Position numbers and translations under genes: made by a program. Below, one piece after another: positions 1 through 64,000 of a stretch of DNA of 64,000 nt; position 1 is the first letter of the stretch, and the number at the start of each line of letters is the position of its first letter. This stretch comes from Octopus sinensis (Eukaryota): NCBI RefSeq assembly GCF_006345805.1, contig NC_043002.1:18910001-18974000 (forward strand), written 5' to 3'. Under the pieces are notes generated by a model that saw only the letters and a program-made list of their open reading frames with translations, was not told the DNA's origin and made no database searches.

Positions 1-553
1 TTCACACAACCAATCTTGATCATAATTCTAACGAGTGTGTTTTAAAACACAAACGAAAGGAACAGAGAGTCACTTACCGTTTGAAAGTTTTGTCTCCTCC
101 TTTGATTTTTCATCAAGGAGGTTCTTGTAGAGTTTTTCGGACGAGTATTTTATTGTGTTCTGGTTGTATTGTGCATGGGTGGTTGCTTGTTTTTATGTTT
201 TTATGTTTTCCTCTGTTAAGTCTGTTTTTGTGTTGATGTATTCTATAAACTCTGTATTTTGTGTTGATGGCTGTGAGTATCATGGCTGCATATGTTTTGT
301 GGTGTCGGTGCTGGTGTTGTTTGTGTTAGAGTTCGAAATGGTTTTGGGAGTTGTGTATCTCCCTGCTTTGTTCGCGGTTGCTTTTGTTCTTTTCTTGCTC
401 CTCTTTTCCTTTCTTTCTGGCTATTTGCCACTCCTCGTTGCTTTCGTCTTCCGACAAAATTTCTGAGGAATCGGAAGGGGTTAAGGGCATATTGTCAGCA
501 TCTATGTATGTTTGTGTAAATGGTTGTGTTGTTGTTTTCGTTGATGTTGGTTG

Positions 554-644
<91 letters not shown>

Positions 645-665
645 TCAGACAGACTGACAGACAGG

Positions 666-736
<71 letters not shown>

Positions 737-802
737 TCAGACAGACTGACAGGCAGGCAGGCAGACAGACAGACAGACAGATAGACAGACAGACAGACAG
801 AC

Positions 803-887
<85 letters not shown>
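554..887. repeat. (GATA)n/(GACA)n microsatellite
   Basis: Directly visible tetranucleotide array, with a GACA/GGCA-variant block in the middle. Confidence 0.98.
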
Positions 888-3800
888 TGTTTCTTTATTA
901 GCCACACAGGGCTGCACACAGATAGAACAAATTACAAGGTAGAGCTTTTCTTTTGAAGGTTGAAAAAAAAAAAAAGGAAGGGGGAGTTTCGATCAAAAGG
1001 GATCGTAAAAGGAGAGAAAGAGGACAAAAAAAAAGGGGGGCTAAAAAAAGGGGGAGAGGAAAAAAAAATTGATCAATAGGGATCGTTATCACAGAAATGT
1101 CAATATGAAGTGTAAAGGGGAGGACAGGTGAGGTTTACCCGTGGAAACAAAAGCCTACGGAAAAGACCACGGTAACCTCGGTCAATGGAGTCACATGTTA
1201 TATTTCTTTTTTTTTTTTTTTTGCGAATAAGCAACTCTCTGTTTTCAATTTCTGGGTTCATAGGATCATGCTCAAGGTGGCTTCGTCATTCATACGTGCC
1301 ATTCTTGCTACATTCACCCATCTTTTTTTAAAACATTCGCTAGACAAAACTTGCCTCTCTACTCTCACTTTCCTTTTCAAGTGGTACTTGAAGAAGTTGA
1401 TGAGAGATTCACCAGAGAGGAAAGTGTTTGTCTCCAATCCTTTCAGACGCGTCCACCAGATACATTCTTTCGCCATAGCCACAAGTATGATGAAAATAGC
1501 TCTTCCTTCCCGTTTGAAAGAAGGAGGCGTGACAATATTGACGATAGACTCAGCTGATAAGCCGACTCGTCCCACACGTGACAGCAGTTGTTCGACATAA
1601 GCCCACAGGTCGGAAATTGTTGGACACTGCACGAGTGCGTGCAGAACGGTTTCGTCGCTCTGACCGCATCTCGGGCAGGTCGGCCCCGTGTTTCTCGAGC
1701 CGTGTCTGTAGAGCTTATCCCGAACGGGTAGCGCTTCTCGGTAGCACTGCCAGGCCAGGGATCTCTGGAAGTTGTCCATGGGGCCTGGCCCGAAAGTCGT
1801 CCTGAACAGGCGGGTCAGGTACTCCTCGTCGACGTCCAGGTTCGCCCCGAGCTCGTCGTCGTACCTCCCCTCCACTAAACCCCTATAGAATGCTTTGGTT
1901 GTGTTGAAGTCACTCAAGGTCGACCCAGGACGGCAGAGTTGCTTGAGAGCAACGCGACACTCGCGGTGCCATTCGCCTTCCTCGGCCTCTTTTTGATCCA
2001 CGACTGCAGTTCGGTCATGGAGACGAGCTGCGGGAAAGCGTGCCTCACAAACGGCGACCACACCTGTTCACCGTCGTCTACATAGAGCCGGAGATGTCGC
2101 AGTCTCAGCGCGTGTGTGTGCGCATCATCAACCACGGCATGCCCAGCCCTCCTTTTAACGGGTGTTGACAGCAAATGGATCGCCTGACCATCGGGACGCA
2201 TCCTTTCCACAAGAAGCGAAAGAGAATGCGTTGTAGTTTGGTGTGATGGTAGGGTCGGGACAAGGTACGACGGTCAGGCGGTAGTAGATGACGGACGCGA
2301 TGTACGTGTTCGCCACCTCCGCCCGACCTTTTAGGGACAGTTTCCTCTCGGCCCATTGCCGGGCGAGAGTGACCACCCTACTCGTTATCTCGTTCCAGTT
2401 CTTCTCCACTTGGAGGTCCGGACCAAACCAGACCCCGAGCAACTCAACCGGGCCGTCGGTCCAGCGTCCCACGACGGAGGCGCTGGTGGACGGCATGGGC
2501 TTGCTTCTCCAGGTGCCTAGTCGCAAGCCCACTGACTTTTCCCGGTTGATTTTCGCTCCTGTCACCGCTTCGTAGTTTTTCAGTGTCTCGCCGACCTGCT
2601 CGATGTGCTCGTGGCTAGACACTATGACGGTGACGTCGTCCGCGTATGCAGACACGCTCGTCCCGCATCCCAGTTCTCGCGGGATGCCTCTCAATGTTGC
2701 CAGCTTCCGCAATACTGGCTCGAGAGTCAATACGTATAGAAGCGACGAGAGGGGGCATCCCTGACGGACCGAACGTGTGATGTCGAAGGGTCTCGATAGA
2801 TGTCCATTCACGCGAATTACCGAACGGATGCCTCTGTACAAAGCGGCTATCCAGCCGCGGAAGACAGGACCGAAGCCAGCCGCTCCGAGGACCGCCTCCA
2901 AGTATCGATGGTCCACCCTATCGAAAGCTTTCGATTGATCCAAATTGATCAGCGCCCCACCCATGCCAGGTTCGTTAACTACCCTGTCTATGATGTAGCG
3001 CATCAGGTGGAGGTTGTCATGGATGGTCCGGCCTGGCACGGCGCATGTTTGCGCCTTGTCGACCAGTTTCTCGATGACAAGCGCCAACCTCTTGGCTAGC
3101 ACCTTGGCCAAAATTTTCAGGTCTGCATTAAGCAGAGTGATGGGCCTAAAGTTATCTATTACATTTCCCTTGTTTAGATCTTTCTTCAGAAATGTTACGG
3201 CTCCTCGGCTCACAAAACCAGGAATGCTCCAGTTTTGCTGCCAGTTGCAGTACACCGCCGCCAAGAGATCTCCAAACAAGTCTGGCATACAATTGTAAAG
3301 CTCGTAGGGTAGACCATCCAAACCCGGTGATTTGTCCCTTGAGCATTCTGCCATCGCTTCATGCACTTCCGCCGCCGTGATGGCACCTTCGCAGCACCCT
3401 GCCTTTCTTGTCGAGAGTCGTGGTAGGCTATGTAGGTAGGCACTGAAGTCCACCCTACGTTCTTGACCTCCACTCGTTCCGAACAGTCGGGCAAAATGCT
3501 GCTGAAAGGCTTCACACATTTTACTTGGCTCGAGCAATTCGCGCCCCTGTTCATCTACCAGGGACCGAATAGTGGCTTTGTTGCCCTGTTGCGCCTCTGC
3601 CACCCGGGCCTCTCTCGCGGCTCCAACACCTTCGTTCCTTAGAGCACGCATCATAGCTCTGACAGCACATCCTTCGTGTTTGGCGTTGAAGTGTTGGTCG
3701 AGGGCCAACCTCGCCGCCAAAACGTCGGATGCGATGCCGCTTCTAATTGCCTCTTCTAGCTTCTTAACTAGCTCACCCTCAACTCTATTTCTATCTATGG

Positions 3801-4219
3801 CTAGTGCTTTGCTGTACCTAATCGCTTCTGCTTTTACTGCTCTCTTGAGGGCAAACCACCATTTGTTGTGTTGATGATGGCTCCCGTCAAAGCCCTCTTT
3901 ACTAGTGTGCTAATCCGGTCTCTGAAAACCTGTCTCGATGGGAAAGACGCGTTTAGTTTCCAGTATCCGGGACCCTGCCTAAGTGTCTTACCTAAGTCTA
4001 GCGTACATGTCACAAGTTTGTGATCTGTGTAGCTGACTATGTGGAATTGTGGACATCCTATGCTATCCCTGTCTACTGTCCTACACAGTATCCTATCTAG
4101 ATACGATCTCGACGACCCGATGCGGTTGCTCCATGTCCACGTTGGCGCATTCGGGTGGTCTAGTCGGAACCTGTCAGACAGTTGAAAGCGTCTGAGCAGG
4201 TCTCTGAGGCATTTGCATC
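888..4219 (-). mobile_element. Tx1-type (L1 clade) non-LTR retrotransposon, 5'-truncated, ORF2 frameshifted
   Basis: Minus strand shows the C-terminal half of an APE endonuclease (TWTW..SYLDRIL..TDHKLV, GPGYWKLN; ~3950-4200). RT motifs KSPGLDGLPYELY, NFRPITLLNADLKILAK, DQSKAFDRV, VRQGCPLS and YADD lie in ORF 2155-3720. CPRC..ETVLHALVQC zinc knuckle lies in ORF 1258-2061. The 3' UTR ends AATAAAGAAACA at 888. Confidence 0.92.
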
Positions 4220-4492
<273 letters not shown>

Positions 4493-5224
4493 AGTTTCTT
4501 TATTGGCCACACAGGGCTGCACACAGATGGGACAAGTTACAAGGTAGTGCTTTTCTTTTGGGGGAGAAAAAAAAATATGGCGTAGGTTTTCGATCAAAAG
4601 GGATCGAAAAAGGGAAAAAAGAAACAAAGAAAAGAAAAAAGGAAAAAAAAGAAAAAAAGGAAAAGAAAAAAAAAGAAAAAAAGGGAAAAAAGAAAAGAAA
4701 AATGAAAAAAGAAGAAAAAAGAGGGAAAAAGGGGAGAGGAAAAAAAACGACCAATAGGGATCGTGTATCACAGTGTCATGATGTATGGTGTAAAGGGGAA
4801 ATCAAGTAAGGTTTATCCGTGGGAAGAAAAGCCTACGAAAAATACCACGGTAACCTTGGTCAATATTGTTATATGTTACCACATTTGTTTGCAAGTGGGT
4901 AACCCTCTGTTTTCAATTTCTGGGGTCATAGGATTATGCTCAAGGTGGCTTCGTCATTCATACGTGCCTTCCTTGCTACATTCACCAATCTTTTTTTAAA
5001 ACGTTCGCTAGACAAAGCTTGCCTCTCTACTCTCACTTTCCTTTTCAAGTGGCACTTGAAGAAGTTGATGAGAGGTTGACCAGAGACGAAATTGTTTGTC
5101 TCCAATCCTTTCAGACGCGTCCACCAGCTACATTCTTTCGCCATAGCCACAAGGATGATGAAAATAGCTCTTCCTTCCCGTTTGAAAGAAGGAGGCGTGA
5201 CAATATTGACGATAGACTCAGCTG
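4493..5224 (-). mobile_element. Second, shorter 5'-truncated copy of the same Tx1 family
   Basis: 4905-5224 aligns with 1245-1556 (same ..NDEATLS.IL ORF2 end). 3' terminus AATAAAGAAACT matches copy A. Confidence 0.92.

Positions 5225-5309
<85 letters not shown>
5225..5309. repeat. (GATA)n microsatellite
   Basis: Pure GATA array. Confidence 0.98.
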
Positions 5310-5814
5310 CTAAAGTACTGAGTTAAAGCAAACAATTAGGCAAGGCAGGACAAGGACATTTAATTTCATTTACTTCGATCTAAAATTTAGCTACGTAACG
5401 AATATTAGCGCATTGTCTTGAACGAAGACTCTGTAACTTGGGTATCCTGTCGTCGGAGAAATATAGACTAGACAGCGATATTTGTGGAAGTTCTTTATAT
5501 CCAGGAGGGTGAGAGGGTTCATCTAGATCCAGTTAGATTGGGTCTTCTTTAGGTAAGTCAATGATCAGAAAGAATGGACAAGTGACACAGCATAGAGAGG
5601 AGAAAGAATTGTTATGCAGTTCTCCGTATTGAGGGAAAATGAAGATGAGTGCTAGTAGATCCAAAGTTGTGGAATTTTAGTGGCACATGTATTTGAGCCC
5701 TCAGAACGTATACCCATTAATTTGAGTCATCCTGACGAAAATTCTGCATATCCTCTCTATATATAGATATAGATACGTGTGTGTAAGTGTATGTATATAA
5801 CATCCACCACTACC

Positions 5815-6955
5815 ACAAATTATTTAGAAGCGAAATAACAAACAACTACCGTAAATCCTCGAGTATAGTCCGCCCTTCAGTATAATACGCAGAGAATTTT
5901 TAGGGGGCTGTACTTCTGAAAAACCTAAACCTTGTGTATAACAAGCACTCCTTCTCTAACTTGAGTCGTGCGTAATTAAGCCAGCAGCACCTAGTCGAAC
6001 AAACACTTCCGTGCATGCATAATACAATAATGGTGATGTTCTTAACTGTTATATGGGAATGTAAAAATGTTTGCAAATTGTTTTTGTTACATGTTATTCT
6101 GTGTTCTGAATACTTTTATTTTAATAAATGTCGCTTACTGCAAGTTATGGATGATTCTTTTATGCTTTCATTGCTTTCAGGTTTAGATTAAGTTATTGTG
6201 CGCCCGACATCACAAAATGCGTCTGAATAAACATTGCCGTACTGCAAATAGAGAGTCGGACATTGCTTAGAAAATACTTTTCATTTTTAACCTCGTATAT
6301 AGTACGCACTAGGGATTTTGACCTTTAAATTTTGGGGGAAAATGCGGATTATACTCGAGGATTTACGGTATAAGATAATGAATATCAATACATTAAGTAG
6401 TATTAACATAAAGACCAAGGAAATAATAACAAATTATAAGAAGGGAGATAAAACGGAATATTTTGAACATAAAAGACCCAGAATAAGCTTAAAAGACTAC
6501 AAATCCAATTTTAACAATAATTCTAGCGTTAGATTAATCTGCCCAGGTAAGTCCGACCTCGGGAAAATAATTAAAGCAATAATTGATGAATATATACACC
6601 AACACTCAGAAACCTGTTAAAATTAAAACTATGGTTAACACACAAGAAGTAATACATTGGTTTAATAAATTAGACAAAAAAAAGAGTAAAAAACTTATAC
6701 AAATTTATATAGATAGCTACTATTCCTCAATTAACCCTATATTATTAAATAAGGCCTTCTTGTTTGCAAAAATGAATTCTAATCGAACTTTGAGTGAAAT
6801 CACTATAATGTTAGCAGCTAGGAAAACCATTATAAAATTTGCAAATAAATATTGGCTAAGAAAAAACACTTGCGATAACTTTGATATTACAATGAGATCT
6901 GCTTACTCAGCACGGGGCACAGATTTAGTGGGAGTATATATATATATATATTATT
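5815..6955 (+). mobile_element. Decayed Penelope-like element reverse transcriptase fragment, interrupted by the MITE
   Basis: Translates to ITNNYK..ISLKDYK..RLICPGKSDLGKI, NTQEVIHWF..LIQIYIDSYYSSI..LLNKAFLFAK and FDITMRS....TDLVGVYI. These resemble PLE RT motifs (FDVTMGSxDGAExCxLVGLY). Confidence 0.75.
5849..6368. mobile_element. Non-autonomous Tc1/mariner-superfamily (pogo/Tigger-like) MITE
   Basis: Perfect 19-bp TIR CCGTAAATCCTCGAGTATA at 5849-5867 and 6350-6368, flanked by TA on both sides. Confidence 0.85.
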
Positions 6956-7212
6956 TAATTTAAGTAATGAATTTCTAGAAATAACAATAGCGACAACCAA
7001 TTACCTCCCTTTATTTATCTACTTGTTAAATCATTCACTCGTGAATTCCATCACACACAAGATGGACAAAATTTCTTCTGAATAAGAAAAAATATATATT
7101 CAAATAAGCAAAACATAATATCATGATTAGTGATAGAGAAACCGGTCGATATATAAAAAATTATATTAAAATTATGTAAGTGTGCGTATTTTCCTTTTTT
7201 AATTTCTCATAA

Positions 7213-7225
7213 TATATATTATATA

Positions 7226-7323
<98 letters not shown>

Positions 7324-7326
7324 TAT
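7213..7326. repeat. (TA)n microsatellite
   Basis: Visible array. Confidence 0.95.
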
Positions 7327-7609
7327 GTTCTTGTACATGCTTCAGTTTCTAGACTGCGGTCAAGCTGGGGCACAACATTGGGGAGTTAAACAAATCGAGG
7401 CCAGTACTTGTATTTAGGCCCAGTAGCCATATAATCATAATAATGTGTGTATGCGTGCGTGAGTATGTATGCGTGTGCGTGCTTCTGTATGTATGTATGT
7501 ATGTATGTATGTATGTATGTATGTATGTATGTATTTATGATCAGTTATGAAAATAATATGGAGAGCAGCTCTAAACTTTCGTGACATTTTATAGTTTTAT
7601 AGTTTGTAA

Positions 7610-7845
7610 CGAGAATATTATTCCGGTTCTATATTTAAGAGATGAGGAATTATGTACGTTATTTACATTATTTACATTCCACGGATATTTGTATTAATAG
7701 TAACATCGAAAAATACCTTAGGAATAAGAACCCAGGTTCGAAATTTCCCCTAGACACCTGAAGAAGGCTCGAGGGTATATCAGCCGAAACGTTGTGTTAA
7801 CAACAAATATGATGAAGACAAATATCCGTCGAATGTAAATAATGA
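7610..7845 (+). mobile_element. Penelope-like pLTR mini-element with inverted junction
   Basis: 27-bp inverted repeat (7666-7692 vs ~7818-7844) encloses a hammerhead motif. Confidence 0.7.
7753..7798 (+). ncRNA. Minimal type I hammerhead ribozyme (dimer-type)
   Basis: Stem I GACAC/GTGTT; core CTGAAGA; stem II GGCT/AGCC; GAAA; palindromic AACGTT stem III; predicted cleavage after GUU (7793). Confidence 0.75.
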
Positions 7846-7929
7846 AGAATATTAATGAAGTGATTTCGACGTTTCAGCCAGCAAAGATATCGGCTTTGCA
7901 GTCCAATTCGTGTTTAAACATTACACACA

Positions 7930-8096
7930 CACGGCGGGATTCCTTCAGACTCCGCCTACCAAATGCACTCACAACGCCTTGCTTGGCCCGAGGCTATAAT
8001 ACAGGAAAATTGTCCAAGTTTGCACGCGGTAGGACTGAACCCTGAACCAAGTGGTTTCGAAGAAAAAATTTTTGTCACCCAGCCACACCTGCGCCT
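7930..8096 (-). mobile_element. Partial tRNA-derived SINE (family 1)
   Basis: Degenerate match to the head of the copies at 29742-30154 and 40964-41332. Confidence 0.7.
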
Positions 8097-8523
8097 TTAT
8101 TCAAAATTTGCATATATGTCTTTGGAAATAGGATGTGTTGAACATCCATTCTTTAGACTTGCTCTCAGAGCAGCCAACAGATTGTTGTATTGTGGTTTCT
8201 CATTATTTATTGAATAATTCAGCGATTCGTTGCCAATTGTAATGTTGCCTCTGCTCTCCTTATTAATTTCGGCATCTGTTACATCGATTCTGCTATGGGA
8301 TTCTTTGTTAATTGTCATACATGAATTTTAAATATTATCTTTCAAAACGTGGCAACATTCCTTTAATAGAAATTAGAACATCGCTTTAGTGACTATTATG
8401 TAAAATTCTAATAATTAGATATTTTGTATGATAACATTGAAACGTTCTTTGTTGTTCTTTGCGATATTGTTAGAATATACAGCTGTTCTTTCACGAAAAG
8501 ATGTTTTACTAATGAGGCTTACC

Positions 8524-8560
8524 TATAAATACCTTACTCTCCATAACGTTAGCATCAGTT
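8524..8560 (+). promoter_or_regulatory. TATA box plus Inr-like element of the protease gene
   Basis: TATAAATA at 8524-8531 and TCAGTT at 8555-8560 (A is 33 nt from the TATA), 40 nt upstream of the ATG. Confidence 0.6.
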
Positions 8561-8599
8561 CAGCTCTTCTACGCTAGTAACTTAACATCTAGTGATACC

Positions 8600-10131
8600 A
8601 TGCTGTCTCTGTGCTGTCTTCTTGTTGCGATTGCTTCCGTTTCTGCTGGTGGTAATAGTAAGTCAGGCCCTCCCGTCGAAGGGTTTTTTGTTACAGAGCT
8701 TTTTGAAATTGGTATTGATACCAACTCGTATCATTGTTCATATCGATGTCGGTAAAATCTACATATATTTTTTAATCATTGATTAATTTGAAAAAGGAGT
8801 TTGGAATTAAGTTTTTTATATACAGTTAATGCTTCAAAATACAAGTGATAAATTCAAGTGATATACAAATGATATAGACATTCAAGAATAATTCATCCAG
8901 AAATATATATTTATTTGCTTTTCTGATTTTCTTTCAGGCACCCATAAAGGAATCGTCGGTGGATCCCGAGCACAAAACTGTCAATTTCCATCCATTGTCT
9001 ATCTCGAAATATTTAACCAGCCTACAGACTCAAGTTATGGTGCATGTGGAGGTACTTTGGTTGATGCTACACATGTTTTGACAGCAGCTCACTGTGTGTA
9101 AGTATATTTATAAAGCATATATTGACGTCTTCAACTCATGATATTGCATCACTTGATTATGAAAGAAGGTTAGGTGCCATGCTTGTATAATATAAGGAGT
9201 GAAAAGAATTGGTTGGTGTGAATACCAACATATATACTGGCTTCAATATCAGGTTAAAATTCACATTGGAATTTGTTTCTAGCAAACATAGCATAAATTG
9301 ACTTTCACATAAACAATTGGAGATATTTATTTAGTATTAGTACAGCTAGTTTTCAACTTATAAAATCGTGTCAAATTATTACATCGATTCAATCTATAAA
9401 CATTATTTCAATGGATTTTGTGCATTTTACATTGTGTAACTAATATCGTTCTGACCAACAACACCCAAAGATCTTTATATAGTAACCGTGCCCGATAAGA
9501 AACTCATGTTAGAAATACCACAGATGACGGACACAAAATTCCGTATCTAAGAGAAGAATTTCAAGTACATGATGAATGAAATTTAATATTTGGTATATTG
9601 ATTTGATTTTAGGGAGGGAAAAGTCAGACGTATTAAAGTGAATATTGGTTCCAACAACAAGCGGTCTCCTGGTAGTCAGTCAACAACTGTATCTAAATTT
9701 GTGATACATGGTGGATACGTAAGATCTAAATACGTTGTCAGTGAGTATTACAATTACCAAGTCTTCATAGATTTTCGTGTAAATACTTTCTTTCTTTTCC
9801 ACATAACTCAAAAAAAAAATGTTAAATAGTGAGTTATATGATATGCATGTGTACTCTATAACGCCTTTCAAAATAACGTCATATATATATACGTTTATAT
9901 ATTTGTTTTGCAAAGATTTTTAATGTGAAATCGTGTGTTGAAACAGATATCGTTGTATTTAGGAATGACCATTTTGCCAGTTTAGCCAATAACAACACAC
10001 GCACTATATATTTAGTGTTACTTTGCTTCAGCGTTATTTATTTTTTACATTAATCTTAATCTTATTTCGGCCGATTAATGTAAAAAATAAATAACGCTGA
10101 AGCAAAGTAGCACCAGATATATAGTGCGTGT

Positions 10132-10190
<59 letters not shown>

Positions 10191-11738
10191 TATGTGTGTA
10201 TGTCTGTGTGTATACATTAGGTTGGCAACTAAGTTCCCGCCGTTTTTTTTAAATTTAAATTTTTTAAGTGGTTTAATAAAAAATAACAATTAATCAATAA
10301 TGTGTTGACCATTGTTGATTACAACTTCTTCCCAAAGTTCAACAAGATTTTCAATTCCTCATTGGTAGAAATCACCCGATTTCGACTCGAAAAATTGATC
10401 CAACCAAGCTCTCAGTTCTGCATCAGTATTGAACGAAACTCCGCGCATAGCATTTGAAAGAGATCGAAAGAGGTGGAAATCTGTTGGTTCCAAATCAAGA
10501 GAGTACGGCGGGTGTGGCAGCACTTCCCATCCATGCGTCTGAATGACTTCCTTGGTCATATTGGCGATATGAGGGCAGGCATTGTCGTGCAGCAGGAGAA
10601 CTCCATGCTGACGATTAGGTCTTTTCTCTTAAATAGCCGTGTTGAGTCGTTCCATCTGTTGAACTGAGAGTTCCGCGTTGACGGTTTGGTTCCGTTCTGC
10701 AATTCGTAATGGATAATCCCTTCCCAGTCCCACCATACGCATAACATCGTTTTACGCGGATGAAGATCTTGTTTCACGCGCGATGTCGCTTGTTTACCGG
10801 AGCTAAGTCATTCCTTAAGCTGCTTCATATTGGTGTACAGGCACCATTTTCCGTCGCCAGTCACGATTCGGTAAAGAAATTGTTGCTTGTGTCCATGAGT
10901 TAAGCAATGACGAGCAAGTAAACCAGCGGAGATTGTGGCTCGTTGATTTTTGTTGTTGTCACTTAAAGCATGCAGAACTCATGCTCCATACTTCTGAACC
11001 TTTCCCATCGAGTGAAGATGCTTCTCTTTAGCAGTGTGCGAGCATTCCATTTTCTCTAACAGTTCTTCACTCGTTGTTTGACGAGAATTTTCGGGCAAAA
11101 GTTGGTTTAATTGCTCTTCATCGACCTCAACTGGACGGTCAGAATGAGGTGCGTCTTTGAGGTCAATACTTCCATTTTTGAACTTAGCATACCAATCGAG
11201 AGCGGTTGTTTCAGCTATGGCACCCTCTCAATACACAGCACAAATGTCGCGAGCAGCTTTTGCCGCCTTAGAACCTTGATTAAAAGGTCATAATAATAAT
11301 AATATGACAACAGAAGAATAAATGAGACCTAGATATTATGTAAATAGAGGAATTTATCTATAAATATAATGTAAGACAATCAGTTAGTTGTCATAATAAT
11401 ATTCAGACTTTCAGCGTTTTTGTCTTAATAACTGATGAGATGTCGAGTAGCTTTTAGTCCCAGCATCTGAAACTCTGAGTATTATTATGACAACTAACTG
11501 ATTGTCCTATATATATATATATAGCAGGTAATATAATTCCAAACTTACAGGGAAAAATTCAATTTAGCAATTCTAAATCAAGTTTCACAATATATAATAT
11601 GTATTTACTAATTACTATTTATTGTTTATGTACATTATTGATTTTTAGAATTAGGTTTTTATAGTATATGTTTTCTATATGGTGTGAATAACGTCTTTCA
11701 CTATTGAATTGTTTAATGGAGGTTTTTCTCTAAATTAT

Positions 11739-11819
<81 letters not shown>

Positions 11820-12188
11820 ATATATACATATAAAAGTAAATAAATGGTACAACGAGGCACCGATATTTACTGGAAAATAGCAATCGTAATAAATACGACG
11901 CTATTGTATAGCTTCACTGCGTATATACTAGCAAAGACGCGTGTGTGCAACAAACATGAAAAAAATTTGTCTCACCTCTAGGAAGAACATCTGAAAAATG
12001 GAAAACCTAGAATCGGATAATGCAGTACCGGTTTCAGACTCTTCAAATACGTTTGACAACGTAGATTTCGTGTCTCTTCATCAGCTGCATATACGCATTG
12101 AAGCTACACAATAGCGTCGTATTTATTACGATTGCTATTTTCCAGTAAATATCGGTGCCTCGTTGTACCATTTATTTACTTTTATATG

Positions 12189-12223
<35 letters not shown>

Positions 12224-12228
12224 CATAC

Positions 12229-12314
<86 letters not shown>

Positions 12315-13013
12315 TAGAGAGAGAGACAGGCAGACAGACTGAGAAAGGAGAGATAGATAGATAGATATACATAGACACACAAACATATATATATTTATTT
12401 ATTTATATGTGTGTGGGTGTGTATGTATACATCTATACATATGTATATATACACATATATGCATGACTAACTTATATGTATACCTATCATACGCATGTTT
12501 TCCTTTTAAAGAGAACGACATTGCAATGTTGACTTTGAATACCCGAGTCCGTGAAGCCCGATGCGTGAAATTTGCAAAATTAGCTAGTAAAGGAGAGACT
12601 TTTGGTACCTCAAGATGTATCGCTGCTGGATGGGGAAAATTTGCATGTAAGTATTTACAAAATTTTTTTATTTGTTCCTCTCATCTCAGTGTAATCATAG
12701 TTGATGCATATTAAACATCAATCAATTTATTTTTTCAGATAAAGGACAGAGCCCTGACCAATTATTTAAAGTAACCCTTCCAGCTATTCCGGCAGATGTA
12801 TGTAAAAGACGGTCTAAAATGAGAATTTCCGATGGAATTCTCTGTGCCGGAGATTTTACAGCAGGTGGAACATCTACTTGTCAGGTATATTATATTGGTC
12901 TTATAGCATAATAATGATATCTTTAACTGACACATCTGTCTAAAAAATGAGTGTATATTAATCTATGCGTGTGAGAATGTAAATTAGTGCGTGTGTGTTT
13001 GTATGTGTGTGTA

Positions 13014-13045
<32 letters not shown>

Positions 13046-14232
13046 GCGCGTATTAAAACAAAGATATCGGCTTCACAAACCTATCAAGAAGTGAAAAGAA
13101 AATGTTATCTTTATAAGTACGGTTCCATGTTGAATGGTTTGACCAAATGTTTTTGAAATAATCTATGAAAACTACAAACTTGTTTCCGTCTTATAATACT
13201 TCTGCTTGTCATTGCGTTACTTAGCCCGTCAGTAACGCTTTCACGTGATTAGAGAAAAAGCAGAGAACGAAAAGGAGGAGGTAGAAAAAGAGGGAAAGAG
13301 AAACAACGTCCATGACTGGAAGTAGATAGGGTGTAATTGTAAAGCTTAGTTGAATTGAAGCAGAGGAGAAAGAAAAAGGAGAGAGAAAAAGAAGATAAGG
13401 TGAAAATGAGAGAAAAAGAGGAAGAAAGAAAAAGAGGGCGAGAGAAGCGTCCATGACGTAAGGTAGAGGGAACGTAATATTTATTACATGGTTAAAAAAG
13501 TTAGTTGATGATTGAAGAGGAGAGTTAAAAATATAATTTTAGCAGAGGAGTGATGTTCTGATGGTGAGGTTAAAGTCAGACAGTGAGGGAGGGGGAGAAA
13601 GAGAAATGGTGGTGGTGGTGACTGGATAGTAAAAAGTGCAATTTCAAAAATTGAACTAAATTTTTATATCACCTATTACTCAACACATGCGCACAAGTGC
13701 AATTCCATGAAATATTCAAGCTTATTTACATGGAAGATTTATGCAATTTGTACGGGATTTTTTTAATGGAGTGAATATTTATTTTATGAGTGCTGTGTAT
13801 TAAGCCTATAAATTGTGCATAAAGTATATAAACTATATATATATATATATAAAGTGCATTAAGTAATCATCGTATTCCAATTTCTTTCACTTTTAAATAA
13901 GTAGCAGATGAGCGATTATTTTTCCATACAGGCACAACAGAGGCTAAGCTTTCAGGTATTTTGGATAAAGTTTTCAGCAATAACCCAATAGGTTTACCAT
14001 TAATTCCGTGAAATATTTACGGGTTCCTCTAGTATCTATTAATTTCAGTAGATTTATAAGTATGTCGTTTGTGTTCTTGCAGGGTGATTCTGGTGGTCCA
14101 CTCTATTGTCGAAACAGATCTTATCAAACGGTCCTGGCAGGTGTAACATCTTTCGGAAGCAGGTGTAACGGCGAGGTCAGTGCTTTCACCGATGTTGGAT
14201 ATTTCCGAGACTGGATCGACAGCAACATGTAA
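8600..14232 (+). CDS. Secreted S1-family (chymotrypsin-like) serine protease, 6 coding exons, 258 aa
   Basis: Exons 8600-8657, 8938-9097, 9613-9740, 12512-12646, 12739-12884, 14083-14232. All introns are GT-AG with compatible phases (1,2,1,1,0); total 777 nt. Signal peptide [16 protein letters not shown], then IVGG, CGGTL, LTAAHC (His), NDIAML (Asp), GWG, GDSGGP (Ser). AATAAA at 14306. The exon 1 donor choice is ambiguous. Confidence 0.93.
9994..10134. repeat. 61-bp inverted repeat with 19-bp spacer (PLE-junction-like)
   Basis: Arms 9994-10054 and 10074-10134, 3 mismatches. Confidence 0.9.
10217..11288 (-). mobile_element. Mariner transposon, 5'-truncated, decayed transposase
   Basis: TIR TTAGGTTGGCAACTAAG at 10217. 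Minus-strand motifs: HTH, YGAWVLHAL (WVPHEL-like), [34 protein letters not shown]. Confidence 0.9.
11290..11506 (+). mobile_element. PLE-type inverted mini-element
   Basis: 40-bp inverted arms 11375-11414 and 11467-11506 (2 mismatches) with an internal hammerhead. Confidence 0.7.
11426..11487 (+). ncRNA. Type I hammerhead ribozyme, sense to the protease intron 3
   Basis: Stem I TAATAA/TTATTA; CTGATGA; stem II GATG/CATC with one extra T; GAAA; stem III ACT/AGT; GUA cleavage triplet 11479-11481. Confidence 0.7.
11825..12190 (-). mobile_element. PLE-type inverted mini-element flanked by (TA)n
   Basis: 102-bp arms 11825-11926 and 12089-12190, 2 mismatches. Confidence 0.75.
12020..12090 (-). ncRNA. 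Type I hammerhead ribozyme with long stem II
   Basis: Minus strand reads ATGCAG-CTGATGA-AG-AGAC-(32 nt)-GTCT-GAAA-CCGGTA-CTGCAT: 6-bp stem I, palindromic ACCGGT stem III, GUA cleavage site. Confidence 0.75.
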
Positions 14233-14804
14233 GAATTACTTTGATGAAAGTATCTGTCTTTGAAGACACTTCAGCAGAACAATCTCCTCAATGTATCGAG
14301 AATGCAATAAAAATATAAAATGATTTATCAATTTGTTGTTGTTATAATGGCACTTGGGAATGTTCAACTATTTCACTGTGTGCATTTTTGTGGTGGATAA
14401 TTCCATATTGGAATCATATTATGCCTGCACTTTGTATCTCTTCTGTTGCATTACTATATTACTAGGAAAGGCAGTGAATTTTTACTTTGTTAAATTAGAA
14501 ATTATAACACTGTTATGTAGAGTAACCACAATTACTGTTTCACAAATTGGTCATATTACTGTTCCACAAATTGGTTATATTTCAAAAGCAAAACGGAATT
14601 CATCTGAAGACTGTTGAACTATGAGTTGTTATGAAATGATATTGTGAAAGCTAAAATATTTGGTACCGCCTTGAGACAATTCAAACTTCACATTGAGAAT
14701 TGAATTCATTTCTAAGTACACACACACACACACATATTTATTTATAACAGAGAGAGGGAGAGGAAGAGAGTGTGTATATATATGCATGCATGTATGTATG
14801 TATG

Positions 14805-14855
<51 letters not shown>

Positions 14856-14895
14856 GTATCAAATGAAATAAAAACAGAACACAAAGGATGTCGCG

Positions 14896-14934
<39 letters not shown>

Positions 14935-14994
14935 CAGTGACATGAGTAAAGCACTAAGTTAGCTAGCTAAGTATGGGGTCTGAAACCTAACACT

Positions 14995-15215
14995 ACATCA
15001 CATACAATCAAGTGGAAAATAGATGAAAAGTCCACACCATATGTCAACTGATTGAAAAAAGTTAAGCTTTGCGTTGCTGAAAGATCACAGATTATTTTCA
15101 GTTCTAAGAACTCCACCGTACTGCTGAATTCTAGAGCTGAATCATTCAACGGGTGTCAATATATGGATATGTTCCCCGTGGCGAATTGTAAAATCCCACC
15201 TACACCGAATGAAGA
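14995..15215 (+). mobile_element. Penelope-like element C-terminal (GIY-YIG region) relic
   Basis: IKWKIDEKSTPYVN*LKKVKLCVAERSQIIFS..LLNSRAESFNGC resembles the PLE C-terminus WKI...PY....CxLCxxEKxxI...LNxRSExxxxCRH. Confidence 0.6.
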
Positions 15216-15429
15216 GCTGTGCTGCTGACTCTAGGACCCTCTCCACTGGGTGTTATGTCATAAAGTTTTGAGGCTGAACGGATACGGGCCTAATTCCTTT
15301 CCATTTATCTTTTTTTTTCCCCTTTTCTTTTTCCGGTGTTTTTAACTTTCAATCTTTTAAAACTGCTTTCTTCTCACCTTATCTCTTATTCTGTCGTTCT
15401 GTTTTATAATGTTACGTCCTGTGTGCAGA

Positions 15430-16500
15430 GGTTGAGAATTGCGTGAATGCACCAAACATGTTATAAAAAGCTTGGTTTCCAGTGTGGGCACTTTCCACAA
15501 GCAAGTACGTCACATGTCACCCGCTTTGGAATTCTCCAATCATTCACCAAAAGATTGTGTCCTTTTCAACGTAGACAGTACTTGTACACCATCGCCTTAA
15601 TGTTCAGGACGTTTGCTCCTCTCAACAGGAGTCCACAAGGACCAGCCAACATTTAGCATGTCTCAGATATCGCCGATTCATTACATGATTCATTGTCTCA
15701 AATAAGTAATGGAGTGACGTTAGCACATACGCACGGTACACAACTTTTGTTCACCTTGTGATGCCACGTCGGAATCAGACACGAGAGTCAATAACTCTGA
15801 AAGAATCAGTTCGCTTCTGAAGCCCTAAAGATAGTTCGTTAACCAAGAAGCAAGAACAGCTGCCTGTGCTGCCCAAATAGACAAACTTGTCTACCAGTTT
15901 CAGTACTTTTCTTTCAACTAAGAAACCTCACAACAATCTTGTCCACTGTTGTGAAACTAAGGAACATTACAGCAGTCTTGTTCCAAGTTATGCTGAATCT
16001 AAATACTTTGCAAGATGCAGAAATGTGATCCATGAGGATTCGTATATCTTCAACTATATGAGCAACTTAGTTGCAATCATCCGCATAAAGGAGGTCACAA
16101 ATAAAAGACTGAAAAGCTTACCAATTCACAGCAAGTCGACGCAAGTAGAAGAGACCACCAGAAGATAAGTACCTCACATATATCCTAGAAGAGCAACCCA
16201 CAACAAAAGCATGAGTTAGAGTAACAGGAAAATACAAGGTGAAAACAATTGGAGCAAGAATGTCACCTTGCTTTACAGGAATGGGTCCTGCCATGCCAGT
16301 AAGACATTAATCCACGCCTCCACCACATCATGGATTGATTTACTTACTCATACAATGGAAGCCAGACAACCATGTTTGCCGAATATTTTCCACAGGGAGG
16401 CCCTATTCACAGCCGTGTTGTCAGTCCTGCAGGATTTGTATTAACCCTCCTCACCAGGCTAGCCGATGGAGGTGGCTGTTTACTCGCCAACGATCCGAGC
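15430..16500 (-). mobile_element. Decayed RTE-clade LINE
   Basis: Minus-strand PVKQGDILAPIVFTLYF (~16240-16300) and MNDWRIPKRV...GK (~15490-15550). Confidence 0.55.
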
Positions 16501-16539
16501 ATGCATCAGCTCCTTCAGTTTCAAAGGAGGGCTCTATCA

Positions 16540-17338
16540 TCTCTCTCTATATATAAACGGCAGTTTGTCTGTCTGTGTGTCTGTCAGGTTGTACCCTCAC
16601 CCTGACCACGGCTTTCAACCGATTCTGATGAAACTTGACACACACATAGCCCAATGTCATAATTCAAAACTAACGCAGCGAAAATTTTGAAAAGTTCCCC
16701 CAGTTCTGAAAAAAAATCGATAAATTCGACATGGGTCGAGAATGTAAGCTTTTTATATGCAACACATTTTCTACAGACTGTCTAGGGGACGCAACTCGAC
16801 CTTTTTAACTCTCGGAACACGTGGGGTAAGTATCCCAAAATGTATAAAAATGTACAAAAACGGCAAAAAAGCGGGCAGCAATGTGAGTGACAACAACGAA
16901 AAAGTCAAAAGTGACCAAACTGAACAAACGAATGTAAAAGGTTTTTTGGTGCACACGACAAAAGCGGTTTATAATAAACCAAGCGTTTGCAAGTAGCGTC
17001 CGAGGACCCTTAGGGTGCGTCAAAAATTTATGGTAAAACGTTTGGGGTGGTAGTTATAAAGAAAGTGTAAACAAAAAAAGTATTCAAATAACTTGCGGCT
17101 GCAGCAGCTATTAGCAGAAGTGGCGGTGTTGGGGGTAAAGTCTCGAATGTAATTTCTTCCTGGTAGGAATTGGTTGGGTTGAATTATCGATAGCTGTTTG
17201 ATAGTTATTTGGGAGTGAAGAGAAGACATTGCAACCTACACATGCGCCTTCGTTCCCTACAGGGAAAGGACTAGATTGGGATTAGTCATTGCCTACTAGG
17301 CTCTTACATACCCGGGCAACGCCGGGCTATGCTGCTAG
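16540..17338 (+). mobile_element. Non-autonomous Helitron
   Basis: A|TC 5' end at 16540; hairpin CCCGG-gcaacg-CCGGG at 17311-17326; CTAG|T 3' end; no TSD. Confidence 0.8.
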
Positions 17339-17559
17339 TACTTACTAAATAAACAGAAGTCACTGGTCGCAGGATTGGGCATTTTTCTGGTTGTAGATGA
17401 TCCTGTGATTGACACTCTTCAACAAAGTCTTGTCATCAGACTCTTGGGTCCTGAATCTTTGATAGATGTGGTAACAACAGCAATAAGTTGAATCGTGGCA
17501 AAATACCAGGTAAAAACGGAATTTGTCCTGTGGTCTTGCTTTTGTTGGTAGTTGTATCA

Positions 17560-17850
17560 CCCCAAATCTTTACGAGTTTATCAGCGTAGTATGGAGGGGT
17601 GGTGCTCTTTCCGATAACTGGAAAGATACAATTATCCTTCCCCTCCTTAAAGGAAAGGATGTCATAACAAAGATTGGCAACCATAGCAGTGTCCCTCTAG
17701 TGTCACTTGCTGGCAAGGTCCTGACTAGTTTTATTCATACACCCCTGAAAAAATACATTGTAAATGACGTTCTAGCTAAATAGCAATGTGTAGATGAACA
17801 ATAGATGGTTTTCGCAGCAAGGCAGAAACAGAAGTGTTACAAGCAGAATA
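17560..17850 (+). mobile_element. RTE-clade RT fragment
   Basis: WKDTIILPLLKGK..GNHSSVPLVSLAGKVL..QC..MVFAARQKQKC. Confidence 0.7.
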
Positions 17851-17904
17851 TAATTATGTATATACATGTGTGTGTATTATATATGTATATATCCATCTGT
17901 GTGT

Positions 17905-18067
<163 letters not shown>

Positions 18068-18910
18068 ATTGTTAATATTCGCTGGGCAGCTAATTTCCAC
18101 AAATGTACACAGTTTCTCTTCTCTATACCAAATCATTATATCAGGTCTGTTGCAGTTACATTTTATTGAGATTTTTACTGGGACATTCCACGAGTACTAC
18201 TTTTTGTTATAAGTGGCTAAGACTTCTACCATACTGTGGGTTCTTATTTCTTTGTCCTCGAGGTTATCCTTCCGACGGATTTCATTATAGAGTGTCCTGG
18301 CTACATCATGTCTCATCGATAGATAATAGCGTGATGACATTTTCGGACAACTGCTTATGATGTGGGTGATATCTTCGGTGTTAACTCCACAAAGTCTCTC
18401 ATAGGTTGTCACATTTTACTGCTTTTCCTACATTTCTATTCTTTTTGTGCATCAGGTATTTGAGTGATATTTCCTGTTCATGGATTGCAAACGCATACCC
18501 TTCAAAGTGGGAGGTAGGAATCTGGCTATTCGTCCGTAATAGTATTTCTTCATTGAATTGTATTTCTTTATTCGTTCATAATAGACTGCTATGATGATCA
18601 ACGTTACTATCATCTCGGAGCTTTCTTCTAACATATCCATGCATAGTCTTCTGCTCATATATGCTCATCCTTTCATCTGATGAAACATTGCGGTAGAGTC
18701 GTGTGACTTCTTTGGGTATGTATTTAAGGTGGTCAGACAAGGAATGTTGCTCAAGGAGCTGCTTTCCAACTCTTATGATGTCATCAGCCTCATATATGCA
18801 AACTTGGTCTAGGCATGCACTTTGAAACTTGGTGGTTAAAAGATGTTGCCGAAGGGATATGATACGACATTCAAAGGCATTATGGATCGATGTTAAGCCT
18901 CTGCTGTATG
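18068..18910 (-). mobile_element. R4/Dong-like non-LTR fragment with CCHC knuckle and restriction-like endonuclease
   Basis: Minus strand: RGLTSIHNAFECRIISL; FEGYAFAIHEQEISLKYL; RLCG..EDITHIISSCPK..RHD; WNVPVK..RPDIMIW..VEISCP (PD-(D/E) motif). Confidence 0.75.
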
Positions 18911-20366
18911 AGCGTGCCGTATGAGATTTGGTTCATCATCGAGCAGACAGCACTACTAAAAAATTCAAGGTAACTTTTCGTCGTGGCGCGCCATGAAGGA
19001 AGTTCCGCGGGTTATCCATGAATGTTTAAAGCAAGACACCGAAGGATACCTACTCTAAGTTCTCCTACTTCACAACATTACTTAAGCTATTGTATAAATA
19101 TTATTGAACAGTCGTGTTGAAATCTTACAGAACAAGCTATTAGTTGTACCTATCAAATCAATCATTTCCTTTCTTATTCATAACACTAAAGAATATCAAA
19201 TACTCTCAACCATCATGCACAATTGCGTAATTTTATCATGCACACATGACGCACAAACGTACTTAGAGAATGCATTTCATCAACATAGCGATGTCATTTG
19301 TTATACTATTAGTAATGCTTAACGACATTTGTAGCATATCTCTTACCGCTGTCATCTTCACTAATTCTCATATTCTACCTTACTTCTCTTTCACTTTTGC
19401 CGCCCCACTCACATGCAGAGACATGTACACACATATATTACTTCGTTGATCGTCTCTTACTCATACATACAGATTCATAACCCAACTTTTCATCATACAA
19501 GTCTGTCTTCACACGATTACCACAAACCTTGATTTCAGCGCTAATTGTAATTCCTTCATTACATAACCCGGTCCTCGGACGTAGCAGAAAATCGACAAAA
19601 TTGGATGGGTGTGCTTTTTTTTTCCCTAGTCAAATCGTTTACTCATGAAAGAATGCTATGTTACCAATGCACACTAAACCGACCGACTACCAATGTAGAA
19701 TTACTGGTGCTAGTTACAAATGGTTGTACTAACTACAGCCCAAATAGATAAAGAGGAACATTTTGTCGGGATTCGAAGGGACTAAAATTAAAGACGACCG
19801 ACAATACGAGGCTAATTTGATACAGAAAGATTTTGTGTCATGTCCAAAAGATATGGAACGATAAAGATGAATGTTTCTGACAGAATTATAGTTTAATCCA
19901 ATTAATTAAATAGTTGATTTTATATGAACTTAAATCTGAACCTTTATAAAAACATACACACACAAGAAAATTCACCTAAAAATATATAATTCTAAAAATG
20001 CATTCTCGGATTCTTCAATGACATAAACAAAATTCATATAGTAACATACTAAGCCACAATAAATTTCGTCTTTCATAAAGAAAAGCCCGAAAACCTTTCA
20101 TTCTTGATCAAAACAAGACTCAAAACATTTTAACAAAAGCCACTCAACCATAAAATACTATTTACAAAATGAGACCGGTATACATGGGTCTTTTGTTTGG
20201 GTTTGCTTTGTTTTTTTCGGTCAGCGTGTTGAAGAACAATATTTCTACAGTAGAAATTCTGTATTAATCAAAAATTGTATGCATATGTATGTGTGTATCT
20301 GATTTCTAATCTGTTGATCGTCTTTTCCTATTTCTCTTTTTTACTCTATCTACACTTCTCCATTTC

Positions 20367-20405
20367 TACTTCTAGTGAAGACTTAACGCCCGAAACGTTT
20401 AAGTA
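20367..20405 (+). ncRNA. Degenerate hammerhead-like motif
   Basis: TACTT-CTAGTGA-AG..GAAACGTTT-AAGTA: stem I and palindrome present, core reads CUAGUGA, stem II poorly paired. Confidence 0.4.
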
Positions 20406-20929
20406 TCTCTTTCCATTAAAACATAAAGCTGATACCTTATTTATCAAACTGTGTGATTTCTGTGTTTTTTATTGTTTTTACACAAGACATACATAGAGAG
20501 AGAGGGGGAGAGGAGGTTTGCAAATGATATATATAAATATCTAAATGAAAAAAAATATTTTTCAAAAACGACATAACGTGTACCGATTGTAAAAACAAAC
20601 AGGAGACGAACAGAAAGTCCATAACCCTTCATCAGCTATCGACCAACGGTACTTTTCAGTTTCGCACCTTTAACAATAAGACTGAATGCTTCCCAATTGG
20701 CGGTGCTCGCAAAAGAAAAAGTTTTCTTGCGTGGAATTATGGACAAAGAGCAAAGAAAACGAAACAAAACAAGCAAAATAGTAGTGTGATTTAGGACGAT
20801 GGACGATGGACGAGGACAAACAGTTGATCAAAATACGGCCTTGGGGGCCAATAAAACTGGAATAGTGGGTGACGCCTAAAAATGTTTTGAACGATTGAGA
20901 ACGGAGAAAGAATTTGTGAATGGTCAGCT

Positions 20930-21420
20930 AAGGGACCAGTCTAAGAAAGGAAGAAAAAAAGGAACTAGCCACTGGTCACATGGCAACAGCAGGTGGAGAA
21001 GCGACAGAGCAAAGAAGGGGGAAGAGGATGAAGGGAAAGGAGAAAGGCTAGGAATACAAGAGTGAGAAAGTCTAGGAATAGAAAAGGGAGAAAGAGAGTA
21101 AGTAGTAAGGCTACAATAGAAGTGACACGGTAAGAGAATTTGGGACTGGCCAGCTCAGGAACAAGTCTAAGAAAGAAAGAAAAGGAAGAACTGGCCGATC
21201 ACGTGAAAGCAGCAGGCAGAGGGGAAAGACCACAGAGAGAGAAAGCGACAGAGAAAAAGGGGGAGTGGATGAAAGGGAAGGAGAAAGGCTAGGAATACAA
21301 GAGGGAGAAAGGGTAGGAATATAAGAGGAAGGAAGGAGATAGGCGAGGAGTATAAGAGGTAGAGAGAGAAGGAGTAAGTAGGAAGGCTAGAATAGAAGTG
21401 ACAGAGTGAGAGAAAGAATA
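20930..21420. repeat. Diverged tandem dimer of a purine-rich ~230-270 bp unit
   Basis: Shared blocks CAAGTCTAAGAAAG, GAAAGGCTAGGAATACAAGAG and GCTA(C/G)AATAGAAGTGACA at 20930-21130 and 21160-21410. Confidence 0.75.
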
Positions 21421-22199
21421 GGGGAAAGAATGAAGGCAAGAGAGAAAGTCACACGGGTTTATAAAAAAACTTACTTGTTAATACAAATTCGTTTGAGTTG
21501 CGTTCCATTACTTGATAAGTGAAAAAATACATAAAGAAACGACATAACGTACATTGAATGTAAAAACAGACGTGAGACAAACAGAAAATCCATAATCCCG
21601 ACCCAGTTTATATATATATATTTCTTTATCGCCCACAGGGGGTTAAACAGAGGGGACAAACAGACAAAGTCGATTATATAGACACCAGTGCGTTACTGGT
21701 GCTTATTTAATCGACCCCGAAGGGATGAAAGGCAAAGTCGGCCTCGGCGGAATTTGAAATCAGAACGTAATGGCATATATGTGTGTGTGTGTGTGTGTGT
21801 AGGGCGGCGAGCTGACAGAATTGTTAGCATGCTGGATGAGTTTCACATATTGTCTATTTGGAGAATGTTTTTCTCGCGAGTTTCCACTGCCAAAGTGTTC
21901 CTACGTCGATGTGTGTATGAACGAGTTAAAGTTAAATATAATTTACATGCACACACATATATACACATACACTCGTATTTTTATATGGAGCAACATTTCT
22001 ACCGAAAAGCTACCGATACTTATTTGATCCTGGGTCATCATTTGTTTCATTTAGTCAGTTATACATGGCGCAGAGGGCTCCTTATCCTTTCTAGATATAA
22101 GACACAGCATGCCGCCCAGTTAACACCACCTCCTGGCTCTTAGGTACCTTTAGCAGAATTCGTTCTAGGCTTCAGAGTTGTAATCACGACAATTATCCT

Positions 22200-23900
22200 T
22201 TCTCAACTCCATATTTGTATACCCCTATTGAACTAAGACCACATCAACACCTCTTACAGACACGCAGACTACTCATAACATTACTCTCAACACAAATTTC
22301 TTAACGCTATAGTCCATCTCTACTGTATTTACTCAGATACCACCACGAAAGATGGTGTCTGCACAATCTTAGACTCAAACATCTCAGACACTTTATGCCG
22401 CCTCAAAGTCTTACAGCCATACATATTTCTCTAAATACACTTGCGTCCTCTATCACTTTCAAAACTCCCTGAATTACCAACTCTTCAATCATATCTCTTC
22501 CTGCATCAATGACATCTATCTCACTTCACCCAAAATCATCACTCTTATTAAGTTCAATGCTCTCAGTTCCTCCCATACAGTCACTGTCGGTACAGAAATG
22601 GTTTCATCATCTAAATACATCCTTGACTGACACACAAATTTCCTCGATTTTTTTGTCACCTCTAAATGTAGCTTCCAACAGATCATAACTCTATGCAACT
22701 TATTGGGTTTTCCAACAACTACCTTATCACAACTATCTACCAAACATTCACATATGCACACCATCCCCCACTTCTCAGGACTTATAGCACATCAAGTTAG
22801 CTTAATAGTTGCTCTGGCAGTTCTTGCTCTCAAAAAGTTCTGACGTGAGCAAAGTTTCTGCTTATATCTGGCAGACTGAGTCCAAGGTGGGAAGTTTTGC
22901 TACAAGATAATGTTTACTTTCTAAAAAAATTGTTCACCTATGGATTCAATTCATTTCTCCTCTCTTGGCTCAGTGGCTTCCTGACAGATCGCATTGTTGC
23001 GGCATTTGTCTAAAACACCCACTCAACACTTGTAAGATCAACGGCTCAGTTTTGTCACCTACATTTTTTCTAATCATCTTCTTGCCGTCAACTCCAGCAA
23101 TATGTCCCTCTTTCCTCTCAAACCTTCTGTACTCAAGCATCATCCACATATTAACCTGACATCACACACGGACTGTGCAATCACTTCTTGGACAGAAACC
23201 TGAGAAATATCTTATATCATGTCAATCTTGTCTTTTAAACAGCAAAAAGAAGAATTCATATACCAAAACATAGCGACTCACCGCTCCAATATATGCCCAA
23301 TCCCCCCAAAATAAACATCACACAAATAGAATTCTCTTGATCGTTTCAAATCTTCAATATCACTGATGGTCTCTCGACATATGCATATTACCAACAAATG
23401 AAAGACTGCATTAAAAAGCCAGGCCTTTTCCTTCTTGACAAAATATACTCAAGTCCCCATCATACACTAACCTTCTACAAAGCCCTCATAACAACCACAT
23501 TGAAAAACTGCTTCCATATCTGGATGGTGCTGCAACTAGACAATTATGCTAGTTCATCTCTACTGTCTTGGCTACATTTACCCAGATACCACTAGAAAAG
23601 CACCCGATTGACTGGATGAAGTGTTTTACCCACATGCTTGTCTCTGTCCTACAGATGTGCTGGCTACTCCTTTTGCATTCTCTAGAGCTCTGTTCCTTGG
23701 AGTTGGCTGGTTTCATTCCACTTGTAGATATTCCCAACTTACTCATGAGTCTCCACCTTCCAGGCCCCACAATAATACTATAATCAGTTAAGCTGTCACG
23801 CATTCGTGAACAGTATTCCTGTGTTGGTCATACTTTTGCTTTAAAGAGGGCCAGTAGTTGTTCAGTGTTATATAGCATCAAAATCTGAAACAAGGACTTT
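22200..23900 (+). mobile_element. Highly decayed CR1/L2-group LINE RT
   Basis: GSVLSPTFFLI (~23045); KKPGLFLL..LTFYKALI..LKNCFHIW (~23410-23525); CSLELAGFIP (~23690). Confidence 0.55.
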
Positions 23901-24813
23901 TGACTTTTGAAAGACAAGGATGACTTGGATATGTGGACATCACAAGAATTAAGAGAGACTGTGAGGCTTAACATTTACAGAGATTGAAAGTTTAATATGT
24001 AAGTAGGTTGTGGTTGTATATTGAAATATCTTCATTTAAAGATGTATTCAAGATCTCTGGGATAACACCTGTTATAACCTTCGTTTTAAAGGTATGAAGG
24101 TGGGTCTGTATTAGAATTAGTGAGTCACACTAGAGTGTATACAATATACTTTTAACAGGAAATACATGCTGCAAAACTATTTTCTTTCAGAAGGTTCTTA
24201 ATGAAGATATGACCAAAATCTTTGCTAGTGTCAAGAGCAATTGAATTGAGTTTCAAAGACCAGAGACCATTAGTGAGAGAATGGACAACTTTGAAAGTGG
24301 TGAAATAAAATTACCAATTCAACAATGTAAAAAATAAAAGCAAATAAGAGCTGAAATACTGTTATTTAGCATATTTAAAAATAAAATTACTGATATCATT
24401 ATTTCATTCTTAACTAAAGACATGATATAAAACTGTTATCTTTCAATCCAAACAAATAAAAATAAATGCTTACTATACAATCAGAATATCTGAAAGAACA
24501 AAGACCGCTTCAATAACAATGAGAGAATAAATTCAAGTACATCAGTTATATTGTAGAAGAGGTAGTTTCACAAATTTACAATTGTTACAAGGTAAAGAAT
24601 CTGTGGGTTGGTCAGAGGGAGTTATAGAGATAATAGAAAAGGAATAATGAAAGAATCAGGAATAACCTGTATTTAATTAAGTTGTATACAAGAAAGTGTG
24701 TTTCAATAGAAATGAAAGAAAAGTTCAAATATGTCAATAATACTGCTTCTCAGTTGTACCAGGACAGATTTTCATCTATCATTTTATATTTTGTAGATTT
24801 CTCTACAGAAGTT

Positions 24814-26610
24814 TCACACAGTTATGATTATTTTCCCAATATGAGTCTTCTTATGTCTTGTTAAGGAAATATTTCGAGAAAACGCTTTCTCACAAATGTC
24901 ACATTTGTATGGTTTTTCACCACTATGAGTATATTTATGAGCTGAGAGGTCACAGTTTCTAGGATATTCTTTCCCACAAATGTCACATTTATAAGGTTTT
25001 TCACCTGTATGTGTAGATTTATGAACTGAGAGGTCATGATTTCTAGGAAATGCTTTCCCACAAACATCACATTTGTATGGCTTTTCATCAGTATGAGTAT
25101 ACTTATGAACTGAAAGGTCACAGTTTCTAGAGAACGTTTTCCCACAAGTGTCACATTTGTATGGTTTTCCTCCTGTATGACTATATATATGAACAGAAAG
25201 GTCATAGTTTCTAGAAAATGCTTTACCACAAATGTCACAATTATATGGTTTTTCATCAGAATGGACATATTTATGGACTGAAAGATCACTGTTTCTAGGG
25301 AATCCTTTCCCACAAATGTCACATTTGAAAGGTTTTTCATCTGTATGACTATATTTATGAAATTGTAATGAACCATTATTAGAAAATGCTCTGTCACAAA
25401 TGTCACATTTGTATGGTTTTTCACCAGTATGATTATATTTATGAACTTTTAATGAACCTTTTTTACAAAATGCTTTATCGCAAACGTCACATTTGTATGG
25501 CTTTTCACCAGTGTGAGTGTATGTGTGAACTGTAAGGTCACGGTTTCTAGCAAATGCTTTTCCACAAACATCACATTTATATGGTTTTTCATCACTATGA
25601 GTATATTTATGAATTGAAAGATCACAGTTTCTAGGAAATGCTTTCCCACAAACGTCACATTTGTAAGGTTTCTCATCCGTGTGAGTATATTTATGAACTG
25701 AAAGATATCGTTTTCCGGAAAAAGCTTTCCCACAAATTTCACATTTGAATGGTTTTTCACCAGTGTGACTATATTTATGAACTGAAAGGTCGTGATTTCT
25801 AGTAAAAGATTTCCCGCAAACCTCACAACTATATGGCTTTTCATCTGTATGAGTATATCTATGAATTGTAAGGTCTTGGTTTCTAGAGAAGGCTTTACCA
25901 CAAATGTCACAATTGTATGGTTTTTCCCCAGTATGAATATATTTATGAACTGAAAGGTCACAGTTTCTGGGAAATGCTTTTCCACAAATGTCACATTTAT
26001 ATGGTTTCTCATTTGTATGAGTATATTTATGAAATTCTAATGAACCGGTATTAGAAAATGCTTTCCCACAAACACTACAACGATAAGGTTTTTCACCAGT
26101 ATGTGTATATGTATGACGTTTTAATGAACTGCCTGAAGAAAATACCTTCTCACAAATGTCACATTTGAATGGATTTTCATCAGTATGCGTATATGTATGA
26201 ACTGATAATTCATGGATTCTAGGAAATGCCTTACCACAGATTTGACAAACATGGGGCTTTTCTCCTGTATGAAGAGTTTTGTGTCTTGTTAAACCACAAG
26301 CTGCTGTAAAAGCTTTCCCACAAAATTCACAAATGTAGGGCTTTTCTCCCATATGAACAGTGCGTACATGAGCAGAAAGATTACTATTTTTCGAAAAAGA
26401 TTTCCCACAAATTTCACATTGGCTTCGTTTGTCTCCTGTATGAACTGTACATTTATGAGATAATAACTCACTACTCTCAGAGAATGCGGTCCCACAATCC
26501 TCACATTGATAGGGTTTTTCTGCTGCATGAATGAGTTTATGAGCACTCAATTCTTCATTAGTTGGAAAAACTTCCCTACAAAATTCACAGTCGTAGTATT
26601 TTTCTTCCAT
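24814..26610 (-). CDS. C2H2 zinc-finger protein A, 21 tandem fingers, 598 aa, no effector domain seen
   Basis: Uninterrupted CxxC-F-L-HxxxH repeats with TGEKPY linkers. First ATG (MEEKYY) at 26610. Upstream acceptor TTTCAG|G at 27049-27051. Confidence 0.93.
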   Translation of the reverse strand: MEEKYYDCEFCREVFPTNEELSAHKLIHAAEKPYQCEDCGTAFSESSELLSHKCTVHTGDKRSQCEICGKSFSKNSNLSAHVRTVHMGEKPYICEFCGKAFTAACGLTRHKTLHTGEKPHVCQICGKAFPRIHELSVHTYTHTDENPFKCDICEKVFSSGSSLKRHTYTHTGEKPYRCSVCGKAFSNTGSLEFHKYTHTNEKPYKCDICGKAFPRNCDLSVHKYIHTGEKPYNCDICGKAFSRNQDLTIHRYTHTDEKPYSCEVCGKSFTRNHDLSVHKYSHTGEKPFKCEICGKAFSGKRYLSVHKYTHTDEKPYKCDVCGKAFPRNCDLSIHKYTHSDEKPYKCDVCGKAFARNRDLTVHTYTHTGEKPYKCDVCDKAFCKKGSLKVHKYNHTGEKPYKCDICDRAFSNNGSLQFHKYSHTDEKPFKCDICGKGFPRNSDLSVHKYVHSDEKPYNCDICGKAFSRNYDLSVHIYSHTGGKPYKCDTCGKTFSRNCDLSVHKYTHTDEKPYKCDVCGKAFPRNHDLSVHKSTHTGEKPYKCDICGKEYPRNCDLSAHKYTHSGEKPYKCDICEKAFSRNISLTRHKKTHIGKIIITV

Positions 26611-27664
26611 CTTAAAGCATGTGTGCAGACAAAACAAACTCTTCCAAGAAAATGCTATCACATTAACATCACACTAGTAAAGTTTCTCTAGTGTTTGAAC
26701 CAATTTTTAAATGCAATGTATTTCCACAATGAAAATTACACATTTTATTGCTGGGCTTTGAACATGTTTACAAAAGCAACAGAAATCTCTATCAAATGCA
26801 AATATTCCAACAAAATTCCACACTAAAGCATATCTTCTTCAACCGAATCTCTTACTTGATATTCAGTTTAGATGGCTCACTTGTAATATTTTGTATCAGT
26901 TAAGTTGTAATTATGGCCACTCTTATCTTACTTGGCAACCAAGGAAGTTTATCATACTGTTATCCTAAAAACCATCGATAAAAGCAAATATATTTATCTC
27001 GGCCAAGATTGTTGAACTGTAATGTTTTCTGGTACAAAAGAGTATACCCTGAAATAAAAGAAAGGAAGCATTAGTTTATGAGCAGTGATAAGCATAGGAA
27101 TGGGTCTGTGGTTCAGAAGTTTGCACTTTCCAACCACAGGACTTCAGGTTCAGTCCCACAGTGTGGTATTTTCAGCAAGTGTTTTCTACTACAGGTCTGA
27201 GCTGATCAATGCCTTGTAAGTAGAACTGGTAAATAGAAACTGTATGGAAGCCTGTAATACACACACACAGGTGGTTGCAATAAGATACACAAGTTAACAT
27301 AAAAATCAGGGTTTGGTTTTCACATATGTTAAACTTTCAGTTTCATAAAATGCAATCAAAAAAGTAAATTTAATATGGACTTGAGGTATTACATAGTAAC
27401 AAGGGCAACATAAAGTTGAAATGAACAGAAAACAAATGATTAATATTTCAAATATTTCATTACATACATTTGAGTAATTACAGATCATTCCACCAGATAG
27501 AAGACAAAGATATAAAACTGACTGTAATGTTATCCTTAAATAGCAAAAAGTCATGCTTCAACCATCCAACCCATGCTAGAATGGAAAACAGACGTTAAAT
27601 GATGATTGATATATATATATACATGTATCATACACATATATATATATGTGTATATGTGTAATAT

Positions 27665-28090
27665 GTGGAGGTGCAATGGCCCAGTGATTAGGGCAACGGA
27701 CTCACGGTCGTAGGATCGCGGTTTCAATTCCCAAACTGGGCATTGTGAATGTTTATTGAGGGAAAACACCTAAAATTCCATGAGGCTCCGGCAGGGGGTG
27801 ATAGTGAACCCTGCTGTACTCTTTCACCACAACATTCTCTCACTCTTTCTTCCTGTTTCTGTTGTACCTGTATTTCAAAGGGCCAGCCTTGTCACGCTGA
27901 ATCTTCCCAAGAATTACGTTAAGGGTACACGTGTCTATGGAGTGCTCAGCCACTTGCACATTAATAAATGAGCTACGACATCACTGGTGCCAAGCTGTAT
28001 CGGCCTTTACCTTTCCCTTGGATAACATCAGTGTTCTATAAACAACCTTTCTAGGTGCAATCCCATGGTCTATCATGACTGAAGGGGGTG
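27665..28090 (+). mobile_element. tRNA-derived SINE (family 2)
   Basis: Head with A/B-box-like TGGCCCAGTGATTAG..GTTTCAATTCCC; body shared with 59912-60238 and 52470-52777. Confidence 0.85.
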
Positions 28091-28911
28091 ACAACAATAT
28101 GTGTATATTATACACTAATGTATATATATATATATATATATATATATCACACATATATACATACATGTACATATATCATACATATATATATATTATACAT
28201 ACACACATATATATGCATGTATCTACTATAATAATACCCTTGTGTATTTCTCTGTCACAACATATGAATGAGAAAGGAAGGGGTGATTGGCAAACTTGGT
28301 AGTGATGGAAGTTTTATGGTGAAAAAAAATCAAACAGCATTTCAACTCTGCATGAGTATATGTATGCATATGTCAAAGGGATGTGAGTGTGTGCATGCAA
28401 TGGAAGTGGGATGGTGAATATTCAATGCTGAAAAGAAAAATCAAACAGCTTTTCAACTCTGTGAGAGTATATGTGTGTGCATGCACAAGGGAAGTATGTG
28501 AATGTTTGTATCTGTGATTATTTTGTACCTTATTTATATACAAAATACTACAATTAGCTGTCATTTTTGACAGCACGGGGCCAGTTAGTGTATATAAATT
28601 GACATTCCCAAATTTGCATGTCACTCCTATAGCAAAACAGTGATATGATGTTTACATTTTCTGCTGATATTACAACTGGTTGTTCTGCACTTTTAAGATC
28701 AGTGGAATAATAAAAAACAAAAAACCTCTTGCATGACGAACAAGGATTGGACAGAGGAAGAGCATCAAGCTGTAAGATGCTGTCTCAAATAAGTCCCACC
28801 TAATCCACAAACTATAAAAAGTACTTGCTAACAGATCACCCGTGTCATTCTCCTTCCTTGTATGTTATATATATTGTCTTTATATGCTTATCTGCACATA
28901 CATACGTTTAA

Positions 28912-29213
28912 ACGGTACTACTTAAGAAGAGTGCATATTCGCGCATCCGCACTAGCTAGTCGTGACTAGTCAATTCTTACTTTGTGTTTTTGTTTTATTT
29001 ACTTTGTTTAAAAAAAATTTACTTTGTGTCTTTGTGTTTTATCTGCTTTGTTTTAAAAAAAATTATTTACTTTCAGCAAAAAAATTATTTATTTTGTGTT
29101 TTATATACTTTGCTAGGTAGTCGTTGTAGGATCGGCTAGACACGACTAGCTGGCGCAGATGCACGAGTACGCGAGTGCACGCACCAGGACCACTCTTCTT
29201 CAGTAGTACCCAT
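28912..29213. mobile_element. MITE with TTAA target duplication (Kolobok-like termini)
   Basis: TIR GGTACTACT(T/G)AAGAAGAGTG at 28914-28933 and 29191-29210; internal inverted CTAGCTAGTCGTG; TTAA at 28908-28911 and 29214-29217. Confidence 0.75.
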
Positions 29214-29217
29214 TTAA

Positions 29218-29438
29218 CCCTTTAGTGTTCACATTATTCTACCAAAATTAATGCTTTTTCATCCACATTGCCTTGAACTACTCAGGCGTTATCTTGTAGC
29301 TTTGAGATTTTGATGAGGTAGCTGTTAATTTTTAAAACGATATTGTAGGGTTGGTGTGAGAGACCAGATCTGGCCATTTTGAACATAAAACAGGCAGAAT
29401 ACTTTTGGCCGGATATGGCCGGTTTAAATGCTAAAGGG
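29218..29438. mobile_element. piggyBac-type MITE
   Basis: TTAA|CCCTTTAG ... CTAAAGGG|TTAA. Confidence 0.85.
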
Positions 29439-29741
29439 TTAAACATACACATACATATATAAGTGGGTACGTATGTGTAGATGTAAATATACTCCTGTTA
29501 ATTTTTTTTAACTCATCCAATTATTTTTTTTTTACTCTGTCTTATGAGGGTCTCTGGTCATCCTTTCTCTCTAGTAATGTCCCCATTCCCACTCCATCTC
29601 CCTCACACATTTCAACTTATTGACAACCTTCCAATATGCACCTTATCAATGACCCTGGCCAAAACATTCCAATTTCCTTTCACAACACACAACCTTATAT
29701 GCTAATCCATTTTGCTTTCGCAACTAATAATTTTTCTTTTG

Positions 29742-30154
29742 TTACTCTTTTACTCTCTTTTTACTCTTTTACTTGTTTCAGTCATTTGACTGTGGCCATG
29801 CTGGAGCACCGCCTTTTTTTAGTCGAGCAAATCGACCCCGGGACTTATTCTTTGTAAGCCCAGTACTTATTCTATCGGTCTCTTTTGCCGAACCGCTAAG
29901 TGACAGAGACATAAACACACCAGCATCTGTTGTCAAGCAATGCTAGAGGGACAAACACACATACATATATATATATATATACATATACATACATATATAC
30001 GACAGGCTTCTTTCAGTTTCCGTCTACCAAATCCACTCACAAGGCATTGGTCGGCCCGGGGCTATAGCAGAAGACACTTGCCCAAGATGCCAGGCAGTGG
30101 GACTAAACCCGGAACCATGTGGTTGGTTAGCAAGCTACTTACCACACAGCCACT
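29742..30154 (-). mobile_element. tRNA-derived SINE (family 1), full length
   Basis: Minus-strand head GTGGCTGTGTGGTAAG..GGTTCCGGGTTTAGTCCC; tail GGCGGTGCTCCAGCATGGCCACAG..TGAAACAAGTAAAAGAG repeats. Confidence 0.9.
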
Positions 30155-30468
30155 TTATGAACTAGTTCAACCAAGCAATGTGAAAAAAATCTATATGGCT
30201 GGACCAATGAATTCAAGAACCAATGGTCTCAAGATGAACAACGAAGCATTTCACGATCCATCTTGCAGACTATTGAGAGAGAAGTTCTTGTGTTGTAAAA
30301 GAACAAATTTCTCTGTAAACTCACCTAGTCACCGGGAATGAGGGGTTAGCCGTGTGCAACTTCATTTTGTTCAACGGAATTAAATAATTTATCGAATTTT
30401 ACCTCACTTTTATTACGTTTGTCTCCAACCCAGATTGAATAATTTCTCAACTTTTAAGGAAAAAAAAA

Positions 30469-30640
30469 ACATCACGTTTGAAAGTTCTCTTCCGATCACT
30501 GAAGTTAAGCAACGTCAAGTCTAGTTAATAGTTAGATATGTGACCGCTGGAGAAACCCAAATACCGTAGGCATTCCAGTTCAAATGCTGATGCTCCAGCA
30601 TGGTCACAACGTTTAGGATGGAACACATAAAGGAATAACA
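30469..30640 (+). mobile_element. 5S rRNA-derived SINE-like element (decayed 5S head plus LINE-type tail)
   Basis: GTTCTCTTCCGATCACTGAAGTTAAGCAACGTC..GTGACCGC..GTAGGCATT matches 5S rRNA as recalled from memory. It is followed by TGCTCCAGCATGGTCACA..TAAAAG. Confidence 0.7.
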
Positions 30641-31670
30641 ACTTGGATCGGAAGACACGATCTGACTAGTTCGACGAATAAAAGTTACACTTCTTTGTAG
30701 TTGACCGTTAAATAATAGGACTGAATATTATATTTTTCACCTCATAAAAATTACCAAGAATTCGCTGGCTTGTGTCAAACGAGAAACAAGATGCTGAGAG
30801 ATTCACCACTTGACTATTTCAGCTGTGCGTCACTTAATTTCCTGTTATCCTATTAATTAACCACTCTGAATAATGTCCTTTTTTTTCTTTTCTTTTTTTT
30901 CTTCGCCTAAATAAATGTAAAATGTGTTCAAAACTTACAAATCAATAATTTAAATATTCCTGAATTATACCTCATAAAAAAATATATACAGAATTTTTTT
31001 TTTCTTCCGAAATAAAAACAAAAGTCCTAACAAAACCGATGCGGAAATTAGGTCATCAGCCAACTGGCCGCAGCACAGCATCAAAAAAAGTATTCTTCCG
31101 CCAACCACTCAACAAATTAATACCATATTGTATAACTTCTTTTCAAGCTGTTTTGTCCTTAAAACTAGACTAGCTATGATAGGAAAGATCGACGAACACA
31201 ACTGGTATCGAAGACTTTCCAACCAGTCATCATATCTCAGCATAATTCACCTATTACTTCACGGTCCTTCTTTTCTGAAGTTGTGTGTGATGTGAGGGAA
31301 TCTGGCTACTGTTTCTCGTATATCGAGTATACATGTGGCGGATCCTTTGTTCGTTTCTTGCATGTATTACAGGTGGACATAGATATATGTATTATACTAA
31401 GGGTTAGACTTATTTGGTTAACTTTATCAAATAAGTGATGTAACCAAGTCAATAATTGGGAATCACTTTAAAAATTATTGCATTCTGGACATCCATATTT
31501 CTTCGTGACGGTATTGTCTGTTGAGGTTTATTTTAGATCAGAACATTGGCAAGTACATAACAATGTTTAACATCAGTACACCATTAAAACATCGTTAACA
31601 ACGGTAAGATATATCTGTAAGCTAACAAATCTAATAACTGCCTACATTAATAATATCACACGGAAATTAC

Positions 31671-31790
31671 CTTACCAGAGCACTGTCTTATTTTCTTTTT
31701 CATTCAACTCTGTACATAGTTAAACAACCAGATCAGCACACACCTCACTTTCGTTGCGTATGATTGAGACATTTGGAATATTTAATCCAA
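31671..31790 (-). other. Non-coding exon 1 of ZNF A (5' boundary approximate)
   Basis: AAG|GTAATT donor at 31670; homologous blocks at 44324, 49785 and 58511. Confidence 0.65.
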
Positions 31791-31864
31791 CCTTCTAATG
31801 AATAATTGTTTCACATCTACAAGAAAGCGAGTGCGCGAACAGGAATAAATTTCACTTCTGGGTG

Positions 31865-31930
31865 GTGGCGCCTCTCGTGGCCACTTCTGTAAAAATATGT
31901 ATGATGAGTAATCTCCCTTTACATTTTAAG
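31865..31930 (-). promoter_or_regulatory. Conserved ZNF upstream module, copy A
   Basis: GTGGCGCC and, 36 bp on, ATGATGAGTAATCTCCCTT. Confidence 0.75.
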
Positions 31931-32002
31931 CAGTTTTTATCAGAATTACGGAGATGTACTTGCATAGCAAGTGACTTGATCTGAGATCGTGTGCTGGAAC
32001 GA

Positions 32003-32230
32003 AAACAATTGCAGCGCGGAAGGTGTTTATAAGCCATTTAAGAAACACACAAAACCGTTAGATTCACTTCAACATTTAAATTTAATTTGTCAAAATATTG
32101 TCAGTGAACAGGTCGCGGTCTCAAAGCGACAAAAATATTTTGACAAATTAAATTTAAATGTTGAAGTGAATCTAATGGTTTTGTGTGTTTCTTAAATGGC
32201 TTATAAACACCTTCCACGTTGCAATTGTTT
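32003..32230. repeat. 97-bp inverted repeat with 34-bp spacer (PLE-type junction)
   Basis: Arms 32003-32099 and 32134-32230, 3 mismatches. Confidence 0.92.
32098..32146 (+). ncRNA. Hammerhead fold with G3-C8 core covariation and G12A lesion
   Basis: TTGTCA-GTGAACA-G-GTCGC/GCGAC-AAAA-ATATT-T-TGACAA (first A of ATATT shared as listed at 32134-32139 palindrome AATATT). Confidence 0.6.
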
Positions 32231-32603
32231 ATGAGAATTAGTTTAGCTATTAAATTTTAAGGCTATCTACCTACTTCACCACGTTCCTTATTCCTATCCT
32301 ATCTATGTACAAATAATATTGGACCGTTATGCTGAAAACATACTGAACAAATTATTGGCAGCACCTAACAAATTTATCGTCTCTGTAATTCCACAGAGCA
32401 TGCACCAATTGTCAACACTTTGTTTCAATTGGATACCTATCCCTTTTGTGCATTAAGTGCTTTGTTATTCTGTCCTGCTCCTTGATTGTAAAAGTATACC
32501 TTTCAAAATGGGAGCTAATATAACAGTTCTTACAGGAAGATAAATTCCTCTAGCCAAATTTAAGTTACAATTACACCTAATGCTTTCTCGAAACATAGTC
32601 AAG

Positions 32604-33102
32604 CATGACTCTTGATAATCAGTATGCCATTCTAATGGTTTTCTTTATCTTCTTTGCTGTTGTGCAGCCTCTCTGGATGCGTATCATGGAATATTTTCTG
32701 AGGAGCTTCTTTCCTGCTATTATAACAATAACTCTGAGCACCTTTTCAAACTCCACCCGTCTAACACCTGTGGACATATTTACAAAGTCAGAAAACAGCA
32801 CAGCTCCCATGACTTTCGGAAACATTTTTTCACGCTGAGAGTTGCTGAAGCATGGAACAAACTGCCGGCATCAGTTGTTAGTTGTCGGAGCACTGCATCC
32901 TTCAAAACTTCCATGCTTTCTGAGATTCGCCAACACTACACCTGATTTTCTCTCCTCCATACATACACAAGCATGTATCTGACTCGTACACTGTTCACTT
33001 CCCAGACATTTGTACATTACTGCATATACTTTATATGCACTTTCTGACAAGTTGTGGTGCACCTGAGCACTGTATACAATAATTTCATTATATTATATTA
33101 TA
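32604..33102 (+). mobile_element. CR1-type LINE 3' fragment
   Basis: RKHFFTLRVAEAWNKLPASVVSCRSTASFKTSMLSEIRQHYT*, then 3' UTR and ATT-type tail. Confidence 0.85.
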
Positions 33103-33129
33103 TTTGCCTCATGTATGCACATTTGTTCA

Positions 33130-33560
33130 TTTAATACCCATTGATGCTTATCACTGTTGACATAGAAATTTCTGGTGATAGTTTTCTTGTTTTTGTTTTA
33201 ACTTTTAATATCAATGGCACCAATTTCATCCAGTATTCAGCTGAATAACTTAAATGTTGGAGTGAGTACTAGTACTTGTTTACTGTATGTAAAAAAACTT
33301 GGTATTTTTTCATCCCTTTGTAAAATACCATAGTTATGTATTCCTTGTGAGTGACATAAACGGATATATTTTCATACATCCCTAGGTACCTATAGAATTC
33401 TTCATTGAATATAGGTGAAATAGTCACTGATAGAGGTGTTGCTAAACTGAGCTGAAATTTCAAGTTTTATAATCATGTGAGAATATTTATCTTGATCAAA
33501 CTCTAATCCTGTACCTACTGAAAATACCACAACTTGACCAAGTATCTCCTCATCAATCAT
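33130..33560 (-). mobile_element. Decayed R4-like RT fragment
   Basis: VFSVGTGLEFDQDKY and EEFYRYLGMYENI resemble FSxDIGMxFGxDKC and YKYLGxxE. Confidence 0.4.
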
Positions 33561-34035
33561 AGCAACCTTGTGTTGAGAGACGATTGGAAAAAGATGGGTA
33601 AAAGTATGAAAAAGGGTCAGAACAGAAAATATTTTTTGCTGCAGAGGGGACACAGGACTAATCATATTTTTAAAACGGTGGGAGTAATGAAGTGGAGCCA
33701 GATAGTGATGAGTTGAATAGGGAGTAGAAGATAATAGCACTGAGGAGCAGAACAGCAATGAACTACAATGGAATGATGTTGGGTAGGTTGCAAAAATGGG
33801 TAATGAAGAGAAAGGCAGACATAGTGCATGAGGGTGAGCAACATATGATGGTTGAGAAGGAGAGTTGCTGATTTCGTGTGGGGAGGTTATCAATGAAACT
33901 CTTGATGAAGCTATTAAGGGGGTGAAGGGTGGATAATGAGTGAAATGTTTCTTGGTAGTAAGAAAGAGCTGCAGTAAGGGAAGCAATGAGGATATCCTGA
34001 GGGAAGAAAAATTGGAAGAAAGGGCCTAGTTGGGC

Positions 34036-34067
<32 letters not shown>

Positions 34068-34123
34068 ATGTGACTGCGTGTGTACCGTTGGCGATTTTTT
34101 TTCCTCTCTCTTCCCTTCTCCTA

Positions 34124-34160
34124 TGTTTCCAGCGAAGAGCTCCGCTCGAAACGTTACACC
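34124..34160 (+). ncRNA. Degenerate hammerhead-like motif
   Basis: CCAGCGA-A-GAGC-TCC-GCTC-GAAA-CGTT: perfect stem II and palindromic stem III, non-canonical core, weak stem I. Confidence 0.45.
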
Positions 34161-35082
34161 CTCCTTCTTCCCTTCTTTCCTGAGCGTCCAATAATACTAT
34201 ATTTGTTCCACGTCCTCACGTTGTTGTGTTTTTTTGTGCTTTATATATATGTATACATATACACAGATACACACAAACACACACACACACACGCAAAAAA
34301 AAAACATGCAGCTCAACCAGAACTCAAAGTTTTGCCAATGAGAGCATGTCTTCTTCAGACCTCATATCAGTTATTCTAATCTTTTTACAATCACATCCAT
34401 GAGATCAACCTTTGCCACTTTGCCCCATATATACTTGAGTGCCTAGCCTCTTCTGCAAGATCCACACACATATATGTATATGTACAGCCATACATATAAC
34501 ACCTTAGTAACATGAATTTCAGACACCATAAACATCATTGATACACATGAAATACTGAGAGACAGGACAGAAGTTAATCCATTATATATATATGAAAAGA
34601 ATGAACTTTAAACCCATGGTCTTTATCTCTCTGATGTGTGATCTTTTATATGCAGATGATTGTGACCTAGTGAGTCACACTGAACAAGGCTTATAGAACC
34701 TAATTAGTGTGTTTAAGCCTATAAGAGATCTATTTGGCCTCACATTAAAGATTTTGAGCTCAACAGTTAAGAATGCTGAAATATAAAGAAAATTTCATAA
34801 AAACTAAATTAATATCAATAACATTGCATGAGTTTCTCATTCCTTCTTTAGGTGTTCCTTTTGCACAAAAGCATGCATATCTCACACCTATGAGCCTATA
34901 TGGGTAAAGCATACAAGAACTAATAGAATTTTATTTTCAGTGACTAGTTTCAAGGCAATATATGTCAAGAAATCTGCAAGTCATGAGGAGGACTTGAGCT
35001 GCACTTTGAACATTCATAATCAATAAGTGGAAAATGAAGCCAATGCTGAAATGAGACATTGCTGCAGTATATGTGAACACAT

Positions 35083-35467
35083 GTAGGAGTGACTGTGTGG
35101 TAAGAAGCTTGCTTCCCAACCACATGGTTCCAGGTTCAGTCCCACTGCATGGTACCTTGGGCAAGTGTCTACTATAGCCTCAGGCTGACCCAAGCCTTGT
35201 AATTGGATTTGGTAGATGGAAACTGAAAGAGGCCCATCATATATATATATATATATGTATGTATTTGTGTCTGTGTTTGTCCCCCTACCATTGCTTGACA
35301 ACCGATGTTGGTATGTTTACATCGCTGTAACTTAGCAGTTCAGCAAAAGGGACCAATACAATAAGTAATAGATTTACAAAGAAGTTTTGGGGTCTATTTG
35401 TTCAACTAAAGGCAGTGCTCCAGCACAGCCACAGTGAAATGACTGAAACAAGAAAAGAAAAAAAAAA
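35083..35467 (+). mobile_element. tRNA-derived SINE (family 1)
   Basis: Matches the reverse complement of 29742-30154. Confidence 0.88.
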
Positions 35468-35699
35468 TCAAGAAAGTTCTTCAAATGCCTTTCAGGGCTG
35501 AAAAGTTGTTTAAGAGCTCATGCTAGCAAAGAGTAATTATAGATACAAGAGGTCAAACTCTGCAAGGAACAGATAGCTACCATATATGTATGTGTGTGTG
35601 ATGATAGATAATACTCCTCTGAATGGTATGCTAAAATTCTGCTACTAGGGAAACATCCCTTTGAACAATGCCCAAATGCATGAAGAGGTCACCCAGTGA

Positions 35700-36650
35700 T
35701 TGTCCAAGACAGTGGCACATAAAATGCACCATTTGAGCATGGTTGATGCCAGTGCCACCTGACCGGTCCCTGTGCCAGTGGAATGTAAAAAGCACCCACT
35801 ATACTCTTGGAGTGGTTGGTATTAGGAAGGCATCTAACTGTAGAAACCTTGCCAGATCAGATTGGAGCCTGGTGCAGGCTCTTGGCTTGCCAGTCCTCAG
35901 TAAAACTGTCCAACCCATGCCTAACTGTGGAAGGGGTAGACACAGGATGAGTTTATGAAGCATGACCTTCAAACATTGGGCCTCACAGAGACAATGACAG
36001 GAGACTGAGACCTTTGGAGATATGCAGTGATTAGGAAGACCTGGCAACTAAGTGAGATTACAGCCATGGCCGATGACAGTGTTGCATGTCCAGCCCATTA
36101 AAGAGTACCCCTGATACGTCAGGTGATATACTTGTGAAGACCTGTTGAATCAAGTAAAACCAAAATTGTAGCTGTGGCCAGTGCTCCCTGACTAGCTCCC
36201 ATTCTGGTGGCACATAAAATGCTTCATCTAAATGTGGTCGATGCCAGTGTCCTCTGACTGGTTCCCATGCCAGTGGCACATAAAAAGCACCATGCGAACA
36301 TGGTCGATGCCAGGCCCACCTGACTAGCACCTGTGCCAGTAGCATGTAAAAAGCACCATCCGAACATGGTCGATGCCAGGCCCACCTGACTGGCACCTGT
36401 GCCAGTGGCACGTAAAAAGCACCATCCGAACATGGTCGATGCCAGGCCCACCTGACTGGCCCCCGTGTCAGTGGCATGTAAAAAGTACCCACTACACTCT
36501 TGGGAGTGATTGGCATTAGGAAGGGCATCCAGCTGTAGAAACATTGCCAAATCAGACTGAAGCCTGGTGCAGCCGCTGGCTCTCCAGACCTGTCAAACCG
36601 TTCAACCCATGCCAGCATGGAAAATAGATGTTAAACGAGGATGGTGATTG
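35700..36650 (+). mobile_element. Two RTE-tail-like repeat copies, the second with a 66-bp minisatellite
   Basis: Shared AAAAGCACCCACTA(T/C)ACTCTTGG..AGGAAGG block at 35790 and 36481; tail CCCATGCCAGCATGGAAAA..GTTAAAC; 66-bp units start at 36216, 36282, 36348, 36414. Confidence 0.65.
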
Positions 36651-38431
36651 CAAGAACACAATTCAAGATTTCATTTAATAAAGACTCCAAGATGATTAAC
36701 TTTATTAGGATGGTGGTTCCCAAATTTATTTTGTCATGGAACCCATACTTATATTATGCTATAAACAATCCCTAATTCTAATAAGACATTAAATAAACTA
36801 ATCATTGTTTTAGAGACATAAAAAAAATACTTGTTTTGAAAATGGTAATATAAAATAATTTTCTTTTAAATTCTATCAAAAGACAACTAATCTCACAAAA
36901 CTCCTGAAATTTTTCATAAACCTTTGGGTATCTCAGAAGCTTTGAGAAATGCTGTACTAAATATCTATCTATAAACTTTCATTTTTAAGTTAAGAGTTAG
37001 AATATACTGATTTGGATGTATTCAAATATACTTTATTTGCAGCAAGCCATCACATTACTAATTAATCTGTTGTCAATGAATTTTATAATGAATTGTTTAA
37101 ATATAAGAAGGTAGCATCTAGTGTCAAATAACTTAATAAAATTCACTATGTACATTGTACATAGTGAATTTTATTAACAGAGGGCAAAGCACAAATCCAT
37201 ATAACATTCCATCAGACAGATTTTCATCAAGTGAAACTATATGTTGCATATGAAATGTGAGTCAGAGCACAAATAGTAAATGTAATATGGTAAGTTATAA
37301 CGAAGTTATACTGCATATTGGTCAAACTTATCTCCTGTAATGAGCTGTGTACACAATACAAAAGTAGCTATCAAATTCTTTAGATCTTGCTTCACTATCA
37401 AACCTTTATTTTTTACCTTTGACTTCGGCTCGGTATGGATTTATTGTACACAATGGCACCCAGGTAGATAACTCAAGAAAATTATGAATCAAAGATATCT
37501 TTTCCTCTGATACATTGTAATGTGATGCTAGATGTACCATACAGGGCGTTATAGGTATGTCTCTAAGATTTATGGTTGGAAGGGAAAATGTAGAAGCAGG
37601 TTATCAGACACATTGATATTAAAAATGAAGGATGGGAAAGTTATTTTGGGGGGATGTCTTAAGAAAATAACAAACCAGAAAAGATTATAAAGATTTATGA
37701 TAAATCGTTGGCATTTAAAACTACTTTAATAACAATGAGATACAAAATTTCAAATGTCAGTTTCTCAACAGTACCAATACACAGATATGTGTAATGAAAT
37801 GAGTACTATGGTTACAAATTTTCTTTCAGTCCATAAAGGAGAATGAAACTGTCAAGTGTCAAGCTGTATTTCCTACACATTTCACAAAATCACTGACTTT
37901 CTTGTTAAGTGATTGATTTACCATAGTTAACACACTATTTCACTCTCTTCTCCATCAAATACCTGTGTATCAAAGTACTGCATTAAATCTGTTTTTGCCC
38001 AATACATCCTATTATCATCCTTGTGTACTGCTATCCATCACTCCCTCTCCTCCAGGTAACTTGTAAATGACGATTAAACTCTCTTACAATCATGCATCTC
38101 TGCAACTATCCATCACTAACCCTCTCTCTTACTATCTGCCATTAGTGCCTTTCTTCTGTTACCCTAGGGAATCAAAGAGGCCTCAAATTAAAGTTTGCAA
38201 AAACTCAATTTTTGTTAGAAAGAAGACATGAACCAGCTACCAGATTATAACCCCCCATTATTACTGTCCCCCTTTTATTATCATTATTAGCACTGTCTTT
38301 CTACCATTCCCTCTTTTAACACCTTTTATTCAAATTATTCTGTTTGTTCTATTATACTTTTAGTTCTTTTGTCCTCTCACCCTTGTTCATGCTCTATCTG
38401 TTCTTTCCAGCCTCTTAGTCATGCTGCCTTG

Positions 38432-38985
38432 AATAATAATAATAATAATGAAATTACTGTGTATAGTGTTCAGGTGCACTACAACTTATCAAAGGTGCAT
38501 GTATAGTACATAGAATTATGTACAAATGTCAGGAAAGTGAACAGTGCAAGAGTCATGATATACATGTCTGCATACATATGGAGGGAGGATATCAGGTGTA
38601 GTGCTGGCGAATTTCAGCAAGCAATGTCTTGGCAACTAACAACTGATGCAGGTAGTTTGTTCCATGCTTCAGCAATTCTGAGTGTGAAAAAATATTTAGA
38701 AAGTCATGGGAGCTGTGCTGTTTTCTGACTTTGGAGGCATGCCTACATGTGATAGACACATGGAATTCAAAAAGGTGCTCAAGGTTGTTGTTGTTGGCAT
38801 GATGGTTAATAATTTTGTGGGTGTTTACCAAGTCAGTTGCCAGACATCAGAGCTTCAAAGTATGCATGCCCAGGGAAACAAGGTGTTCAGAGTATGGTAG
38901 ATGCCTGATGGAGAGTATTCAGTTGGTTCCAGGATGTCAATGTTCTGAGCAAGATAGAGGTTCCAGACTGGTGATGCAAATTCTA
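38432..38985 (-). mobile_element. CR1-type LINE 3' fragment
   Basis: (AAT)n tail and body homologous to 32604-33102. Confidence 0.85.
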
Positions 38986-39405
38986 AGTGTGGCCACACCA
39001 TAGCCATATAGATAGCTGGAGGGTGGTAGAGCAGTAAAAACTATTAAGCTCTGCAAGATATAAAGTAGCCTTACCAGAGCTGGTGTCATGATATAATGTG
39101 TCTACTGTACCACTATACATTGTATACATACTATTGTTAGGAAGGGCATCTAGCCATCGAAACCATGCCAAATTGAATATGAGTGAGATATATACCTTCA
39201 ACATACATAGGAAGGAACTGAATAAAACCCATTGGTCATGACAGTGTCTTTCCTATAAAATTTAGTTGAAATGAGAACTATATAGAGATGTTTTAAAACT
39301 TTTAGGAAAATATTTCCTAGGTATATGACATAGGTGCAAATTTGTGAATTGGCTTCTGTATTTTAAATAAATACATCCAATGAAATGTTTTCCCAAATTT
39401 CAGTG

Positions 39406-40272
39406 TTAATGCTCTTCTCCAAAATGGACTTTATTTTTATGAGTTCTTAAGCGACTATAAACATAGAATGTTTTCCCACAAATATCACAATGATATGGTT
39501 TTTCACCAGTATGACTATATTCATGAACTGAAAGGTCCCGGTTTCTAGAGAATGCTTTCCCACAAGTTTCACACTGGTATGGCCTTTCACCAGTATGAAC
39601 ACGTTTATGGCTGGCTAAGTTACTGTAATCTGAAAATGCTGTCCCACAGATTTCACAAATATAAGGTTTTAATCCAGTGTGGAGAATTTGATGTCTTTTT
39701 AAGCTAAATCCTCTGGAAAATGCTTTTCCACAAACATCACAAGTGTATGGTTTTTCTCCTGTGTGTACTCGTTTATGTTTTTCGAAGCATGCCAATTTAG
39801 TAAATGTGTGCCCACAAACTTCACAATGGTAGGGCCTTTCTCCTGTATGAAGGTATATATGACATTTTAATGATGATTGTCTAGCAAAAGGTTTTTCACA
39901 AACATTGCACTTATAAGGCTTTTCTCCAATATGAACGATACGTACATGATTTGATAAAGTTCCTTTTTGAGAAAATGATTTTCCACAAATTTCACAGTCG
40001 TAAGGTCTTTGTGTTGCATGAATTGCACGTTTATGAGATGATAAGTTGGAATTTTTAGAAAATGATTTCCCCCAAATTTCACAGTGCTTACGTTTGTCTC
40101 CTACATGGAAAGCGCATTTATGTGATGATAATTCAGTACTCAGAGTAAATGCTTCTCCACAATCCTCACATCGGTAAGGTCTTTCTCTTGAGTGAATGAG
40201 CTTATGAGCATTCAATGCTTGACTGGTAGAAAGAAACTTATTACAAAATTCACAGTAGTATATTTCCTCCAT
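39406..40272 (-). CDS. C2H2 zinc-finger protein B, 10 finger repeats (finger 3 C->W), 288 aa
   Basis: ORF 39406-40296; first ATG (MEEIYY) at 40272; acceptor CATTTCAG|G at 40676-40678. Confidence 0.92.
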   Translation of the reverse strand: MEEIYYCEFCNKFLSTSQALNAHKLIHSRERPYRCEDCGEAFTLSTELSSHKCAFHVGDKRKHCEIWGKSFSKNSNLSSHKRAIHATQRPYDCEICGKSFSQKGTLSNHVRIVHIGEKPYKCNVCEKPFARQSSLKCHIYLHTGERPYHCEVCGHTFTKLACFEKHKRVHTGEKPYTCDVCGKAFSRGFSLKRHQILHTGLKPYICEICGTAFSDYSNLASHKRVHTGERPYQCETCGKAFSRNRDLSVHEYSHTGEKPYHCDICGKTFYVYSRLRTHKNKVHFGEEH

Positions 40273-40963
40273 CTTAACACATTCACATGCAGACAAATTA
40301 CTCTTTTGAAAAAAATGTTTTCACATAAACTTCACACCAGAAAAGTGTTTCAGGTATTTAAATCATCTTAAATATACCAATTTTTCAAATTACGAATACA
40401 ATAAAAATACAAATGTTCCAACAAGTTTCACACTAAACTATATCTTCTCTATCTAAATCTCTTGGTGTTTACTTCAGATCATTCACCCGTAATATGTTGT
40501 ATCAGTTTAAATTGCAAATTTGGTCACAGTTATCTTACTATTCAGCTCAGGATGTTTAGCATATTTTTAATCTAAAAAAAAAAAAAGTACTGATAAATGT
40601 TACAGCGTTTATTTCAACTAAGTCTGTTGAATCACAATCCTTCTGGTAGAAAATTTTCCAACTGAATGGGATAACCTGAAATGAAAGAAAACAAATATTA
40701 ATTTGTGATCAACAAGAGCCCAAACAGTGATAATTTTACTTGTGTGACAGCTGAATTGTGTGTGTGTGTAAACTTTAAATATGTAAATAGACTTAGTAAT
40801 TCTCTTCATAGACACACACAAGATTATCCTAGTGTGTTTCAAAGTCTGTTGAAATGCACAGAAGTATGCTCCTTGCCTTTCTGCCCACAAAGAAAGCTTG
40901 GAGCAAATGACTACTTAAATCCAAACCAAACCTACACTGTGGGCAAAAAAGAATGATGACGTA

Positions 40964-41332
40964 TACTCTTTTACTTGTTTCAGTCATTTGACTGTGGCCA
41001 TGCTGGAGCACTGCCTTTAGTCAACCCCCAGGACTTATTCTTTGTAAGCCTAGTACTTATTCTATTGGTCTCTTTCGCTGAACCGCTAAGTTACAGGAAC
41101 GTAAACACACCAGCATTGTTTGTCAAGCGATGTTGGGCGGGGGCACACAAACACATACATATATACGACGGGCTTCTTTCAGTTTCCATCTACCAAATCC
41201 ACTCACCACAAGGCTTTGGTTGGCCCGAGGCTATAGTAGAAGACACTTGTCCAAGGTGCCATGCAGTGGGACTGAACCTGGAATCATGTGGTTTGTAAGC
41301 AAGTTATTTACCACGCAGCCACTCCTACGCCT
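40964..41332 (-). mobile_element. tRNA-derived SINE (family 1)
   Basis: Near-identical architecture to 29742-30154. Confidence 0.9.
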
Positions 41333-41619
41333 ATATTTACATTTATTTAAAGACTCACAAGAAAGGTTTGAAATAACCAACAAACTGTACTTTTAACTGC
41401 TTTAAATTAGATACTGAGCATAAAATATTTATCAATTATTAACAAAGATGAGTCAAAAGTTTTGCAATATTTACATATGTGCTGGTTTGCAGCATGACCA
41501 AAGCAGTTCAAGCCATGAAAAGTACCCACTGAGGCTGCTAGTATTGTGGTAGGTGATGTGATGATGCAGTGTGCATTGCTTCACTCTATTTTTGATTTGA
41601 AAGCCACACAGATGACTGC

Positions 41620-42852
41620 GCAATGTAGTCTAATTTAGGAATTTATGCTTTTCATGTTCTAAATGAGTTGTAACACTGCAGAAACAACCAAACACATTTG
41701 TTGTATGAAAGGTGAAGGTACAACTGATCACAGTACAGTAACCAGAAGGTTCAAGAAATTTTGCTCACGTTGCAAGAACTTTAACAATCAGGAAAGGTCA
41801 AGTAGGCCTAAAACCATGGATTCTGAGGCTATGCTCCAAGCCAAAAAAGTAAATATCTGGTGAGAAGCATTCAGAGAGTAAGAGGGAAGCTAAGAATTTC
41901 ACAGTTCAGTGGGGCCATCACCTTCACAATCTCAGCAAAAGCACACTAGCCTGCCAAACTCTACCTAACAAATTGACCCGAGCGCAACACAGAGGCCAGT
42001 GGATGTTTGCAACCAATCCTGGGAAACCTACATGACCTGTGTTTCAAAGATTAATAATGTGATGAAAAGGGGATTTTTTCCACACTCCTAACATGCATAA
42101 GCAGTGGTTAAGCAAGAGGTAACTTCTAGAACCTACCACCAAACATGGGTATTTAAAACACAAAGTAATACTGTGTATGGTGGAATTATGAGGGGATAAT
42201 TCACTACAAGTTCATTCTGGGTTGATTGGTATTGATGCCATCCTATACTCCAAACAGCTCAAGTGGATGTATGCCATTGTGTGGCAAAAATACCCAACAG
42301 AAAGCAAGCTCTTCTGTAGCAAAACCTCCTACCACTCAAGCAACCTGGAATAAACTCCAGAAACTTGAGGAAATCAAACTGATGCCACACCAGGGGCAGA
42401 CTGAGAGTATTGAGGGCCATCAGGCATAACTGTTTACTGGGCCCCTTTGAATGTGTGTATAAGTAGAGTTAACATCTAGAGTGCGGCCCCTCAGAGCTCC
42501 AGGCCCTCGGGTAGTGTCCGATTGACTGATGGCTCAGTCCACCCCAGTGCCACACTCAGCTTGTAGTCTAGACCTAGCTCCTTCAGATTATTACTTGTTC
42601 CAATCCATGGCTCACTTTCTACACACATGATGCTTCAATAACCAAGAGGAAGTGGAAGCTTCAGTAAAGGATTTTTTTGTCACGAAGAGCAAAAACTAGC
42701 ATCATTGTGGGATCAAAGAACTGGTAAAAAAAATGGCTTCATATGGTGCAACAAGGTGGCCTTTATTTTTAAAAGCTAGGCTGCTTTTTTTTGTAACTTG
42801 ATGAATAAAGCAAATAAGAAAAATATTGCAAAACTTTTGACTCAATCTTGTA
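41620..42852 (+). mobile_element. Decayed mariner
   Basis: HTH NTAETTKHIC..GEG..TVTRRFKKF..RSSRP; TCDEK; VILCVWWNYEGIIHY; C-terminus FNNQEEVEASVKDFF; TIR-like AACTTTTGACTCAATCT. Confidence 0.6.
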
Positions 42853-44323
42853 ATTAAACTGAGAACGAAGACATGACATGAAAACTAGTTTAGCCATTAT
42901 AAGTAAGTTCTGCTTTCTGTTTTGATCTAAATAGCAATTTGCTGAAAGTTCTTTATATGAGAATAAAGGATTACAGGAAGCAGTTACTTGTCACCCGATG
43001 AGTTTTATAGTTAAGGGGGAAAAGTGGCAGATGAATGGGTGAAAATTAAACACTTAAAAATCTGTTTTGTTTTATTCACTTTGACAAAATACTACCTCTG
43101 TTATTAAAACTATAGGAATCTGAAGAAATATTTTGTGGAAAAAGGAGTGTTGTGCCATTTCGACATGTTCGGCCGAAAAGCGTTAATATTTCCACCTTGA
43201 ATTTGTGATCACAAACAAACAAAAAATACCAATTCTATTATCTTGTAGGGAGAGTATAGAGTGAAAGTGAATTGACATGCAAAGAATGCATTAATATTCG
43301 ATATATCTCTACATACAACACAAAAAGGAAATATGGATGTCGCGAGTGTTATGGGAAAGACATTAAGCTGCATTGGGTGGTGAAACTCGAGTTCAGGAGC
43401 TAGGGTGAGTATGGAGTTTTTCTTAGAGTCACCACTAACGACATATTAAACGCCTTAATTGCGTGTGAAATAACAGATAGTTTTGTGGCTTAAGTATAAA
43501 GTATTCGGACAGAGCAAACTCTTAGATGTTTCACACAAACCAACCGTTTTGTGGATGTGCCCTGATATCACGTGGATTAATACATTTACCTAAGGGTCAA
43601 GCAAGGGAGAGCAGAGACTAACTATGTAGACTGTAAATAAATGGTAGACGGTAACGATAAATCATTGCTGTATCTTTCCTTAAAAAAATTATGAATCTTC
43701 AGGCTTTGTATTAAGGTCCGACGTCTGTAAGGACAGTAGATAATAAGAGAAAGGATGTGGAGAACGCAATAATTCATATATTAACAATCACTTAGCAAGT
43801 CGGTTAGGTGCGTCGCTAATAAAGTTAACTAATAGACTAAGCTTAGTCAGTAGTTTAGTTTCGAGCTTCATCCAAGTTTTACTTTTAACATTTTTATATC
43901 CGTCGAAAATATTTCTTTACACAGTAATGCAACAGAAGATAAAGATGAAAATTACGCTCTTCACAAACATGTCACACCAGCTTAAAACGCTTACATCAAT
44001 GATCAAGACATGACAGCATATATAAATTATTAATTTATATATTTTGATCATTGATCTAACTAGTTTTAAAAGAGAATATGACAGGAAGAATAACTGCTTT
44101 GAGCTTTATTCGCTGTTAAATTTTCCTTGAGACATTCTGTAACTTTTTAAATCGCATTTTAAATAGGTGAACGTAAAAACAGAGTATTTAATGCGAAAGG
44201 GAAATATAAAAAGCAAATTTGCAATATCCGAATCTGGATTTATTCAAAATTTAACAAGATTTAAATAATTTTGTAGTCTAAAGCTTCTAACAACTGCCTA
44301 CGTTAATATCACACAAAATTCAC

Positions 44324-44430
44324 CTTACCAGAGCACTGTCTTCTTTCTAATTCAGCACTGTATATAGTTAAACACACAAACCACTACACCTTAGTAAAAT
44401 GTATGTGTTAGACATTTGTATGATTTAACA
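44324..44430 (-). other. Non-coding exon 1 of ZNF B (approximate)
   Basis: CCTTACCAGAGCACTGTCTT block identical to ZNF A; donor AAG|GTGAAT at 44323. Confidence 0.65.
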
Positions 44431-44499
44431 TAAGAGGCTAATGGTTAATTTATTTCGCATCTACATAATCGCGTGTATATATGTATGTACATTGCAGAG

Positions 44500-44564
44500 G
44501 TGGCGCCGCTTTCGTTAGCTTCTGGGACAATATAAATGAAGAGTAACTTCCCTTCATTTAAGGG
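44500..44564 (-). promoter_or_regulatory. Conserved ZNF upstream module, copy B
   Basis: GTGGCGCC and, 36 bp on, ATGAAGAGTAACTTCCCTTCATTTAAGGG. Confidence 0.75.
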
Positions 44565-44581
44565 ACATGTATTTCTAATTT

Positions 44582-44785
44582 CATATTTTGGCACAAGACC
44601 TACTATTTGACTGTAGGATGTAAGTCGATTCCATTAACCTCAGTACTCAGCTGGTACTTATTTTACTGACCAGAGATGGAGAGAAGGCAAAGACCGCGGC
44701 GGAATTGAGCTCAGAGTATAAAGACAACGAAATGCCGCTAAGCATTTTGTCCGGTGTGCTAACGATTCTGCCAGCTCGCCACCTT
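44582..44785 (-). mobile_element. SINE family 3
   Basis: Minus-strand head AAGGTGGCGAGCTGGCAGAATCGTTAGC..GAGCTCAATTCC; also at 50913-51104, 59660-59865, 21680-21770, 60600-60735 and 62195-62310. Confidence 0.8.
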
Positions 44786-45108
44786 AAATGTTTTTATATT
44801 AGAATTGTTGCACTCTTAATAAACATGACACTTTAGATTCTCGGTCTACTTTACGGTATTTTCCCCCTTATGTAGTAAGTACTTTCAGAATAACTTTTTG
44901 TAACACCTACTAAATTCGCTATCTCCTCAAAGACAATCAACCACCAAATTCAGTACCATTCTTAAAGCACAGGCACATGGTAATTTCCTATTTGATATTC
45001 GTAAAATCATAACGAACCAAAAAGTTCATTTCAATAAAATATTTGTTATGAGTGGTACACACTGGAAACAGTGAGTAAAAAGTGAGGGAGATAGTTAGAC
45101 TTATTTTA

Positions 45109-45386
45109 TAATAATAATAAAATTATTGTATACAGTGCTCAGGTGCACCACAACTTGTCAGAAAGTGCATATAAAGTACATGCAGTAATGTAGAAATGTC
45201 TGGAAAGCGAACAATGTATGAGTCAGATACATGCTTGTGTGTGTATGGAGGGGAGAAAATCAAGTGTAGTATTGGCGAATCTCAGAAAGCATGGAAGTTT
45301 TGAAGGATGCAGTACTCCGACAACTAACAACTGATGCCGGCAGTTTGTACCATGCTTCAGCAACTCTCAGCGTGAAAAAGAGTTTC
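45109..45386 (-). mobile_element. CR1-type LINE 3' fragment
   Basis: FFTLRVAEAWYKLPASVVSCRSTASFK and (AAT)n tail. Confidence 0.85.
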
Positions 45387-47958
45387 GCTCTGGGCACATG
45401 TGAGAATCCTTCAACAATCCACGCCAGGCAATACAAGTCGCTGAATCTGACAAAGATCAAACCAGTGTCGTAAGTGTATGCTTTTCATTGATTATCTGTT
45501 GATCTGTAAGTATTTCGTTGGAATTCACAATAAAACTGGGTGCAACAGGTGAAAACTAGTGATCTCTTAGATCGTTTTAAAAAGGTTACTGAGAAAGTAA
45601 ATGCTCTGCTTATTACAAAGAATATTCTTAATTGAAAGTTTGAAGAAGATCTAATTAGTGATACTAGAAATGGCAAAATAGCTCATTACTAGATAAAACC
45701 AATATGTCAAGAAACTAAAAACCCATCAAGTAATTGCCATTATTACATTAATATTTTTCTTTGGTGAGTCATTCAAGATATTCGTGATGCAAGTGGTTAT
45801 AAGTACTTTGAAAGTATATATAAAAAGAAAACTTGATTACTATTGAAAAAATTATACCAGTAGAGTTAATCATGGTGTTTCTGAAAATCTGAAGGCATAT
45901 TCCTTTCTTAATTGGGTGTTTGTCATTCATTACAATTGACAATGTCCCTAGTTTCAGCAGAATCTTTTCCAAGAAATTAAACATTTTGGCTGCCAAAAAA
46001 TGTGATTTTTTTTCACTCTTTATCAAGGCAAGAAGTGTACAAGCATTTGTATAAGCAGTCAATGACAATGAAACTCTTCTGAAAATTTTGAACAATTGTA
46101 AAACTATAACCTGTACAGCAGTAAAGGGAAATAGACAGAGGCTGATAGATTTGTGTCTCATGGAGAAGTGCATTAATAAACAGGTGATATATAGGGACTA
46201 GGCTGATTTGGAGTTCACAAATGTTAGTGAAAAGAGGGAGAATAGTCTAGTGGGTGTAATTCTAGTTATTGGCAAACAGAACCTGGTTTAAGTACTAGCA
46301 AGAGAGTGAACTCTACTAAAAGTGGACCAAGTAATAGTATTTAACCAGATGGCATCAAAATGTCAACCACCCAGAAAAAAGGTTGAGTGAGAAAACCTTT
46401 ATGTCATATACAACATAATTACATAAGAAAAATTAAGTTAAACAAATATATATGTGTGTTTTTGGTTGCTAATATATGTAGTACCATTGATTTTTGGCCC
46501 TCAGCTACACAGATATATGGTATAGAAAGAGAAATTAATCTCTAAGCTGTGACTAGGTCTCTGACAAATTATCTAAGTGCCATGAATTTGTAAGCATACT
46601 GATATGGGTAACACTTGTAGTTACTGAGGGTTAGTAGTCATTCAGTATTATAGAACATTCAGCTCTGAAATGAAAGCCTTTCAGAAGTATGTTGACAATA
46701 ATTGAGATATGTGGACAATGCTAGAATTATGAGAGATTGTATTGCCTAGTATTTAAAGATACTGAAAGTTTGAATTGTGAGTTGTTTCCGATCAATTACA
46801 TATAATATTGTATTGCAACTGTAGTTCATGGAATTGAATGAGATTTTTTTTTTTCATCTTTTATTCAAGAGGGAAAGCTCTTTAAAGGGTTTTCAAGACT
46901 GGTAGGAGGGGATAAAGTATCCTTAAACCAGAGACCTGCACTGAATGCTTGCAGTAGAGTGAATTCCACTAATGGCAATAGGTTAAATTTACTACTTTAG
47001 CAGGACACGACAGGATTTGCACTCAGAATGCAAAGAGTCGAAACAAAAATGTAAATAAGTTGTCATGTCCTCATTTGAAGATATTTTCAAAGTATCAGTT
47101 TATAGAAGTAGAATATATCCAGTGTGAAGTATCTGGGCTTCAGATGGATGACACAACCATCACCTTTATCATTCTAACATCCTCTTTTCCATGCTTGCAT
47201 GGGTTGGATACCAGTATGCTAAATATCATAGTGTAAAGATAAATATTGGCTGTATTAGAATGTATGTTGTCAAAAATAACACTGAGATTATTAATACACA
47301 AAAAATAGTGTACTGGAAATTTAAGCTGAATATTGAGTCACACAACAAAGTTTACAGAATGTGAGTCAGGGAGAGGTCTGTCAAATACCACAATAAAGCT
47401 CTTTGATGAGAACTTAATGTTGCAGGACTACTTTGTCAGAAGGGTCTTAAGCTAGGCATAATAATAGTGTTTGCTGATCTGAAGAACAATAAGATTCTTT
47501 TGATCCAAGTTTTAAAAACTAGAGATCACAATAGTGTGACTAAATGTCTAATTTTGGAGTTGATTTATGCTGTTGTTTATCATATTTTCTAACATCTTTA
47601 TTACATTCTCATCTGAAAACGTAAACTATTACCTTTGAATTCATACAGAAAAAGTAAATGTTTACTGTACAATAGGAATATCTAGAAGGAGAAGGATTAC
47701 TTCAACTAACAATGAGAGAATAGATTCAAGTGTGGCAGTTGTGTAGTAGTACAACTGGTTTCTCAGACATAATTGTTGTTAGATGTTATTTGACAAAGAA
47801 CTGAAGGCTTATCAGAATACATAAAATATTTTTTAAATGAAGCTACAAAATGGACAAATACCTGTAATTTATTGGTTGGCATGTAAGAAAGTTTATTTAA
47901 TAAAAATCAAACATCACTTATGTCAATGAAATTGCTGCTCAGATTTGGTTGTTTTCCC

Positions 47959-48681
47959 TCAGTGAATCTTCTTATGTCTTCTTAATGAAATATTTCGAGA
48001 AAATGCTTTCCCACAAATATCACATTTGTATGGTTTTTCACCAGTGTGACTATATATATGAACAGAAAGGTCACAGTTTCTAGAAAATTCTTTTCCACAA
48101 AAGTCACACTTATAAGGCTTTTCTTCAGTGTGACTGTATATGTGAACAGAAAGGTCATGGTTTCTAGAAAACTCTTTATCACAAATGTCACATTTATACG
48201 GTTTTTCACCAGTATGAGTAAGTTTATGGCGTTTTAAAGAATTACTTCTAATAAATGCTCTGTCACAAACGTCACATTTGAATGGTTTTTCACCAGTATG
48301 ACTATATTTATGAAATGAAAGTTCGTTGTTTCTAAGAAAAGCTTTCCCACAAATATCACATTTATATTGTTTTTCACCAGTATGAATATGACTATGAACA
48401 TTTAGTGAACTACTCGTTGCAAATGCTCTTCCACATATATCACAACCGTATGATTTTTCACCGGTATGACTATAGTTATGAACTGTAAGATGACAGTTTC
48501 TAGAAAACGCTTTTCCACAGATATAACATTTGTATGGTTTCTCACCATGAGTTTCTTTATGACGTTTTAAAGAATCATTGCTACTGAATGCTTCTCCACA
48601 AATTCTACAGCGGTATGGTGTTTTGTCAATAATTGTATCACTGTCAGGATGAATTTCACAATAGATATATGTTTCCTCCAT
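47959..48681 (-). CDS. C2H2 zinc-finger protein C, 8 fingers, 240 aa
   Basis: ORF 47959-48732; first ATG (MEETYIY) at 48681; acceptor with long pyrimidine tract at 49150-49152. Confidence 0.9.
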   Translation of the reverse strand: MEETYIYCEIHPDSDTIIDKTPYRCRICGEAFSSNDSLKRHKETHGEKPYKCYICGKAFSRNCHLTVHNYSHTGEKSYGCDICGRAFATSSSLNVHSHIHTGEKQYKCDICGKAFLRNNELSFHKYSHTGEKPFKCDVCDRAFIRSNSLKRHKLTHTGEKPYKCDICDKEFSRNHDLSVHIYSHTEEKPYKCDFCGKEFSRNCDLSVHIYSHTGEKPYKCDICGKAFSRNISLRRHKKIH

Positions 48682-49784
48682 CACATTTCTATGTAAATAA
48701 AATATTCTTTTGAAAAACTCTTTTCCCTTCACATTGTAAAATTTATCTGGTATTTGTTATCTTACAATTATTTTCAAAATAATATTGAAACTTCTGTGTA
48801 TCTACTGTAGGTGAATGTAAAATAAAGCGTGAAAAGTAAAATTATGAGGTGGAAACCGAAACTGTACCAGCAGTCAAGTATTCTATTTGGCCATCAATGA
48901 ATTGTGTATGACTTGACTGGCTTTGAATTGGTAGAGTCATCAGTACGTTGGAGTAGCAGTACAGTTCATTACGCTGAATTCAAATTCTGTCATGGTTCGT
49001 TTTACTTTTCATCTTTCTGCTGGTTGATTAAATGATGCTCCAGTAAAGCAATCCTACATGTTTTTTTTATTTCTGTTAATCCCTCTCTTTCTATGCTTTT
49101 ACATTTGAACAGCTTTCAAATTATGTCTTGAAGATCAGAAATTCAGAATCTGAAAAAAAAAAAAGAAAAAAAAAAGATGAAAAAATTTTCCATTTTAAAT
49201 TGGGATCTAATTAGGGTTTAGAGATTTAGGACTACAGTATTTTTGGCAACTTTTGACTGTAGAATATCACTTTCACTTTCGTCAATCAACATGGCATATT
49301 CTGCTAACAGTTTGAATAGATCACACCAAAATTATTCATAGTTACATGTACTTCATTCATTAATACAAGCATGCATATATAATAATCCGAATTAATTTCA
49401 GATTTAAAATTCTTTCTTCTTTTTAATTGCAATTTTTTCTCTTTAATTAAAAAGAAACCTATTTTTTGTTCAAAACATAATCAGAACGCCATATAACATT
49501 CATAATGAAAAGAAAAGTTTAAAATAAGTTCAAATTCCATTTAATATTTTCCCTATATATATTAGGAATTATGATTATATATATGCAGGAAATTAAAGCA
49601 GAAGACAAAACTTGCAAACTGGAAGTCATTTTTTTTTAATTATTGTAATTTTAACAGTCTCGTCTGTTGACATTTCAGATATTGACAATATTCTGTTGCC
49701 AAGTAAACCAATTAATAAATTGCTAACAGTGAGATATAACCGTAACCTAAACAACCACTAATTACAGTATTACAGAGAAATTAC

Positions 49785-49880
49785 CTTACTTCTCTCTTTT
49801 TTTCAGCTGTACAGAGAAACTTTCAAGTTGATAAACACACATCGTTTCACCAGTTTTGCGATATATACTTAGCATATTTA
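49785..49880 (-). other. Non-coding exon 1 of ZNF C (approximate)
   Basis: AAG|GTAATT donor at 49784. Confidence 0.55.
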
Positions 49881-49965
49881 ATTCAGCTTCCCCATGAAAT
49901 GCGAATTTATATCGACAACATGTCTACGCATCCATTTGTGCCGCAGTGTAAGAATCATGGATAAG

Positions 49966-50025
49966 GTGGCGCCCCTAGTAGTCACATCTGAGAAAATATC
50001 AATGAAGAGTGACTTCCCTTTGTGT
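49966..50025 (-). promoter_or_regulatory. Conserved ZNF upstream module, copy C
   Basis: GTGGCGCCCCTAGTAG and, 36 bp on, ATGAAGAGTGACTTCCCTT. Confidence 0.75.
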
Positions 50026-50243
50026 TTCGACTTTTTTTTTTTTTTATTAAAATTGTTGAATTTATGGCCAAGTTTCTCTGCATTCTTCACAATATCTTTT
50101 ATTTATGTAAGCATATACTATATACGAAAATGTCTGAAAAATACAGTTATATTGAAAACATGCTGATCAACTACTTGCAGCACTTACCAAATCCACCATC
50201 TCCCTTCTTTAACAGCAACATCAAGTGTAACTTGGACATCGTT

Positions 50244-50563
50244 ATAATAGTAATAATGAAATTATTGTATACAGTGCTCAGGTGCACCACAACTTGTCAA
50301 AAGTGCGTATAAAGTATATGCAGTACTGTACAAATGTCTGGGAAGCGAACAGTGTATGAGTCAGATACATGCTTGCGTGTGTATGGAGGAGAGAAAATCA
50401 GGTGTAGTGTTGGCAAATCTCAGAAAGCATGGAAGTTTTGAAGGATACAGTGCTCCGACAACTAACAACTGATGCTGGCAGTTTGTTCCATACTTCAGCA
50501 ACTCTTAGCGTGAAAAACTGTTTCCGAACGTCATGGGAGTTGTGCTGTTTTCTGACTTTGTAA
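50244..50563 (-). mobile_element. CR1-type LINE 3' fragment
   Basis: Homologous to 45109-45386. Confidence 0.85.
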
Positions 50564-50912
50564 ACAACATAAAAAAATCACACGCTTAAAGCTTCAACAC
50601 TTAACAGCACTCACGGCTAACACAAACGAAGAATTAAAAGAAAAAGAGATTACACGGATTTTCCTCAGTTTGGCCTGGCTCTATAACAAAATATAAAGAA
50701 CATGATCACTGGGCACACATAGACCACACTATACCCATACAATGAAACAACCTAATATAAAAGGAAGACCACCTTTACATGAGAGAAGCTTAGTTTGTTC
50801 CTACAACAAACTACAACTAGGTCCTTGCAATTATATGTAAAAAATTAAACATAAAGGAACATCTGATCACCTCAGAACACTATCATACTATTTAGGAATA
50901 TTTCCATTGATA

Positions 50913-51104
50913 AAGGTGGTGAGCTGGCAGAATCGTTAATCATTAAATACTTAATGGCATTTCATCGATTTTTAGGTTCTGATTTCAAATTCTGCCTTTT
51001 ATCCTTTGGTGTTGATAAAATAGAGTACCAGTTGAACGCTGATGTTGATGTAATCAACTTTCCTCTCCCCAGAACTTGCTGGCCTTGAGCCAAAGTTTGA
51101 AACC
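50913..51104 (+). mobile_element. SINE family 3
   Basis: AAGGTGGTGAGCTGGCAGAATCGTT head; GATAAAATAGAGTACCAG core. Confidence 0.8.
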
Positions 51105-51489
51105 AATATTTTCATTGATAAATAAAAAGTAACGAAAAGGGAATAACTATGCCACCTGAGAAGTAGAATTAACAACTGGTTGTATAAAATAAATATAAAA
51201 CGAAATTATTTTAACTTTATGCATGTCAGCCTGAAAACAAGGATCTGCATCCTGGCTTTTACAAGCTTTCAGTCTGGTAAGATCAACACTGTTAATTCTT
51301 AAACTGAACTTCTGCATATTGTTGTCTGTAATGAAAAGGAGAGTAGATTCTAATAGGTTACAGTTGTCACTATAATTAACTTGGGTTTCAAGAATGAGAT
51401 ACACTAATAATGGTAAGATTAGGATGGTACACACTAATTTCCTATCATCAGTAAAATTACTTTTATATATATATATATATATATATATC

Positions 51490-51892
51490 GATATATATGT
51501 ATATAAAAGTGAGGTTGTGTGGTGTCTGTCTCCTATGATTTAGATTCCTAACTACTCCCACATTTTGCAGTGCAGTTTAACCAAAAGCGGGTATCTTATA
51601 GTCGTGATTCATATCGAGCCCTTCTGGGTATTAGCGCGCATCTACGATGAGTCTACGATTTTAAAAAAATTTACCATAATTTTTTTCCCATTTTTAATGC
51701 ATTTTTTTGCTATTATATAAGGGAAGTAACTCTCTAAAAATTTATTATTAAATCTCAGAACGTAAAAAGCTACAGTAACCCCCCCCCCTTGTAGTTAGCC
51801 ATATTGAGATGGCTATTATACTTTACATCTCTAAAAATGCTTATATAGTTATTTCCCTTACAAACCCGAGCAACGCCGGGCGATACTGCTAG
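51490..51892 (+). mobile_element. Non-autonomous Helitron
   Basis: 3' hairpin CCCG-agcaacgc-CGGG at 51865-51880 and CTAG|T, like 17311-17338; 5' end blurred by (TA)n. Confidence 0.75.
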
Positions 51893-52469
51893 TACATATA
51901 TATATATAAAAGTAGCATGTAACAGTTAATCTCTCAGTCATTTATGCACAGTATTCTAATGTAGATCTTGCTTAGGCTTTTAAGAAAGTTATAAAATTCA
52001 TATTGCAGTATTGATTCAATTTAATGTTCATTCAACTTGCTAGAAAGAGCATCCAAATTTTCTTCAAATCACACCCAACATAATTTTTAAACATATACAT
52101 TCAATATAATTCTAGATACAGAGTGTGTGGAAAATAACAAGCTGCTTCTAAGAAAGATACTTAGAGAAATATCTTGCAAAAAGTAATAGAAAGCAATGTC
52201 TATAATTGTGCACTCATATGAACCCTTTTGACCCCTTTCAGAAAATGTGTCACAGTCAGATATGGCTACTTTAAGATATTTCTATAAACCTGATTTTGAA
52301 CAATACTTACTTCGATATCCCAGATGGGGTCCTGTCAGCTACGCTTTCAACATAACTCTTTTGCTCACCAGTCTATTATTAAACACATACATTTATTAAC
52401 CCCTCCAGGGTTAATAAAATAAAGTACCAATTTTCATGGCCTTGTATCTAAATTAGAAACATTTTTTTT

Positions 52470-52777
52470 GTGTGTGTGTCCTTTTCAAGCCTAGCCAGGC
52501 TCATGGGCCCGGTTTTCCGGTTTCTGTGGTGTATATGTTCCCCCCAGCTGGACGGGACACCAGTTCATCGCAGAGTTGCTCAAGAAACAGAAAGACGGAG
52601 TGAGAGAAAGTTGGGGCGAAAGAGTACAACAGGAGTTGCCACCACCCCCTGCCAGAGCCTCATGGAGCTTTAAGTGTTTTCGTTCAATAAACACACAACG
52701 CTCAGTCTAGGAATTGAAACCTCAATCCTCCGACTGCAAGTCCGCCACCCTAACCACTGGGCCAATGCGCCTCCACA
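52470..52777 (-). mobile_element. tRNA-derived SINE (family 2 head, different tail)
   Basis: Minus strand TGGAGGCGCATTGGCCCAGTGGTTAGGG head matches 27665; 3' half differs. Confidence 0.8.
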
Positions 52778-54712
52778 GAAACAATTTTACTTTGCAGTTA
52801 ATAGCAGTAATGTAGATTAATTACGGTCAATTCAACAGGGATTGAAAACATGGTATTTAGACTGTATCTAATGCCAACCTTGTAGCTGAAAGAAATGCAA
52901 GAAATCCTTATAAATCCTCAACAAAAGCTTGAAAGGAAATTAAGCCAGAAAAGTTTATAGAACACATCAACAAAAATTCATTGGTACAGCAGACATGTTA
53001 AACAGAAGTGTAAATACTAATGATAGGACTCAAAAGAACAAACCTAGACAGGGTTTTATCTGAACTACAGTATAACTTGCATGGGTCTGGAATGGATAAT
53101 TAGCAACCACATGTAATCCTTGGATGTGGATGCATTACAAAAAATTGTGAAAATTATAGCATTCATATCATAGTAGCATGTAATATGATTAAATTCTATG
53201 GGACTCGACAAATGGTCACACAGACAACAGTGTCTAACATGGCTATTAGTTCAATGTAGAATTAATTTGGTTGATCCACTGAATAAGGCTTCTGCAGGAG
53301 AAGACTTGATCAGTTTTACTTCAATGAAAGATTTATCATAAGGGTCAGCCGTTGTTTAGTATTAATAATGAAACACTATTCTAAAATGAAGGCTCAGCTT
53401 TTTGAATTAAAGTTAACTATGAATTAGATATGTGGACACCAAAAGACATTTAGAAGACTGTGAGGCCTAGCATTTATAAATAATTAAGGATTGAATTGTA
53501 AGGTGTTTATTATTGTTGCAAGTATGTTTCCATGAGAATGAACAAAACTATGTTGTGATGTTATCATTTAAAGTTATTTTTGAAATCCTTGTTCATAGAA
53601 GTAGAGCAGATACTGTATGATGTATCTAGGATTTAAGTGGATGACAGATGTGTAAAAATATGGTTATCAAGGAGTGAATGTCAGTATTGTTGAAGGTTTG
53701 AACTGTGAATTGTTTTAAAATAACTTACTCAAAACCTGTAGAACAATACCCATGATCTTTCTCAGGGTCATCATGACTAGTTAGAGAACAACTTCCTCCA
53801 AGTGGACTCTAGGCCCAAGTGCTTGCAAAAGAATGTACTCTGCTGCAGGTGCACAAAGGCCAGGAGCAATAAATTCATTATCATCCAAGGGTAGTTATAG
53901 TCATTTTACTGGACTTTCACAGTTTCTCCCTCAAATTTCATTGACAATGTTTCAGTCAATCCAAGGTTATGATAGGAGACACTAACCCAGAGTGCAATGC
54001 AGTGAGACTGAAACTGACACCTCATAGTTGTCAAGCAAACTTCTTGAGTGAGTCAAAACCAGATGGGAATGATACAGCTATTTCTGCAGCTCACTATGAG
54101 TGATTAGACACAATACTGTGTTGTAACTGTGTTTGTATTTCTGTTCTGTTCAGTCAATTAAGAACACAGTAGAGTTTATTGGATATGGGGCAAGGAGAGG
54201 CCTGTCAATATGTGTTGCAACGGATCATTTTAACAGGAAACATGTTGCAAAACTACTTTGTCAATTTAGATATGATCAAAGACAAGGGCAGTAAGACAGC
54301 TTTTACTTAAGTAAAATTATCTTTTAATTGAAATAGAGTAAAAGAAACAGGTCTGTTATACAATATATTTTAAAGTAAAAATACTAACAATGAGAAAGTA
54401 AGTTCAAATATGTTAGGTGTATTACAGAAGTGGTTTCTCAGATATACTGATCTGATAAAATGAAAAATTGTTGAGTTCAGCAGAGGGTAAAATAAAAGAA
54501 AAAAACAAACTATATTTTACATAGTAAGTACATAAAGTTTATTTTCATAAAAATAAAAGTTTAATATATAAATATTCCACCTCAATTATACTGGAATAAG
54601 TTTCCATTAAGTAAAAATTCCTCTACAAATGACTCGGATATTCAATTGTTTTCTCAGTGTGAATCCAATGTCTTGTTAATGAAATATTATTAAATATGTT
54701 ATTCTACAAGTG

Positions 54713-56179
54713 TCATGTTTGTAGGTTTCCACCAATATGACTGTATTTATGAACTGAAAGGTCACAGTTTCTAGAAAATGTTCTGTCACAAATATCACAT
54801 TTGTATGGTTTTTCTCCAGTATGTGAAAATTTATGACGTTTTAAAGAATCATTTCTTGAAAATGATTTCCCACAAATGTCACAATTGTATGGCTTTTCAC
54901 CGGTATGGCTATATTTATGAACTGAAAGGTCATAATTTCTGGGAAATGCTTTTCCACAAATCTCGCATTTGTATGGTTTCTCTTCAGAATGAGTATATTT
55001 ATGAACTTTTAACGAACTATTACTAGCAAATACTTCTCCACAAATGCTACAATGATATGGATTTTCACCAGTATGCAAATATTTATGAACTGAAAGATCA
55101 CAATTTCTAGAAAAGGCTTTCCCACAAATATCACATTTATATGGTTTTTCACCAGTGTGAGTGTATCTATGACGTTTTAAAGAATCACTTCTACAAAATC
55201 CTTTTCTACAAATACTACAATGATATGGTTTTTCATTAGTATGGCTATATTTATGAACTGAAAGATCATGGTTTCTTGGAAATGCTTTTTCGCAAATATC
55301 ACATTTGTATGGTTTTTCACCCGTATGAGTATATGTGTGAACTTTTAATGAACTCTTTCTAGAAAATGCCTCTCCACAAATATTACAATGATGCGGTTTT
55401 TTACCAGTATGTGCATATTTATGAACTGAAAGGTCTTGATTTCTGGGAAATGCTTTTCCACAAATATCACATTTATATGGTTTTTCACCAGTATGAGTGT
55501 ATTTGTGAACTTTTAATGAACTATTTCTAGAAAATGCTTTCCCACAGATATTACAGCAAAATGGCTTTTCATCAGTATGAATACATTTGTGCACCGAAAG
55601 GTCACAGTTCCTAGAAAATTTTTTCCCACAAATTTCACAGCGATGTCGTTTCTCACCAGTATGAATACGTTTATGTCCGGCCAAGTTACTGTAAAATGAA
55701 AATGCCAACCCACAAATTTCACAAATATAAGGTTTATTTCCTGTATGGAGAATCTGATGGCTTGATAAACCAAATGCTGTTGTAAATGATTTCCCACAAA
55801 TTTCACAGTGGTAAGGCTTTTCTCCCAGATGAACAGTACGTATATGACTCGAGAGATGACTGTTTTTGGAAAAGGATTTTCCACATATTTCACAGTGCTT
55901 GCGTTTGTTTTTCACATGAACATCCTGCTTATGAGATGATAACTCACTACTTTGAGCAAATGCTTCCCCACAATCTTCACATGGGTAAGGTCTTTCTCCT
56001 GAATGAATGAGTTTATGAGCATTTAATTCTTCACCAGTAGAAAGAACTTTCCTACAAAACTCACAATAGTAATACGTTCCCTTGATCTTAACACATTCAT
56101 CTGCAGGCAGAAGATTCTTTTGAGAAACTGTTTTCACATAAACTTCACATTTGTATAGTTTCTCTGGTGTTTGAACCAT
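54713..56179 (-). CDS. C2H2 zinc-finger protein D, 16 fingers, 488 aa
   Basis: ATG at 56179; acceptor CATTTCAG|G at 56501-56503; TGEKPY-linked array. Confidence 0.93.
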
Positions 56180-56759
56180 TTTGTGAAATCTGACACACTT
56201 TCAGAAAATTACAGTGTATTATCGTTGAAATATGAACATATTTACAACAGAAAACAAAAAACAAATAAAAGACAGTCTTCAATGACGTAATTGTAATATT
56301 TTGCAGATAGCTTAATTGCAATATGTTGTGTTCTTTTAAGGTGTAATCGTGGTTACTCTTATTTTAATAATTTGATTGGTAAACAACATTGTTATATTGT
56401 TGTCATTTACACTGATAAATATCACATTCTGATTATTTTCACCAACATTGTAAAATTACAAAGTCCTCTGGTGCAAAACTGTCCAACATTAAAGTATAAC
56501 CTGAAATGGAAGAAAACAAATATTAGTTCCTGCTCAACAAAAAGCTCTAACAGTGATAATTTACTTGTACAAGTGATGTTCTTCTGGAAGAAGACCAATG
56601 TAAACACATCACAGGAGGTAGGACTACACAACTGAGATGTTATGTGATCAAGCAACACAAGAGTATGATGTAATACACTCCAGTCTAAGTTATACTACTA
56701 GGGAAATTTATAATATGATGATGATACATTGTTTCATAGGGCTTAAAAGCTGAACTCAT

Positions 56760-57700
56760 AATTTTCAGAAAAATGAATATTTTTGAATGAAATTTTCAAC
56801 AAATATACTTCAGTTAGTGCAGATTCCGGTTATGTCAGAATTTGTTGGAAAATTTTTTTCTGACGTTGGGGGAAAAGAGTTTCAGAAAATTCATACGAGT
56901 TGGCTTTGTTTCCTCATAACTTTCAGAAAAATGAGTATTTTTTTAATGAAATTTCTACAAAGCTTTTCAGATGGTGTAGATTAGGACTATATTTGAATAT
57001 AATGAGCAAAAAATAAACAGACACATATCCCAATTTTTTCGAAATTTCAAGTTTCATTTCGTAGGTATATGTGAGGTATCAAAATGGTATGCACATTTTA
57101 TTCAACTGATATATATATATCATAATAAACACTGTCTGGAAGGGATCTGTAGAAAATATCATAAAAAGAATAACCATTTTGTTAAGTTTCCAGATGAATC
57201 ATTCAGCCGATAAGCTATTATTTCAAAGTTAGGCATATCTACACAATTACACCCACCACCACTGTCAGAGTTTGTTTTCTCATAACTTTCACAAAATGGG
57301 TATTTTTAATGAAACTATTTACAAATTTTCAACTTTTCAGATGATGTAGATTATGATTATATCGGAATTCAATGTGGCAAAAAAAAAAAAAAAAAAGAAA
57401 TGGTGGGCGTGCACACCTACAAACTGACAGTTTACAATTATAGCTACAAAAGGAAATTTGAAATTCTGAAAAAATTGTAATGTGTGTCAGTATGTATGTG
57501 CTGCACCCACCTTATATTTTTGTTTTGTCTTTGTTTTGTTTTTTTTTTTTGTTTTTTTCTCCATAACGAACTCCCATACAATCAGAATCTACAGTGTTTG
57601 AAAGGAAATTGTACAAAATTTCGTTTAAACGAATTTATTTTCCTGAAAGTTATGAAGAAACAAAATCGGGGTGGGGTACACACACTTGTGTAGGTATGCA
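56760..57700. repeat. Foldback-like element built from ~100-bp modules
   Basis: Module TTTGTTTCCTCATAACTTTC..GTAGATT..ATCGGAATT occurs in both orientations. Confidence 0.5.
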
Positions 57701-58510
57701 CATCCATATTACTTCAATGTGATATTATCTGTTGAGATTTACTTCTCTCAAGTACATTTAGTTGGTAAACTAATAACATTAACAACAACGTTTAATTACA
57801 CCATCAAAGCACCAATTAAATCATTTAATATCATTTTAATCAGTTGATATCATTTTAGATCGCAATAACAAAAAATGAAAGTAAAATCGAAATAAAAGTG
57901 AAACCAGGAAGTTCAACAATGGATCAAGAAGGAAATGAAAGCAATCGAAAGTAGGAAATTGAATATTATTACGTAGCATGAAAAATGCATATATTTAAAT
58001 AAATATATTGATTTCAAATAGACGAATACGATTCGTGAACACTTTCATAATAACTGAACTCCGCCCTCCATAAGTGTTTCGTGCTGGTAGAATGTGAACC
58101 ATCCCCTCTTCGGCACAATGTTTTCTGATAACTATCTGGAAAATGCATATTTTTAAATATTTTCCAGAGATGCATTTTAAGTGGTATAGATTCGGGTTAT
58201 ACCAGAATTTGTTGTAAAAAAGGTTTTTCGAGCGGGTGGACAGGAGTTTCGGATATTTTATACCCTTCGATTTGTTTCCTCATAACTTTCTGAAAACTAG
58301 GCGCTCCTTCGAAATTGGTCTACTGTGTCGGTACGAGGAGACGGCATCATCCACCCTCTTTGTCAGCCTAGCCTCTTTATATCATGAAAGAAGGTTGTGT
58401 GGGTGAATGACGTCGTGTACCAATAACGAAGGGTTCCGTCCCAAAATATCACTAACAGTAAAATAGCGACTGTAATCAAACGAAACTAGTGACAATATGA
58501 CAGTAATTAC

Positions 58511-58620
58511 CTTATCAGAACAACGTCTTCTTTCTCTTCATTCAACACTGTAAAAAGTAAAACAAACAAATCAATATATTCATCACAAGTTGAATTAAGA
58601 CATTTAGGATATTTCATCCA
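58511..58620 (-). other. Non-coding exon 1 of ZNF D (approximate)
   Basis: AAG|GTAATT donor at 58510; TTCATTCAAC.CTGTA block shared with ZNF A. Confidence 0.6.
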
Positions 58621-58680
58621 ACCCACAAATTCGTGTGCCTGTATACAACATGTGCATGCATGAGCAATGATAAATATAAA

Positions 58681-58746
58681 GTGGCGCCTCTAGTGGTTAC
58701 ACTTAGGAAAATATGAATGAAGAGTGACTTCCCTTCATTTTAAGGG
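58681..58746 (-). promoter_or_regulatory. Conserved ZNF upstream module, copy D
   Basis: GTGGCGCCTCTAGTGG and, 36 bp on, ATGAAGAGTGACTTCCCTTCATTTTAAGGG. Confidence 0.75.
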
Positions 58747-59659
58747 AACTTTTTAAGAATTGAATCTTAAGCAAGACTTTTAGCTCCAAGTAATTTAGGT
58801 CAGCGGGTCTCTAACTGACAAATACTAGCAGCCACCCATATTACTGAAATGTTTACCCATCCCCTTTTTTAAATGAGTTTTAATGTCAATTTTTATTACT
58901 ATTCTATGGTGTTGAAGTTTTAAGCCATGGCAATTTGTTCTCTTTTCACTTGTCACAGCCACCTCCCCCGAACTTTATAGAAAACAGCTTTAGGGTTATC
59001 TTGCCAGTTTCACATTCTTCTTTAGTGTTTCATGTGTGTGAATATACGTTAGACAGGCTGGAAACCTGCTGATCAAATTATTGGTTGTATTAAATAATAT
59101 ACACACACTCGATGGAGACGAATTTAGTAAATTTCAATTTTGGTCTAAAGAATTTAAACAACAAAGTTCTGGAAATATTTACATAGCAGATGGACATCAA
59201 AGTAGTCCATCGTTTTTAATAATCTACGAATGAAAATCTAGCTAGTTAAACATTCTATTTTTATAATCGCAATTACGTGATCTAATCATATTTCATGGGC
59301 AAATTACTAGCTGTCATGCACATGTATCTTGTAGACATCATTAGCTGTCATGCACATGTAGTATCTTGTCTTCTATCGGATGGTATAAGGGTTGCTCTGC
59401 AGATTCCTTCTTTAAAAGGTAGGATAAATTTCTTTCTCATAATAAATTTAGCTGCCCGATTTTATGTAGTTTAAATATTACAATGTGGCAGTGTGTAATA
59501 AATCTTTTCATTTCTCATACAGGGTTCATTCATACAATTTACTCTTCATGATATTCGATATTTTTTTGTCAGGACCCGGTATTATATTCTCTTGAACACA
59601 GAACCTGATATAAATAAATAAATAAAACTAATTAAGGATGCTTTTTTTTTTTTTTTCTT

Positions 59660-59865
59660 AGTCGGTAAGCTAGTAGAATCGTTAGCACGTCGGACAAACA
59701 GCACTTCTTTCAGTTTTTTATGTCCCGAGTTCAAATCCAACCAAGGTCAGCTTTGCCTTTCATCCCCGTGGGGTCGTTAAAATAAAGTACCACTCGAACA
59801 CTGAGGTCGATATAATCCACTTCACCCTTTCCCTAAAATTTACTGGCCTTGAACGGAGCAGCATC
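59660..59865 (+). mobile_element. SINE family 3
   Basis: GGTAAGCTAGTAGAATCGTTAGCACG..GAGTTCAAATCC. Confidence 0.75.
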
Positions 59866-59911
59866 CCGTTCAAGGAGGACGTTGTGATTTCGGTTACTTC
59901 TATAATAATAA

Positions 59912-60238
59912 TTTTCGATTCCCAGACCGGGCGTTGTGAGTGTTTATTGAGCGAAAACACCTAAAGCTCCACGAGGCTCCAGCAGGGATGGTGGTGATCC
60001 CTGCTGTACTCTTTCATCCCAACTTTCTCTCACTCTTACTTCCTGTTTCTGTTGTACCTGTATTTCAAAGGGCCGGCCTTGTCACTCTCTGTGTCACGCT
60101 GAATATCCCCGAGAACTACGTTAAGGGTACACGTGTCTGTGGAGTGCTCAGCCACTTACACGTTAATTTCACGAGCAGGCTGTTCCGTTGATCGGATCAA
60201 CCGGAACCCTCGTCGTCGTAACCGACGGAGTGCTTCCC
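59912..60238 (+). mobile_element. 5'-truncated SINE family 2
   Basis: Aligns with 27720-27960. Confidence 0.85.
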
Positions 60239-60501
60239 ATAATAATAATGAAATTATTGTGTATAGTGCTCAGGTGCACTACAACTCATCAAAGGTGCAT
60301 GTATAGTACATAGAATTATGTACAAATGCCAGGAAAGGGAACAGTGTATGAGTCATGATATACACGTGTGCATGCGTATGGAAGGGGAGATATCAGGTGT
60401 AGTGTTAGCGAATTTCAGGAAGCATGGAGGTTTTAAAGGAAGAAATGTCTCGGCAGGTAACAATTGATGCAGGTTAGTTTGTTCCATGCTTCAGCAACTC
60501 T
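60239..60501 (-). mobile_element. CR1-type LINE 3' fragment
   Basis: Shares diagnostic variants with 38432-38985. Confidence 0.85.
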
Positions 60502-60759
60502 GCAAACACATTACAATGATTATTTAGAAAACATTATTAGCATCGGTTCTCCCCAACTTTCTTGCCCTGTGCCTATGTTTGAAGCCATTATTATTTAGGG
60601 TGGTGGATTGACAGAATTTCTTTCTGAGTTCAAATCTCACCGAGATGAATTTTGTCTTACAGCCTTTCGGAGTCGATAAAATGAGTACCAGTCAAGTACT
60701 GGCTCCCCACCACCTCTTCCAAAATTGCTGGCCTAAATAAGAAACAATAATTACTAATT

Positions 60760-61160
60760 AGGCGAGAAAGATATACCATAATATACATCTGGAAGATCCT
60801 AGAAGGACTTGTCCCAAACTTTGGCATCGAGAGTTACACAAATGCCAGAACTGGGCGCCACTGCATAGTGCCAAGGCGAGGCCCACAGCTCTTCAATATC
60901 CTCCCGAAGAACCTAAGAGACCTGCATGGGGTCGATGCAGATGTCTTTAAAATGAAACTGGATCTCTTCTTGTCAGGTATCCCAGATGAACCAACTTCAC
61001 GGCAGGAGGTGCAGATTAGGGCAGCTGCATCGAACTCTCTCATGCACCAAATGGCAATTGCTAAAAAGCAATCGTGAAGTAGAATCATGTAGCAACACCA
61101 AATGGCGGTGCCCCAGCATGGCCACAGCTTGTGAGCTGAAACTAGATAAATAAAAAAAAA
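60760..61160 (+). mobile_element. Second CR1/L2-group LINE, 3' end with 3' UTR and A-rich tail
   Basis: RRERYTIIYIWKILEGLVPN..GPQLFNILP..FKMKLDLFL..IPDEP..RAAASNSL*; tail GGCGGTGCCCCAGCATGGCCACAG..TGAAAC..A-run. Confidence 0.8.
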
Positions 61161-62689
61161 AATTTTTTTTATTATTTTCGCAAATTTTATTTCTATGTGC
61201 CTTTTTCTTTTCTTTTCTTTTTTTTTTTCTGATCGGCCTCAATTGAGCGGACCCATGATCAAAGTCATTTGTGATCATTTTGATCTTCTATCCATTGTAC
61301 GAATACTATATCAACAGTTTCATTATCCAATGCAGTCTACCTTCGTACCTTTACCAGCGGTGCGATATGATTTGTGTGAGACATTCTGGCTACTGTTTTT
61401 TTAACAAGTTGAACAAACATAGATGCTGGGCTGGAAAATGTAAATTATAATTTGCATTTATTTATCTTTTTTTGAAGATCGTAAATGTATCAGTTGTCTT
61501 AGTCGCAATTGAAATCTGTCAGTAAGTTAATTAACTGGCAATAAAGCTGTCAGTACCACCACCCTCCAACTCCATTCCCATCTCTGTATATAAGTGACTG
61601 ACTGTGTGCAGTAGTCATTAGCTGCAGGAATGATCAGTCGACACCAACAATAAACAGTTTGAGCAGACGGATATCCCTAATAACGAAAATTAATGCAGCC
61701 CTAAAGAAGCTTGTACCGTATGCTGAAACTACCAACATATGAAATAGTAACTGTTTGTCGTAACAACTGATAAATTTCAAAGTAAGCACTTTTAACTGTA
61801 ATGAATAGTTCAGTTGGGACATTAATGGGTGCTTGTTTCGATTGGTTTGGTCTGCACTTCCGCTCAGCCATAACGTGCTTTATTTTCTGATTTCGGTTTG
61901 TTTTGGGAGAAATAGAAGAATATATATGTAAATATCGATGGAGATAATGGATTTTTTAATAAAAGTGGATGTGTGTATATATTAGTAGCAACAGATAATA
62001 TACACAGATAACAAAATATACGTAAATATTAACACAAATAGAGGTGGATATAAGTGAATATTGATGGAAATAGTATAAGATATGTAAATACTAGCGACGA
62101 TATCAGATGTTTATGTTGTAACTGTTGGTAGAAATTGCGATGAAGGTGTATGTGATACGAAACCATTATTATTATTATTTCGGGGATGGTGTAAAGACAG
62201 AATCGTTTGACCTTTGGACATGTCTTGATATTTCTTCTGGCTTCAAATCCAGTTGAAGTCAACTTTGCTTTCATTCTTTCCGGGGCGATGAAATAAGTAC
62301 GAATCAAGTACAGGGTCAATGTTAAAGACTAACACCCTCACTCAAATTTCAAGCCTTATACTCATGTTAGAAATAATTATCGTTCTAGTAAATAAAAGAT
62401 TCCCTTGTTATTGCTCTTATTGTGTTTGCTTGCATAAAGATGTGTAACAAAGTACTTCGTTGTTGAGCTCTGGGACACGTCTTTTCTCTGTGAAATAAAA
62501 TAATAGCAACAAGGCAGAAGTTTTCTTCAGTCATATCGCTTTGACGACATCTCGTAAGGTACAAGCACAAAGTGAACATCTGGAAAACAGCTAAATTTTC
62601 ACCTGAACTACTAAGACCCGTTGTGCTTACTTTATTTTATCGGTATGTCTACACAAGTGTGCCCTCCCACCCATCGACTTTGTTTCCTC

Positions 62690-63375
62690 AATGGATATTT
62701 CTGGATGAAATTTTCTGCAAATACGCTTCAGTTGCTGAATTTTCCGATTATATCGGGATGTGATGTGAAATATTTTTTTTCTGTGAGTAGGGAGGGGGAT
62801 TTCGGAAAATTCACACGTGTCAGCTTTGTTTCCTCATAACTTTAAGAAAAATTGGGTATCTTTTAATGAAATATTCAGCAGTTACCTTTCAGAATGTATA
62901 GATTATAATTATATCGGAATTTAATATGAACAAAAACAAAAAAGAAACAAAAAACTGTTGGACTTGCACACCTACATACTGACATACATCACATACATTT
63001 GCAAAATGAAACTTGACACTTAGAAAAGAATTATACCTCAGTATGTGCATGTATGCATGATGCGTGTTCGTTTTTCATTCTTCCTTTCTTTCTTACAAAT
63101 TATATTCTGATATAATCTTAATCTACACTCTCTGAAAGGGATTTGTAGAAAATTTTCATAAAAATGTATTCATTTTTCCTGAAAGTTATAAGGAAACGAA
63201 GCTGACTTGTATGAGTTTTCGGAAACTTCTCTCCCCACGTGCGAATTTTTTAAATTTTTTTACTGCAAATTCCGATATAATCAGAATCTACACCATCTGA
63301 AGCGTATTTGTAGTAAATTTCATTTTAAAAATCTACATCATTCTGGAAGTTATGAGGAAACAAAGTTGGTGGGAG
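62690..63375. repeat. Second foldback-like element of ~100-bp modules
   Basis: Modules at ~62825-62920 (one orientation) and ~63100-63200 and 63268-63365 (opposite orientation). Confidence 0.5.
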
Positions 63376-64000
63376 AGGAGGGCACACTTACTTTAAGGCA
63401 TGCCTTTCTACCTTTAGTCATCAGCCATATTGCAGATTGTACCAACCACAATATTATTGCCATAGTTACTCTTAGTCACACCTTCATTAAAGACTGAAAC
63501 ACAATCATTTGTAAATTCAAATTACATGACTCTATCACTAGTGCTGGTGTCACAAAGAAAGTGCCCATTGCACTCTGTAGAGTGCATTAGGAAGGCTGTT
63601 TTCGTTATTTGATATTGTATCAGTTTATTGATTTTAATTTGTGTTTGAGGAATGTTGGCAGTGTTTAGCTCTAAGTCACCTATGACCAATAGGCATTTCA
63701 GCTGTGTCAGTCCCTCACCTATCTCTTCTTCAAAGGGAATTCACCTACAGAAACCATGACGAGGCAAGACATGTTCACCAACCCATCTAGGAGGGCAGTA
63801 AATCTTTATAAGAACTTTCTGACATCCTGTACCAACTCATGCCAACACGGAAAACAGATGTAAAATGATGATGAGTTCAGTGTGATCCTAGATGCATTTA
63901 AGTAACAATTGTGGTTGATTTGGTTGCTATTTCTAGTGGTCTTATACAAACTAACTCAGCTTGAAACGCATTATGGTGACTAACCTGTAGAGTGCACCAC

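What the first reader, a model, noticed from the sequence alone, without database searches (positions are those of the whole stretch)
31865..58746. A ~55-65 bp upstream module with invariant 36-bp spacing in front of all four ZNF genes
Seen: GTGGCGCC starts at 31865, 44500, 49966 and 58681. ATGA(A/T)GAGT(G/A)A..TCCCTT starts exactly 36 bp later each time (31901, 44536, 50002, 58717). Each copy lies 171-195 bp upstream of the exon-1 donor while the surrounding DNA has diverged. In B and D the second box is a dyad (AATGAAG-N10-CTTCATT). The gene-sense first box CCACTAGAGGCGCC resembles the CTCF core but is one base shorter. Inference: a shared two-factor promoter cassette co-regulating the expanded C2H2 family. 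I found no other copy in the window.
Basis: partly seen in the sequence, partly recalled or inferred. Interest (0 to 1): 0.75.

Follow-up and report, generated by a model that had tools for sequence, protein, structure and literature searches.

The report
Shared promoter block of ZNF paralogues
A 55-base stretch just upstream of the first exon of each of four neighbouring zinc-finger genes has stayed nearly unchanged and gap-free while the DNA around it decayed to random, so it is very probably their inherited common promoter element; this is an ordinary kind of feature, and its binding proteins are unknown.

Summary
GTGGCGCC and ATGAWGAGTRA occur at the stated coordinates, exactly 36 bp apart, once upstream of each of the only four C2H2 zinc-finger arrays in the window. 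All four genes are on the minus strand.

The unit is a 55-bp block with no indels. 33 of its 55 columns are invariant, grouped in three blocks in gene sense: AAGGGA..T.ACTC.TCAT, ATATT.T and AG.GGCGCCAC. Its mean pairwise identity is 0.80. The 100-bp and 45-bp flanks sit at shuffle level (0.53-0.58). Synonymous sites of the same paralogues differ at 42-53%.

The block is not a transposon, a coding exon or a structured RNA.

- The CTCF-like part is the least conserved part and matches CTCF no better than background.
- The dyad exists only in B and D.
- There are three invariant blocks, not two. The geometry also fits a TATA-like element 31 bp upstream of an initiator-like CCAC.
- Eighteen ZNF arrays in seven Octopus loci lack the module, so it marks this subfamily, not "the expanded family".

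The transcription start and the bound factors remain unknown.

Verdict: a real, lineage-restricted conserved promoter element of modest novelty.

The parts
31865..31919 (-). Module copy A (55 bp): Box 1 at 31865-31875, ATATT.T block at 31892-31898, Box 2 at 31901-31919
44500..44554 (-). Module copy B: Box 1 at 44500-44510, ATATT.T block at 44527-44533, Box 2 at 44536-44554
49966..50020 (-). Module copy C: Box 1 at 49966-49976, ATATT.T block at 49993-49999, Box 2 at 50002-50020. Apart from the short donor motif, this is the only non-coding stretch of gene C still alignable to A, B and D that is not a transposon
58681..58735 (-). Module copy D: Box 1 at 58681-58691, ATATT.T block at 58708-58714, Box 2 at 58717-58735
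31671..31864 (-). Gene A: stretch between Box 1 and the shared donor AAG|GTAAT (G at 31670). It contains the non-coding exon 1, whose 5' end is unknown. A conserved T.AAAT element lies at 31778-31785
44324..44499 (-). Gene B: stretch between Box 1 and the donor AAG|GTGAA. T.AAAT element at 44421-44428
49785..49965 (-). Gene C: stretch between Box 1 and the donor (G at 49784). T.AAAT element at 49874-49881
58511..58680 (-). Gene D: stretch between Box 1 and the donor (G at 58510). T.AAAT element at 58609-58616
24814..26661 (-). Gene A large C2H2 exon (21 fingers); probable ATG at 26610
39406..40296 (-). Gene B large C2H2 exon (9 fingers); probable ATG at 40272
47959..48732 (-). Gene C large C2H2 exon (8 fingers); probable ATG at 48681
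54713..56179 (-). Gene D large C2H2 exon (16 fingers); ATG at 56179

Best explanation
The 55-bp block is the conserved promoter element of a small tandem subfamily of C2H2 zinc-finger genes in an octopod genome. It was inherited from the ancestral gene at each duplication and has been held by purifying selection ever since.

In gene sense it has three protein-contact blocks at fixed distances:
- a 19-bp upstream box, AAGGGA(A/G)(G/A)T(T/C)ACTC(T/A)TCAT;
- a TATA-like ATATT(T/G)T;
- a GC box, AG.GGCGCCAC.

Bound factors would assemble stereospecifically, which is why no insertion or deletion has been tolerated. They would drive transcription of a non-coding first exon that starts somewhere between Box 1 and about 120 bp downstream of it.

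Shown: position, copy number, one-to-one association with the genes, the sharp conservation island, and the absence of indels. Inferred: protein binding, promoter activity, and co-regulation of the four genes.
For: - There are four copies, one upstream of each of the only four ZNF arrays, in gene orientation, 171-195 bp from a shared exon-1 donor.
- Mean pairwise identity is 0.80 in the module. It is 0.58 in the upstream 100 bp and 0.56 in the 45 bp downstream, against a shuffle baseline of 0.53-0.55. The exon-1 part is 0.65 and the intron 0.58.
- 33 of 55 columns are invariant against 53 of 257 outside (p = 2e-8). There are no gap columns against 48 outside (p = 5e-5).
- The paralogues are old. 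In the non-repetitive N-terminal coding part pS is 0.42-0.53, dS 0.6-0.9 and pN 0.18-0.26. The module, at 0.20-0.25 divergence for the same pairs, changes at about the rate of amino-acid-changing sites.
- In gene C the module is the only alignable upstream DNA apart from the short donor motif (TAAGGTAAT) and a young transposon.
- Distances from Box 1 to the next conserved element (65-85 bp) and to the donor (170-194 bp) vary. Only the spacing inside the module is fixed.
- In the spacer, copy D aligns better to A and C with paired, length-compensating indels. This hints at selection on length.
Against: - No transcription start, expression or chromatin data could be reached, so promoter activity is inferred from position and constraint only.
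- The four copies are related by at most three duplications, so the sample is small and not independent.
- No copy was found outside the window. It is absent from seven Octopus ZNF loci (about 163 kb, 18 arrays) and from JGI metagenome contigs. Cross-species conservation is therefore untested.
- No block matches a known factor's consensus convincingly.
- Genes B and C look partly degenerate yet keep the module.
Confidence: 0.7

Rival explanations
1. Core-promoter reading, a more specific version of the best explanation. The middle block is a TATA-like element and Box 1 carries the initiator, so transcription starts at the A of CCAC. The invariant spacing is the TBP/TFIID TATA-to-initiator distance. 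Box 2, at about -54 to -36, is the single activator site.
For: - The T of (C)ATATTT at module position 23 is 31 nt upstream of the A at position 54 in all four copies.
- The sequence there is CCAC followed by TTT in D, which fits YYANWYY. A, B and C fit with one mismatch.
- This reading explains the third invariant block, which a two-factor model leaves unexplained.
- Exon 1 would be 170-194 nt long.
- The TATA and Inr consensus sequences and the -31/-30 rule are taken from established knowledge, not from a tool.
Against: - ATATT(T/G)T is a poor match to TATAWAAR, and such strings are common in 35% G+C DNA.
- The 45 bp just downstream of Box 1 are unconserved.
- A second element conserved in all four copies, T.AAAT, lies 65-85 bp further down and could be the real TATA box.
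- Invariance of GGCGCC at -6 to -1 is not typical of initiators.
Confidence: 0.3
2. One reading: a two-factor cassette in which Box 1 is a CTCF-type (or E2F-type) site and Box 2 a dyad bound by a dimer, co-regulating the expanded C2H2 family.
For: - Copy D reads CCACTAGAGGCGCC, which is the CTCF core minus one G.
- CTCF and CCCTC-like motifs exist in cephalopods (PMC9023564, PMC13652810).
- GGCGCCA is the centre of E2F-type sites (from knowledge, not tested).
- B and D carry AATGAAG-N10-CTTCATT.
Against: - The CCACTAG half varies: A has CCACGAG, B ACGAAAG and C CTACTAG. The invariant part is GGCGCCAC.
- All four copies are one base short of the CTCF core register.
- Only D comes within 3 mismatches of CCASYAGRKGGCRS. 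So do 45 other sites in the window against about 35 expected by chance.
- The left arm of the dyad lies outside the invariant block and is missing in C and imperfect in A.
- The T-run of an E2F site is absent.
- The module is absent from 18 other Octopus ZNF arrays.
Confidence: 0.1
3. No function: the block is a leftover of duplication kept similar by chance, by a local mutation cold spot, or by short gene-conversion tracts between the paralogues.
For: There are only four related copies. Tandem paralogues do undergo gene conversion. No functional data exist.
Against: - Both flanks drop to shuffle-level identity within a few bases.
- Synonymous sites of the same genes differ at 42-53%.
- Conversion tracts are usually hundreds of bases long, and would homogenise whole stretches rather than leave three invariant blocks separated by a variable spacer.
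- The CpG in GGCGCC survives in all four copies.
Confidence: 0.07
4. The block is part of a mobile element, or of a transcribed functional RNA or small coding exon, rather than a DNA-level promoter element.
For: Young SINE-like copies lie 230-1500 bp upstream of every module. One gene-sense frame is open across all four copies.
Against: - The block has exactly four copies with about 60-bp boundaries. It has no terminal repeats and no similarity to the repeat families shared with the Octopus loci.
- The nearby SINE-like copies are 92-95% identical, far younger, and sit at different distances and orientations.
- Variable positions fall 7/8/7 over the three codon phases.
- The consensus fold is -3 kcal/mol with no compensatory pair.
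Confidence: 0.04

Closest known systems
Shared promoter architecture of clustered znf genes on zebrafish chromosome 4 (Hadzhiev et al., bioRxiv 10.1101/2021.08.09.455629; also Wells et al., PMC10547256)
   Same: A lineage-specific, tandemly expanded C2H2 family whose members share a recognisable promoter type. In zebrafish this is a sharp start site with a TATA box, and it goes with co-ordinated expression.
   Different: In zebrafish the shared feature is a core-promoter class defined by CAGE, not a 55-bp conserved block. Here no start-site or expression data exist and the sequences are unrelated.
Conserved sequence element (CSE) in front of each variable exon of the vertebrate clustered protocadherins
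   Same: A short conserved element at a roughly fixed distance upstream of each tandem paralogous first exon, surrounded by diverged DNA. It is bound by CTCF and used for promoter choice (from established knowledge; review PMC7811963 listed, not read).
   Different: The units here are separate genes, not alternative first exons of one transcription unit. The CTCF core is not matched. Promoter choice and enhancer looping are untested.
TATA-box plus initiator core promoter
   Same: An AT-rich element whose first T lies 31 nt upstream of an A in a pyrimidine-rich CCAC context, with the distance invariant in all copies.
   Different: The AT-rich element is not a consensus TATA box. The G+C-rich hexamer just upstream of the putative +1 is unusually conserved. 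The start site is unmapped.
Canonical CTCF site
   Same: Copy D resembles the core over its first ten bases.
   Different: It is one base short in all copies. The resembling half is the variable half. The match is no better than background.

Membership tests
Canonical CTCF binding site | Match to the core consensus CCASYAGRKGGCRS(Y) (consensus taken from memory) | tested here: not met
   Only copy D comes within 3 mismatches. 46 sites in the window do so against about 35 expected by chance. Copies A, B and C do not.
Canonical CTCF binding site | Conservation concentrated on the information-rich core positions (CC..AG..GGC in register) | tested here: not met
   The invariant part is AG.GGCGCCAC, with one base too few between AG and GGC. 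The CCAC(T/C)AG half varies among copies.
Canonical CTCF binding site | Occupancy by CTCF | not testable with these tools
   No ChIP or CUT&RUN data were accessible.
TATA + initiator core promoter | TATA-like element with its 5' T at -31/-30 from an A(+1) in YYANWYY | tested here: inconclusive
   The distance T23 to A54 is 31 nt in all four copies. The Inr match is perfect in D and has one mismatch in A, B and C. However, ATATT(T/G)T departs from TATAWAAR.
TATA + initiator core promoter | Transcription actually starts at the initiator | not testable with these tools
   No transcript 5' ends were available. The exact proteins of the window are not in the collection.
E2F site | TTTSGCGC(S) with T-run and GCGC core (from memory) | tested here: inconclusive
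   The GGCGCC core is invariant, but the flanking T/A run is absent: (A/G)GTGGCGCC(T/G/C).
Promoter-proximal cis-regulatory module conserved among tandem paralogues | One copy per gene, in gene orientation, just upstream of the first exon | tested here: met
   Four of four genes carry it, 171-195 bp from the exon-1 donor.
Promoter-proximal cis-regulatory module conserved among tandem paralogues | Conservation above the neutral level of the same duplicates | tested here: met
   Identity is 0.80 against 0.53-0.58 in the flanks and the shuffle baseline. pS is 0.42-0.53 in the coding region. Fisher p = 2e-8.
Promoter-proximal cis-regulatory module conserved among tandem paralogues | Drives transcription or binds factors | not testable with these tools
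   This needs reporter, footprint or pull-down experiments.
Transposable-element fragment | Further copies away from the genes, terminal repeats or target-site duplications, similarity to known repeat families | tested here: not met
   No further full copy exists in the window. The block does not overlap the repeat families shared with the Octopus loci.
Structured RNA or coding exon | Covarying base pairs, or codon periodicity of substitutions | tested here: not met
   There are no compensatory pairs and the consensus fold is -3.1 kcal/mol. Variable sites fall 7/8/7 by codon phase. Rfam gives no match in the window.

The most novel reading that the evidence does not exclude
The module is a lineage-specific promoter 'address' for one octopod ZNF subfamily. 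It would be read by a dedicated multi-finger protein. This protein could be encoded in such a cluster, giving auto- or cross-regulation, or it could be a CTCF-like factor that uses a core one base shorter than the canonical one. Either would impose co-ordinated or protocadherin-like one-of-many expression on the paralogues. The 19-bp Box 2 and the rigid 55-bp length fit a single long poly-zinc-finger footprint as well as they fit separate factors.
Probability: 0.08. Interest if true: 0.65.

Novelty: new member of a known kind. Interest (0 to 1): 0.3.

Why it matters
Cephalopods have one of the largest C2H2 zinc-finger expansions among animals, and how these hundreds of young genes are switched on is essentially unstudied. 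This finding offers a sharply delimited, indel-free 55-bp element with three invariant blocks. That makes it a ready-made handle for reporter constructs, spacing mutants and DNA-affinity purification of the factors that control at least one subfamily. In itself, a conserved promoter element shared by tandem paralogues is expected biology. The value is practical, not conceptual, unless the element proves widespread or is read by a cluster-encoded factor.

Tried and rejected
1. Zebrafish chromosome 4 origin (my first guess). Rejected: the LINE reverse transcriptase's best named hits are cephalopods (Argonauta hians 68%, Acanthosepion 48%), and the window shares repeat families at 80-89% with Octopus loci.
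2. Finding orthologues or paralogues of the four genes.
   - Two protein searches were swamped by generic zinc-finger proteins.
   - No retrieved protein carries the N-terminal signature of this subfamily.
   - The exact proteins are not in the collection.
3. Looking for the module elsewhere.
   - It is absent from seven Octopus vulgaris, O. bimaculoides and O. sinensis ZNF loci.
   - There are 0 hits for Box 2 in JGI metagenome contigs.
4. The fifth hits of each box (60854 and 59539) are chance, with no module context.
5. A ZNF143/Staf or STAT site in the spacer (TTCCCAGAA in the majority consensus). Rejected: that stretch is the least conserved and is intact only in B.
6. Coding exon, structured RNA or Rfam family. 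Rejected.
7. Transposon origin. Rejected.
8. An ATG in exon 1 (MKKK...) as the start codon. Rejected: it is absent in B and is out of frame or stopped in D. Exons 1 and 2 appear to be non-coding.
9. A search for comparable promoter blocks in Octopus ZNF clusters was uninformative, because those paralogues are too young.
Full report
**1. The observation**

GTGGCGCC occurs on the + strand at 31865, 44500, 49966 and 58681. A fifth copy lies on the other strand at 60854. Chance expectation is 0.21 per window. ATGAWGAGTRA occurs at 31901, 44536, 50002 and 58717, 36 bp later each time. A fifth copy lies at 59539 on the other strand, against 0.33 expected. The two extra hits have no module context.

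Several independent checks give the same four copies:
- The full 19-bp second box, allowing 3 mismatches, is found four times against 0.04 expected.
- A repeat search returns the same four 60-nt copies as one family, D12.
- A position-weight matrix of the 55-bp unit scores the four copies at 76-82 bits. The next best site in the window scores 5.9, and shuffles reach at most 1.4.

The coordinates, the 36-bp offset and the non-randomness are confirmed.

**2. The setting**

The window holds exactly four C2H2 zinc-finger arrays, all on the minus strand:
- A: 24814-26661 (21 fingers)
- B: 39406-40296 (9 fingers)
- C: 47959-48732 (8 fingers)
- D: 54713-56179 (16 fingers)

Each array has one module 1.2-5.2 kb upstream of it (from the coordinates), in gene orientation.

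In D the first GT of GGTAAGGT is mutated, so the donor common to all four is AAG|GTAAT.

A conserved acceptor, TTTCAG|GTTATAC, marks a second small exon. Neither exon 1 nor exon 2 has a conserved ATG or reading frame. The probable start codons lie in the large exon: MEE... in A, B and C, and MVQ... in D.

The organism is probably an octopod:
- The best named hits of a LINE reverse transcriptase at 2155-3720 are Argonauta hians (68%) and Acanthosepion (48%).
- The window shares repeat families at 80-89% identity with loci of Octopus bimaculoides and O. vulgaris.
- The exact species was not identified. The window's proteins are not in the protein collection.

**3. Anatomy of the module (gene sense)**

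```
A AAGGGAGATTACTCATCATACATATTTTTACAGAAGTGGCCACGAGAGGCGCCAC
B AAGGGAAGTTACTCTTCATTTATATTGTCCCAGAAGCTAACGAAAGCGGCGCCAC
C AAGGGAAGTCACTCTTCATTGATATTTTCTCAGATGTGACTACTAGGGGCGCCAC
D AAGGGAAGTCACTCTTCATTCATATTTTCCTAAGTGTAACCACTAGAGGCGCCAC
```

The unit is 55 bp with no indel, and 33 columns are invariant. The invariant columns form three blocks, not two:
- Box 2, AAGGGA..T.ACTC.TCAT (positions 1-19)
- ATATT.T (positions 22-28)
- Box 1, AG.GGCGCCAC (positions 45-55)

The roughly 16-bp stretch between the second and third blocks is the variable part. Within it, copy D aligns better to A and C if a pair of length-compensating indels is allowed. This is a weak hint that length itself is under selection.

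**4. Is it more conserved than its neighbours?**

Mean pairwise identity by segment, with the shuffle baseline for equal-length segments in brackets:

| Segment | Identity | Shuffle baseline |
|---|---|---|
| Module | 0.80 | 0.53 |
| 100 bp upstream | 0.58 | 0.55 |
| 100 bp beyond that | 0.53 | 0.53 |
| 45 bp immediately downstream | 0.56 | 0.53 |
| Following 145 bp (exon 1) | 0.65 | 0.57 |
| First 100 bp of intron | 0.58 | 0.58 |

In a 312-column alignment, 33 of 55 module columns are invariant against 53 of 257 outside (Fisher p = 2e-8). The module has 0 gap columns against 48 outside (p = 5e-5).

The duplicates are old. In the non-repetitive N-terminal coding part of A, B and D, pS is 0.42-0.53, dS 0.6-0.9 and pN 0.18-0.26. 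The module differs at 20-25% for the same pairs, so it changes at about the rate of amino-acid-changing sites.

blastn between whole gene units finds the module in every pair. Exon 1 is found only among A, B and D. Gene C shares nothing alignable upstream except the module, the short donor motif and a young transposon.

The distances from Box 1 to the next conserved element (T.AAAT, 65-85 bp) and to the donor (170-194 bp) vary. The fixed spacing is therefore a property of the module alone. The refutation criterion is not met: the block is a sharp island of constraint.

**5. What it is not**

- Not a mobile element. There are four copies only, with boundaries of about 60 bp. There is no overlap with the repeat families shared with the Octopus loci. 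The SINE-like copies found 230-1500 bp upstream of each module are 92-95% identical. They are far younger than the genes and sit at different distances and orientations.
- Not coding. Variable sites fall 7/8/7 over the three codon phases.
- Not a structured RNA. The consensus fold is -3.1 kcal/mol with no compensatory pair, and Rfam gives no match.
- Probably not gene conversion. Conversion would not be expected to leave three invariant blocks around a variable spacer, with flanks at random level.

**6. How it probably works**

Position (just upstream of a non-coding first exon, in gene orientation), one-to-one association with the genes, and constraint together make a promoter element the best reading (confidence about 0.7). 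The transcription start is unknown, and three placements are compatible with the sequence.

(a) The start lies in Box 1. The T at position 23 of (C)ATATTT is 31 nt upstream of the A at position 54 in CCAC. The context fits the initiator consensus YYANWYY perfectly in D and with one mismatch in A, B and C. This is the classical TATA-to-initiator distance. It would explain both the third invariant block and the rigid spacing. The consensus sequences are from established knowledge; the distances are.

(b) The start lies 40-55 bp after Box 1, where the A/B/D similarity resumes. It would follow variable TATA-like strings.

(c) The start lies about 30 bp after the T.AAAT element, which is conserved in all four copies. 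The module would then sit at about -115 to -170.

I give (a) about 0.3.

In every case Box 2 is an upstream factor site. At 19 bp with 16 invariant positions it is long for a single monomeric factor. It could be a dimer site or a multi-finger footprint.

**7.

*CTCF.* CTCF and CCCTC-like motifs are reported in cephalopods (PMC9023564, PMC13652810). Here, however:
- The CTCF-like half (CCACTAG) is the variable half.
- All four copies are one base short between AG and GGC.
- Only D comes within three mismatches of CCASYAGRKGGCRS. So do 45 other sites in the window, against about 35 expected by chance.

*E2F.* The invariant GGCGCC is the centre of E2F-type sites, but the flanking T-run is missing.

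*The dyad.* AATGAAG-N10-CTTCATT is real in B and D. Its left arm lies outside the invariant block and is lost in C and imperfect in A.

*'The expanded family'.* Seven ZNF loci from O. vulgaris, O. bimaculoides and O. sinensis were examined (about 163 kb, 18 arrays of at least three fingers). They contain no GGCGCCAC at all and no matrix score above background. These are distant paralogues in other species. The result shows only that the module is not a general octopus ZNF promoter.

**8. Comparison with what is known, and novelty**

The closest analogues are these:
- The shared promoter class of clustered znf genes on zebrafish chromosome 4.
- The conserved sequence element in front of each clustered-protocadherin variable exon.
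- An ordinary TATA-plus-initiator core promoter.

The finding is a new example of a known kind of feature: a promoter element inherited and conserved among tandem paralogues. I found no description of it in the searched literature.

Interest is modest at 0.3. It would rise if the element proves to mark a large clade of cephalopod ZNF genes, or to be read by a cluster-encoded or CTCF-like factor.

Noticed in passing
window 51719-51733 (+): An isolated exact 15-mer AAGGGAAGTAACTCT, matching the left three-quarters of Box 2. It is on the opposite strand, between genes C and D, with no Box 1 and no ZNF exon downstream. Chance expectation for this pattern is about 0.01. It may be a relic of a lost or inverted promoter copy. 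It is not inside a recognisable repeat.
   Followed up: partly
window 38439-38792, 45108-45386, 50247-50564, 60239-60473 (direct) and 32724-33100 (inverted): Copies of one SINE-like repeat, 84-95% identical to each other and 84-86% identical to copies in the O. vulgaris locus L001. One lies 230-1500 bp upstream of each of the four modules, at different distances and orientations. This is probably just a very abundant young repeat, but the one-per-promoter pattern is curious.
   Followed up: partly
window 32003-32099 and 32134-32230: A 97-nt inverted repeat, 97% complementary, with arms 34 nt apart. It starts 84 bp upstream of module A (I5). It is probably a MITE-like hairpin insertion.
   Followed up: no
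window 1258-4217 (-): A G+C-rich (about 54%) non-LTR retrotransposon with RT and zf-RVT domains, in a genome region of 35% G+C. It is 72% identical in protein to an unnamed NCBI contig (GCA_024449705.1) and 68% to Argonauta hians.
   Followed up: partly
window 39406-40296 (gene B) and 47959-48732 (gene C): Gene B has a Trp in place of a zinc-binding Cys in its third finger (CEIWGKSF). Gene C lacks the conserved N-terminal fingers shared by A, B and D. Both may be degenerating, yet both keep the module intact.
   Followed up: no
window 58511-58520 (gene D exon 1 end): The first GT of the GGTAAGGT donor seen in A, B and C reads GATAAGGT in D. The donor common to all four genes is therefore the second one, AAG|GTAAT.
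   Followed up: partly
window 35704-36506: A 66-bp tandem repeat array (four to five units, 67-84% identical) lies inside an apparent 186-aa ORF at 36058-36618. Related sequences are present in Octopus loci L001-L003.
   Followed up: no
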